A DNA stretch of 64,000 nt from NCBI GenBank assembly GCA_009914755.4, contig CP068257.2:6752001-6816000 (forward strand). The letters run 5' to 3'. Shown piece after piece: positions 1-64,000 of the stretch. The notes beneath the pieces were generated by a model. It worked only from the letters and a program-made list of their open reading frames with translations, was not told the DNA's origin and ran no database searches. The position numbers were made by a program, and so were the translations under genes. This DNA is from the human T2T-CHM13v2.0 reference genome, Homo sapiens. Position 1 is the stretch's first letter; every line of letters starts with the position of its first letter.

Positions 1-3000
1 CAACCCGAGTGGAATGGAATGGAAAGGAATGGAACTGAACTGAATGGAATGCAATGGAATCAAATGGAATGGAATGGAAAGGAATGGAAAGGAATCAACC
101 CGAGTGGAGTGTAATAAAATGGAATGGAATAGAATGGAATGGAATCAAGCCGAGTGGAATGGAATGGAATGGAATGGAATGGAATGGAATGGAATGGAAT
201 CAACCCGAGTTGAATGGAATGGAATGCAATGGAATCAACTGGAATGGAATGGCATGGATTGGAATGGAACGGAATCAACATGAATCAAATGGAATGGAAT
301 GGAATGGAATACAATGGAATGGAATGGAATGGAATGGAACGGACGGAATGGAATGGAATGGAATGGAATGGAATGAAGCCGAATGGAATGGAACAGAATA
401 GATTGGAATGGAATGGAATGGAATCAACCGGAGTGGAATGGAATGTTATAAAACCGAATGGAATGGAATGGAATGGAATGCAATGGAATGGAATGGAATA
501 GCATGCAATCAACTTTGGTGGAATGGTATGGAATGGTAAGGAATGGAATGGAATGGAATGGAATGGAATAAAAGGGCATGGAATGGAATGGAATCAACCC
601 GAGAGGAATGGAATGGAATGGAATGGAATGGAATGGAATGGAATGGAATGGAATGGAAATGAATCAAACCGAGTGGAATGGAATGGAATGGAATGGAATG
701 AAATGGAAACAATGCAATGCAATGGTATCAACGGGAATGGAATGCATTGGAATGGAATGGAATGGAATCACCCTGAGTGGATAGGAATGGAATGGAAGGG
801 AATGGAAAGGAATGGAATGGAATGGAAACTAATGGAATGGAATGGAAACAACCCGAGTGGAATGGAATGGAATGGAATGGAATGGAATGGAATGGAATGG
901 AATACAACAAAATTGAAACAACACGAGTAGAATGGCATGGAATGGAAAGGACTTGAATATAATGGAATGGAGTGGAATGGAATAAACACCAGTGGAATGG
1001 AATGGAATGGAATGGAATTGAATGGAATGGAATGGAAAGGAAAGGAATGGAATCAACCCGAGTGGAGTTGCATGGAATGCAATGGAATCCACCCGAGTGG
1101 AATGGAATGGAATGGAATGCAATGCAATTGAACCGAATATAATGCATTGAATGGAATCATCCCGAGTGGAATGGAATGGTATCTAATGCAATGGAATGGA
1201 ATGGAACAGAACGGAATGGAATGGAAAGAATAGATTGAATCCAAGTGGAATTGAATGGAATGGAATGGATTGGAAAGGAATGGAATGGATTGGAATGGAT
1301 TGGAATGGAAAGGAATGGATTCGACCCGAGTGGAATGTAATGGATTGGAATGGAATGGAATGGAATGGAGTGGAATGGAATGGAATGGAATGGAATCAAC
1401 ACGAATGTAGTGGAACGGTATGGAATGGAATGGAATGGAATGGAATGGAATGGAATGGAATGGAATGAAACGGAAAGGAACAGAATAGAATCAACCCAAG
1501 TGGAATGGAATGGAATGGAATGGAATGGAATGGAATGAAATGGAATGGAAGGGAATCAACACGAGTGGAATGGAATGGAAAGGAATGCAATGAAATGGAA
1601 TGGAATGGAATGGAATGGAATGGAATGGAATGGAGTCAACCCGAGAGGAGTAGAATGGAATGGAATGGAATCAACCCCAGTGGAATGGAATGGAATCGAA
1701 TGCAATAGAATGGAATGGAATGGAATGGAATGGAATGGAATGGAATGGAATGGAATGGAATTCAATGGAATCAACCCGAGTAGAATGGAATGGTATGGAA
1801 TGCAATGGAATGGAGTGGAACAGAATGGAATGGAATGGAATGGAATTGATTGAATCCGAGTGGAATTGAATGGAAGGGAATGCATTGGAAAGGAATGGAA
1901 AGGATTCAACGCGAGTGGAATGTAGTGGATTGGAATGGAGTGGAATGGAATGGAATGGAATGGAATGGAACGGAATCAACACAAATGGAACGGAATGGAA
2001 TGGAATGGAATGGAATGGAATAGAATGGAAAGGAATGCAATGCAATGGAATGGAATGGAATGGAATGAAATGGAATAAACCCGAATGGAATGGAATGGAA
2101 TGGAATGGAATGGAATGGAATGGAATGGAATGAATTGGAATAAACCCGAATGTAATGGAATGGAATGGAATGGAATGGAATAGAATGGAATGGAATGGAA
2201 TGGAATAAACACCAGTGGAATGAAATGGAATGGAATGGAATGGAATGGAATGGAATGGAATGGAATGGAAAGTAATGAAATCAACCCGAGTAGAATGGAA
2301 CAGAATGGAATGGAATGGAATGGAATGGAAAGGAATGGAATCAACTGGAATGGAATGAAATGGAATGCAATGGAGTGGAATGGAATGGAATGCAATGGAA
2401 TCAACAAGATTGAAATGCAATGGAATGGAATGGAATAGAATGGATAGGAATGGAATGGAATGGAATGGAATCAACCCGAGTGGAGTAAAATAAAATGAAA
2501 TGAAATGGAATGGAATGAACCTGAGTGGAACGGAATGGAATGGAATGGAATGGTATCAACCACAGTGGAATGGAATGGAATTGAATGGAATAGAACAGAA
2601 AGGAATGCAATGGCATCAACTGGAATGGAATGGAATGGAATGGAATGGAACGGAATCAACCTTAGTCAAATAGAATGGATTGGAATGGAATGGAATGGAA
2701 TGGAATGGAATGGAATGGAATGGATTGGAAACTACTTGAATGAAATGGAAACAACCCGAGTAGAATGGAATGCAATGGAATGGAATGGAATGGAATGGAA
2801 TGGAACGGAATGGAATGGAACGGAATGGAATGGAATGGTGTGTAAATGAATGGAATGGAATCAACTCGACTGGAATGGAATGGAATGGAAAGCAATGAAT
2901 GGAATGGAATGGAATAGAATGGAATTGTGTGGAATGCAATGGTATGGAATAGAATGGAATGGAACGGAACGGAACGGAATGGAATGGAATTGACCCGAAT

Positions 3001-6000
3001 GGAATGGAATGGAATGGAATGGATTGGAATGGAATGGAACGGAATTAACCCGAGTGGAATGGAATGTAATGGAATGGAGTGGAATGTAATGGAAAGGAGT
3101 GTAATGTAATGTAATGGAATGGAGTGGAATGTAGTGGAATGGAGTGGAATAGAATAGAATGGAATCAACAGGAATGGAATGGAACGGAATGGAATGGAAT
3201 GGAATGGAATGGTATGGAATGAAATGGAAAGGAACGGAATAGAATCAACCCAAGTGGAATGGAATGGAATGGAATGGAAGGGAATCAACACGAGTGGAAT
3301 GGAATGGAAAGGAATGCAATGCAATGTAATCAACACGAGTGGAGTAGAATGGAATGGAATGGAATCAACCCCATTGCAATGGAATGGAATGGAATGCCTT
3401 AGAATGGAATGGAATGGAATGGAATGGAATGGAATTCAATGGAATCAACCCGAGTGGAATGGAATGGTATGGAATGCAATGGAATGGAGTGGAACAGAAC
3501 GGAATGGAATGGAATGGAATGGAATTGATTGAATCCGAGTGGAATTGAATGGAAGGGAATGCATTGGAAAGGAATGGAAAGGATTCACCCCGAGTGGAAT
3601 GTAATGGATTGGTATGGAGTGGGATGGAATGGAATGGAATGGAATGGAATCGAATCAACACAAATGGAATGGAATGGAATGGAATGGAATAGAATGGAAA
3701 GGAATGGAATGCAATGGAATGGAATGGAATGGAATGGAATGGAATAAACCCGAATGGAATGGAATGGAATGGAATGGAATGGAATGGAATGGAGTGGAAT
3801 GGAATACACACCAGTGGAATGAAATGGAATGGAATGGAGTGGAATGGGATGGAATGGAAAAGAATGAAATCAACCCGAGTAGAATGGAACAGAATGTTAT
3901 GGAATGGAATGGAATGGAAAGGAATGGAATCAACTGGAATGGAATGAAATGGAATGGAATGGAGTGGAATGAAATAGAATGCAATGGAATCAACAAGAGT
4001 GAAATGCAATGGAATGGAATGGAATGGAATGGAATGGAATGGAATGGAATGGAATCAACCCGAGTGGAGTGAAATAAAATGGAATGGAATGGAACGGAAT
4101 CAACCTGAGTGGAACGGAATGGAATGGAATGGAATGGAATGATATCAACCAGAGTGGAATGGAATGGAATTGAATGGAATGGAATGGAAGGGAATGCAAT
4201 AGAATCAACTGAATTGGAATGGAATGGAATGGAAAGGAATGGAATGGAATGGAAAGGAATCAACCTGAGTCAAATAGAATGGAATGGAATGGAATGGAAT
4301 GGAATGGAATGGAATGGAATGGAAAGGAAACTACTGGAATGGAATGGAAACAACCCGAGTGGAATGGAATGCAGTGGAATGGAATGGAATGGAATGGAAT
4401 GGAATGGAATACAACAAAATGGAAACAACCCGAGTGGAATGGCATGCAATGGAAAGGACTTGAATATAATGGAATGGATTGGAATCAACCCGATTAGAAA
4501 CTAATGGAATTGAATGGAATGAAATGGAATAGAATGGAATGGAATGGAATGGAATGGAATCTACCCGAGTGGAATGGAATTGAATGGAATTTAATGGAAT
4601 GGAATGGAATAGAATGGTATGGAATCAACCCGAGTGGAATGGTATAGAATGGAACGTAATGGAACGGAATGGAATGGAATAAAACAGAATGGAATGGAAT
4701 GGAAACAACCCGAGTGGGATGGAATGGAATGGAATGGAGTGGAATGGAATGGAATAGAATGGAATGGAATGAAATGGAATAGAATGAAATGGAAAGGAAT
4801 GGAATGGAAATAACCCGAGTGGAATGGAATGGAATGGAATGGAATGGAATGGAATGGAATCAACCCGAGTTAAATGGAATGGAATGGAATGGAACGGAAT
4901 ATAATGGAATGGAACGGAATCATCCCGACAGGAATGGAATGGTATGGAATGCAATGGAATGGAGTGGAACAGAACGGAATGGAATGGAATGGAATTGATT
5001 GAAACCGAGTGGAATTGAATGGAAGGGAATGCATTGGAAAGGAATGGAAAGGATTCAACCCGAGTGGAATGTAATGGATTGGAATGGAGTGGAATGGAAT
5101 GGAGTGGAATGTAATGGAATGGAATGGAATCAACACAAATGGAATGGAATGGAATGGAATGGAATGGAATAGAATGGAAAGGAATGGAATGAAAAGGAAT
5201 GGAATGGAATGGAATGAAATGGAATAAACCCGAATGGAATGGAATGGAATGGAATGGAATGGAATGGAATGGAATGAATTGGAATAAACCCGAATGGAAT
5301 GGAATGGAATGGAATGGAATGAAATGGAATGGAATGGAGTGGAATGGAATGGAGTGGAATGTAATGGAATGGAATGGAATCAACACAAATGGAATGGAAT
5401 GGAATGGAATGGAATGGAATAGAATGGAAAGGAATGGAATGAAAAGGAATGGAATGGAATGGAATGAAATGGAATAAACCCGAATGGAATGGAATGGAAT
5501 GGAATGGAATGGAATGGAATGGAATGAATTGGAATAAACCCGAATGGAATGGAATGGAATGGAATGGAATGAAATGGAATGGAATGGAGTGGAATGGAAT
5601 AAACACCAGTTTAATGAAATGGAATGGAATGGAATGGAAAGTAATGAAATCAAACCGAGTAGAATGGAACACAATGGAATGGATTGGAATGGAATGGAAA
5701 AGAATGGAATCAACTGGAATAGAATGAAATGGAATGGAATGGAGTGGAATGTAATGGAATGCAATGGAATCAACAAGAGTGAAATGCAATGGAATGGAAT
5801 GGAATAGAATGGAATCAACACGAGTGGAGTGAAATAAAATGGAATGGAATGGAATACAATCAACCTGAGTGGAACGGAATGGAATGGAATGGAATTGAAT
5901 GGAATGGAACGGAATGGAATGCAATGGAATGAACTGGAATGGAATGGAATGGAATGGAATGGAACGGAATCAACCTGAGTCAAAAAAATGGAATGGAATG

Positions 6001-9000
6001 GAATGGAATGGAATGGATTGGAAACTACTGGAATGGAATGGAAACAACCCGAGTGGAATGGAATGCAATGGAATGGAATGGAGGGGAATGGAATGGAATG
6101 GAATGGAATGGAATCAACACGAGTGGACTGCAACGGAAAGAAATGGAATGGAATGCAATGGAATGGAATGGAACGGAACGGAACGGAACGGAATTGAATG
6201 GAATGGAATCAACCAAAGTGGAAAGGAATGGAATGGAATGGAATGGAATGGAATGGAATGGAATGGAATGCAATGGAATGGAATGGAATGGAATAGCATG
6301 CAATCAACTTTGGTGGAATGGTATGGAATGGTAAGGAATGGAATGGAATGGAATGGAATGGTATGGAAGGGAATGGAATAAAAGGGCATGGAATGGAATG
6401 GAATCAACCCGAGAGGAATGGAATGGAATGGAATGGAATGGAATGGAATGGAATGGAATGGAAATGAATCAAACCGAGTGGAATGGAATGGAATGGAATG
6501 GAATGGAATGGAATGGAATGGAATGGAAACAATGCAATGCAATGGTATCAACGGGAATGGAATGCATTGGAATGGAATGGAATGGAATCACCCTGAGTGG
6601 ATAGGAATGGAATGGAAGGGAATGGAAAGTAATGGAATGGAATGGAAACTAATGGAATGGAATGGAAACAACCCGAGTGGAATGTAATGTAATGGAATGG
6701 AATGGAATGGAATGGAATGGAATGGAATACAACAAAATGGAAACAACACGAGTAGAATGGCATGGAATGGAAAGGACTTGAATATAAAGGAATGGAGTGG
6801 AATGGAATAAACACCAGTGGAATGAAATGGAATGGAATGGAATTGAATGGAATGGAATGGAAAGGAAAGGAATGGAATCAACCCGAGTGGAATGGAATGG
6901 AATGGAATGCAATGCAATTGAACGGAATATAATGCATTGAATGGAATCATCCCGAGTGGAATGGAATGGTATCTAATGCAATGGAATGGAATGGAACAGA
7001 ACGGAATGGAATGGAAATAATAGATTGAATCCAAGTAGAATTGAATGGAATGGAATGGATTGGAAAGGAATGGAATGGATTGGAATGGAAAGGAATGGAT
7101 TCGACCTGAGTGGAATGTAATGGATTGGAATGGAATGGAATGGAATGGAGTGGATTGGAATGGAATGGAATGGAATCAACACGAATGTAGTGGAACGGTA
7201 TGGAATGGAATGGAATGGAATGGAATGTAATGAAACGGAAAGGAACAGAATAGAATCAACCCAAGTGGAATGGAATGGAATGGAATGGAATGGAATGGAA
7301 TGAAATGGAATGGAAGGGAATCAACACGAGTGGAATGGAATGGAAAGGAATGCAATGAAATGGAATGGAATGGAATGGAAAGGAATGGAATGGAGTCAAC
7401 CCGAGAGGAGTAGAATGGAATGGAATGGAATCAACCCCAGTGGAATGGAATGGAACGGAATGCAATAGAATGGAATGGAATTGAATGGAATGGAATTCAA
7501 TGGAATGAACCCGAGTGGAATGGCATGGTATGGAATGCAATGGAATGGAGTGGAACAGAACGGAATGGAATGGAATGGAACTGATTGAATCCGAGTGGAA
7601 TTGAATGGAAGGGAATGCATTGGAAAGGAATGGAAAGGATTCAACCCGAGTGGAATGTAATGGATTTTAATGGAGTGGAATGGAATGGAATGGAATGGAA
7701 TCAAAACAAATGGAAAGGAATGGAATGGAATGGAATAGAATGGAAAGGAATGGAATGTAACGGAATGGAATGGAATGGAATGAAATGGAATAAACACGAA
7801 TGGAATGGAATGGAATGGAATGGAATGGAATGGAATGGAATGGAATGGATTGGAATGGAATGGAATGAATTGTAATAAACCCGAATGGAATGGAATGGAA
7901 TGGAATGGAATAGAATGGAGTGGAATGGAATAAACACCAGTGGAATGCAATGGAATCGAATGGAATGGATTGGAATGGAATTGAATGGAATGGAATGGAA
8001 TGGAATTAACCCGAGTGGAGTAGAATGGAATGGAATGGAATCAACCCCAGTGGAATGGAATGGAATGGAATGCAAGAGAATGGAATGGAATGGAATGGAA
8101 TGGAATGGAATGGAATTCAATGGAATCAACCCGAGTGGAATGGAATGTTATGGAATGCAATGGAATGCAGTGGAACAGAACGGAATTTAATGGAATGGAA
8201 TTGATTGAATCCGAGTGGAATTGAATGGAAGGGAATGCATTGCAAAGGAATGGAAAGGATTCAACCCGAGTGGAATGTAATGGATTGGAATGGAGTGGAA
8301 TGGAATGGAATGCAATGGAATGGAATCAACACAAATGGAATGGAATGGAATGGAATGGAATAGAATGGAAAGGAATGGAATGCAATCGAATGGAATGGAA
8401 TGGAATGAAATGGAATAAACCCGAATGGAAAGGAATGGAATGGAAAGGAATGGAATGCAATGGAATGGAATGGAATGGAATGAAATGGAATAAACCCGAA
8501 TGGAATGGAATGGAATGGAATGGAATGGAATGGAATGGAATTTACCCGAGTGGAATGGAATATAATGAAATTAAATGGAATGGAATGGAATGGAATGGAA
8601 TGGAATGGAATCTACCCGAGTGGAATGGAATGGAATGGAATTTAATGGAATGGAATGGAAAAGAATGGTATGGAATCAACCCGAGAGGAATGGGATAGAA
8701 TGGAACGTAATGGAACGGAATGGAATGGAATAAAATGGAATGGAATGGAATGGAAACAACCCGAGTGGAATGGAATGGAATAAAATGGAATGGAATGGAA
8801 TGGAAAGGACTACAACAAAATGGAAACAACCCGAGTGGAATGGCATGGAATGGAAAGGACTTCAATAAAATGGAATGGATTGGAATCAACCCGATTAGAA
8901 ACTAATGGAATGGAATGAAATGGAGTGGAAAGGAATGGAATGGAATGGAATGGAATGGAATGGAATGGAATGGAATTTACCCGAGTGGAATGGAATGTAA

Positions 9001-12000
9001 TGAAATTAAATGGAATGGAATGGAATTGAATGGAATGGAATGGAATGGAATCAACCTGAGTGGAACGGAATGGAATGGAATGGAATGGAATGGAATGGAA
9101 TGGAATGGAATGGAATGGAATGGTATCAACCAGAGTGGAATGGAATGGAATTGAATGGAATGGAATGGAATAGAATGCAATGGAATCAACTGGAATGGAA
9201 TGGAATTGAATGAAATGGAATGGAATCAACCTCAGTCAAATAGAATGGAATGGAATGGAATGGAATGGAATGGAATGGAATGGAATGGAATGGAAGGGAA
9301 AGGAACGGAATGGAATCAACCCGAGTGGAATGGAATGGAATGGAATGGAATCCACCCGAGTGGAATGGAATGGAATGGAATGCAATGGAATTGAACGGAA
9401 TATAATGGAATTAAATGGAATCATCCTGTGTGGAACAGAATGGTATCTAATGCAATGGAATGGAATGGAACAAAACGGAATGGAATGGAAGAATAGATTG
9501 AATCCAAGTGGAATTGAATGGAATGGAATGGATTGGAAAGGAATGGAATGGATTGCAATGGATTGGAATGGAAAGGAATGGATTCAACCCGAGTGGAATG
9601 TAATGGATTGGAATGGAATGGAATGGAATGGAATGGAATGGAATGGAATGGAATGGAATGGAATGGAATCAACACGAATGGAATGGAACGGAATGGAATG
9701 GAATGGAATGGAATGGTATGGAATGAAATGGAAAGGAACGGAACAGAATCAACCCAAGTGGAATGGAATGGAAAGGAATGCAATTGAATGGAATGGAATG
9801 GAATGGAATGGAATGGAATGGAATGGAATCAACCCGAGTGGAGTAGAATGGAATGGAATCGAATGAACCGCAGTGGAATGGAATGGAATGGAATGCAATA
9901 GAGTGGAATGGAATGGAATGGAATGGAATTCAATGGAATCAACCCGAGTGGAATGGAATGGTATGGAATGCAATGGAATGGAATGGAACAGAACGGATTG
10001 GAATGGAATGGAAATGATTGAATCTGAGTGGAATTGAATGGAAGGGAAAGCATTGGAAAGGAATGGAAAGGATTCAACCCGAGTGGAATGTAATGGATTG
10101 GAATGGAGTGGAATGTAATGGAATGGATTGGAATGGAATGGAATCAACACAAATGGAAAGGAATGGAAAGGAATGGAATGCAATGGAATGGAATGGAATG
10201 GAATGAAATGGAATAAACCCGAATGGAATGGAATGGAATGGAATGGAATGAATTCGAATAAACCCGAATGGAATGGAATGGAATGGAATGGAATGGAATG
10301 GAATGGAATGGAATGGAGTGGAATGGAATAAACACCAGTGGAATGAAATGGAATGGAATGGAATGGTATGGAATGGAATGGAATGGAAAGGAATGAAATC
10401 AACCCCAGTATAATGGAACAGAATGGAAATGAATGCAATGGAATGGAAAGGAATGGAATCAACTGGAATGGAATGAAATGGAATGGAATGGAGTGGAATG
10501 GAATGGAATGCATTGGAATCAACAACAGTGAAATGCAATGGAATGGAATGGAATGGAATGGAATGGAATGGAATAGAATGGAATCAACCCGAGTGGAGTG
10601 AAATCAAATGGAATGGAATGGAATGGAATCAACCTGAGTGGAACGGAATGGAATGGAATGGAATGGTATCAACCAGAGTGGAATGGAATGGAATTGAATG
10701 GAATGGAATGGAATGGAATGCAATGGAATCAACTGGAATGGAATGGAATGGAATGGAATGGAACGGAATGGAATGGAAACTACTGGAATGGAATGGAAAC
10801 AACCCGAGTGGAATGGAATGCAATGAATGGAATGGAGTGGAATGGAATGGAATGGAATGGAATCAACACGAGTGTACTGCAACGGAATGAAATGGAATGG
10901 AATGGAATGGAATGGAATGGAACGGAATGGAACAGAACGGAATTGAATGGAATGGAATCAACCCAAGTGGAAAGGAATGGAATGGAATGGAATGGAAGGT
11001 TTGGAATGGAATGGAATGGAATAGCATGCAATCAACTTTGGTGGAATGGTATGGAATGGTATGGTATGGAATGGAATGGAATGGAATGGTATGGAATGGA
11101 ATGGAATAAAAGGGCATGGAATGGAATGGAATCAACCCGAGAGGAATGGAATGGAATGGAATGGAATGGAATGGAATGGAATGGAAATGAATCAAACCGA
11201 GTGGAATGGAATAGAATGGAATGGAATGGAATGGAAACAATGCAATGCAATTGTATCAACGGGAATGGAATGCATTGGAATGGAATGGAATGGAATCACC
11301 CTGAGTGGATAGGAATGGAATGGAAGGGAATGGAAAGGAATGGAATGGAATGGAAACTAATGGAATGGAATGGAAACAACCCGAGTGGAATGGAATGGAC
11401 TGGAGTGGAATGGAATGGAATCAACACGAATGGGATGGAACGGAATGGAATGGAATGGAAAGGAACGGAATGGAATCAATCCGAGTGGAATGGAATGGAA
11501 TGGAATGGAATCCACCCGAGTGGAATGGAATCGAATGGAATGCAATGGAATTGAACGGAATATAAAGGAATTAAAAGGAATCATCCCGAGTGGAATGGAA
11601 TGGAATCTAATGCAATGGTATCTAATGCAATGGAATGGAATGAAACAGAACGGAAAGGAATGGAAAGAATAGATTGAATCCAAGTGGAATTGAATGGAAT
11701 GGAATGGATTGGAAAGGAATGGAATGGATTGGAATGGATTGGAATGGAAAGGAATGTATTCAACCAGAGTGGAATGTAATGGATTGGAATGGAATGGAAT
11801 GGAATGGAATGGAATGAAATGGAATGGAATGGAATGCAATGGAATCAACACGAATGGAATGGAACGGAATGGAATGGAATGGAATGGAATGGTATGGAAT
11901 GAAATGGAAAGGAACGGAATAGAATCAACCAAAGTGGAATGGAATGGAATGGAATGGAAGGGAATCAAAACGAGTGGAATGGAATGGAAAGGAATGCAAT

Positions 12001-15000
12001 GGAATGGAAAGGAATGCAATGGAATGGAAAGGAATGTAATGTAATGGAATGGAATGGAATCAACTCGAGTGGAGTAGAATGGAATGGAATGGAATCAACC
12101 CCAGTGGAATGGAATGGAATCGAATGGAATGGAATGGAATAAAAGGGCATGGAATAGAACGGAATCAACCTGAATGGAAAGGAACGGAATGGAGTGGAAT
12201 GGTATGGAATGGAATGGAATTGAAGGGAATCAACCCGAAGGGAATGGAATGAAATGGAATGGAATGGAATGGAATCGAATGGAATCAACCCGAGTGTACT
12301 GCAACGAAATGAAATGGAATGGAATGGAATGGAATGGAAAGGAACGGAACGGAACGGAACGGAATTGAATGGAATGGAATCAACCCAAGTGGAAAGGAAT
12401 GGAATGGAATATAATGGAATGGAATGGAATAGCACGCAATCAAATTTGGTGGAATGGTATGGAATGGTATGGAATGGAATGGAATGGAATGGAATGGAAT
12501 CAACTGGAATGGAATGAAATGGAAAGGAATGGAGTGGAATGGAATGGAATGCAATGGAATCAACAAGAGTGAAATGGAATGGAATGGAATGGGATGGAAT
12601 GGAAAGGAATCAACCCGAGTGGAGTAGAATGGAATGGAATGGAATGGAATGGAATGGAATGGAATGGAATGGAATCAACCTGAGTTGAACGGAATGGAAT
12701 GGAATGGAATGGAATGGAATGGTATCAACCAGAGTGGAATGGAATGGAATTGAATGGAATGGAACGGAATGGAATGCAATGGAATCAACTGGAATGGAAT
12801 GGAATTGAATGAAATGGAATGGAATCAACCTCAGTCAAATAGAATGGAATGGAATGGAATGGGATGGAATGGAATGGAATGCAACGGAAGGGAAAGGAAC
12901 GGAATGTAATCAACCCGAGTGGAATGGAATGGAATGGAATCGAATCCACCCGATTGGAATGGAATGGAATGGAATGCAATGGAATTGAACGGAATATAAT
13001 GGAATTAAATGGAATCATCCCGTGTGGAACGGAATGGTATCTAATGCAATGGAGTGGAATGGAACAGAACGGAATGGAATGGAAGAATAGATTGAATCCA
13101 AGTGGAATTGAATGGAATGGAATGGATTGGAAAGGAATGGAATGGATTGCAATGCATTGGAATGGAAACGAATGGATTCAACCCGAGTGGAATGTAATGG
13201 ATTGGAATGGAATGGAATGGAATGGAATGGAATCAACACGAATGAAATGGAACGGAATGGAATGGAATGGAATGGAATGGTATGGAATGAAATGGAAAGG
13301 AACGGAACAGAATCAACCCAAGTGGAATGGAATGGAAAGTAATGCAATTGAATGGAATGGAATGGAATGGAATCAACCCGAGTGGAGTAGAATGGAATGG
13401 AATGGAATGAACCGCAGTGGAATGGAATGGAATGGAATGCAATAGAATGGAATGGAATGGAATGGAATGGAATTCAATGGAATCAACCCGAGTGGAATGG
13501 AATGGTATGGAATGCAATGGAATGGAGTGGAACAGAATGGAATGGAATGGAATGGAAATGATTGAATCCGAGTGGAATTGAATGGAAGGGAAAGCATTGG
13601 AAAGGAATGGAAAGGATTCAACCCGAGTGGAATGTAATGGATTGGAATGGAGTGGAATGTAATGGAATGGATTGGAATGGAATGGAATGAACACAAATGG
13701 AAAGGAATGGAATGGAATGGAATGGAATGGAAAGGAATGGAATGCAATGGAATGGAATGGAATGGAATGAAATGGAATAAACCCGAATGGAATGGAATGG
13801 AATGGAAAGGAATGGAATGGAATGGAATGGAATGAATTGGAATAAACCCGAATGGAATGGAATGGAATGGAATGGAATGGAGTGGAATGGAATAAACACC
13901 AGTGGAATGAAATGGAATGGAATGGAATGGAATGGAATGGAATGGAAAGGAATGAAATCAACCCCAGTAGAATGGAACAGAATGCAATGGAATGCAATGG
14001 AATGGAAAGGAATAGAATCAACTGGAATGGAATGAAATGGAATGGAATGGAGTGGAATGGAATGGAATGCATTGGAATCAACAAGAGTGAAATGCAATGG
14101 AATGGAATGGAATGGAATGGAATGGAATAGAATGGAATCAACCCGAGTGGAGTGAAATCAAATGGAATGGAATGGAATGGAATCAACCTGAGTGGAACGG
14201 AATGGAATGGAATGGAATGGAATGGAATGGTATCAACCAGAGTGGAATGGAATGGAATTGAATGGAATGGAATGGAATGGAATGCAATGGAATCAACTGG
14301 AATGGAATGGAATGGAACGGAATGGAATGGAATGGAATGGAACGGAATGGAATGGAAACTACTGGAATGGAATGGAAACAACCCGAGTGGAATGGAATGC
14401 AATGAATGGAATGGAGTGGAATGGAATGGAATGGAATGGAATCAACACGAGTGTACTGCAACGGAATGAAATGGAATGGAATGGAATGGAATGGAATGGA
14501 ACGGAACGGAACAGAACGGAATTGAATGGAATGGAATCAACCCAAGTGGAAAGGAACGGAATGGAATGGAATGGAATGGAATGGAATGGAATGGAATGGA
14601 ATGGAATAGCATGCAATCAACTTTGGTGGAATGGTATGGAATGGTATGGTATGGAATGGAATGGAATGGAATGGTATGGAATGGAATGGAATAAAAGGGC
14701 ATGGAATGGAATGGAATCAACCCGAGAGGAATGGAATGGAATGGAATGGAATGGAATGGAATGGAATGGATTTGAAATGAATCAAACCGAGTGGAATGGA
14801 ATAGAATGGAATGGAATGGAATGGAAACAATGCAATGCAATTGTATCAACGGGAATGGAATGCATTGGAATGGAATGGAATGGAATCACCCTGAGTGGAT
14901 AGGAATGGAATGGAAGGGAATGGAAAGGAATGGAATGGAATGGAAACTAATGGAATGGAATGGAAACAACCCGAGTGGAATGGAATGGAATGGAATGGAA

Positions 15001-16599
15001 TGGAATGGAATGGAATGGAATGGAATGGAATGGAATGGAATACAACAAAATGGAAACAACCCGAGTGGAATGGCATGGAATGGAAAGGACTTGAATATAA
15101 TGGAATGGATTGGAATCAACCCGATTACAAACTAATGGAAAGCAATGGAATGGAATGGAATGGAATGGAATGGAATTTACCCGAGTGGAGTGGAATGTAA
15201 CGAAATTAAATGGAATGGAATGGAATGGAATGGAATATTACAAAATGGAAACAATCCGAGTGGAATGGCATGGAATGGAAAGGACCTGAATATAATGGAA
15301 TGGATTGGAATCAACCGGATTAGAAACCAATGGAATGGAATGGAATGGAATGGAATGGAAACTACCCGAGTGGAATGGAATGTAATGGAATGGAGTGGAA
15401 TGCAATGGAATGGAATGGAATGGAATGGAATGGAACAGAATCGAATCCAATGGAATCAACTGGAATGGAATGGAATGGAATGGAATGGAATGGAATCAAT
15501 CCGGGTGGAATGGAATGGAATATAATGGAGTGGAATGGAATGGAAGGGAGTGGAATGGAGTGGAATGGAATGGAATGGAATGGAATCAACCCGAATGGAA
15601 TGGAACGGAATGGAATGGAATGGAATGGAATGGAGTCCACCCGAGTTGAATGGAATGGAATGGAATGGAACGGAATATAATGGAATGGAACGGAATCATC
15701 CCGAGTGGAATGGAATGGTATGGAATTCAATAGAATGGAATGGAACAGAACGGAATGAAATGGAATGGAATAGATTGAATGCGAGTGGAATTGAATGGAA
15801 TGGAACGGATTGGAATGGAATGGAATGGATTGGAGTGGAATGGAATGGAATCAAGATGAATGGGATGGAACGGAATGGAATGGAATGGAAAGGAACGGAA
15901 TGGAATCAACCCGAGTGGAATGGAATCGAATGGAATGCAATGGAATTGAACGGAATATAATGGAATTAAAAGGAATCATCCCGAGTGGAATGGAATGGAA
16001 TCTAATGCAATGGTATCTAATGCAATGGAATGGAATGAAACAGAACGGAAAGGAATGGAAAGAATAGATTGAATCCAAGTGGAATTGAATGGAATGGAAT
16101 GGATTGGAAAGGAATGGAATGGATTGGAATGGATTGGAATGGAAAGGAATGTATTCAACCAGAGTGGAATATAATGGATTGGAATGGAATGGAATGGAAT
16201 GGAATGGAATGGAATGGAATGGAATCAACACGAATGGAATGGAACGGAATGGAATGGAATGGAATGGAATGGTATGGAATGAAATGGAAAGGAACGGAAT
16301 AGAATCAACCAAAGTGGAATGGAATGGAATGGAATGGAATGGAAGGGAATCAACACGAGTGGAAAGGAATGGAAAGGAATGCAATGGAATGGAATGGAAT
16401 GGAATGGAATGGAATGGAATGGAATCAACTCGAGTGGAGTAGAATGGAATGGAATGGAATCAACCCCAGTGGAATGGAATGGAATCGAATGGAATGGAAT
16501 GGAATAAAAGGGCATGGAATAGAACGGAATCAACCTGAATTGAAAGGAAGGGAATGGAGTGGAATGGTATGGAATGGAATGGAATTGAAGGGAATCAAC
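1..16599. repeat. HSat3 domain with shorter variant higher-order units (~3.6-4.5 kb; for example 9210-12848 and 12849-17328). It is built from the same sub-modules found in the 5' part of block A.
   Basis: 9210-10600, 12849-14200, 17329-18600, 40645-41900 and 55950-57250 are similar. 10483-11560 matches 14152-14900 (offset ~3.6 kb). 11300-12600 matches 15700-17000 (offset ~4.37-4.40 kb). 523-930, 6338-6687, 11046-11400 and 14640-15000 are similar. Confidence 0.55.
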
Positions 16600-19500
16600 C
16601 CGAAGGGAATGGAATGAAATGGAATGGAATGGAATGGAATCGAATGGAATCAACCCGAGTGTACTGCAACGGAATGAAATGGAATGGAATGGAATGGAAT
16701 GGAAAGGATCGGAACGGAACGGAACGGAATTGAATGGAATGGAATCAACCCAAGTGGAAAGGAATGGAATGGAATATAATGGAATAGAATGGAATAGCAT
16801 GCAATCAAATTTGGTGGAATGGTATGGAATGGTATGGAATGGAATGGAATGGAATGGAATGGAATGGAATGGAATGGAATCAACTGGAATGGAATGAAAT
16901 GGAATGGAATGGAGTGGAATGGAATGGAATGCAATGGAATCAACAAGAGTGAAATGCAATGGAATGGTATGGAATTGTATGGAATGGAATGGAATGGAAT
17001 GGAATCAACTGGAATGGAATAAAATGGAATGGAATGGAGTGGAATAGAAAGGAATGCAATGGAATCAACAAGAGTGAAATGCAATGGAATGGAATGGAAT
17101 GGGATGGAATGGAATGGAATCAACCTGAGTGGAGTAGAATGGAATGGAATGGAATGGAATGGAATGGAATGGAATGGAATGGAATCAACCTGAGTTGAAC
17201 GGAATGGAATGGAATGGAATGGAATGGAATGGAATGGAATGGTATCAACCAGAGTGGAATGGAATGGAATTGAATGGAATGGAACGGAATGGAATGCAAT
17301 GGAATCAACTGGAATGGAATGGAATTGAATGAAATGGAATGGAATCAACCTCAGTCAAATAGAATGGAATGGAATGGAATGGAATGGAATGGAATGGAAT
17401 GGAATGGAATGGAAGGGAAAGGAACGGAATGGAATCAACCCGAGTGGAATGGAATGGAATGGAATGGAATCCACCCGAGTGGAATGGAATGGAATGGAAT
17501 GCAATGGAATTGAACGGAATATAATGGAATTAAATGGAATCATCCCGTGTGGAACAGATTGGTATCTAATGCAATGGAATGGAATGGAACAGAACGGAAT
17601 GGAATGGAAGAATAGATTGAATCCAATTGGAATTGAATGGAATGGAATGGATTGGAAAGGAATGGAATGGATTGCAATGGATTGGAATGGAAATGAATGG
17701 ATTCAGCCCGAGTGGAATGTAATGGATTGGAATGGAATGGAATGGAATGGAATGGAATGGAATGGAATGGTATGGAATGAAATGGAAAGGAACGGAACAG
17801 AATCAACACAAGTGGAATGGAATGGAAAGGAATGCAATTGAATGGAATGGAATGGAATGGAATGGAATGGAATGGAATGGAATCAACCCGAGTGGAGTAG
17901 AATGGAATGGAATGGAATGAACCGCAGTGGAATGGAATGGAATGGAATGCAATAGAATGGAATGGAATGGAAAGGAATGGAATTCAATGGAATCAACCCG
18001 AGTGGAATGGAATGGTATGGAATGCAATGGAATGGAGTGGAACAGAACGGAATGGAATGGAATGGAAATGATTGAATCTGAGTGGAATTGAATGGAAGGG
18101 AAAGCATTGGAAAGGAATGGAAAGGATTCAACCCGAGTGGAATGTAATGGATTGGAATGGAGTGGAATGTAATGGAATGGATTGGAATGGAATGGAATCA
18201 ACACAAATGGAAAGGAATGGAATGGAATGGAATAGAATGGAAAGGAATGGAATGCAATGGAATGGAATGGAATGGAATGAAATGGAATAAACCCGAATGG
18301 AATGGAATGGAATGGAATGGAATGGAATGAATTGGAATAAACCCGAGTGGAATGGAATGGAATGGAATGGAAAGGAATGGAATGGAGTGGAATGGAATGG
18401 ACTGGAATGGAATGCAAAGTAATGGAATAGAACCAACCCGACTGGAATGGAATGGAATGGAATGGAAAGGAATGAATGGAATGGAATGGAATGGAATGGA
18501 ATGGTATGGAATGCAATCGGATGGAATTCAATGGAATGGAACACAATGGAATGGAATGGAATGGAATGGGCCCCAATGGAATGTAATGGAATGGAATGGA
18601 TTGGAATGGAATGGAATGGAATTAACCCGAGTGGAATGGAATGTAATGGAATGGAATGGAATGGAATCAACCCGAGTGGAAAGGAATGGCATGCAATCGA
18701 ATGGAATGGAATGGAATCAATCCAAGAGGAATGGAATGGAACGAAATGGAATGCAATGGAATGGAATGCAATGGAATGGAATGGAATGGAATGGAATGGA
18801 ATGGAATCAACCCGAGTGGAAAGGAATGGCATGCAATCGAATGGAATGGAATGGAATGGAATCAATCCAAGAGGAATGGAATGGAATGGAATGGAATGCA
18901 ATGGAATGGAATGGAATGGAATGGAATGGAATGGAATGGAATGGAAATGAATCAAACCGAGTGGAATGTAATGTAATGTAATGGAATGGAATGGAATTTA
19001 AACAATGCAATGCAATGGTATCAACTGGAATGGAATGCATTGGAATCGAATGGAATGGAATCACCCAGAGTTTAAAGGAATGGAATGGAATGGAATGGAA
19101 TGGAATGGAATGGAATGGAAAGGAATGGAATGGAATGGAAACTACAGGAACCGAAAAGAAAGAACCCGAGTGGAATGGAATGCAATGCAATGGAAAGGAA
19201 TGGAATGGAATGGAATGGAACGGAATAAAATGGAATGGAATGGAAACATCCCGAGTGGAATGGAATGACATGGAATGCAATAGAATGGAATGGAACAGAA
19301 CGGAATGAAATGGAATGGAATAGATTGAATGCGAGTGGAAATGAATGGAACGGAATGGATTGGAATGGAATGGAATGGATTGAAGTGGAATGGAATGGAA
19401 TCAACACGAATGGAATGGAACGGAATGGCAGGGATTGGAAAGGAACGGAATGGAATCAACCCGAGTGGAATGGAATGGAATGGAATCCACCCGATTGGAA

Positions 19501-22500
19501 TGAAATGGAATGCAATGTAATGGAATGCATTGGAATCAACTCGAGTGGAATGGAATGGAATGGAATGGAATGGAATGGAAGAGAATCGAATCCAATGGAA
19601 TCAACTGGAATGGAATGGAATGGAATGGAATGGAATGGAATGGAATGGAATGGAATGGAATCAATCCGGGTGGAATGGAAAGGAATGGAATGGAGTGCAC
19701 TGGAATTAAATGGAGTGGAATGGAATGGAATGGAATCAACCCGTATGGAATGGAACGGAATGGAATGGAAAGGAATGGAATGGAATGGAATGGAATGGAA
19801 TGGAATGGAATGGAACAGAATAGAATGGAATCAGCCCAAATGGGATGGAATGGAATGGAATGGAATGGAATGGAATGGAATGGAATGGAATGGAATACAA
19901 CAAAATGGAAACAACCCGTGTGGAATGGCATGGAATGGAAAGGACTTGAATATAATGGAATGGATTGGTATCAACCCGATTAGAAATTAATGGAATGGAA
20001 TGTAATAGAATTAAATGGAATGGAATAGAAAGGAATGGAATGGAACGGAATGGAATGGAATGGAATGCAATGGAATCTACACGAGTGGAATGGAATGGAA
20101 TGGAATTTAATTGAATGGAATGGAATAGAATGGTATGGAATCAACCGGAGTGGAATGGTAAAGAATGCAATGTACTGGAACGGAATGGAATGGAATAAAA
20201 TGGATTGGAATGGAAAGGAAACAACCCGAGTTGAATGGAATGGAATGGAATGGAATGGAATGGAATGGAATGGAATGGAATGGAATCAACCCGAGTGGAG
20301 TAGAATGGAATGGAATGGAATGAACCGCAGTGGAATGGAATGGAATGGAATGCAATAGAATGGAATGGAATGGAATGGAATGGAATTCAATGGAATCACC
20401 CAGAGTGGAGTGGAATGGTATGGAATGCAATGGAATGGAGTGGAACAGAACGGAATGGAATGGAATGGAAATGATTCAATCTGAGTGGAATTGAATGGAA
20501 GAGAAAGCATTGGAAAGGAATGGAAAGGATTCAACCCGAATGGAATGGAATGGATTGGAATGGAGTGGAATGGAATGGAATGGAATGGAATGGAATCAAC
20601 ACAAATGGAATGGAATGGAATGGAAGGGAATGGAATGCAATGGAATGGAATGGAATGGAATGGAATTAAATGGAATAAACCGGAATGTAATGGAATGGAA
20701 TGGAATGGAATGGAATGGAATGGAATGGAATGGAATGGAAACTACTGGAACCGAATGGAAAGAACCCGAGTGGAATGGAATGGAATGGAATGGAATGGAA
20801 TGGAATGGAATGGAACGGAATAAAATGGAATGGAATGGAATCATCCCGAGTGGAATGGAATGGCATGGAATGCAATAGAATGGAATGGAACAGAACGGAA
20901 TGAAATGGAATGGAATAGATTGAATGCGAGTGGAAATGAATGGAACGGAATGGATTGGAACGGAATGGAATGGATTGAAGTGGAATGGAATGGAATCAAC
21001 ACGAATGGAATGGAACGGAATGGCAGGGATTGGAAAGGAACGGAATGGAATCAACCCGAGTGGAATGGAATGGAATGGAATCCACCCGATTGGAATGAAA
21101 TGGAATGGAATGTAATGGAATGCATTGGAATCAACTCGAGTGGAATGGAATGGAATGGAATGGAATGGAATGGAACAGAAATGAATCCAATGGAATCAAC
21201 TGGAATGGAATGGAATGGAATGGAATGGAATGGAATGGAATGGAATGGAATGGAATGGAATCAATCCGGGTGGAATGGAATGGAATGGAATGGAGTGCAC
21301 TGGAATTGAATGGAGTGGAATGGAATGGAATGGAATCAACCCGTATGGAATGGAACGGAATGGAATGGAAAGGAATGGAATGGAATGGAATGGAATGGAA
21401 CAGAATAGAATGGAATCAGCCCAAATGGGATGGAATGGAATGGAATGGAATGGAATGGAATGGAATGGAATGGAATGGAATGGAATTCTATGGAATCAAC
21501 CGTAGTGTAATGTAAATGAATGGAATATAATGGAATGGAATGGAAGGGAATGGAATCAACCCAAGTGCATTGGAATGGAATGGAATGCAACGGAATCAAC
21601 CCGAGAGTAATGGAATGGAAAGCAATTGAATGGAATGGAAAGGAATGGAATGGAATCAACCCGACAGGAATGGAATGGAATGGTATGGAATCAAACCGAG
21701 TGGAATGGAATGGAATGGAATGGAAAGGAATGCAATGGAATGGAATGGAAAGGAATGGAATGGAATGGAATGGAAAGAACCCGAATGGAAAGGAATGGAA
21801 TGGAATTGAATGGATTGGAATGGAATGGAATTGAATCAACCCGAGTGGAATGGAATGGAATCGAGTGGAGTTGAATGGAATGGAATGGAATGGAATAAAA
21901 TAAACCCGAATGGAATGGAATGGAATGGAATGGAATGGAATGGAATGGAATGGAAAGGAATCAACCTGAGTGGAGTGGAATGGAATGGAATTTCATGAAA
22001 TGGAATGGAATGGAATGGTATGGAATAAACACGAGTGGAATGGTATGGAATGCAAAGGAATGGAACGGAATGGAATGGAATAAAATGGAATGGAATGGAA
22101 TGGAATCAACTCGAGTGAAATGGAATGGAATGAAATGGAATGGAAAGGAATGAAATCAACCGGAGTGCAGTGGAATGGAATGGAGTAGAATGGAATGGAA
22201 TGGAATGGAATGGAATGGAATGGAATGGAATGGAATGGAATGGCATGGAATGGAATGCAATGGAATACAACAAAATGGAAACAACCCGTGTGGAATGGCA
22301 TGGAATGGAAAGGACTTGAATATAATGGAATGGATTGGTATCAACCCGATTAGAAATTAATGGAATGGAATGTAATAGAATTGAATGGAATGTAATAGAA
22401 TTAAATGGAATGGAATAGAATGGAATGGAACGGAACGGAATGGAATGGAATGGAATGGAATGGAATGGAATGGAATGGAATGGAATCTACACGAGTGGAA

Positions 22501-25500
22501 TGGAATGGAATGGAATTTAATGGAATGGAATGGAATAGAATGGTATGGAATCAACCCGAGTGGAATGGTAAAGAATGCAATGTAATGGAACGGAATAGAA
22601 TGGAATAAAATGGATTGGAATGGAATGGAAACAACCCGAGTTGAATGGCATGGAATGGAATGGAATAGAATGGAATGGAATGGAGTAACCGGAGTGGAAT
22701 GGAATGGAATGCAGTGTAATGGAATGGAATAGAATGGAATGGAATGAAATGGAATGGAATAGAATGAAATGGAAAGGAATGGAATAGAAACAACCCGAGT
22801 GGAATGGAAAGGAATGGAATCCACCCGAGTGGAATGGAATGCAATGGAATGGAACGGAATATAATGGAATTGAAAGGAATCATCCCGAGTGGAATGGAAT
22901 GGTATCTAATGCAATGGAGTGGAATGGAACAGAACGGAATGGAATGGAAAGAATAGATTGAATCCAAGTGGAATTGAATGGAATGAAATGGATTGGAAAG
23001 GAATGGAATGGATTGGTATGGAAAGGAATGGATTTAACCCGAGTGGAATGTAATGGATTGGAATGGAGTGGAATGGAATGGAATGGAATCAACACGAATG
23101 GAATGGAACGGAATGGAACGGAATGGAATGGAATGGTATGGAATGAAATAGAAAGGAACGGAATAGAATCAACCCAAGTGGAATGGAATTGAATGGAATG
23201 GAAGGGAATCAACACGAGTGGAATTGAATGGAAAGGAATGCAATGGAATGGAATGGAATGGAATGGAATGGAATGGAATCAACCCGAGTGGAATGGAATG
23301 GAATGGAATGCAATAGAATGGAATGGAATGGAATGGAATGGAATGGAATTCAATGGAATCAAACCGAGTGGAATGGAATGCTATGGAATGCAATGGAATG
23401 GAGTGGAACAGAACGGAATGGAATTGAATGGAATTGACTGAATCCGAGTGGAATTGAACGGAAGGGAATGCATTGGAATGGAATGGAAAGGATTCAACCC
23501 GAGTGGAATGAAATGGAATGGAGTGGAGTGGAAAGGAATGGTATGGATTGGAATGGAATGGAATGGAATCAACACAAAGGGAATGGAATGGAATGGAATA
23601 GAATGGAAAGGAATGGAATGGAATGGTATGGAATGCAATGTAATGGAATGGAATGGAATGAAATGGAATAAACCCGAATGTAATGGAATGGAATGGAATG
23701 GAACGGATTGGAATGGAATGGAATGGAATGGAATGGAATGGAATGGAGTGGAATGGAATGGAAATCAGTCAAACCGAGTGGAATGTAATGGAATGCAATG
23801 GAATGGAATGGAAAGAGTGCAAAGCAATGCTATCAAAGGGAATGAAATGCATTGGAATGGAATGGAATGGAATCACCCTGAGTGGAAAGGAATGCAGTGG
23901 AATGGAATGGAAAGGATGGAATGGAAAGGAAACTAATGGAACGGAATGGAAACAACCCGAGTGGCATGGAATGCATTGGAATGGAATGGAATGGAATGGA
24001 ATGGAATACAACAAAATGGAAACAACACGAGTGAAATGGCATGGAATGGAAATGACTTGAATATAATGGAATGGATTGGAATCAACCCGATTAGAAACTA
24101 ATGGAATGGAATGGAATGGAATGGAACGGAATGGAATCTACACATGTGGAATGGAAAGTAATGGAATTAAATGGATTGGAATGGAATGTAATGGAATGGA
24201 ACGGAATGGAATGGAATGGAATGGAATCTACCCGAGTGGAATGGAATGGAATGGAATTTCATGGAATGAAATGGAATAGAATGGTATGGAATCAACCCGA
24301 GTGGAATGGTAAAGAATGCAATGTAATGGAACGGAATGGAATGGAATAAAATGGAATGGAATGGAATGGAAACAACCCGAGTTGAATGGAATGGAATGGA
24401 ATGGAATGGAATAACCGGAGAAAAATGGAATGGAATGCAGTGTAATGGAATGGAATAGAATGGAATGGAATGGAAAGGAATGGAATAGAATGAAATGGAA
24501 AGGAATGGAATAGAAACAACCCGAGTGGAATGGAATGGAATGGATTCCACCCGAGTGGAATGGAATGGAATGGAATGGAAAGGAATACAATGGAATGGAA
24601 TGGAACCGTCCCGAGTGGAATGGAATGGTATGGAATGCAATAGAATGTAATGGAACAGAACGGAATGAAATGGAATGGAATAGATTGAATGCGAGTGGAA
24701 TTGAATGGAACGGAATGGATTGGAATGGAATGGAATGGATTGGAGTGGAATGGAATGGAATCAACACGAATGGAACGGAATGGAATGGCATGGATTGGAA
24801 AGGAACGGAATGGAATCAACCCAAGTGGAATGGAATGGAATGGAATCCACCCGATTGGAATGAAATGGAATGGAATGGAATGGAATGTATTGGAATCAAC
24901 TCGAGTGGAATGGAATGGAATGGAATGGAATGGAATGGAATGGAATGGAATGGAACAGAATCGAATCCAATGGAATCAACTGGAATGGAATGGAATGGAA
25001 TGGAATAAATCCGGGTGGAATGGAATGGAATGTAATGGAGTGCACTGGAATTGAATGGAGTGGAATGGAATGGAATGGAATGGAAAGGAATGGAATCAAC
25101 CCGTATGGAATGGAACGGAATGGAATGGAAAGGAAGGGAATGGAATGGAATGGAACAGAATAGAATGGAATCAGCCCGAATGGGATGGAATGGAATGGAA
25201 TGGAATAGAATGGAATGGAATGGAATGGAATGGAATGGAATGGAATGGAATTCTATGGAATCAACCGTAGTGTAATGTAAATGAATGGAATATAATGGAA
25301 TGGAATGGAAGGGAATGGAATCAACCCAAGTGCATTGGAATGGAATGGAATGCAACGGAATCAACCCGAGAGTAATGGAATGGAAAGGAATGGAATGGAA
25401 TGGAAAGAAATGGAATGGAATCAACCCGACAGGAATGGAATGGAATGGTATGGAATCAAACCGAGTGGAATGGAATGGAATGGAATGGAATGGAATGGAA

Positions 25501-28500
25501 TGGAATGGAATGGAATGGAATTTAATGGAGTGCTATGGAATCAACCCGAGTGGAATGGAATGGAATGGAATGGAATGGAATGGAATGGAATGGGATGGAA
25601 TGGAATGCAATGGAATGGAATGGAATGGAATGGAATGGAATGAACCCGAATGGAATGGAATGGAATGGAATTGAATGGATTGCAATGGAATGGAATTGAT
25701 TCAACCCGAGTGGAATGGAATGGAATCGAGTGGAGTTGAATGGAATGGAGTGGAATGGAATGGAATGGAATGGAATGAAATAAACCCGAATGGAATGGAA
25801 TGGAATGGAATGGAATGGAATGGAATGGAATGGAAAGGAATCAACCCGAGTGGAGTGGAATGGAATGGAATTTCATGAAATGGAATGGAATGGAATGGTA
25901 TGGAATAAACACGACTGGAATGGTATGGAATGGAACGGAATGGAATGGAATAAAATGGAATGGAATGGAATGGAATCAACTCGAGTGAAATGGAATGGAA
26001 TGAAATGGAATGGAAAGGAATGTAATCAACCGGAGTGGAGTGGAATGGAATGGAGTAGAATGGAATGGAATGGAATGGAATGGAATGGAATGGAATGGAA
26101 TGGAATGCAATGGAACACAACAAAATGGAAAAAACCCGAGTGGAATGGCATGGAATGGAAAGGACTTGAATATAATGGAATGGATTGGTATCATCCCGAT
26201 TAGAAATTAATGGAATGGAATGGAATGGAAAGGAATGGAATGGAATGGAACCTACACAAGTGGAATGGAATGAAATGGAAATAAATGGAATGGAATAGAA
26301 TGGAAAGGAATGGAACGGAATGGAATGGAATGGAATGGAATCTACACGAGTGGAATGGAATGGAATGGAATTTAATGGAATGGAATGGAATAGAATGGTA
26401 TGGAATCAACCCGACTGGAATGGTAAAGAATGCAATGTAATGGAACGGAATGGAATGGAATAAAATGGAATGGAATGGAATGGAAACAACCCGAGTTGAA
26501 TGGAATGGAATGGAATAACCGGAGAGGAATGGAATGGAATGCAGGGTAATGGAATGGAATAGAATGGAATGGAATGGAATGGAATAGAATGAAATGGAAA
26601 GGAATGGAATAGAAACAACCCGAGTGGAATGGAATGGAATGGAATCCACCCGAGTGGAATGGAATGCAATGGAATTGAACGGAATATAATGGAATTGAAT
26701 AGAATCATCCTGAGTGGAATGGAATGGTATCTAATGCAATGGAGTGGAATGGAACAGAACTGAATGGGATGGAAAGAATAGATTGAATCCAAGTGGAATT
26801 GAATGGAATGAAATGGATTCGAAAGGAATGGAATGGATTGGAATGGATTGGAATGGAAAGGAATGGATTCAACCCGAGTGGAATGTAATGGATTGGAATG
26901 GAGTGGAATGGAATGGAATGGAATCAACACGAATGGAATGGAACGGAATGGAATGGAATGGTATGGAATGAAATAGAAAGGAACGGAATAGAATCAACCA
27001 AAGTGGAATGGAATGGAATGGAATGGAAGGGAATCAACACGAGTGGAATTGAATGGAAAGGAATGCAATGGAATGGAATGGAATGGAATGGAATGGAATG
27101 GAATGGAATTCAATGGAATCAACCCGAGTGGAATGGAATGCTATGGAATGCAATGGAATGGAGTGGAACAGAACGGAATGGAATTGCATGGAATTGATTG
27201 AATCCGAGTGGAATTGAACGGAAGGGAATGCATTGGAATGGAATGGAAAGGATTCAACCCGAGTGGAATGTAATGGAATGGAGTGGAGTGGAATGGAATG
27301 GTATGGATTGGAATGGAATGGAATGGAATGGAATCAACACAAAGGGAATGGAATGGAATGGAATAGAATGGAAAGGAATGGAATGGAATGGTATGGAATG
27401 TAATGTAATGGAATGGAATGGAATGAAATGGAATCAACCGGAATGGAATGGAATGGAATGGAATGGAAATGAATCAAACCGAGTGGAATGGAATGGAATG
27501 GAATGGAAACAATGCCATGCAATGGTATCAACGGGAATGGAATGCATTGGAATGGAATGGAATGGAATCACCCTGAGTGGATAGGAAAGGAATGGAAGGG
27601 AATGGAAAGGAATGGAATGGAATGGAAACTAATGGAAGGGAATGGAAACAACCCGAGTGGAATGGAATGGAATGGAATGGAATGGAATGGAATGGAATGG
27701 AATACAACAAAATGGAAACAACCCGAGTGGAATGGCATGGAATGGAAAGGACCTGAATATAATGGAATGGATTGGAATCAACCCGATTAGAAACTAATGG
27801 AATGGAATGGAATGGAATGGAATGGAATGGAATGGAATGGATTGGAATTTACCCGAATGGAATGGAATGTAATGAAATTAAATGGAATGGAAAGGAATGG
27901 AAAGGAATGGAATGGAATCTACACGAGTGGAATGGAATTGAATTGAATTTAATGGAATTGAACGGAATACAATGATATGGAATCAACCCGTGTGGAATGG
28001 TATAGAATGTAATGTAATGGAATGGAATGGAATAAAATGGAATGGACTGGAATGGAAACAAAACGAGTGGAACGGAATGGAATAACCTGAGAGGAATGGA
28101 ATGGAATGGAGTGGAATGGAATGGAATAGAATGGAATGGAATGGAATGGAATAGAATGAAATTGAAAGGAATGGAATGGAAACAACCCGTGTGGAATGGA
28201 ATGGAAAGGAATCAACCTGAAGGGTATGGAATGGAATGGAATGGAATGGAATGGAATGGAATGGAATGGAATCAACCAGAGTGGAATGCAATGGAATGAA
28301 ATGGAATTGAAATGAATGGAATGGAACGGAATGGAACGGAACGGAATTGAATCGAATGGAATCAACCCAAATTGAAAGGAATGGAATGGAATGGACTGGA
28401 ATGGAATGGAATGGAATGGAATGGAATGGAATGGATTGGAATGGATTCAACACAAATGGAATGGAATGGAACGGAATGGAATAGAATGGAAAGGAGTGGA

Positions 28501-31500
28501 ATGCAATTGAATGGAATGAAATGGAATAAACCCGAATGGAATGGAATGGAATGGAATGGAATGGAATTGAGTGGAATGGAATAAACACCAGTGGAATGAA
28601 ATGGAATGGAATGGAATGGAATGAAATCAACACGAGTAGAACGGAACGGAATGGAATGGAATGGAAAGGAATGGAATCAACTGGAATGGAATGAAATGGA
28701 ATGGAATGGAGTGGAATGTAATGGAATGCAATGGAATCAACAAGAGTGAAATGCAAAGGAATGGAATGGAATGGAATGGAATGGAATGGAATGGAATACA
28801 ACAAAATGGAAAGAACTCGAGTGGAATGGCAAGGAATGGAAAGGACTTGAATAAAATGGAATGGATTGGAATCAACCCGATTAGAAACTAGTGGAAAGGA
28901 ATGGAATGGAATGGAATCTGCCCGAGTGGAATGGAATGGAATGGAATTGAATGGAATGGAATGGAGTGGAATAGAATAGAATGGAATGGAATGGAACGGA
29001 ATGGAAGGGAATTGAATGGAATAGAATGGAATCGAATCTACCCGAGTGGAATGGAATGGAAAGGAATTTAATGGAATGGAAAGGAATGGAATGGAATGGA
29101 ATGGAATGGAATGGAATGGAATGGAATGGAATAAACACCAGTGGAATGAAATGGAATGGAATGGAATGGAATGCAATGGAATGGAATGGAATGGAGTGGA
29201 ATGGAATAAACACCAGTGGAATGAAATGGAATGGAATGGAATGGAATGCAATGGAATGGAATGGAATGGAATGGAATGGAATGGAATGGAATGGAAACTA
29301 CTGGAATGGAATGGAAACAACCCGAGTGGAATGGAATGCAATGGAATGGAATGGAATGGAATGACACGGAATGGAATGGAATGGACTGGAATGGAATTTA
29401 AAGGAATGGAATGGAACCAACCCGACTGGAATGGAATGGAATGTAAAGCAGTGAATGGAATGTAATGGAATGAAATGGAATGGAATGGAATGGTATGCAA
29501 TGCAGTGGAATGGATTTGAATGGAATGGAACGGAACGGAACGGAATGGAATGGAATGGAATGGAATGGAATGGAATGGAATGGACACCAATGGAATGGAA
29601 TGGAATGGAATGGAATTGAATGGAATGGAATGGAATGGATTGGAATGGATGGGAATGGAATGGAACGGAATTAACCGGAGTGGAATGCAATGGAATGGAA
29701 TGGAGTGGAATGGAATCAACCCGAGTGGAATGGAATGGAATGGAATGGAATGGAATGGAATGGAATGGAATGGAATCAACACGAATGGACTGGAACGGAA
29801 TGGAATGGAATGGATTGGAATGGAATGGAATGGAATGGAATGGAATAGTATGGTATGGAATGAAATGGAAAGGAACAGAATGGAATCAACCCAAGTGGAG
29901 TGGAATAGAATGGAATGGAAGGGAATCAATACGAGTCAAATGGAATGGAGTGGAATGCAATGGAATGGAATGGAATGAAATGAAATGGAATGTAATGGAA
30001 TGGAATGGAATTCAAGGGAATCAATCCGAGTGGAATGGAATGGTATGGAATGCAATGGAATGGAGTGGAACAGAACGGAATGGAATGGAATGGAATTGAT
30101 TGAATCCGAATGGAATTGAATGGAAGGGAATGCATTGGAATGGAATAGAAAGGATTCAACCCGAGTGGAAAGTAATGGATTGGAATGGAATGGAAAGGAA
30201 TAGAATGGAATCAACACAAATGGAATGGAATGGAATGGAATGGAAAGGAATGGATTGCAATGGAATGGAATGGAATGGAATGGAATGGAATGCAATGCAA
30301 TGGAATGGAATGGAATGCAATGCAATGGAATGGAATGGAATAAACCCGAATGGAATGGAATGGAATGGAATGCAATGCCATGGAATGGAATGGAATGGAG
30401 TGGAATGGAATAAACAGAAGTGGAATGAATTGGAATGGAATGAAATGGAATGGAATGGAATGGAATGGACTGGAATGAAATAAACCCGAGTAGAATGGAA
30501 CGGAATGGATTGGAATGGAAAGGAATTGAATAAACTGGAATGGAATGAAATGGAATGGAAGGGAGTGGAATGGAATGGAATACAATGGAATCAACACGAG
30601 TGGAATGCAATGCAACGGAAGGGAAAGGAATGGAATGGAACGGAACCAACCCGAGTGGAGTGGAATAAAGTGGAATGGAATGGAGTATGATCAACCTGAG
30701 TGGAACGGAATGCAATGGAATGGAATGGAATGGAATGGTTTCAATCAGAGTGGAATGGAATGGAATGGAATGGAACGGAATGGAATGCAATGGATGTAAC
30801 TGGAATGGAATGGAATGGAATGGAATGGAATGGAATGGAATGGAATGGAACGGAATCAACATGAGTCAAATGGAATGGAATGGAATGGAATGGAATGGAG
30901 TCAACACGAATGGACTGGAACGTAATGGAATGGAATGGAATGGAATGGTATGGTTTGGAATGAAATGGAAAGGAACGGAATGGAATCAACCCAAGTGGAG
31001 TGGAATAGAATGGAATGGAAGGGAATGAAGACGAGTCAAATGGAATGGAATGGAATGGAATGGAATGGAATGGAAAGGAATGGAATGCAATGAAATGGAA
31101 TGGAATGGAATGGAATGGAATGCAATGGAATGGAATGGAATTCAGTGAAATGGAATGGAATAGAATGGAATGGAATAGAATGGAATCTACTGTAATGGAA
31201 TGGAAACAACCAGAGTGGAATGGAATGGAATGGAATGGAATGGAATGGAATGGAATGGAATGGAATGGAAAGGAACGGAATGTAAAGGAATGGAATGGAA
31301 TCAACCCGACTGGAATGGAATGGAATGGAAAGGAATGAATGGAATGAATGGAATGGAATGGAATGGAATGGAATGGAATGGAATTGTATGGAATACAATG
31401 ATATGGAATTGAATGGAATGGAACGGAATGGAACGGAATGGAATGGAATGGACCCCAATGGAATGGAATGGAATGGAATGGATTGGAATGGAATGGAACG

Positions 31501-32003
31501 GAATTAACCCGAGTGGAATGGAATGGAATGGAATGGAGTGGAATGGAATGGAATGGAATGGAATGGAATGGAATGGAAAGGAATCAACCCGAGTGGAATG
31601 CAATGAAATGGAATGCAATGGAATGGAATGGTATGGAATCAACCCTAGTGAAATGGTATGGAATGGAATGGAATGGAACAGAATGGAATGGAATCATCCC
31701 GAATGGAATGGAAAGGAATGGAGAGGAATGGTACGGTATGGAATGGAATGGAAAGGAATCAACCCGAAGGTTATGGAATGGAATGCAATGGAATGGAATG
31801 GAATCAACCCGAGTGGAATGCAATCGAATAAAATGGAATGGAATGAAACGGAAAGGAACGGAATGGAACGGAATTGAAAGGAATGGAATCAAACCGAGTG
31901 GAAAGGAATGGAATGGAATGAAATGCAATGGTGTGGAATGGAACGGATAGGAATAACATGCAATCGACTTTAGTGGAATGGTATGGAATGGAATAATATG
32001 CAA
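16600..32003. repeat. Higher-order repeat unit copy 1 (~15.4 kb; A block ~16.6-24.1 kb plus B block 24.08-32.0 kb). The first ~0.6 kb is diverged relative to later copies.
   Basis: 17185-24075 matches 40475-47396 at offset ~23,290-23,321. 24076-32003 matches 47397-55285 at offset 23,321-23,346. The match holds over long identical stretches. Examples are the spurious ORF translations 24228-24791 vs 47549-48112 and 24816-25424 vs 48137-48745, each identical over 187-202 codons. Confidence 0.7.
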
Positions 32004-35000
32004 TCAACTTTGGTGGAATGGTATGGAATGGAATGGAAAGGAATGGAATGGAATGGAATAAAAGGGCATGGAATGGAATGAAATCAACCCGAATGGAATG
32101 GAACGGAATGGAGTAGAATGGTATAGAATGGAATGGAATGGAAAGGAATCAACCTGAAGGGTATGGAATGGAATGGAATGGAATGGAATTGAATTGAATG
32201 GAATGGAATGGAATCAACCAGAGGGGAATGCAATGAAATGAAATGGAATGGAATGGAACGGAAAGCAACGGAACGGAACGGAATTGAATGGAATGGAATG
32301 AACCCGAGTGGAAAGGAATGGAATGGAATGGAATGGAATGGAATAACATGCAATCAACTTTGGTGGAATGGTATGGAATGGAATGGAATGGAATGGAATC
32401 GAATGGAATGGAATCAACCCGAGTGGAATGCAATGGAATGAAAAGGAATGGAATGGAACGGAACGGAACGGAACGGAACGGAATTGAATGGAATGGAATC
32501 AACCCGAGGGGAAAGGAATGGAATGGAATGGAATGGAATGGAATGGAATGGAATGGAATAAAAGGGCATGGAATGGAATGGAATCATCCCGAGGGGAATG
32601 GAATGGAATGGAATGGAATGAAATGGAAATGAATCAAACCGAGTGGAATTTAATGTAATATAATGTAATGGAATGGAATGGAAACAATGCAATGCAATGA
32701 TATCAACTGGAATGGAATGCATTGGAATGGAATGGAATGGAATCACCCTGAGTGGAAAGGAATAGAATGGAATGGAAAGGAATGTAATGGAATGGAAACT
32801 AATGGAACGGAATGGAAACCACCAGAGTGGAATGGAATGCAATGGAATGGAATCGAATGGAATGGAATGGAATGGAATGGAATGGAATGGAATGGAATGG
32901 AATAGAATACAACAAAATGGAAACAACCCGAGTGGAATGGCATGGAATGAAAAGGATTGAATATAATGGAATGGATTGGAATCAACCCGATTAGAAACTA
33001 ATGGAATGGAATGGAATGGAATGGAATGGAATGGAATGGAATGGAATGGAATGGAATGGAATCTAACCTAGTGGAATGGAAAGGAATGGAATTTAAAGAA
33101 ATGAAATGGAATGGAATGGAACAGAATTGAATGGAATGGAATGGAATGGAATCTACCCGAGTGAAATGGAATGGAATGGAATTTAATGGAATGGAATGGT
33201 ATAGAATGTAATGGAATCAACCCCAGTGGAATGGTATAGAATGTAATGTAATGGAATGGAATGGAATAAAATGGAATGGAATGGAAACAACCCGAGTGGA
33301 ATGGAATGGAATAACCGGAGAGGAATGGAATGGAATGGAGTGGAATGGAATGGAATAGAATGGAATAGAATGGAAAGGAATAGAATGAAATTGAAAGGAA
33401 TGGAATGGAAACCACCCGAGTGGAATGGAATGGAATGGAATGGAATGCAATGGAAACATCCCGAGTGGAATGGAAAGGAATGGAATGGAACGGAATATAA
33501 TGGAATGGAATGGAAACATCCCGAGTGGAATGGAATGGTATGGAATGCAATTGAATGGTATGGAACAGAACGGAATGAAATGGAATGCAATAGATTGCGA
33601 GTGGAATTGAATGGAATGGAATGGATTGGAATGGAATGGAAAGGATTGGAGTGGAATGGAATGGAATCAACAAGAATGGAATGGAAAGGAATGGAATGGA
33701 ATGGAATGGAATGGAATGGAATGGAATGGAATGGTAAGGAACAGAATGGAAACAACCCGAGTGGAATGGAATGGAATGGACTGTAATCCACCCGAGTGGA
33801 ATGGAATGTAATGGAATTGAACGGAATATAATGGAATTGAATGGAATCATCCCGAGTCGAATGGAATGGTATCTAATGCAATGGAATGGAATGGAATGGA
33901 ATGGAATGGAATGGAATGGAATGCAATGGAACACAACAAAATGGAAAAAACCCGAGTGGAATGGCATGGAATGGAAAGGACTTGAATATAATGGAATGGA
34001 TTGGTATCATCCCGATTAGAAATTAATGGAATGGAATGGAATGGAAAGGAATGGAATGGAATGGAACCTACACAAGTGGAATGGAATGAAATGGAAATAA
34101 ATGGAATGGAATAGAATGGAAAGGAATGGAACGGAATGGAATGGAATGGAATGGAATGGAATCTACCCGAGTGGAATGGAATGGAATGGAATTTAATGGA
34201 ATGGAATGGAATAGAATGGTATGGAATCAACCCGAGTGGAATGGTAAAGAATGCAATGTAATGGAACGGAATGGAATGGAATAAAATGGAATGGAATGGA
34301 ATGGAAACAACCCGAGTTGAATGGAATGGAATGGAATAACCGGAGAGGAATGGAATGGAATGCAGGGTAATGGAATGGAATAGAATGGAATGGAATGGAA
34401 TGGAATAGAATGAAATGGAAAGGAATGGAATAGAAACAACCCGAGTGGAATGGAATGGAATGGAATCCACCCGAGTGGAATGGAATGCAATGGAATTGAA
34501 CGGAATATAATGGAATTGAATAGAATCATCCTGAGTGGAATGGAATGGTATCTAATGCAATGGAGTGGAATGGAACAGAACTGAATGGGATGGAAAGAAT
34601 AGATTGAATCCAAGTGGAATTGAATGGAATGAAATGGATTCGAAAGGAATGGAATGGATTGGAATGGATTGGAATGGAAAGGAATGGATTCAACCCGAGT
34701 GGAATGTAATGGATTGGAATGGAGTGGAATGGAATGGAATGGAATCAACACGAATGGAATGGAACGGAATGGAATGGAATGGTATGGAATGAAATAGAAA
34801 GGAACGGAATAGAATCAACCAAAGTGGAATGGAATGGAATGGAATGGAAGGGAATCAACACGAGTGGAATTGAATGGAAAGGAATGCAATGGAATGGAAT
34901 GGAATGGAATGGAATGGAATGGAATGGAATGCAATGGAATTCAATGGAATCAACCCGAGTGGAATGGAATGCTATGGAATGCAATGGAATGGAGTGGAAC

Positions 35001-38000
35001 AGAACGGAATGGAATTGCATGGAATTGATTGAATCCGAGTGGAATTGAACGGAAGGGAATGCATTGGAATGGAAAGGAAAGGATTCAACCCGAGTGGAAT
35101 GTAATGGAATGGAGTGGAGTGGAATGGAATGGTATGGATTGGAATGGAATGGAATGGAATGGAATCAACACAAAGGGAATGGAATGGAATGGAATAGAAT
35201 GGAAAGGAATGGAATGGAATGGTATGGAATGTAATGTAATGGAATGGAATGGAATGAAATGGAATCAACCGGAATGGAATGGAATGGAATGGAATGGAAT
35301 GGAATGGAATGGAATGGAAATGAATCAAACCGAGTGGAATGGAATGGAATGGAATGGAAACAATGCCATGCAATGGTATCAACGGGAATGGAATGCATTG
35401 GAATGGAATGGAATGGAATCACCCTGAGTGGATAGGAAAGGAATGGAAGGGAATGGAAAGGAATGGAATGGAATGGAAACTAATGGAAGGGAATGGAAAC
35501 AACCCGAGTGGAATGGAATGGAATGGAATGGAATGGAATGGAATGGAATGGAATACAACAAAATGGAAACAACCCGAGTGGAATGGCATGGAATGGAAAG
35601 GACTTGAATATAATGGAATGGATTGGAATCAACCCGATTAGAAACTAATGGAATGGAATGGAATGGAATGGAATGGAATGGAATGGAATGGATTGGAATT
35701 TACCCGAATGGAATGGAATGTAATGAAATTAAATGGAATGGAAAGGAATGGAAAGGAATGGAATGGAATCTACACGAGTGGAATGGAATTGAATTGAATT
35801 TAATGGAATTGAACGGAATACAATGATATGGAATCAACCCGTGTGGAATGGTATAGAATGTAATGTAATGGAATGGAATGGAATAAAATGGAATGGACTG
35901 GAATGGAAACAAAACGAGTGGAACGGAATGGAATAACCTGAGAGGAATGGAATGGAATGGAGTGGCATGGAATGGAATAGAATGGAATGGAATGGAATGG
36001 AATAGAATGAAATTGAAAGGAATGGAATGGAAACAACCCGTGTGGAATGGAATGGAAAGGAATCAACCTGAAGGGTATGGAATGGAATGGAATGGAATGG
36101 AATGGAATGGAATGGAATGGAATCAACCAGAGTGGAATGCAATGGAATGAAATGGAATTGAAATGAATGGAATGGAACGGAATGGAACGGAACGGAATTG
36201 AATCGAATGGAATCAACCCAAATTGAAAGGAATGGAATGGAATGGACTGGAATGGAATGGAATGGAATGGAATGGAATGGAATGGATTGGAATGGATTCA
36301 ACACAAATGGAATGGAATGGAACGGAATGGAATAGAATGGAAAGGAGTGGAATGCAATTGAATGGAATGAAATGGAATAAACCCGAATGGAATGGAATGG
36401 AATGGAATGGAATTGAGTGGAATGGAATAAACACCAGTGGAATGAAATGGAATGGAATGGAATGGAATGAAATCAACACGAGTAGAACGGAACGGAATGG
36501 AATGGAATGGAAAGGAATGGAATCAACTGGAATGGAATGAAATGGAATGGAATGGAGTGGAATGTAATGGAATGCAATGGAATCAACAAGAGTGAAATGC
36601 AAAGGAATGGAATGGAATGGAATAGAATGGAATGGAATGGAATACAACAAAATGGAAAGAACTCGAGTGGAATGGCAAGGAATGGAAAGGACTTGAATAA
36701 AATGGAATGGATTGGAATCAACCCGATTAGAAACTAGTGGAAAGGAATGGAATGGAATGGAATCTGCCCGAGTGGAATGGAATGGAATGGAATTGAATGG
36801 AATGGAATGGAGTGGAATAGAATAGAATGGAATGGAATGGAACGGAATGGAAGGGAATTGAATGGAATAGAATGGAATCGAATCTACCCGAGTGGAATGG
36901 AATGGAAAGGAATTTAATGGAATGGAAAGGAATGGAATGGAATGGAATGGAATGGAATGGAATGGAATGGAATGGAATAAACACCAGTGGAATGAAATGG
37001 AATGGAATGGAATGGAATGCAATGGAATGGAATGGAATGGAGTGGAATGGAATAAACACCAGTGGAATGAAATGGAATGGAATGGAATGGAATGCAATGG
37101 AATGGAATGGAATGGAATGGAATGGAATGGAAACTACTGGAATGGAATGGAAACAACCCGAGTGGAATGGAATGCAATGGAATGGAATGGAATGGAATGA
37201 CACGGAATGGAATGGAATGGACTGGAATGGAATTTAAAGGAATGGAATGGAATCAACCCGACTGGAATGGAATGGAATGTAAAGCAGTGAATGGAATGTA
37301 ATGGAATGAAATGGAATGGAATGGAATGGTATGCAATGCAGTGGAATGGATTTGAATGGAATGGAATGGAACGGAACGGAACGGAATGGAATGGAATGGA
37401 ATGGAATGGAATGGAATGGACACCAATGGAATGGAATGGAATTGAATGGAATGGAATGGAATGGATTGGAATGGATGGGAATGGAATGGAACGGAATTAA
37501 CCGGAGTGGAATGCAATGGAATGGAATGGAGTGGAATGGAATCAACCCGAGTGGAATGGAATGGAATGGAATGGAATGGAATGGAATGGAATGGAATCAA
37601 CACGAATGGACTGGAACGAAATGGAATGGAATGGATTGGAATGGAATGGAATGGAATGGAATGGAATGGAATGGAATGGAATGGAATGGAATAGTATGGT
37701 ATGGAATGAAATGGAAAGAAACAGAATGGAATCAACCCAAGTGGAGTGGAATAGAATGGAATGGAAGGGAATCAATACGAGTCAAATGGAATGGAGTGGA
37801 ATGCTATGGAATGGAATGGAATGAAATGAAATGGAATGTAATGGAATGGAATGGAATTCAAGGGAATCAATCCGAGTGGAATGGAATGGTATGGAATGCA
37901 ATGGAATGGAGTGGAACAGAACGGAATGGAATGGAATGGAATTGATTGAATCCGAATGGAATTGAATGGAAGGGAATGCATTGGAATGGAATAGAAAGGA

Positions 38001-39890
38001 TTCAACCCGAGTGGAAAGTAATGGATTGGAATGGAATGGAAAGGAATGGAATGGAATCAACACAAATGGAATGGAATGGAATGGAAAGGAATGGATTGCA
38101 ATGGAATGGAATGGAATGGAATGGAATGGAATGGAATGGAAATGAAAGGAATGGAATGCAATGGAATGGAATGGAATGCAATGGAATGGAATGGAATGCA
38201 ATGGAATGGAATGGAATGAAATGAAATAAACCCGAATGGAATGGAATGGAATGGAATGCAATGCCATGGAATGGAATGGAATGGAGTGGAATGGAATAAA
38301 CAGAAGTGGAATGAATTGGAATGGAATGAAATGGAATGGAATGGAATGGAATGGACTGGAATGAAATAAACCCGAGTAGAATGGAACGGAATGGATTGGA
38401 ATGGAAAGGAATTGAATAAACTGGAATGGAATGAAATGGAATGGAAGGGAGTGGAATGGAATGGAATACAATGGAATCAACACGAGTGGAATGCAATGCA
38501 ACGGAAGGGAAAGGAATGGAATGGAACGGAACCAACCCGAGTGGAGTGGAATAAAGTGGAATGGAATGGAGTATGATCAACCTGAGTGGAACGGAATGCA
38601 ATGGAATGGAATGGAATGGAATGGTTTCAACCAGAGTGGAATGGAATGGAATGGAATGGAACGGAATGGAATGCAATGGACGTAACTGGAATGGAATGGA
38701 ATGGAATGGAATGGAATGGAATGGAATGGAACGGAATCAACATGAGTCAAATGGAATGGAATGGAATGGAATGGAATGGAATGGAATGGAGTCAACACGA
38801 ATGGACTGGAACGTAATGGAATGGAATGGAATGGAATGGTATGGTTTGGAATGAAATGGAAAGGAACGGAATGGAATCAACCCAAGTGGAGTGGAATAGA
38901 ATGGAATGGAAGGGAATGAAGACGAGTCAAATGGAATGGAATGGAATGCAATGGAAAGGAATGGAATGCAATGAAATGGAATGGAATGGAATGGAATGGA
39001 ATGCAATGGAATGGAATGGAATTCAGTGAAATGGAATGGAAAAGAATGGAATGGAATAGAATGGAATCTACTGTAATGGAATGGAAACAACCTGAGTGGA
39101 ATGGAATGCAATGGAATGGAATGGAATGGAATGGAATGGAATGGAATGGAAAGGAACGGAATGTAAAGGAATGGAATGGAATCAACCCGACTGGAATGGA
39201 ATGGAATGGAAAGGAATGAATGGAATGGAATGGAATGGAATGGAATGGAATGGAATGGAATGGAATGGAATTGTATGGAATACAATGATATGGAATTGAA
39301 TGGAATGGAACGGAATGGAACGGAATGGAATGGAATGGACCCCAATGGAATGGAATGGAATGGAATGGATTGGAATGGAATGGAACGGAATTAACCCGAG
39401 TGGAATGGAATGGAATGGAATGGAGTGGAATGGAATGGAATGGAATGGAATGGAATGGAATGGAAAGGAATCAACCCGAGTGGAATGCAATGAAATGGAA
39501 TGCAATGGAATGGAATGGTATGGAATCAACCCTAGTGAAATGGTATGGAATGGAATGGAATGGAACAGAATGGAATGGAATCATCCCGAATGGAATGGAA
39601 AGGAATGGAGAGGAATGGTACGGTATGGAATGGAATGGAAAGGAATCAACCCGAAGGTTATGGAATGGAATGCAATGGAATGGAATGGAATCAACCCGAG
39701 TGGAATGCAATCGAATAAAATGGAATGGAATGAAACGGAAAGGAACGGAATGGAACGGAATTGAAAGGAATGGAATCAAACCGAGTGGAAAGGAATGGAA
39801 TGGAATGAAATGCAATGGTGTGGAATGGAATGGAAAGGAATAACATGCAATCGACTTTAGTGGAATGGTATGGAATGGAATAATATGCAA
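32004..39890. repeat. Internally deleted copy of the 15.4-kb unit (7.9 kb). It comprises an A block compressed to ~1.0 kb (32004-~33000) and a B block lacking ~1.4 kb (~33000-39890).
   Basis: 32110-32600 resembles the A start at 39905-40400. 32630-33000 resembles the A tail near 47100-47400. The B start module (GATTAGAAACTAATGG) appears at ~32990 as at 24076 and 47397. 33850-39890 matches 26200-32003 at offset 7821-7887, with identical 174-codon stretches (34227-34751 vs 26406-26930). Confidence 0.6.
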
Positions 39891-42800
39891 TCAACTTTGG
39901 TGGAATGGTATAGAATGGAATGGAATGGAAAGGAATCAACCTGAAGGGTATGGAATGGAATGGAATGGAATGGAATGGAATGGAATTGAATTGAATGGAA
40001 TGGAATGGAATGGAATCAACCAGAGGGGAATGCAATGAAATGAAATGGAATGGAATGGAACGGAAAGCAATGGAACGGAACGGAATTGAATGGAATGGAA
40101 TGAACCCGAGTGGAAAGGAATGGAATGGAATGGAATGGAATGGAATGGAATAACATGCAATCAACTTTGGTGGAATGGTATGGAATGGAATGGAATGGAA
40201 TGGAATCGAATGGAATGGAATCAACCCGAGTGGAATGCAATGGAATGAAAAGGAATGGAATGGAACGGAACGGAACGGAACGGAACGGAATGGAATGGAA
40301 TGGAATCAACCCGAGGGGAAAAGAATGGAATGGAATGGAATGGAATGGAATGGAATGGAATGGAATGGAATGGAATAAAAGGGCATGGAATGGAATGGAA
40401 TCATCCCGAGGGGAATGGAATGGAATGGAATGGAATGGAATGGAATGGAATGGAATGGAATGGAATCAACCTGAGTTGAACGGAATGGAATGGAATGGAA
40501 TGGAATGGAATGGAATGGTATCAACCAGAGTGGAATGGAATGGAATTGAATGGAATGGAACGGAATGGAATGCAATGGAATCAACTGGAATGGAATGGAA
40601 TTGAATGAAATGGAATGGAATCAACCTCAGTCAAATAGAATGGAATGGAATGGAATGGAATGGAATGGAATGGAATGGAATGGAATGGAATGGAATGGAA
40701 GGGAAAGGAACGGAATGGAATCAACCCGAGTGGAATGGAATGGAATGGAATGGAATCCACCCGAGTGGAATGGAATGGAATGGAATGCAATGGAATTGAA
40801 CGGAATATAATGGAATTAAATGGAATCATCCCGTGTGGAACAGATTGGTATCTAATGCAATGGAATGGAATGGAACAGAACGGAATGGAATGGAAGAATA
40901 GATTGAATCCAATTGGAATTGAATGGAATGGAATGGATTGGAAAGGAATGGAATGGATTGCAATGGATTGGAATGGAAAGGAATGGATTCAGCCCGAGTG
41001 GAATGTAATGGATTGGAATGGAATGGAATGGAATGGAATGGAATGGAATGGTATGGAATGAAATGGAAAGGAACGGAACAGAATCAACACAAGTGGAATG
41101 GAATGGAAAGGAATGCAATTGAATGGAATGGAATGGAATGGAATGGAATGGAATGGAATGGAATGGAATCAACCCGAGTGGAGTAGAATGGAATGGAATG
41201 GAATGAACCGCAGTGGAATGGAATGGAATGGAATGCAATAGAATGGAATGGAATGGAAAGGAATGGAATTCAATGGAATCAACCCGAGTGGAATGGAATG
41301 GTATGGAATGCAATGGAATGGAGTGGAACAGAACGGAATGGAATGGAATGGAAATGATTGAATCTGAGTGGAATTGAATGGAAGGGAAAGCATTGGAAAG
41401 GAATGGAAAGGATTCAACCCGAGTGGAATGTAATGGATTGGAATGGAGTGGAATGTAATGGAATGGATTGGAATGGAATGGAATCAACACAAATGGAAAG
41501 GAATGGAATGGAATGGAATAGAATGGAAAGGAATGGAATGCAATGGAATGGAATGGAATGGAATGAAATGGAATAAACCCGAATGGAATGGAATGGAATG
41601 GAATGGAATGGAATGAATTGGAATAAACCCGAGTGGAATGGAATGGAATGGAATGGAAAGGAATGGAATGGAGTGGAATGGAATGGACTGGAATGGAATG
41701 CAAAGTAATGGAATGGAACCAACCCGACTGGAATGGAATGGAATGGAATGGAAAGGAATGAATGGAATGGAATGGAATGGAATGGTATGGAATGCAATCG
41801 GATGGAATTCAATGGAATGGAACACAATGGAATGGAATGGAATGGAATGGGCCCCAATGGAATGTAATGTAATGGAATGGATTGGAATGGAATGGAATGG
41901 AATTAACCCGAGTGGAATGGAATGTAATGGAATGGAATGGAATGGAATCAACCCGAGTGGAAAGGAATGGCATGCAATCGAATGGAATGGAATGGAATCA
42001 ATCCAAGAGGAATGGAATGGAATGAAATGGAAAGCAATGGAATGGAATGGAATGGAATGGAATGGAATGGAATGGAATGGAATGGAATGGAATCAACCCG
42101 AGTGGAAAGGAATGGCATGCAATCGAATGGAATGGAATGGAATGGAATCAATCCAAGAGGAATGGAATGGAATGGAATGGAATGCAATGGAATGGAATGG
42201 AATGGAATGGAATGGAATGGAATGGAAATGAATCAAACCGAGTGGAATGTAATGTAATGTAATGGAATGGAATGGAATTTAAACAATGCAATGCAATGGT
42301 ATCAACTGGAATGGAATGCATTGGAATCGAATGGAATGGAATCACCCAGAGTTTAAAGGAATGGAATGGAATGGAATGGAATGGAATGGAATGGAATGGA
42401 AAGGAATGGAATGGAATGGAAACTACAGGAACCGAAAAGAAAGAACCCGAGTGGAATGGAATGCAATGCAATGGAAAGGAATGGAATGGAATGGAATGGA
42501 ACGGAATAAAATGGAATGGAATGGAATCATCCCGAGTGGAATGGAATGACATGGAATGCAATAGAATGGAATGGAACAGAACGGAATGAAATGGAATGGA
42601 ATAGATTGAATGCGAGTGGAAATGAATGGAACGGAATGGATTGGAATGGAATGGAATGGATTGAAGTGGAATGGAATGGAATCAACACGAATGGAATGGA
42701 ACGGAATGGCAGGGATTGGAAAGGAACGGAATGGAATCAACCCGAGTGGAATGGAATGGAATGGAATCCACCCGATTGGAATGAAATGGAATGCAATGTA

Positions 42801-45800
42801 ATGGAATGCATTGGAATCAACTCGAGTGGAATGGAATGGAATGGAATGGAATGGAATGGAATGGAATGGAAGAGAATCGAATCCAATGGAATCAACTGGA
42901 ATGGAATGGAATGGAATGGAATGGAATGGAATGGAATGGAATGGAATCAATCCGGGTGGAATGGAATGGAATGGAATGGAGTGCACTGGAATTAAATGGA
43001 GTGGAATGGAATGGAATGGAATCAACCCGTATGGAATGGAACGGAATGGAATGGAAAGGAATGGAATGGAATGGAATGGAATGGAATGGAATGGAATGGA
43101 ACAGAATAGAATGGAATCAGCCCAAATGGGATGGAATGGAATGGAATGGAATGGAATGGAATGGAATGGAATGGAATGGAATGGAATGGAATGGAATGGA
43201 ATACAACAAAATGGAAACAACCCGTGTGGAATGGCATGGAATGGAAAGGACTTGAATATAATGGAATGGATTGGTATCAACCCGATTAGAAATTAATGGA
43301 ATGGAATGTAATAGAATTAAATGGAATGGAATAGAAAGGAATGGAATGGAACGGAATGGAATGGAATGGAATGCAATGGAATCTACACGAGTGGAATGGA
43401 ATGGAATGGAATTTAATTGAATGGAATGGAATAGAATGGTATGGAATCAACCGGAGTGGAATGGTAAAGAATGCAATGTACTGGAACGGAATGGAATGGA
43501 ATAAAATGGATTGGAATGGAAAGGAAACAACCCGAGTTGAATGGAATGGAATGGAATGGAATGGAATGGAATGGAATGGAATGGAATGGAATCAACCCGA
43601 GTGGAGTAGAATGGAATGGAATGGAATGGAATGAACCGCAGTGGAATGGAATGGAATGGAATGCAATAGAATGGAATGGAATGGAATGGAATGGAATTCA
43701 ATGGAATCACCCAGAGTGGAGTGGAATGGTATGGAATGCAATGGAATGGAGTGGAACAGAACGGAATGGAATGGAATGGAAATGATTGAATCTGAGTGGA
43801 ATTGAATGGAAGAGAAAGCATTGGAAAGGAATGGAAAGGATTCAACCCGAATGGAATGGAATGGATTGGAATGGAGTGGAATGGAATGGAATGGAATGGA
43901 ATGGAATCAACACAAATGGAATGGAATGGAATGGAAGGGAATGGAATGCAATGGAATGGAATGGAATGGAATGGAATTAAATGGAATAAACCGGAATGTA
44001 ATGTAATGGAATGGAATGGAATGGAATGGAATGGAATGGAATGGAATGGAAACTACTGGAACCGAATGGAAAGAACCCGAGTGGAATGGAATGGAATGGA
44101 ATGGAATGGAATGGAATGGAATGGAACGGAATAAAATGGAATGGAATGGAATCATCCCGAGTGGAATGGAATGGCATGGAATGCAATAGAATGGAATGGA
44201 ACAGAACGGAATGAAATGGAATGGAATAGATTGAATGCGAGTGGAATTGAATGGAACGGAATGGATTGGAACGGAATGGAATGGATTGAAGTGGAATGGA
44301 ATGGAATCAACACGAATGGAATGGAACGGAATGGCAGGGATTGGAAAGGAACGGAATGGAATCAACCCGAGTGGAATGGAATGGAATGGAATCCACCCGA
44401 TTGGAATGAAATGGAATGGAATGTAATGGAATGCATTGGAATCAACTCGAGTGGAATGGAATGGAATGGAATGGAATGGAATGGAACAGAAATGAATCCA
44501 ATGGAATCAACTGGAATGGAATGGAATGGAATGGAATGGAATGGAATGGAATGGAATGGAATCAATCCGGGTGGAATGGAATGGAATGGAATGGAGTGCA
44601 CTGGAATTGAATGGAGTGGAATGGAATGGAATGGAATCAACCCGTATGGAATGGAACGGAATGGAATGGAAAGGAATGGAATGGAATGGAATGGAATGGA
44701 ACAGAATAGAATGGAATCAGCCCAAATGGGATGGAATGGAATGGAATGGAATGGAATGGAATGGAATGGAATGGAATGGAATGGAATGGAATTCTATGGA
44801 ATCAACCGTAGTGTAATGTAAATGAATGGAATATAATGGAATGGAATGGAAGGGAATGGAATCAACCCAAGTGCATTGGAATGGAATGGAATGCAACGGA
44901 ATCAACCCGAGAGTAATGGAATGGAAAGCAATTGAATGGAATGGAAAGGAATGGAATGGAATCAACCCGACAGGAATGGAATGGAATGGTATGGAATCAA
45001 ACCGAGTGGAATGGAATGGAATGGAATGGAAAGGAATGCAATGGAATGGAATGGAAAGGAATGGAATGGAATGGAATGGAAAGAACCCGAATGGAAAGGA
45101 ATGGAATGGAATTGAATGGATTGGAATGGAATGGAATTGAATCAACCCGAGTGGAATGGAATGGAATCGAGTGGAGTTGAATGGAATGGAATGGAATGGA
45201 ATAAAATAAACCCGAATGGAATGGAATGGAATGGAATGGAATGGAATGGAATGGAAAGGAATCAACCTGAGTGGAGTGGAATGGAATGGAATTTCATGAA
45301 ATGGAATGGAATGGAATGGTATGGAATAAACACGAGTGGAATGGTATGGAATGCAAAGGAATGGAACGGAATGGAATGGAATAAAATGGAATGGAATGGA
45401 ATGGAATCAACTCGAGTGAAATGGAATGGAATGAAATGGAATGGAAAGGAATGAAATCAACCGGAGTGCAGTGGAATGGAATGGAGTGGAATGGAATGGA
45501 ATGGAATGGAATGGAATGGAATGGAATGGAATGGAATGGCATGGAATGGAATGCAATGGAATACAACAAAATGGAAACAACCCGTGTGGAATGGCATGGA
45601 ATGGAAAGGACTTGAATATAATGGAATGGATTGGTATCAACCCGATTAGAAATTAATGGAATGGAATGTAATAGAATTAAATGGAATGGAATAGAATGGA
45701 ATGGAACGGAACGGAATGGAATGGAATGGAATGGAATGGAATGGAATGGAATGGAATGGAATGGAATGGAATGGAATCTACACGAGTGGAATGGAATGGA

Positions 45801-48800
45801 ATGGAATTTAATGGAATGGAATGGAATAGAATGGTATGGAATCAACCCGAGTGGAATGGTAAAGAATGCAATGTAATGGAACGGAATAGAATGGAATAAA
45901 ATGGATTGGAATGGAATGGAAACAACCCGAGTTGAATGGCATGGAATGGAATGGAATAGAATGGAATGGAATGGAGTAACCGGAGAGGAATGGAATGGAA
46001 TGCAGTGTAATGGAATGGAATAGAATGGAATGGAATGAAATGGAATGGAATAGAATGAAATGGAAAGGAATGGAATAGAAACAACCCGAGTGGAATGGAA
46101 AGGAATGGAATCCACCCGAGTGGAATGGAATGCAATGGAATGGAACTGAATATAATGGAATTGAAAGGAATCATCCCGAGTGGAATGGAATGGTATCTAA
46201 TGCAATGGAGTGGAATGGAACAGAACGGAATGGAATGGAAAGAATAGATTGAATCCAAGTGGAATTGAATGGAATGAAATGGATTGGAAAGGAATGGAAT
46301 GGATTGGTATGGAAAGGAATGGATTTAACCCGAGTGGAATGTAATGGATTGGAATGGAGTGGAATGGAATGGAATGGAATCAACACGAATGGAATGGAAC
46401 GGAATGGAACGGAATGGAATGGAATGGTATGGAATGAAATAGAAAGGAACGGAATAGAATCAACCCAAGTGGAATGGAATTGAATGGAATGGAAGGGAAT
46501 CAACACGAGTGGAATTGAATGGAAAGGAATGCAATGGAATGGAATGGAATGGAATGGAATGGAATGGAATCAACCCGAGTGGAATGGAATGGAATGGAAT
46601 GCAATAGAATGGAATGGAATGGAATGGAATGGAATGGAATGGAATGGAATGGAATGGAATTCAATGGAATCAAACCGAGTGGAATGGAATGCTATGGAAT
46701 GCAATGGAATGGAGTGGAACAGAACGGAATGGAATTGAATGGAATTGACTGAATCCGAGTGGAATTGAACGGAAGGGAATGCATTGGAATGGAATGGAAA
46801 GGATTCAACCCGAGTGGAATGAAATGGAATGGAGTGGAGTGGAAAGGAATGGTATGGATTGGAATGGAATGGAATGGAATCAACACAAAGGGAATGGAAT
46901 GGAATGGAATAGAATGGAAAGGAATGGAATGGAATGGTATGGAATGCAATGTAATGGAATGGAATGGAATGAAATGGAATAAACCCGAATGTAATGGAAT
47001 GGAATGGAATGGAACGGATTGGAATGGAATGGAATGGAATGGAATGGAATGGAATGGAATGGAGTGGAATGGAATGGAAATCAGTCAAACCGAGTGGAAT
47101 GTAATGGAATGGAATGGAATGGAATGGAAAGAGTGCAAAGCAATGCTATCAAAGGGAATGAAATGCATTGGAATGGAATGGAATGGAATCACCCTGAGTG
47201 GAAAGGAATGCAGTGGAATGGAATGGAAAGGATGGAATGGAAAGGAAACTAATGGAACGGAATGGAAACAACCCGAGTGGCATGGAATGCATTGGAATGG
47301 AATGGAATGGAATGGAATGGAATGGAATACAACAAAATGGAAACAACACGAGTGAAATGGCATGGAATGGAAATGACTTGAATATAATGGAATGGATTGG
47401 AATCAACCCGATTAGAAACTAATGGAATGGAATGGAATGGAATGGAACGGAATGGAATCTACACATGTGGAATGGAAAGTAATGGAATTAAATGGATTGG
47501 AATGGAATGTAATGGAATGGAACGGAATGGAATGGAATGGAATGGAATCTACCCGAGTGGAATGGAATGGAATGGAATTTCATGGAATGAAATGGAATAG
47601 AATGGTATGGAATCAACCCGAGTGGAATGGTAAAGAATGCAATGTAATGGAACGGAATGGAATGGAATAAAATGGAATGGAATGGAATGGAAACAACCCG
47701 AGTTGAATGGAATGGAATGGAATGGAATGGAATAACCGGAGAAAAATGGAATGGAATGCAGTGTAATGGAATGGAATAGAATGGAATGGAATGGAAAGGA
47801 ATGGAATAGAATGAAATGGAAAGGAATGGAATAGAAACAACCCGAGTGGAATGGAATGGAATGGATTCCACCCGAGTGGAATGGAATGGAATGGAATGGA
47901 AAGGAATACAATGGAATGGAATGGAACCGTCCCGAGTGGAATGGAATGGTATGGAATGCAATAGAATGTAATGGAACAGAACGGAATGAAATGGAATGGA
48001 ATAGATTGAATGCGAGTGGAATTGAATGGAACGGAATGGATTGGAATGGAATGGAATGGATTGGAGTGGAATGGAATGGAATCAACACGAATGGAACGGA
48101 ATGGAATGGCATGGATTGGAAAGGAACGGAATGGAATCAACCCAAGTGGAATGGAATGGAATGGAATCCACCCGATTGGAATGAAATGGAATGGAATGGA
48201 ATGGAATGTATTGGAATCAACTCGAGTGGAATGGAATGGAATGGAATGGAATGGAATGGAATGGAATGGAATGGAACAGAATCGAATCCAATGGAATCAA
48301 CTGGAATGGAATGGAATGGAATGGAATAAATCCGGGTGGAATGGAATGGAATGTAATGGAGTGCACTGGAATTGAATGGAGTGGAATGGAATGGAATGGA
48401 ATGGAAAGGAATGGAATCAACCCGTATGGAATGGAACGGAATGGAATGGAAAGGAAGGGAATGGAATGGAATGGAACAGAATAGAATGGAATCAGCCCGA
48501 ATGGGATGGAATGGAATGGAATGGAATAGAATGGAATGGAATGGAATGGAATGGAATGGAATGGAATGGAATTCTATGGAATCAACCGTAGTGTAATGTA
48601 AATGAATGGAATATAATGGAATGGAATGGAAGGGAATGGAATCAACCCAAGTGCATTGGAATGGAATGGAATGCAACGGAATCAACCCGAGAGTAATGGA
48701 ATGGAAAGGAATGGAATGGAATGGAAAGAAATGGAATGGAATCAACCCGACAGGAATGGAATGGAATGGTATGGAATCAAACCGAGTGGAATGGAATGGA

Positions 48801-51800
48801 ATGGAATGGAATGGAATGGAATGGAATGGAATGGAATGGAATGGAATTTAATGGAGTGCTATGGAATCAACCCGAGTGGAATGGAATGGAATGGAATGGA
48901 ATGGAATGGAATGGAATGGAATGGGATGGAATGGAATGCAATGGAATGGAATGGAATGGAATGGAATGGAATGGAATGGAATGAACCCGAATGGAATGGA
49001 ATGGAATGGAATTGAATGGATTGCAATGGAATGGAATTGATTCAACCCGAGTGGAATGGAATGGAATCGAGTGGAGTTGAATGGAATGGAGTGGAATGGA
49101 ATGGAATGGAATGGAATGAAATAAACCCGAATGGAATGGAATGGAATGGAATGGAATGGAATGGAATGGAATGGAAAGGAATCAACCCGAGTGGAGTGGA
49201 ATGGAATGGAATTTCATGAAATGGAATGGAATGGAATGGTATGGAATAAACACGACTGGAATGGTATGGAATGGAACGGAATGGAATGGAATAAAATGGA
49301 ATGGAATGGAATGGAATCAACTCGAGTGAAATGGAATGGAATGAAATGGAATGGAAAGGAATGTAATCAACCGGAGTGGAGTGGAATGGAATGGAGTAGA
49401 ATGGAATGGAATGGAATGGAATGGAATGGAATGGAATGGAATGGAATGCAATGGAACACAACAAAATGGAAAAAACCCGAGTGGAATGGCATGGAATGGA
49501 AAGGACTTGAATATAATGGAATGGATTGGTATCATCCCGATTAGAAATTAATGGAATGGAATGGAATGGAAAGGAATGGAATGGAATGGAACCTACACAA
49601 GTGGAATGGAATGAAATGGAAATAAATGGAATGGAATAGAATGGAAAGGAATGGAACGGAATGGAATGGAATGGAATGGAATCTACACGAGTGGAATGGA
49701 ATGGAATGGAATTTAATGGAATGGAATGGAATAGAATGGTATGGAATCAACCCGAGTGGAATGGTAAAGAATGCAATGTAATGGAACGGAATGGAATGGA
49801 ATAAAATGGAATGGAATGGAATGGAAACAACCCGAGTTGAATGGAATGGAATGGAATAACCGGAGAGGAATGGAATGGAATGCAGGGTAATGGAATGGAA
49901 TAGAATGGAATGGAATGGAATGGAATAGAATGAAATGGAAAGGAATGGAATAGAAACAACCCGAGTGGAATGGAATGGAATGGAATCCACCCGAGTGGAA
50001 TGGAATGCAATGGAATTGAACGGAATATAATGGAATTGAATAGAATCATCCTGAGTGGAATGGAATGGTATCTAATGCAATGGAGTGGAATGGAACAGAA
50101 CTGAATGGGATGGAAAGAATAGATTGAATCCAAGTGGAATTGAATGGAATGAAATGGATTCGAAAGGAATGGAATGGATTGGAATGGATTGGAATGGAAA
50201 GGAATGGATTCAACCCGAGTGGAATGTAATGGATTGGAATGGAGTGGAATGGAATGGAATGGAATCAACACGAATGGAATGGAACGGAATGGAATGGAAT
50301 GGTATGGAATGAAATAGAAAGGAACGGAATAGAATCAACCAAAGTGGAATGGAATGGAATGGAATGGAAGGGAATCAACACGAGTGGAATTGAATGGAAA
50401 GGAATGCAATGGAATGGAATGGAATGGAATGGAATGGAATGGAATGGAATTCAATGGAATCAACCCGAGTGGAATGGAATGCTATGGAATGCAATGGAAT
50501 GGAGTGGAACAGAACGGAATGGAATTGCATGGAATTGATTGAATCCGAGTGGAATTGAACGGAAGGGAATGCATTGGAATGGAATGGAAAGGATTCAACC
50601 CGAGTGGAATGTAATGGAATGGAGTGGAGTGGAATGGAATGGTATGGATTGGAATGGAATGGAATGGAATGGAATCAACACAAAGGGAATGGAATGGAAT
50701 GGAATAGAATGGAAAGGAATGGAATGGAATGGTATGGAATGTAATGTAATGGAATGGAATGGAATGAAATGGAATCAACCGGAATGGAATGGAATGGAAT
50801 GGAATGGAAATGAATCAAACCGAGTGGAATGGAATGGAATGGAATGGAAACAATGCCATGCAATGGTATCAACGGGAATGGAATGCATTGGAATGGAATG
50901 GAATGGAATCACCCTGAGTGGATAGGAAAGGAATGGAAGGGAATGGAAAGGAATGGAATGGAATGGAAACTAATGGAAGGGAATGGAAACAACCCGAGTG
51001 GAATGGAATGGAATGGAATGGAATGGAATGGAATGGAATGGAATGGAATACAACAAAATGGAAACAACCCGAGTGGAATGGCATGGAATGGAAAGGACTT
51101 GAATATAATGGAATGGATTGGAATCAACCCGATTAGAAACTAATGGAATGGAATGGAATGGAATGGAATGGAATGGAATGGAATGGATTGGAATTTACCC
51201 GAATGGAATGGAATGTAATGAAATTAAATGGAATGGAAAGGAATGGAAAGGAATGGAATGGAATCTACACGAGTGGAATGGAATTGAATTGAATTTAATG
51301 GAATTGAACGGAATACAATGATATGGAATCAACCCGTGTGGAATGGTATAGAATGTAATGTAATGGAATGGAATGGAATAAAATGGAATGGACTGGAATG
51401 GAAACAAAACGAGTGGAACGGAATGGAATAACCTGAGAGGAATGGAATGGAATGGAGTGGCATGGAATGGAATAGAATGGAATGGAATGGAATGGAATAG
51501 AATGAAATTGAAAGGAATGGAATGGAAACAACCCGTGTGGAATGGAATGGAAAGGAATCAACCTGAAGGGTATGGAATGGAATGGAATGGAATGGAATGG
51601 AATGGAATGGAATGGAATGGAATCAACCAGAGTGGAATGCAATGGAATGAAATGGAATTGAAATGAATGGAATGGAACGGAATGGAACGGAACGGAATTG
51701 AATCGAATGGAATCAACCCAAATTGAAAGGAATGGAATGGAATGGACTGGAATGGAATGGAATGGAATGGAATGGAATGGATTGGAATGGATTCAACACA

Positions 51801-54800
51801 AATGGAATGGAATGGAACGGAATGGAATAGAATGGAAAGGAGTGGAATGCAATTGAATGGAATGAAATGGAATAAACCCGAATGGAATGGAATGGAATGG
51901 AATGGAATTGAGTGGAATGGAATAAACACCAGTGGAATGAAATGGAATGGAATGGAATGGAATGAAATCAACACGAGTAGAACGGAACGGAATGGAATGG
52001 AATGGAAAGGAATGGAATCAACTGGAATGGAATGAAATGGAATGGAATGGAGTGGAATGTAATGGAATGCAATGGAATCAACAAGAGTGAAATGCAAAGG
52101 AATGGAATGGAATGGAATAGAATGGAATGGAATGGAATACAACAAAATGGAAAGAACTCGAGTGGAATGGCAAGGAATGGAAAGGACTTGAATAAAATGG
52201 AATGGATTGGAATCAACCCGATTAGAAACTAGTGGAAAGGAATGGAATGGAATGGAATCTGCCCGAGTGGAATGGAATGGAATGGAATTGAATGGAATGG
52301 AATGGAGTGGAATAGAATAGAATGGAATGGAATGGAACGGAATGGAAGGGAATTGAATGGAATAGAATGGAATCGAATCTACCCGAGTGGAATGGAATGG
52401 AAAGGAATTTAATGGAATGGAAAGGAATGGAATGGAATGGAATGGAATGGAATGGAATGGAATGGAATGGAATAAACACCAGTGGAATGAAATGGAATGG
52501 AATGGAATGGAATGCAATGGAATGGAATGGAATGGAGTGGAATGGAATAAACACCAGTGGAATGAAATGGAATGGAATGGAATGGAATGCAATGGAATGG
52601 AATGGAATGGAATGGAATGGAATGGAAACTACTGGAATGGAATGGAAACAACCCGAGTGGAATGGAATGCAATGGAATGGAATGGAATGGAATGACACGG
52701 AATGGAATGGAATGGACTGGAATGGAATTTAAAGGAATGGAATGGAATCAACCCGACTGGAATGGAATGGAATGTAAAGCAGTGAATGGAATGTAATGGA
52801 ATGAAATGGAATGGAATGGAATGGTATGCAATGCAGTGGAATGGATTTGAATGGAATGGAATGGAACGGAACGGAACGGAATGGAATGGAATGGAATGGA
52901 ATGGAATGGAATGGACACCAATGGAATGGAATGGAATTGAATGGAATGGAATGGAATGGATTGGAATGGATGGGAATGGAATGGAACGGAATTAACCGGA
53001 GTGGAATGCAATGGAATGGAATGGAGTGGAATGGAATCAACCCGAGTGGAATGGAATGGAATGGAATGGAATGGAATGGAATGGAATGGAATGGAATGGA
53101 ATGGAATGGAATCAACACGAATGGACTGGAACGAAATGGAATGGAATGGATTGGAATGGAATGGAATGGAATGGAATGGAATGGAATGGAATGGAATAGT
53201 ATGGTATGGAATGAAATGGAAAGAAACAGAATGGAATCAACCCAAGTGGAGTGGAATAGAATGGAATGGAAGGGAATCAATACGAGTCAAATGGAATGGA
53301 GTGGAATGCTATGGAATGGAATGGAATGAAATGAAATGGAATGTAATGGAATGGAATGGAATTCAAGGGAATCAATCCGAGTGGAATGGAATGGTATGGA
53401 ATGCAATGGAATGGAGTGGAACAGAACGGAATGGAATGGAATGGAATTGATTGAATCCGAATGGAATTGAATGGAAGGGAATGCATTGGAATGGAATAGA
53501 AAGGATTCAACCCGAGTGGAAAGTAATGGATTGGAATGGAATGGAAAGGAATGGAATGGAATCAACACAAATGGAATGGAATGGAATGGAAAGGAATGGA
53601 TTGCAATGGAATGGAATGGAATGGAATGGAATGGAATGGAATGGAAATGAAAGGAATGGAATGCAATGGAATGGAATGGAATGCAATGGAATGGAATGGA
53701 ATGCAATGGAATGGAATGGAATGAAATGAAATAAACCCGAATGGAATGGAATGGAATGGAATGCAATGCCATGGAATGGAATGGAATGGAGTGGAATGGA
53801 ATAAACAGAAGTGGAATGAATTGGAATGGAATGAAATGGAATGGAATGGAATGGAATGGACTGGAATGAAATAAACCCGAGTAGAATGGAACGGAATGGA
53901 TTGGAATGGAAAGGAATTGAATAAACTGGAATGGAATGAAATGGAATGGAAGGGAGTGGAATGGAATGGAATACAATGGAATCAACACGAGTGGAATGCA
54001 ATGCAACGGAAGGGAAAGGAATGGAATGGAACGGAACCAACCCGAGTGGAGTGGAATAAAGTGGAATGGAATGGAGTATGATCAACCTGAGTGGAACGGA
54101 ATGCAATGGAATGGAATGGAATGGAATGGTTTCAACCAGAGTGGAATGGAATGGAATGGAATGGAACGGAATGGAATGCAATGGAGTCAACACGAATGGA
54201 CTGGAACGTAATGGAATGGAATGGAATGGAATGGTATGGTTTGGAATGAAATGGAAAGGAACGGAATGGAATCAACCCAAGTGGAGTGGAATAGAATGGA
54301 ATGGAAGGGAATGAAGACGAGTCAAATGGAATGGAATGGAATGCAATGGAAAGGAATGGAATGCAATGAAATGGAATGGAATGGAATGGAATGGAATGCA
54401 ATGGAATGGAATGGAATTCAGTGAAATGGAATGGAAAAGAATGGAATGGAATAGAATGGAATCTACTGTAATGGAATGGAAACAACCTGAGTGGAATGGA
54501 ATGCAATGGAATGGAATGGAATGGAATGGAATGGAATGGAATGGAAAGGAACGGAATGTAAAGGAATGGAATGGAATCAACCCGACTGGAATGGAATGGA
54601 ATGGAAAGGAATGAATGGAATGGAATGGAATGGAATGGAATGGAATGGAATGGAATGGAATGGAATTGTATGGAATACAATGATATGGAATTGAATGGAA
54701 TGGAACGGAATGGAACGGAATGGAATGGAATGGACCCCAATGGAATGGAATGGAATGGAATGGATTGGAATGGAATGGAACGGAATTAACCCGAGTGGAA

Positions 54801-55285
54801 TGGAATGGAATGGAATGGAGTGGAATGGAATGGAATGGAATGGAATGGAATGGAATGGAAAGGAATCAACCCGAGTGGAATGCAATGAAATGGAATGCAA
54901 TGGAATGGAATGGTATGGAATCAACCCTAGTGAAATGGTATGGAATGGAATGGAATGGAACAGAATGGAATGGAATCATCCCGAATGGAATGGAAAGGAA
55001 TGGAGAGGAATGGTACGGTATGGAATGGAATGGAAAGGAATCAACCCGAAGGTTATGGAATGGAATGCAATGGAATGGAATGGAATCAACCCGAGTGGAA
55101 TGCAATCGAATAAAATGGAATGGAATGAAACGGAAAGGAACGGAATGGAACGGAATTGAAAGGAATGGAATCAAACCGAGTGGAAAGGAATGGAATGGAA
55201 TGAAATGCAATGGTGTGGAATGGAATGGAAAGGAATAACATGCAATCGACTTTAGTGGAATGGTATGGAATGGAATAATATGCAA
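39891..55285. repeat. Higher-order repeat unit copy 3 (15,395 bp; A block 39891-47396 plus B block 47397-55285).
   Basis: 39300-48600 is near-identical to 54695-64000 at offset 15,385-15,395. This was checked at nucleotide level around 39266 vs 54661. Multi-hundred-codon identical spurious ORFs also confirm it (40852-41703 vs 56247-57098; 41638-42231 vs 57033-57626). Confidence 0.8.
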
Positions 55286-58200
55286 TCAACTTTGGTGGAA
55301 TGGTATAGAATGGAATGGAATGGAAAGGAATCAACCTGAAGGGTATGGAATGGAATGGAATGGAATGGAATGGAATGGAATTGAATTGAATGGAATGGAA
55401 TGGAATGGAATCAACCAGAGGGGAATGCAATGAAATGAAATGGAATGGAATGGAACGGAAAGCAATGGAACGGAACGGAATTGAATGGAATGGAATGAAC
55501 CCGAGTGGAAAGGAATGGAATGGAATGGAATGGAATGGAATGGAATAACATGCAATCAACTTTGGTGGAATGGTATGGAATGGAATGGAATGGAATGGAA
55601 TCGAATGGAATGGAATCAACCCGAGTGGAATGCAATGGAATGAAAAGGAATGGAATGGAACGGAACGGAACGGAACGGAACGGAATGGAATGGAATGGAA
55701 TCAACCCGAGGGGAAAAGAATGGAATGGAATGGAATGGAATGGAATGGAATGGAATGGAATGGAATGGAATAAAAGGGCATGGAATGGAATGGAATCATC
55801 CCGAGGGGAATGGAATGGAATGGAATGGAATGGAATGGAATGGAATGGAATGGAATGGAATGGAATCAACCTGAGTTGAACGGAATGGAATGGAATGGAA
55901 TGGAATGGAATGGAATGGTATCAACCAGAGTGGAATGGAATGGAATTGAATGGAATGGAACGGAATGGAATGCAATGGAATCAACTGGAATGGAATGGAA
56001 TTGAATGAAATGGAATGGAATCAACCTCAGTCAAATAGAATGGAATGGAATGGAATGGAATGGAATGGAATGGAATGGAATGGAATGGAATGGAAGGGAA
56101 AGGAACGGAATGGAATCAACCCGAGTGGAATGGAATGGAATGGAATGGAATCCACCCGAGTGGAATGGAATGGAATGGAATGCAATGGAATTGAACGGAA
56201 TATAATGGAATTAAATGGAATCATCCCGTGTGGAACAGATTGGTATCTAATGCAATGGAATGGAATGGAACAGAACGGAATGGAATGGAAGAATAGATTG
56301 AATCCAATTGGAATTGAATGGAATGGAATGGATTGGAAAGGAATGGAATGGATTGCAATGGATTGGAATGGAAAGGAATGGATTCAGCCCGAGTGGAATG
56401 TAATGGATTGGAATGGAATGGAATGGAATGGAATGGAATGGAATGGTATGGAATGAAATGGAAAGGAACGGAACAGAATCAACACAAGTGGAATGGAATG
56501 GAAAGGAATGCAATTGAATGGAATGGAATGGAATGGAATGGAATGGAATGGAATGGAATGGAATCAACCCGAGTGGAGTAGAATGGAATGGAATGGAATG
56601 AACCGCAGTGGAATGGAATGGAATGGAATGCAATAGAATGGAATGGAATGGAAAGGAATGGAATTCAATGGAATCAACCCGAGTGGAATGGAATGGTATG
56701 GAATGCAATGGAATGGAGTGGAACAGAACGGAATGGAATGGAATGGAAATGATTGAATCTGAGTGGAATTGAATGGAAGGGAAAGCATTGGAAAGGAATG
56801 GAAAGGATTCAACCCGAGTGGAATGTAATGGATTGGAATGGAGTGGAATGTAATGGAATGGATTGGAATGGAATGGAATCAACACAAATGGAAAGGAATG
56901 GAATGGAATGGAATAGAATGGAAAGGAATGGAATGCAATGGAATGGAATGGAATGGAATGAAATGGAATAAACCCGAATGGAATGGAATGGAATGGAATG
57001 GAATGGAATGAATTGGAATAAACCCGAGTGGAATGGAATGGAATGGAATGGAAAGGAATGGAATGGAGTGGAATGGAATGGACTGGAATGGAATGCAAAG
57101 TAATGGAATGGAACCAACCCGACTGGAATGGAATGGAATGGAATGGAAAGGAATGAATGGAATGGAATGGAATGGAATGGTATGGAATGCAATCGGATGG
57201 AATTCAATGGAATGGAACACAATGGAATGGAATGGAATGGAATGGGCCCCAATGGAATGTAATGTAATGGAATGGATTGGAATGGAATGGAATGGAATTA
57301 ACCCGAGTGGAATGGAATGTAATGGAATGGAATGGAATGGAATCAACCCGAGTGGAAAGGAATGGCATGCAATCGAATGGAATGGAATGGAATCAATCCA
57401 AGAGGAATGGAATGGAATGAAATGGAAAGCAATGGAATGGAATGGAATGGAATGGAATGGAATGGAATGGAATGGAATGGAATGGAATCAACCCGAGTGG
57501 AAAGGAATGGCATGCAATCGAATGGAATGGAATGGAATGGAATCAATCCAAGAGGAATGGAATGGAATGGAATGGAATGCAATGGAATGGAATGGAATGG
57601 AATGGAATGGAATGGAATGGAAATGAATCAAACCGAGTGGAATGTAATGTAATGTAATGGAATGGAATGGAATTTAAACAATGCAATGCAATGGTATCAA
57701 CTGGAATGGAATGCATTGGAATCGAATGGAATGGAATCACCCAGAGTTTAAAGGAATGGAATGGAATGGAATGGAATGGAATGGAATGGAATGGAAAGGA
57801 ATGGAATGGAATGGAAACTACAGGAACCGAAAAGAAAGAACCCGAGTGGAATGGAATGCAATGCAATGGAAAGGAATGGAATGGAATGGAATGGAACGGA
57901 ATAAAATGGAATGGAATGGAATCATCCCGAGTGGAATGGAATGACATGGAATGCAATAGAATGGAATGGAACAGAACGGAATGAAATGGAATGGAATAGA
58001 TTGAATGCGAGTGGAAATGAATGGAACGGAATGGATTGGAATGGAATGGAATGGATTGAAGTGGAATGGAATGGAATCAACACGAATGGAATGGAACGGA
58101 ATGGCAGGGATTGGAAAGGAACGGAATGGAATCAACCCGAGTGGAATGGAATGGAATGGAATCCACCCGATTGGAATGAAATGGAATGCAATGTAATGGA

Positions 58201-61200
58201 ATGCATTGGAATCAACTCGAGTGGAATGGAATGGAATGGAATGGAATGGAATGGAATGGAATGGAAGAGAATCGAATCCAATGGAATCAACTGGAATGGA
58301 ATGGAATGGAATGGAATGGAATGGAATGGAATGGAATGGAATCAATCCGGGTGGAATGGAATGGAATGGAATGGAGTGCACTGGAATTAAATGGAGTGGA
58401 ATGGAATGGAATGGAATCAACCCGTATGGAATGGAACGGAATGGAATGGAAAGGAATGGAATGGAATGGAATGGAATGGAATGGAATGGAACAGAATAGA
58501 ATGGAATCAGCCCAAATGGGATGGAATGGAATGGAATGGAATGGAATGGAATGGAATGGAATGGAATGGAATGGAATGGAATGGAATACAACAAAATGGA
58601 AACAACCCGTGTGGAATGGCATGGAATGGAAAGGACTTGAATATAATGGAATGGATTGGTATCAACCCGATTAGAAATTAATGGAATGGAATGTAATAGA
58701 ATTAAATGGAATGGAATAGAAAGGAATGGAATGGAACGGAATGGAATGGAATGGAATGCAATGGAATCTACACGAGTGGAATGGAATGGAATGGAATTTA
58801 ATTGAATGGAATGGAATAGAATGGTATGGAATCAACCGGAGTGGAATGGTAAAGAATGCAATGTACTGGAACGGAATGGAATGGAATAAAATGGATTGGA
58901 ATGGAAAGGAAACAACCCGAGTTGAATGGAATGGAATGGAATGGAATGGAATGGAATGGAATGGAATGGAATGGAATCAACCCGAGTGGAGTAGAATGGA
59001 ATGGAATGGAATGGAATGAACCGCAGTGGAATGGAATGGAATGGAATGCAATAGAATGGAATGGAATGGAATGGAATGGAATTCAATGGAATCACCCAGA
59101 GTGGAGTGGAATGGTATGGAATGCAATGGAATGGAGTGGAACAGAACGGAATGGAATGGAATGGAAATGATTGAATCTGAGTGGAATTGAATGGAAGAGA
59201 AAGCATTGGAAAGGAATGGAAAGGATTCAACCCGAATGGAATGGAATGGATTGGAATGGAGTGGAATGGAATGGAATGGAATGGAATGGAATCAACACAA
59301 ATGGAATGGAATGGAATGGAAGGGAATGGAATGCAATGGAATGGAATGGAATGGAATGGAATTAAATGGAATAAACCGGAATGTAATGTAATGGAATGGA
59401 ATGGAATGGAATGGAATGGAATGGAATGGAATGGAATGGAAACTACTGGAACCGAATGGAAAGAACCCGAGTGGAATGGAATGGAATGGAATGGAATGGA
59501 ATGGAATGGAATGGAACGGAATAAAATGGAATGGAATGGAATCATCCCGAGTGGAATGGAATGGCATGGAATGCAATAGAATGGAATGGAACAGAACGGA
59601 ATGAAATGGAATGGAATAGATTGAATGCGAGTGGAATTGAATGGAACGGAATGGATTGGAACGGAATGGAATGGATTGAAGTGGAATGGAATGGAATCAA
59701 CACGAATGGAATGGAACGGAATGGCAGGGATTGGAAAGGAACGGAATGGAATCAACCCGAGTGGAATGGAATGGAATGGAATCCACCCGATTGGAATGAA
59801 ATGGAATGGAATGTAATGGAATGCATTGGAATCAACTCGAGTGGAATGGAATGGAATGGAATGGAATGGAATGGAACAGAAATGAATCCAATGGAATCAA
59901 CTGGAATGGAATGGAATGGAATGGAATGGAATGGAATGGAATGGAATGGAATCAATCCGGGTGGAATGGAATGGAATGGAATGGAGTGCACTGGAATTGA
60001 ATGGAGTGGAATGGAATGGAATGGAATCAACCCGTATGGAATGGAACGGAATGGAATGGAAAGGAATGGAATGGAATGGAATGGAATGGAACAGAATAGA
60101 ATGGAATCAGCCCAAATGGGATGGAATGGAATGGAATGGAATGGAATGGAATGGAATGGAATGGAATGGAATGGAATGGAATGGAATTCTATGGAATCAA
60201 CCGTAGTGTAATGTAAATGAATGGAATATAATGGAATGGAATGGAAGGGAATGGAATCAACCCAAGTGCATTGGAATGGAATGGAATGCAACGGAATCAA
60301 CCCGAGAGTAATGGAATGGAAAGCAATTGAATGGAATGGAAAGGAATGGAATGGAATCAACCCGACAGGAATGGAATGGAATGGTATGGAATCAAACCGA
60401 GTGGAATGGAATGGAATGGAATGGAAAGGAATGCAATGGAATGGAATGGAAAGGAATGGAATGGAATGGAATGGAAAGAACCCGAATGGAAAGGAATGGA
60501 ATGGAATTGAATGGATTGGAATGGAATGGAATTGAATCAACCCGAGTGGAATGGAATGGAATCGAGTGGAGTTGAATGGAATGGAATGGAATGGAATAAA
60601 ATAAACCCGAATGGAATGGAATGGAATGGAATGGAATGGAATGGAATGGAAAGGAATCAACCTGAGTGGAGTGGAATGGAATGGAATTTCATGAAATGGA
60701 ATGGAATGGAATGGTATGGAATAAACACGAGTGGAATGTTATGGAATGCAAAGGAATGGAACGGAATGGAATGGAATAAAATGGAATGGAATGGAATGGA
60801 ATCAACTCGAGTGAAATGGAATGGAATGAAATGGAATGGAAAGGAATGAAATCAACCGGAGTGCAGTGGAATGGAATGGAGTGGAATGGAATGGAATGGA
60901 ATGGAATGGAATGGAATGGAATGGAATGGAATGGCATGGAATGGAATGCAATGGAATACAACAAAATGGAAACAACCCGTGTGGAATGGCATGGAATGGA
61001 AAGGACTTGAATATAATGGAATGGATTGGTATCAACCCGATTAGAAATTAATGGAATGGAATGTAATAGAATTAAATGGAATGGAATAGAATGGAATGGA
61101 ACGGAACGGAATGGAATGGAATGGAATGGAATGGAATGGAATGGAATGGAATGGAATGGAATCTACACGAGTGGAATGGAATGGAATGGAATTTAATGGA

Positions 61201-64000
61201 ATGGAATGGAATAGAATGGTATGGAATCAACCCGAGTGGAATGGTAAAGAATGCAATGTAATGGAACGGAATAGAATGGAATAAAATGGATTGGAATGGA
61301 ATGGAAACAACCCGAGTTGAATGGCATGGAATGGAATGGAATAGAATGGAATGGAATGGAGTAACCGGAGAGGAATGGAATGGAATGCAGTGTAATGGAA
61401 TGGAATAGAATGGAATGGAATGAAATGGAATGGAATAGAATGAAATGGAAAGGAATGGAATAGAAACAACCCGAGTGGAATGGAAAGGAATGGAATCCAC
61501 CCGAGTGGAATGGAATGCAATGGAATGGAACTGAATATAATGGAATTGAAAGGAATCATCCCGAGTGGAATGGAATGGTATCTAATGCAATGGAGTGGAA
61601 TGGAACAGAACGGAATGGAATGGAAAGAATAGATTGAATCCAAGTGGAATTGAATGGAATGAAATGGATTGGAAAGGAATGGAATGGATTGGTATGGAAA
61701 GGAATGGATTTAACCCGAGTGGAATGTAATGGATTGGAATGGAGTGGAATGGAATGGAATGGAATCAACACGAATGGAATGGAACGGAATGGAACGGAAT
61801 GGAATGGAATGGTATGGAATGAAATAGAAAGGAACGGAATAGAATCAACCCAAGTGGAATGGAATTGAATGGAATGGAAGGGAATCAACACGAGTGGAAT
61901 TGAATGGAAAGGAATGCAATGGAATGGAATGGAATGGAATGGAATGGAATGGAATCAACCCGAGTGGAATGGAATGGAATGGAATGCAATAGAATGGAAT
62001 GGAATGGAATGGAATGGAATGGAATGGAATGGAATGGAATGGAATTCAATGGAATCAAACCGAGTGGAATGGAATGCTATGGAATGCAATGGAATGGAGT
62101 GGAACAGAACGGAATGGAATTGAATGGAATTGACTGAATCCGAGTGGAATTGAACGGAAGGGAATGCATTGGAATGGAATGGAAAGGATTCAACCCGAGT
62201 GGAATGAAATGGAATGGAGTGGAGTGGAAAGGAATGGTATGGATTGGAATGGAATGGAATGGAATCAACACAAAGGGAATGGAATGGAATGGAATAGAAT
62301 GGAAAGGAATGGAATGGAATGGTATGGAATGCAATGTAATGGAATGGAATGGAATGAAATGGAATAAACCCGAATGTAATGGAATGGAATGGAATGGAAC
62401 GGATTGGAATGGAATGGAATGGAATGGAATGGAATGGAATGGAATGGAGTGGAATGGAATGGAAATCAGTCAAACCGAGTGGAATGTAATGGAATGGAAT
62501 GGAATGGAATGGAAAGAGTGCAAAGCAATGCTATCAAAGGGAATGAAATGCATTGGAATGGAATGGAATGGAATCACCCTGAGTGGAAAGGAATGCAGTG
62601 GAATGGAATGGAAAGGATGGAATGGAAAGGAAACTAATGGAACGGAATGGAAACAACCCGAGTGGCATGGAATGCATTGGAATGGAATGGAATGGAATGG
62701 AATGGAATGGAATACAACAAAATGGAAACAACACGAGTGAAATGGCATGGAATGGAAATGACTTGAATATAATGGAATGGATTGGAATCAACCCGATTAG
62801 AAACTAATGGAATGGAATGGAATGGAATGGAACGGAATGGAATCTACACATGTGGAATGGAAAGTAATGGAATTAAATGGATTGGAATGGAATGTAATGG
62901 AATGGAACGGAATGGAATGGAATGGAATGGAATCTACCCGAGTGGAATGGAATGGAATGGAATTTCATGGAATGAAATGGAATAGAATGGTATGGAATCA
63001 ACCCGAGTGGAATGGTAAAGAATGCAATGTAATGGAACGGAATGGAATGGAATAAAATGGAATGGAATGGAATGGAAACAACCCGAGTTGAATGGAATGG
63101 AATGGAATGGAATGGAATAACCGGAGAAAAATGGAATGGAATGCAGTGTAATGGAATGGAATAGAATGGAATGGAATGGAAAGGAATGGAATAGAATGAA
63201 ATGGAAAGGAATGGAATAGAAACAACCCGAGTGGAATGGAATGGAATGGATTCCACCCGAGTGGAATGGAATGGAATGGAATGGAAAGGAATACAATGGA
63301 ATGGAATGGAACCGTCCCGAGTGGAATGGAATGGTATGGAATGCAATAGAATGTAATGGAACAGAACGGAATGAAATGGAATGGAATAGATTGAATGCGA
63401 GTGGAATTGAATGGAACGGAATGGATTGGAATGGAATGGAATGGATTGGAGTGGAATGGAATGGAATCAACACGAATGGAACGGAATGGAATGGCATGGA
63501 TTGGAAAGGAACGGAATGGAATCAACCCAAGTGGAATGGAATGGAATGGAATCCACCCGATTGGAATGAAATGGAATGGAATGGAATGGAATGTATTGGA
63601 ATCAACTCGAGTGGAATGGAATGGAATGGAATGGAATGGAATGGAATGGAATGGAATGGAACAGAATCGAATCCAATGGAATCAACTGGAATGGAATGGA
63701 ATGGAATGGAATAAATCCGGGTGGAATGGAATGGAATGTAATGGAGTGCACTGGAATTGAATGGAGTGGAATGGAATGGAATGGAATGGAAAGGAATGGA
63801 ATCAACCCGTATGGAATGGAACGGAATGGAATGGAAAGGAAGGGAATGGAATGGAATGGAACAGAATAGAATGGAATCAGCCCGAATGGGATGGAATGGA
63901 ATGGAATGGAATAGAATGGAATGGAATGGAATGGAATGGAATGGAATGGAATGGAATGGAATTCTATGGAATCAACCGTAGTGTAATGTAAATGAATGGA
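55286..64000. repeat. Higher-order repeat unit copy 4, truncated by the window edge (A block 55286-62781; B block begins at 62782).
   Basis: Offset-15,385-15,395 match to 39891-48600. 62782-64000 matches 47397-48615 and 24076-25290 (for example the identical 67-codon stretches at 62782, 47397 and 24076). Confidence 0.8.

What the first reader, a model, noticed from the sequence alone, without database searches (positions are those of the whole stretch)
32004..39890. One higher-order unit carries large internal deletions (7.9 kb instead of 15.4 kb)
Between two full A+B units lies a copy in which block A is reduced to ~1 kb. Only an A start (~32.1-32.6 kb) and an A tail (~32.6-33.0 kb) remain, joined at a copy of the recurrent module GAAATGAATCAAACCGAGTGG...CAATGCAATG.TATCAAC...GGAATGCATTGG. 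Block B lacks ~1.4 kb (the equivalent of ~24.8-26.2 kb). The junctions fall at internally recurring sub-modules. This is what unequal crossing-over between paralogous modules within a unit would produce. It is a structural variant of the higher-order repeat and may be polymorphic between haplotypes.
Basis: partly seen in the sequence, partly recalled or inferred. Interest (0 to 1): 0.5.

Follow-up and report, generated by a model that had tools for sequence, protein, structure and literature searches.

The report
Seam in a satellite III repeat array
The 7.9-kb "short unit" exists, but it is most likely a seam rather than a 15.4-kb unit that lost pieces: an older copy of the repeat runs into its original neighbouring sequence, which then joins a younger, almost identical array, which is ordinary behaviour for this kind of pentamer satellite DNA.

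Summary
The window is (GGAAT)n-derived, satellite III (HSat3)-type DNA. I could not confirm species or chromosome.

A 15,395-bp unit repeats at 17.2-32.6 kb, 40.4-55.8 kb and 55.8-64.0 kb. The 7,887-bp phase interval at 32004-39890 is real.

**What is retained in the short interval**
- 32004-32628 matches the unit start at 98-99%.
- 33880-39890 matches the last 5.9-6.0 kb at 99.4-99.97%.

**What is not retained**
- The 1,251 bp in between (Z, 32629-33879) has no orthologue-level match anywhere in the window.
That is the same level as several other old paralogues.
- So one 8,959-bp block (X) is replaced by Z. There are not two deletions.

**Junction tests**
- The left junction (Y tail into Z) also occurs in four old paralogues at 0.5-15 kb, so it looks ancestral.
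- Only the right junction, inside a (GGAAT)8 tract at 33883-33922, has no precedent.

**Relative ages**
- The copy left of Z differs from the copies right of Z by 0.25-0.6%.
- The copies right of Z differ from each other by 0.01-0.03%.

Best reading: a founder or peripheral copy with its native flank, joined by out-of-register exchange in a pentamer tract to a young array. This is ordinary satellite dynamics and of low interest. Polymorphism between haplotypes could not be tested.

The parts
1..17170 (+). D: older, diverged layer of the same pentamer satellite. It has its own looser 3.6-5.8 kb periodicity, with module copies at 656, 6461, 11184 and 14774.
   Evidence: In one search about three quarters of its 200-bp windows (64 of 86) are 5% or more (10+ edits) from their best other match, up to 15%; the exceptions are duplicated patches at 9.2-10.2, 10.8-12.4, 13.4-13.8, 14.4-15.0 and 16.0-16.8 kb. 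No 15.4-kb periodicity. Module positions.
17171..26063 (+). X1: copy of the 8.9-kb block X in the older copy of the unit.
   Evidence: Aligned with X3 and X4, it carries 20 private substitutions in 8,065 columns, against 1 between X3 and X4. Its left neighbour D is joined to it as in the paralogue at 12520, at 93% and 92% on the two sides.
26064..32628 (+). Y1: copy of the 6.5-kb block Y in the older copy.
   Evidence: It carries 39 private substitutions and 13 private indels relative to Y2 and Y3.
32595..32619 (+). (GGAAT)5 tract where the short copy stops following the canonical unit. The canonical unit has (GGAAT)11-12 here, followed by the start of X.
32629..33879 (+). Z: 1,251 bp with no close copy in the window. 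It begins with the recurrent module (32626-32725) and contains a second recurrent module (about 32903-32934). It reads as the native sequence that followed Y before the 15.4-kb unit was amplified.
   Evidence: Best identity elsewhere is 81.6% end-to-end and about 87% in the best chain. The adjacency with the Y tail is shared by four D paralogues. It contains a 28-mer at 33582 that is at least 8 mismatches from anything else in the window.
33883..33922 (+). (GGAAT)8 tract holding the only junction without precedent (Z joined to Y2). The canonical X|Y boundary has (GGAAT)9 here, at 26062-26106 and 49403-49447.
   Evidence: The 130 bp left of the junction match no other locus tested above 77%, while the 131 bp to the right match ten loci at 94-100%.
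33880..40445 (+). Y2: first, partial repeat of the young array.
   Evidence: It differs from Y3 by 2 substitutions in about 6.4 kb, plus pentamer-multiple indels.
40412..40466 (+). (GGAAT)11 tract holding the derived head-to-tail junction of the 15.4-kb unit (Y tail joined to X start). A second copy, (GGAAT)12, lies at 55807-55866.
   Evidence: The left half matches the Y1 tail. The right half matches the X1 start, whose own left neighbour is D.
40446..55840 (+). X3 + Y3: one complete 15,395-bp unit of the young array. X3 is 40446-49404 and Y3 is 49405-55840.
55841..64000 (+). X4: next unit, cut off by the end of the window.
   Evidence: One substitution relative to X3 in 8,065 aligned columns.

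Best explanation
The window is a (GGAAT)n-derived satellite of the HSat3 type, organised as a multi-kilobase nested tandem repeat. I re-divide the 15,395-bp unit into X (8.96 kb) and Y (6.4-6.6 kb). The window then reads D - X1 - Y1 - Z - Y2 - X3 - Y3 - X4.

D-X1-Y1-Z is an older, continuous stretch. X1Y1 keeps both of its original neighbours: D on the left and Z on the right. Y2-X3-Y3-X4 is the start of a much younger array of the same unit, and it begins out of phase, at the X|Y boundary.

It is a seam, not a unit that lost sequence.

Two junction types are derived:
- the head-to-tail junction of the unit (Y tail joined to X start);
- the single Z|Y2 junction.

Both lie inside perfect GGAAT runs. 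The likely mechanism is out-of-register exchange, or break repair primed in pentamer tracts, between sister chromatids or homologues.

Shown: the anatomy, the divergence classes, and which adjacencies have precedents in the window. Inferred: the direction and order of events and the recombination mechanism.
For: 1. Z has no orthologue-level copy. Its best identity is 81.6% end-to-end and about 87% in the best chain. Controls reach 98.4-99.5%, and the flanking parts of the short copy reach 99.4-99.97%.
2. Half-probe tests across each junction (alignments):
   - Y1 tail|Z is reproduced on both sides by four D paralogues (left 89-91%, right 88-91%).
   - D|X1 is reproduced at 12520 (93% and 92%).
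   - X|Y is reproduced at 22083, 45379 and 60774 (96-98.5% on both sides).
   - The left half of Z|Y2 matches nothing tested above 77%, which is about background.
   - The canonical Y tail|X start matches the Y1 tail on the left only, and X1 on the right only.
3. Divergence has two classes. X3/X4 differ by 1 substitution in 8.1 kb and Y2/Y3 by 2 in 6.4 kb. X1 has 20 private substitutions and Y1 has 39.
4. Only one unit lies left of Z, and it abuts non-unit sequence D.
5. All junctions lie in (GGAAT)5-12 tracts. The Z|Y2 tract is one unit shorter than the canonical X|Y tract. Nearly all indels between copies are multiples of 5 bp, which shows that pentamer slippage and misalignment are active here.
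6. Published work describes multi-kb nested tandem repeats in HSat2/3 that expand 'hyper-locally', and evolution of HSat3 blocks on Yq12 by unequal exchange (bioRxiv 10.1101/2021.07.12.452052; bioRxiv 10.1101/2022.12.01.518724).
Against: - Only 64 kb are visible. I cannot see whether the array to the right ends in a second Y tail-Z junction, or whether further units lie left of D.
- The 'ancestral adjacency' argument rests on paralogues that are only about 88-91% identical over 130-bp half-probes. Some shorter stretches within them reach 95-96%.
- A donor outside the window with the same adjacency would give the same picture.
- Concerted evolution could have homogenised the Y copies while leaving Z behind, which would blur relative ages.
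- With unequal crossing-over alone, reaching the observed order needs at least two events, or an exchange between homologues with different copy numbers.
Confidence: 0.55

Rival explanations
1. Replacement inside an established array. The locus was once X-Y-X-Y-X-Y. The second X was then lost and replaced by a diverged paralogue, through unequal crossing-over or gene conversion with a distant, diverged part of the same satellite block that lies outside the window.
For: The period arithmetic fits a unit in which 8,959 bp are replaced by 1,251 bp. Both junctions lie in pentamer tracts that offer microhomology anywhere in the satellite. A donor carrying the Y-tail-like + module adjacency clearly exists as a class, with four examples in D.
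Against: It needs an unseen donor and two exchange points. It does not explain why the unit left of Z is the outgroup at 0.25-0.6% divergence, or why that unit directly abuts non-unit sequence D. The Y1 tail shows no donor-type patch next to the junction: 32200-32628 differs from the other tails by about 0.7%, like the rest of Y1.
Confidence: 0.2
2. A canonical 15.4-kb unit suffered two internal deletions, most of block A and about 1.4 kb of block B, by unequal crossing-over between paralogous sub-modules of the unit. A variant is an ancient deletion whose flanks were later re-homogenised.
For: Z's best gap-tolerant chain does fall on the proposed pieces: 23769-24766 (equivalent to 47085-48087), about 1 kb and nearly contiguous, followed by a jump to about 26.6 kb. 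A degenerate copy of the module sits at 23761 and 47077.
Against: The chain is only about 87% identical. It beats rival chains by about 5% of score (708-713 against 676-678) and barely exceeds the background 95th percentile of 671. The rest of the short copy is 99.4-99.97% identical to full units. The supposed deletion joint is an adjacency shared with four old paralogues. The ancient-deletion variant needs about 13% divergence to build up in Z while sequence on both sides stayed within 0.6%.
Confidence: 0.06
3. Assembly artefact. A false join at the (GGAAT)8 tract (33883-33922) connects Z, which truly lies elsewhere, to a Y copy.
For: Satellite arrays are prone to misassembly. The only unprecedented junction lies in a low-complexity tract.
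Against: The tract is only 40 bp, far shorter than the long reads used for assemblies that resolve such arrays (inference). Z is unique sequence continuous with Y1. Y2 carries private variants, 2 substitutions and 6 indels, so it is a distinct copy and not a re-used one. No read data are available to test this directly.
Confidence: 0.07

Closest known systems
Nested tandem repeats (NTRs) of human satellites 2 and 3 (Altemose et al., bioRxiv 10.1101/2021.07.12.452052; for example the ~3.6-kb DYZ1 HSat3 unit, bioRxiv 10.1101/2022.12.01.518724)
   Same: A pentamer-derived satellite whose diverged pentamers form a multi-kilobase unit repeated head to tail at very high identity. Periodicity changes along the array, consistent with local expansion. 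Evolution is by unequal exchange.
   Different: I found no paper in the held library that mentions a 15.4-kb HSat3 unit. Only about 2.6 young copies and one older copy are visible here. The subfamily and chromosome could not be assigned.
Structural-variant units of alpha-satellite higher-order repeats (HOR variants with deleted or duplicated monomers)
   Same: A unit of non-canonical length embedded among canonical units of a tandem array, usually attributed to out-of-register recombination.
   Different: In alpha-satellite variants the retained monomers are orthologous to those of the canonical HOR. Here the 1.25 kb that stands in for the missing 8.96 kb is only about 87% identical to any part of the unit. 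There are also no discrete monomers.
Layered expansion model of centromeric satellite arrays (young homogeneous core flanked by older, more diverged copies)
   Same: Divergence falls in steps from left to right: D is mostly 5-15% from its best matches, the X1Y1 copy is 0.25-0.6% from the others, and the copies from Y2 onwards are 0.01-0.03% apart.
   Different: The model was described for alpha satellite at the scale of hundreds of kilobases. Here the transition takes about 35 kb, and only one side of the array is seen.

Membership tests
Human satellite III (HSat3) | Derived from a (CATTC)n / (GGAAT)n pentamer repeat. | tested here: met
   Exact GGAAT covers 54% of the window. Tandem Repeats Finder gives period 5, consensus TGGAA, over 31514-34500. 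The strand composition bias is strong and constant.
Human satellite III (HSat3) | Pentamer runs interspersed with the 10-mer CAACCCGA(A/G)T. This is the classical satellite III motif, recalled from my own knowledge (Prosser et al. 1986) and not re-read here. | tested here: met
   CAACCCGAGT occurs 160 times and CAACCCGA 219 times in 64 kb.
Human satellite III (HSat3) | Assignment to one of the subfamilies A1-A6 or B1-B5 by subfamily-specific 24-mers (Altemose et al. 2014, PMC4022460, Table 1). | tested here: inconclusive
   None of the 11 example 24-mers occurs exactly. With one mismatch, B1 and B3 give 9 hits each and A4, B4 and B5 give 3 each. One example k-mer per subfamily is too little to decide.
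Human satellite III (HSat3) | Human (or hominoid) origin and a pericentromeric chromosomal location. | not testable with these tools
   No human or primate genome collection is available. Scans of metagenome and prokaryote contigs found nothing.
Nested tandem repeat (multi-kb unit in HSat2/3) | A multi-kilobase unit without discrete equal-length monomers, repeated head to tail at high identity. | tested here: met
   The offset is 15,395 bp, with 1-2 substitutions per 6-8 kb between neighbouring young copies. Only a few copies lie within the window.
   1,251 of 7,887 bp (Z) reach only 81.6% end-to-end and about 87% in the best chain, against 99.4-99.97% for the rest.
   The left junction is shared by four older paralogues. 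Only the right junction is without precedent.

The most novel reading that the evidence does not exclude
The window may have caught the birth site of a satellite repeat unit. X1Y1 would be the still-intact source copy with both native flanks (D and Z). The young array that starts out of phase just 1.25 kb downstream would have been made from a circular or rolling-circle intermediate of X+Y, closed within GGAAT tracts. That concatemer would then have re-inserted next to its source, rather than arising by stepwise unequal crossing-over. This would explain in one event the head-to-tail junction, the arbitrary starting phase at the X|Y boundary, and the near-identity of the array copies compared with their 0.25-0.6% distance from the source.
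Probability: 0.1. Interest if true: 0.45.

Novelty: already known. Interest (0 to 1): 0.15.

Why it matters
It matters little beyond the locus itself. It is a worked example of how a multi-kilobase unit in a pentamer satellite is bounded. It shows which junctions are native and which were made by amplification, and that all of the derived ones sit in perfect GGAAT runs.

Z, and its 28-mer at 33582, is a unique marker inside an otherwise near-identical array. That could help to anchor reads, validate the assembly and genotype this locus across haplotypes.

If the source-copy reading holds up on the full array, the locus would be a clean case for studying how new satellite periodicities arise from an older layer.

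Tried and rejected
1. **Whole-window self-BLAST** timed out. Ordinary megablast of the region gave only uninformative 77-79% alignments everywhere, because the background is pentameric. I replaced these with long exact k-mers, stringent BLAST scoring and my own semi-global edit-distance scans.
2. **External comparison.** I scanned metagenome contigs and genome contigs for a Z-specific 26-mer and a unit-specific 32-mer, hoping for human contaminant contigs. All four scans found nothing. The junction could therefore not be checked in another individual.
3. **Subfamily assignment** with the example 24-mers of Altemose 2014 was inconclusive.
4. **Literature search** for a 15.4-kb HSat3 unit found no paper.
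5. **Coding or RNA function.**
   - The open reading frames in the region are translations of the pentamer (MEWNG... and IPFHS...) and are not genes.
   - No Rfam family reaches its threshold in 30000-42000.
6. **Foreign insertion.** I asked whether Z might be a transposon or other non-satellite DNA. It is not:
   - Z is 48% exact GGAAT with the same strand bias as its surroundings, although the CC.GAG motif is about twice as dense in Z as elsewhere.
   - No 500-bp window anywhere in the 64 kb falls below 41% GGAAT.
Full report
**What the sequence is**

The whole window has a constant, strongly skewed composition: GC about 0.40 and GC skew about +0.65.
- Exact GGAAT makes up 54% of it.
- The motif CAACCCGAGT occurs 160 times.
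- Tandem Repeats Finder reports a single period-5 array across the region examined.

This is the G/A-rich strand of a satellite III (HSat3)-type repeat. The 10-mer criterion comes from my own knowledge of the classical description. Subfamily, chromosome and species could not be established:
- No example subfamily 24-mer from PMC4022460 occurs exactly.
- No primate genome collection is available.

Long open reading frames are translations of the pentamer and are not genes. No Rfam family matches.

**Checking the observation**

Long exact k-mers give dominant self-offsets of 15,395 bp, about 7.85-7.89 kb and about 23.3 kb. The phase advances by 7,887 bp across 32004-39890 and by 15,395 bp across the next unit. 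The short interval is therefore real.

I scanned 100-bp and 200-bp probes against the whole window by edit distance and ran stringent BLAST. The short interval has three parts:
- **32004-32628** follows 39891-40445 and 55286-55840 at 98-99%. It carries 85 bp of extra sequence and a cluster of differences near 32025-32200.
- **32629-33879** (called Z here, 1,251 bp) has no window-wide match better than scattered 90-98% patches.
- **33880-39890** follows 49405-55285 and 26064-32003 almost perfectly.

The lengths add up (coordinates):
- short interval: 625 + 1,251 + 6,011 = 7,887 bp
- canonical unit: 555 + 8,959 + 5,881 = 15,395 bp

**Is Z made of retained pieces of the unit?**

| Test | Result for Z | Comparison |
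|---|---|---|
| Best end-to-end identity anywhere in the window | 81.6% | Background 1st percentile 80.5%; control segments find their true copies at 98.4-99.5% |
| Best gap-tolerant local chain | about 87% identity, score 708-713, on 23769-24766 (equivalent to 47085-48087) plus a jump to about 26.6 kb | Self-score 1,251; background 95th percentile 671; rival chains on 14777-17572 and 50810-53397 score 678 and 676 |

But it is the resemblance shared by all old paralogues of a sub-repeat that begins with the recurrent module. It is not the 99% or better expected of a piece left behind by a recent deletion.

The difference from a full unit is one replacement, 8,959 bp by 1,251 bp, not two deletions.

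**A better parse**

- The older copy on the left starts matching the unit only at the (GGAAT)9 tract 17141-17185.
- That tract corresponds to the tract where the short copy stops matching the unit: 40412-40466 in the canonical unit and 32595-32619 in the short copy.

I therefore cut the unit at that tract and at the tract 49403-49447. This gives X (8.96 kb) and Y (6.4-6.6 kb), and the window reads D(1-17170) - X1 - Y1 - Z - Y2 - X3 - Y3 - X4.

**Which junctions are native?**

I tested each junction with separate 130-bp half-probes on either side (alignments).

| Junction | Other loci with the same adjacency | Reading |
|---|---|---|
| Y1 tail / Z | Four D paralogues (525, 6345, 11053, 14643): left 89-91%, right 88-91% | Ancestral |
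| D / X1 | 12520: 93% and 92% | Ancestral |
| X / Y | 22083, 45379, 60774: 96-98.5% on both sides | Ancestral |
| Y tail / X start (canonical head-to-tail) | Matches the Y1 tail only on its left and X1 only on its right | Derived, as expected for a tandem-duplication joint |
| Z / Y2 | The left half matches nothing tested above 77% (about background); the right half matches ten loci at 94-100% | Derived, single occurrence |

All derived junctions lie inside perfect GGAAT runs. The Z|Y2 tract has 8 units where the canonical X|Y tract has 9.

**Relative ages**

| Comparison | Differences |
|---|---|
| Y2 vs Y3 | 2 substitutions in about 6.4 kb |
| Y1 vs Y2 and Y3 | 39 private substitutions, 13 private indels |
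| X3 vs X4 | 1 substitution in 8,065 columns |
| X1 vs X3 and X4 | 20 private substitutions |

Nearly all indels are multiples of 5 bp. There are three age classes:
- D and Z, and the paralogy among sub-modules: roughly 5-15% divergence;
- X1Y1 against the rest: 0.25-0.6%;
- the copies to the right of Z: 0.01-0.03%.

**Most likely history and mechanism**

D-X1-Y1-Z is a continuous older stretch in which X1Y1 keeps both native neighbours. To its right begins a young array of the same 15.4-kb unit. It starts out of phase at the X|Y boundary and is joined to Z within a pentamer tract.

Out-of-register exchange, or repair primed in GGAAT runs, between sister chromatids or between homologues with different copy numbers, accounts for both derived junction types. 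This step is inferred, not shown.

It agrees with published descriptions of HSat2/3:
- multi-kb nested tandem repeats that expand locally (bioRxiv 10.1101/2021.07.12.452052);
- unequal exchange shaping HSat3 blocks on Yq12 (bioRxiv 10.1101/2022.12.01.518724).

**Rivals**

- **A canonical X was replaced by a diverged donor from outside the window.** This is possible. It needs an unseen donor, and it does not explain why the left copy is the outgroup and abuts non-unit sequence.
The 87% identity of Z and the shared left adjacency contradict it.
- **A false assembly join at the 40-bp tract.** This cannot be excluded without reads. It is unlikely, because Z is unique sequence continuous with Y1 and Y2 has private variants.
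- **A rolling-circle or re-insertion origin of the young array.** This is the most novel reading not excluded. I give it about 10%.

**Limits**

- Only 64 kb are visible, so neither the far end of the array nor other haplotypes could be examined.
- Four external scans found nothing.
- The ancestral-adjacency argument relies on paralogues about 88-91% identical over 130 bp.

**Verdict**

The feature is an ordinary irregularity of a satellite III nested tandem repeat and is of low interest. Its practical value is as a unique marker inside a near-identical array.

Noticed in passing
window 1-17170: The first 17 kb are the same satellite but do not follow the 15.4-kb period. They have an older, looser structure: the exact 24-mer module recurs at 656, 6461, 11184 and 14774. 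Partial duplicates occur at about 90-99% identity, for example 11.5-13.8 kb with 15.9-18.3 kb, 9.1-10.2 kb with 17.2-18.2 kb, and 10.8-11.4 kb with 14.4-15.0 kb.
   Followed up: partly
window 40446-64000: Neighbouring young copies are almost identical: X3 and X4 differ by 1 substitution in 8,065 aligned columns, and Y2 and Y3 by 2 in about 6.4 kb. They still differ by more than ten indels of 5-20 bp. In this array pentamer-number changes far outnumber base substitutions.
   Followed up: yes
window 38675-38785 vs 54179: Y3 lacks about 100-110 bp that are present in Y1 (30789-30893) and Y2. This accounts for the shift of offset from 15,505 to 15,395 between the copies.
   Followed up: partly
window 30246-30338 and 32025-32200: Y1 has two dense clusters of private differences. 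One is 11 substitutions in 92 bp. The other is about 12 substitutions plus 35-bp and 50-bp insertions. They could be small conversion patches from paralogues or local misalignment of shifted pentamers.
   Followed up: no
window 32164-32344 vs 32364-32544: The tail of Y contains an internal direct duplication of about 180 bp with a 200-bp period, at 93% identity. It is also present in the canonical tails at 39965-40146 and 40171-40351.
   Followed up: no
window 18944, 27466, 32626, 35317, 42225, 50807, 57620 (and 23761, 47077, 62462 degenerate): The 15.4-kb unit contains two exact copies and one degenerate copy of the recurrent module. The unit therefore spans about three periods of the older sub-repeat seen in 1-17 kb.
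   Followed up: partly
window 31500-40500, both strands: There are many open reading frames of 120-300 codons (MEWNG... on + and IPFHS... on -). They arise only because the pentamer repeat lacks stop codons in several frames, and they are not evidence of genes.
   Followed up: yes

What the first reader, a model, noticed from the sequence alone, without database searches (positions are those of the whole stretch)
39300..64000. Near-identical 15.4-kb tandem higher-order repeat (A+B) of HSat3
Two successive ~15.4-kb units (39.9-55.3 kb and 55.3-64 kb) are essentially identical over many kilobases. They differ by a few substitutions and by 5- or 10-bp indels: the offset drifts 15,395 to 15,385 to 15,390 to 15,395 to 15,385. 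A third copy lies ~23.3 kb upstream (16.6-32.0 kb). Such a long, homogenised higher-order unit indicates very recent unequal-exchange or gene-conversion homogenisation. It is also a useful array-specific marker. HSat3 subfamilies (HSat3A/B subtypes in T2T-CHM13) are distinguished by higher-order periodicity of this kind.
Basis: seen in the sequence. Interest (0 to 1): 0.55.

Follow-up and report, generated by a model that had tools for sequence, protein, structure and literature searches.

The report
Recent 15.4-kb duplication in pentamer satellite
The window is one unbroken stretch of (GGAAT)n "satellite 3"-type DNA in which a 15.4-15.5 kb block was copied head-to-tail very recently, with an older copy nearby; this is real, but it is the ordinary, already described behaviour of this kind of satellite.

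Summary
Two head-to-tail copies, T1 (33880-49404) and T2 (49405-64000, cut by the window end), differ by only 3 clean point substitutions in about 14.4 kb. They also differ by about 17 length changes, all multiples of 5 bp, including one of about 110 bp.

A third copy, U1 (about 17137-32620), is 99.8% identical by clean substitutions and exactly one unit long. It is not in tandem register: a 1.25-kb unrelated stretch separates it from the pair, which resumes mid-unit. The first 17 kb lacks the 15.4-kb period and shows only older 3.5-5.8 kb repeats at 88-93% identity.

All breakpoints lie in perfect (GGAAT)n tracts, and the small indels cluster in those same tracts.

- **Best reading:** a local "nested tandem repeat" expansion in an HSat3-type array. 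It arose by misaligned exchange or template switching between perfect pentamer tracts, followed by slippage.
- **Untestable here:** species, chromosome, subfamily and read support.
HSat3 subfamilies are not defined by periodicity, and nothing indicates gene conversion.

Interest is low.

The parts
1..17136 (+). Older, more diverged HSat3-type flank without the 15.4-kb period. Its internal repeats have 3.5-5.8 kb offsets at 88-93% identity.
   Evidence: The table shows no 15.4, 23.3 or 38.7-kb signal before about 17 kb. One search gives sub-window spectrum peaks at 3.5, 4.3 and 5.7 kb. In one search, 9624-11505 matches 13188-15085 at 92.5% and 1081-1747 matches 6871-7507 at 93.6%.
17137..32620 (+). 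U1: the older, displaced copy, exactly one unit long. Both ends fall in the pentamer tract that forms the head-to-tail junction in T1 and T2.
   Evidence: Searches show offsets of 23.3 and 38.7 kb to T1 and T2. One search finds 25 clean U1-specific substitutions in 14,370 columns (0.174%). Searches place the boundaries.
32629..33879 (+). J: a 1.25-kb HSat3-type stretch that is not part of the unit. It separates U1 from the tandem pair.
   Evidence: In one search its best matches elsewhere in the window reach only 85-92% over stretches of 200 bp or more. Two shorter stretches of ~165 bp reach 95%. Searches give the junction sequences.
33880..49404 (+). T1: the first copy of the near-identical tandem pair (15,525 bp). 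It starts at the unit phase equivalent to 26064 in U1.
49405..64000 (+). T2: the second copy of the tandem pair, cut by the window end about 0.9 kb short of a full unit.
   Evidence: It differs from T1 by 3 clean substitutions and about 17 indels that are multiples of 5 bp.
40412..40466 (+). Head-to-tail junction of the unit inside T1: a perfect (GGAAT)11 tract. The U1-end sequence (ATCATCCCGAGGG) lies on its left and the U1-start sequence (CAACCTGAGTTGAACGG) on its right.
   Evidence: One search shows a hybrid profile: 100/99/93% to the U1 end, then 100% to the U1 start. One search gives the sequence.
55807..55866 (+). The same head-to-tail junction in T2, here a 60-bp perfect pentamer tract.
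33880..33923 (+). Perfect (GGAAT)n tract at the J|T1 breakpoint. Its equivalents are 26058-26107 in U1 and 49399-49448 at the T1|T2 boundary.
38675..38785 (+). About 110 bp present in T1 and U1 (30789-30893) but deleted in T2 at about 54179. It shifts the period from 15505 to 15395.
   Evidence: pattern XX-.

Best explanation
This is a stretch of HSat3-type pentameric satellite, (GGAAT)n with interspersed CAACCCGAGT-like 10-mers. Within it a 15.4-15.5 kb block has been amplified locally. The T2T centromere paper calls such units nested tandem repeats.

**Shown**
- Three copies with the tree (U1,(T1,T2)).
- The head-to-tail junction of the unit is a perfect (GGAAT)n tract, flanked on one side by the U1-end sequence and on the other by the U1-start sequence.
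- The other two breakpoints also lie in perfect pentamer tracts.
- The small differences between copies are almost all gains or losses of whole pentamers, concentrated in the longest perfect tracts.

**Inferred mechanism**
- Misaligned exchange joined two perfect (GGAAT)n tracts about 15.46 kb apart and created the tandem unit. This could be unequal sister-chromatid or homologue crossing-over, or replication template switching.
- A second, much more recent exchange between copies made T1 and T2.
- Since then, replication slippage at about 36 long perfect tracts per unit has changed tract lengths faster than point mutation.

**Rough ages**
- These assume a human-like rate of 1.25e-8 per bp per generation, taken from my own knowledge and untested for satellites.
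- T1/T2 would be of the order of 10^4 generations old (3 substitutions, so very imprecise).
- U1 against T would be of the order of 7x10^4 generations old.

No gene, RNA family or transposon lies in the window. Any cellular role would be that of HSat3 heterochromatin in general and was not tested.
For: - **Composition:**
- **Self-similarity and controls:**
- **Copy relationships:**. The U1 branch carries 25 clean substitutions, T1 carries 2 and T2 carries 1. U1-specific changes are Poisson-like along the unit.
- **Junction anatomy:**
- **Indel hot spots:**. Tracts of 40 bp or more cover 12.6% of positions but hold 63-68% of indel events. The median tract is 49 bp at T1/T2 events and 12 bp at random positions.
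- **Recurrent change:** three of the 8 T1/T2 indel sites in the first 8.4 kb also differ in U1 (17361, 19844 and 21429).
- **Period changes across the window:**
- **Literature:** multi-kb units in HSat2,3 are called nested tandem repeats. [quoted passage not shown] Kb-scale higher-order structure covering part or all of GAATG arrays is reported in PMC2588610. Unequal crossover or conversion is the accepted driver (PMC4022460).
Against: - A single unequal crossover between the two tracts flanking U1 predicts flank-U-U-J. The observed order is flank-U-J-(partial U)-U-U. At least three events are needed and their order is unresolved (note).
- Only about 2.9 copies are visible, and the array to the right of 64000 is unseen.
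- There are no reads, so assembly correctness is not verified.
- Clean substitutions are transversion-rich (8 transitions to 17 transversions). This is not what ordinary human germline point mutation gives. Some may be pentamer-variant replacement rather than point mutation, which would weaken the age estimates.
Confidence: 0.8

Rival explanations
1. The 15.4-kb unit is the regular, array-wide higher-order repeat of a particular HSat3 array or subfamily. It is kept homogeneous by ongoing unequal exchange and gene conversion, and the window simply samples it.
For: The tandem pair runs off the right end of the window at full identity, so more copies may follow. T1/T2 are closer to each other than to the edge copy U1, as at the edges of homogenised arrays.
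Against: The first 17 kb lacks the period. U1 is displaced by J and out of register by 7.8 kb. Only 1.95 in-register copies are seen. There are no conversion tracts. Subfamilies are not defined by period. HSat3 periods are reported to vary locally.
Confidence: 0.3
2. This is an assembly artefact. One real 15.4-kb segment, or two haplotypes of it, was laid down twice in tandem by the assembler.
For: Substitution divergence of about 0.02% between T1 and T2 is no larger than typical allelic differences. No read data are available. Satellites are the hardest regions to assemble.
Against: The copies are not identical: 3 clean substitutions, about 17 pentamer indels and a 110-bp deletion. There are no 1-2 bp homopolymer-type indels of the kind noisy consensus would give. 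The T1|T2 boundary is seamless and identical to the continuous sequence in U1 at 26064. An independent older copy shows that the unit really has been duplicated here.
Confidence: 0.07
3. U1 is not a remnant of an in-situ array. It is a single unit inserted beside the array. One route is re-integration of a unit-length extrachromosomal circle opened in the junction pentamer tract. Another is a templated one-unit insertion during replication.
For: U1 is exactly one unit long. Both ends lie in the same (GGAAT)n tract that forms the head-to-tail junction in T1/T2. It is separated from the array by non-unit sequence J.
Against: U1 may instead be the ancestral single copy in its original flanks, since the same geometry is expected of the founder segment of a duplication. 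Breakpoints in long perfect tracts are likely under any mechanism. No pre-insertion allele is available. The comparison with older repeats around the boundaries was indecisive.
Confidence: 0.1

Closest known systems
Nested tandem repeats (NTRs) in human HSat2,3 arrays, as described for T2T-CHM13 (Altemose et al., bioRxiv 10.1101/2021.07.12.452052; e.g. the chr20 HSat3B3 array, Fig. S10)
   Same: It has a pentamer-based satellite with a superimposed multi-kb repeat unit. The period differs between neighbouring parts of one array, and there are patches of recent local expansion at very high identity.
   Different: No published period of 15.4 kb was found in the papers read. The location in CHM13 or any other genome could not be checked. 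Only about 3 copies are visible, too few for NTRprism at default settings, which found no 15.4-kb peak.
Kb-scale higher-order repeats in GAATG arrays: DYZ1/HSat3A6 (about 3.6 kb on Yq12) and the 3.36 and 5.63 kb units at Yq11.1 (PMC2588610; PMC4022460)
   Same: It has long units built from diverged pentamers, visible as sharp lines in stringent dot plots and covering part of an array.
   Different: The unit here is 4-5 times longer. The published top 24-mers of the Y-linked subfamilies 3A3 and 3A6 have 0 exact or 1-mismatch matches, and 0 and 5 matches at 2 mismatches. The 3.5-5.8 kb periods in the left part do not equal the published Y values.
Alpha-satellite higher-order repeat arrays
   Same: Both show between-unit identity far above within-unit identity, more diverged copies toward the edge, and origin by unequal exchange.
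   Different: There is no discrete monomer of fixed length beyond the 5-bp unit. Breakpoints and length changes sit in perfect microsatellite-like tracts. No centromere function is implied.

Membership tests
Human satellite 3 (HSat3) | Built on the (CATTC)n / (GAATG)n pentamer | tested here: met
   TRF finds one period-5 array, 10-63962, with consensus TGGAA. GGAAT occurs 107 times per kb, all on the + strand. The definition comes from PMC4022460.
Human satellite 3 (HSat3) | Distinct from HSat2: lacks the HSat2 23/26-bp CATTCGATTC...GATGAT-type organisation | tested here: met
   ATCGAATGGA occurs 0.38 times per kb and ATCATCGAATGG not at all. The top 24-mers of HSat2A1, 2A2 and 2B have 0 matches even at 2 mismatches.
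Human satellite 3 (HSat3) | Interspersed 10-mer CAACCCGA(A/G)T, the reverse complement of A(T/C)TCGGGTTG. This classical satellite III description is from my own knowledge. | tested here: met
   CAACCCGAGT with up to 1 mismatch occurs 3-12 times per kb in every 1-kb bin, on the + strand only. CAACCCGA[AG][GT] occurs 2.7 times per kb.
Human satellite 3 (HSat3) | Located in human pericentromeric or acrocentric/Y heterochromatin | not testable with these tools
   No human or ape genome is searchable here. Related metagenome contigs (L001-L010) are only 88-94% similar and carry no host label.
A named HSat3 subfamily (A1-A6, B1-B5) | [quoted passage not shown] | tested here: inconclusive
   No exact matches to any of the 14 published top 24-mers. 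At 1 mismatch the counts are B1 9, B3 9, B4 3, B5 3 and A4 3, a weak lean to HSat3B. The full 24-mer list is held only for subfamily 2A1.
Higher-order repeat / nested tandem repeat | Head-to-tail copies of a multi-kb unit that are much more alike than the sub-repeats within a unit | tested here: met
   T1/T2 are 99.98% identical by clean substitutions, against 85-95% for within-unit repeats and a median of 78% at non-paralogous offsets.
Higher-order repeat / nested tandem repeat | A regular period maintained over many successive in-register copies of an array | tested here: not met
   Within the window there are only 1.95 in-register copies. The third copy is displaced by 1.25 kb of other sequence and is 7.8 kb out of phase. 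The first 17 kb has other periods. The array beyond 64000 is unseen.
Strict HOR as defined in the T2T centromere paper | Unit composed of a discrete number of monomers of similar length | tested here: inconclusive
   Unit lengths (15,525 and 15,395 bp) and nearly all indels are multiples of 5. But the unit also contains 10-mers and irregular variants. The T2T authors reserve "NTR" for such HSat2,3 units.

The most novel reading that the evidence does not exclude
The displaced copy U1 is a footprint of a single unit moving beside its array. It is exactly one unit long, both ends lie in the same (GGAAT)n tract that forms the tandem junction, and non-unit DNA separates it from the array. One route would be excision of a unit-length circle and its re-integration in a pentamer tract. 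If so, this would be sequence-level evidence for circle-mediated seeding of new satellite blocks in HSat3.
Probability: 0.08. Interest if true: 0.45.

Novelty: already known. Interest (0 to 1): 0.15.

Why it matters
It matters little beyond bookkeeping. The locus is a clean, small example of how pentameric satellites grow. Perfect (GGAAT)n tracts appear to serve both as sites of ±5-bp slippage and as the joints of 15-kb duplications. In the youngest copies, length changes outnumber point changes about 5 to 1.

The copy-specific variants could serve as markers for checking assemblies or typing haplotypes of this array. They include 34167, 35075, 60739, the 110-bp deletion at about 54179, and the J segment.

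It does not open a new question. Locally varying multi-kb periods in HSat3 are already described.

Tried and rejected
- **Subfamily assignment with the published top 24-mers:** no exact hits. The supplementary list of all subfamily-specific 24-mers is truncated to HSat2A1 in the held copy, so this route was abandoned.
- **Subfamily probe sequences in two later papers:** nothing for HSat3.
- **The Science version of the T2T centromere paper:** not held.
- **NTRprism with default settings (k=6, at least 10 occurrences):** it cannot see a period with 2-3 copies and gave no 15.4-kb peak. Only an adapted version (k of 12 or more, at least 2 occurrences) shows it.
- **Raw pairwise mismatch counts:** these were misleading, giving 16 for T1/T2 and 126-139 for U1 against T. 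Most mismatches sit next to pentamer indels, or in 16836-17136, which is not truly part of U1. My first divergence (0.94%) and ts/tv (0.85) figures were therefore dropped in favour of isolated substitutions.
- **A within-unit BLAST at low stringency:** timed out. A k-mer offset count replaced it.
- **Pattern scan of bacterial/archaeal genomes for a unit motif:** no hits.
- **Pattern scan of metagenome contigs:** ten HSat3-type contigs, none above 95% identity to the window.
- **Rfam:** no family matched.
- **Testing whether U1 was inserted or ancestral:** I compared the boundary regions with five older copies of a recurring motif element. The result was indecisive.
Full report
**What the window is**

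All 64 kb is one uninterrupted pentameric satellite in a single orientation.
- Tandem Repeats Finder reports one period-5 array from 10 to 63962 with consensus TGGAA.
- Exact GGAAT-rotation 5-mers make up 44-59% of the 5-mer positions in every 1-kb bin. None of the reverse-complement 5-mers occur, and G+C is flat at 0.38-0.42.
- The 10-mer CAACCCGAGT, allowing one mismatch, occurs 3-12 times per kb.
- HSat2-type motifs are nearly absent. ATCGAATGGA occurs 0.38 times per kb and ATCATCGAATGG not at all. The three HSat2 marker 24-mers have no match even with two mismatches.
- There is no inversion, no stretch that departs from satellite composition, and no Rfam family.

This fits HSat3 as defined by the CATTC/GAATG pentamer (PMC4022460) plus the classical 10-mer, which I take from my own knowledge. 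Species, chromosome and subfamily could not be tested. None of the 14 published top subfamily 24-mers occurs exactly. One-mismatch hits lean weakly to the B group.

**Checking the observation**

- Rare shared 32-mers concentrate at offsets 15395 and 15385 (3,810 and 2,608) and at 23.3, 38.7 and 7.8 kb.
- The best 50-bp offset bin holds 7,458 shared 32-mers. The maximum is 8 in 20 shuffles of 5-bp blocks.
- 200-bp probes have a median ungapped identity of 1.000 at the 15.4-kb offset. At non-paralogous offsets the median is 0.78 and the 95th percentile 0.84.
- The reported offset drift is reproduced by the indel list.

**Anatomy, corrected**

- The near-identical pair is longer than reported. 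33880-48610 matches 49405-64000, right up to the window end. I call these copies T1 (33880-49404, 15,525 bp) and T2 (49405-64000).
- The upstream copy U1 matches T1 and T2 at offsets of 23.3 and 38.7 kb. Its tail, 26064-32628, also matches 33880-40445 at an offset of 7.8 kb.
- BLAST started the U1 alignment at 16836, but the first ~300 bp are only 75-80% similar. Real homology starts in the (GGAAT)n tract at 17137-17185.
- U1 ends in the tract at 32595-32620.
- In T1 and T2 those two tracts are fused into one, at 40412-40466 and 55807-55866. The U1-end sequence lies on the left and the U1-start sequence on the right.
- U1 is therefore exactly one unit long, and the head-to-tail junction of the unit is a perfect pentamer tract.
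- After U1 comes J (32629-33879). Its best matches in the window over 200 bp or more reach only 85-92%.
- T1 then begins mid-unit, again at a perfect tract (33880-33923).
- The first 17 kb has no 15.4-kb signal. It shows older repeats at offsets of 3.5-5.8 kb and 88-93% identity.
- Inside the unit there are still older partial repeats, at about 1.6 kb (95%) and about 3.8 kb (87-90%).

**How alike the copies are**

Pairwise mismatch counts were inflated by alignment slips next to pentamer indels and by the false first 300 bp of U1. I therefore counted only substitutions flanked by at least 15 identical columns on each side in the three-way alignments. Over 14,370 ungapped homologous columns:
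- the U1 branch has 25, or 0.174%;
- T1 has 2, at 34167 and 35075;
- T2 has 1, at 60739.

The tree is a clean (U1,(T1,T2)). U1-specific changes are evenly spread (1.67 per kb, variance 1.16), so I see no conversion tracts.

T1 and T2 differ by about 17 length changes, all multiples of 5 bp. One is a ~110-bp deletion in T2 at about 54179, where U1 retains the segment. There are no 1-2 bp indels.

**Where the length changes fall**

- Perfect period-5 tracts of 40 bp or more cover 12.6% of positions but hold 63-68% of indel events.
- The median tract is 49 bp at T1/T2 events and 12 bp at random positions.
- The window has 150 such tracts, about 36 per unit.
- The youngest pair has about 5 indels per clean substitution. 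The roughly ten-fold older U1/T comparison has about 30 indels for 25 substitutions.
- Three of eight T1/T2 indel sites in the first 8.4 kb also differ in U1.

This is what fast, recurrent, saturating slippage at a limited set of long tracts would give. The slippage rate itself is inferred, not measured.

**Mechanism**

- *Shown:* the junction and both other breakpoints lie in perfect (GGAAT)n tracts of 26-49 bp.
- *Inferred:* misaligned exchange or template switching between such tracts about 15.46 kb apart created the unit. A later exchange between copies made T1 and T2.
- *Age:* with a genome-average human rate of 1.25e-8 per bp per generation (my own knowledge, untested here), T1/T2 would be of the order of 10^4 generations old. 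U1 against T would be of the order of 7x10^4. Three substitutions give a very wide interval.
- *Unresolved:* the order flank-U1-J-(partial unit)-unit-unit is not what one crossover predicts. It needs at least three events under every model I tried (note).

**Comparison with what is known**

- The T2T centromere study proposes the term nested tandem repeat for multi-kb units in HSat2,3. [quoted passage not shown]
- Its Fig. [quoted passage not shown]
- Earlier work found kb-scale higher-order structure covering part or all of GAATG arrays.
- Subfamilies A1-6 and B1-5 were defined by 5-mer composition and mate-pair clustering. Only some have a consistent long unit.
- I found no paper naming a 15.4-kb HSat3 unit, but that search is far from exhaustive.

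**Related sequences**

- A distinctive 30-mer near the unit boundary, AATARCATGCAATCAACTTTGGTGGAATGG, recurs at 497, 6292, 11020, 14605 and 16793, and three times per unit.
- Scanning public collections for it gave nothing in bacterial/archaeal genomes.
- The metagenome scan gave ten contigs that are HSat3-type but only 88-94% similar to the window. That is the level of the old background layers, not of the unit.

**Verdict**

This is a real and very recent large duplication in an HSat3-type array. An assembly artefact cannot be excluded without reads. It is unlikely, given the copy-specific differences, the absence of noise-type indels and an independent older copy.

Noticed in passing
window 33880-64000 (T1 vs T2) and 17137-32620 (U1): In the youngest pair, whole-pentamer length changes outnumber clean point substitutions about 5 to 1 (about 17 vs 3). 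In the older comparison they are about equal (about 30 vs 25). Events cluster in perfect tracts of 40 bp or more and recur at the same sites, as if about 36 tracts per unit behave like fast microsatellites.
   Followed up: yes
window 17137-32620 vs 33880-64000: The 25 clean U1-specific substitutions are transversion-rich: 8 transitions to 17 transversions, including 7 A/T and 5 C/G. This is unlike the usual ~2:1 germline ratio. Some may be replacement of one pentamer variant by a neighbour rather than point mutation.
   Followed up: partly
window 497, 6292, 11020, 14605, 16793, 31952, 31992, 32342, 39839, 39879, 40149, 55234, 55274, 55544: A non-pentameric 30-mer, AATA(A/G)CATGCAATCAACTTTGGTGGAATGG with up to 2 mismatches, recurs 14 times against 0 expected. 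It marks an older repeated element of several hundred bp. In the unit it sits just upstream of the head-to-tail junction.
   Followed up: partly
window 5065-5600: A small, very recent local tandem duplication. 5065-5350 matches 5315-5600 at 99.3% with a 250-bp offset.
   Followed up: no
window 9624-11505 vs 13188-15085; 1081-1747 vs 6871-7507; 11072-12531 vs 15461-16896: Older duplications in the left flank, at offsets of 3.56, 5.79 and about 4.4 kb and 89-94% identity. Earlier layers of the same process had different unit lengths.
   Followed up: partly
window 57753-58587 vs 59378-60187 (also 19082-19896 vs 20682-21481, and 43993-44792): A ~0.8-kb segment is repeated at a ~1.6-kb offset inside every copy of the unit at about 95% identity. 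It is an intermediate-age nested repeat that predates the 15.4-kb duplication.
   Followed up: no
L001-L010 (e.g. PKQM01001852.1, OOQC01001150.1, ERZ772770 NODE-19264): Public metagenome assemblies contain contigs of 1-3 kb of HSat3-type satellite, 88-94% similar to the window. This is presumably host DNA assembled with the microbes.
   Followed up: partly
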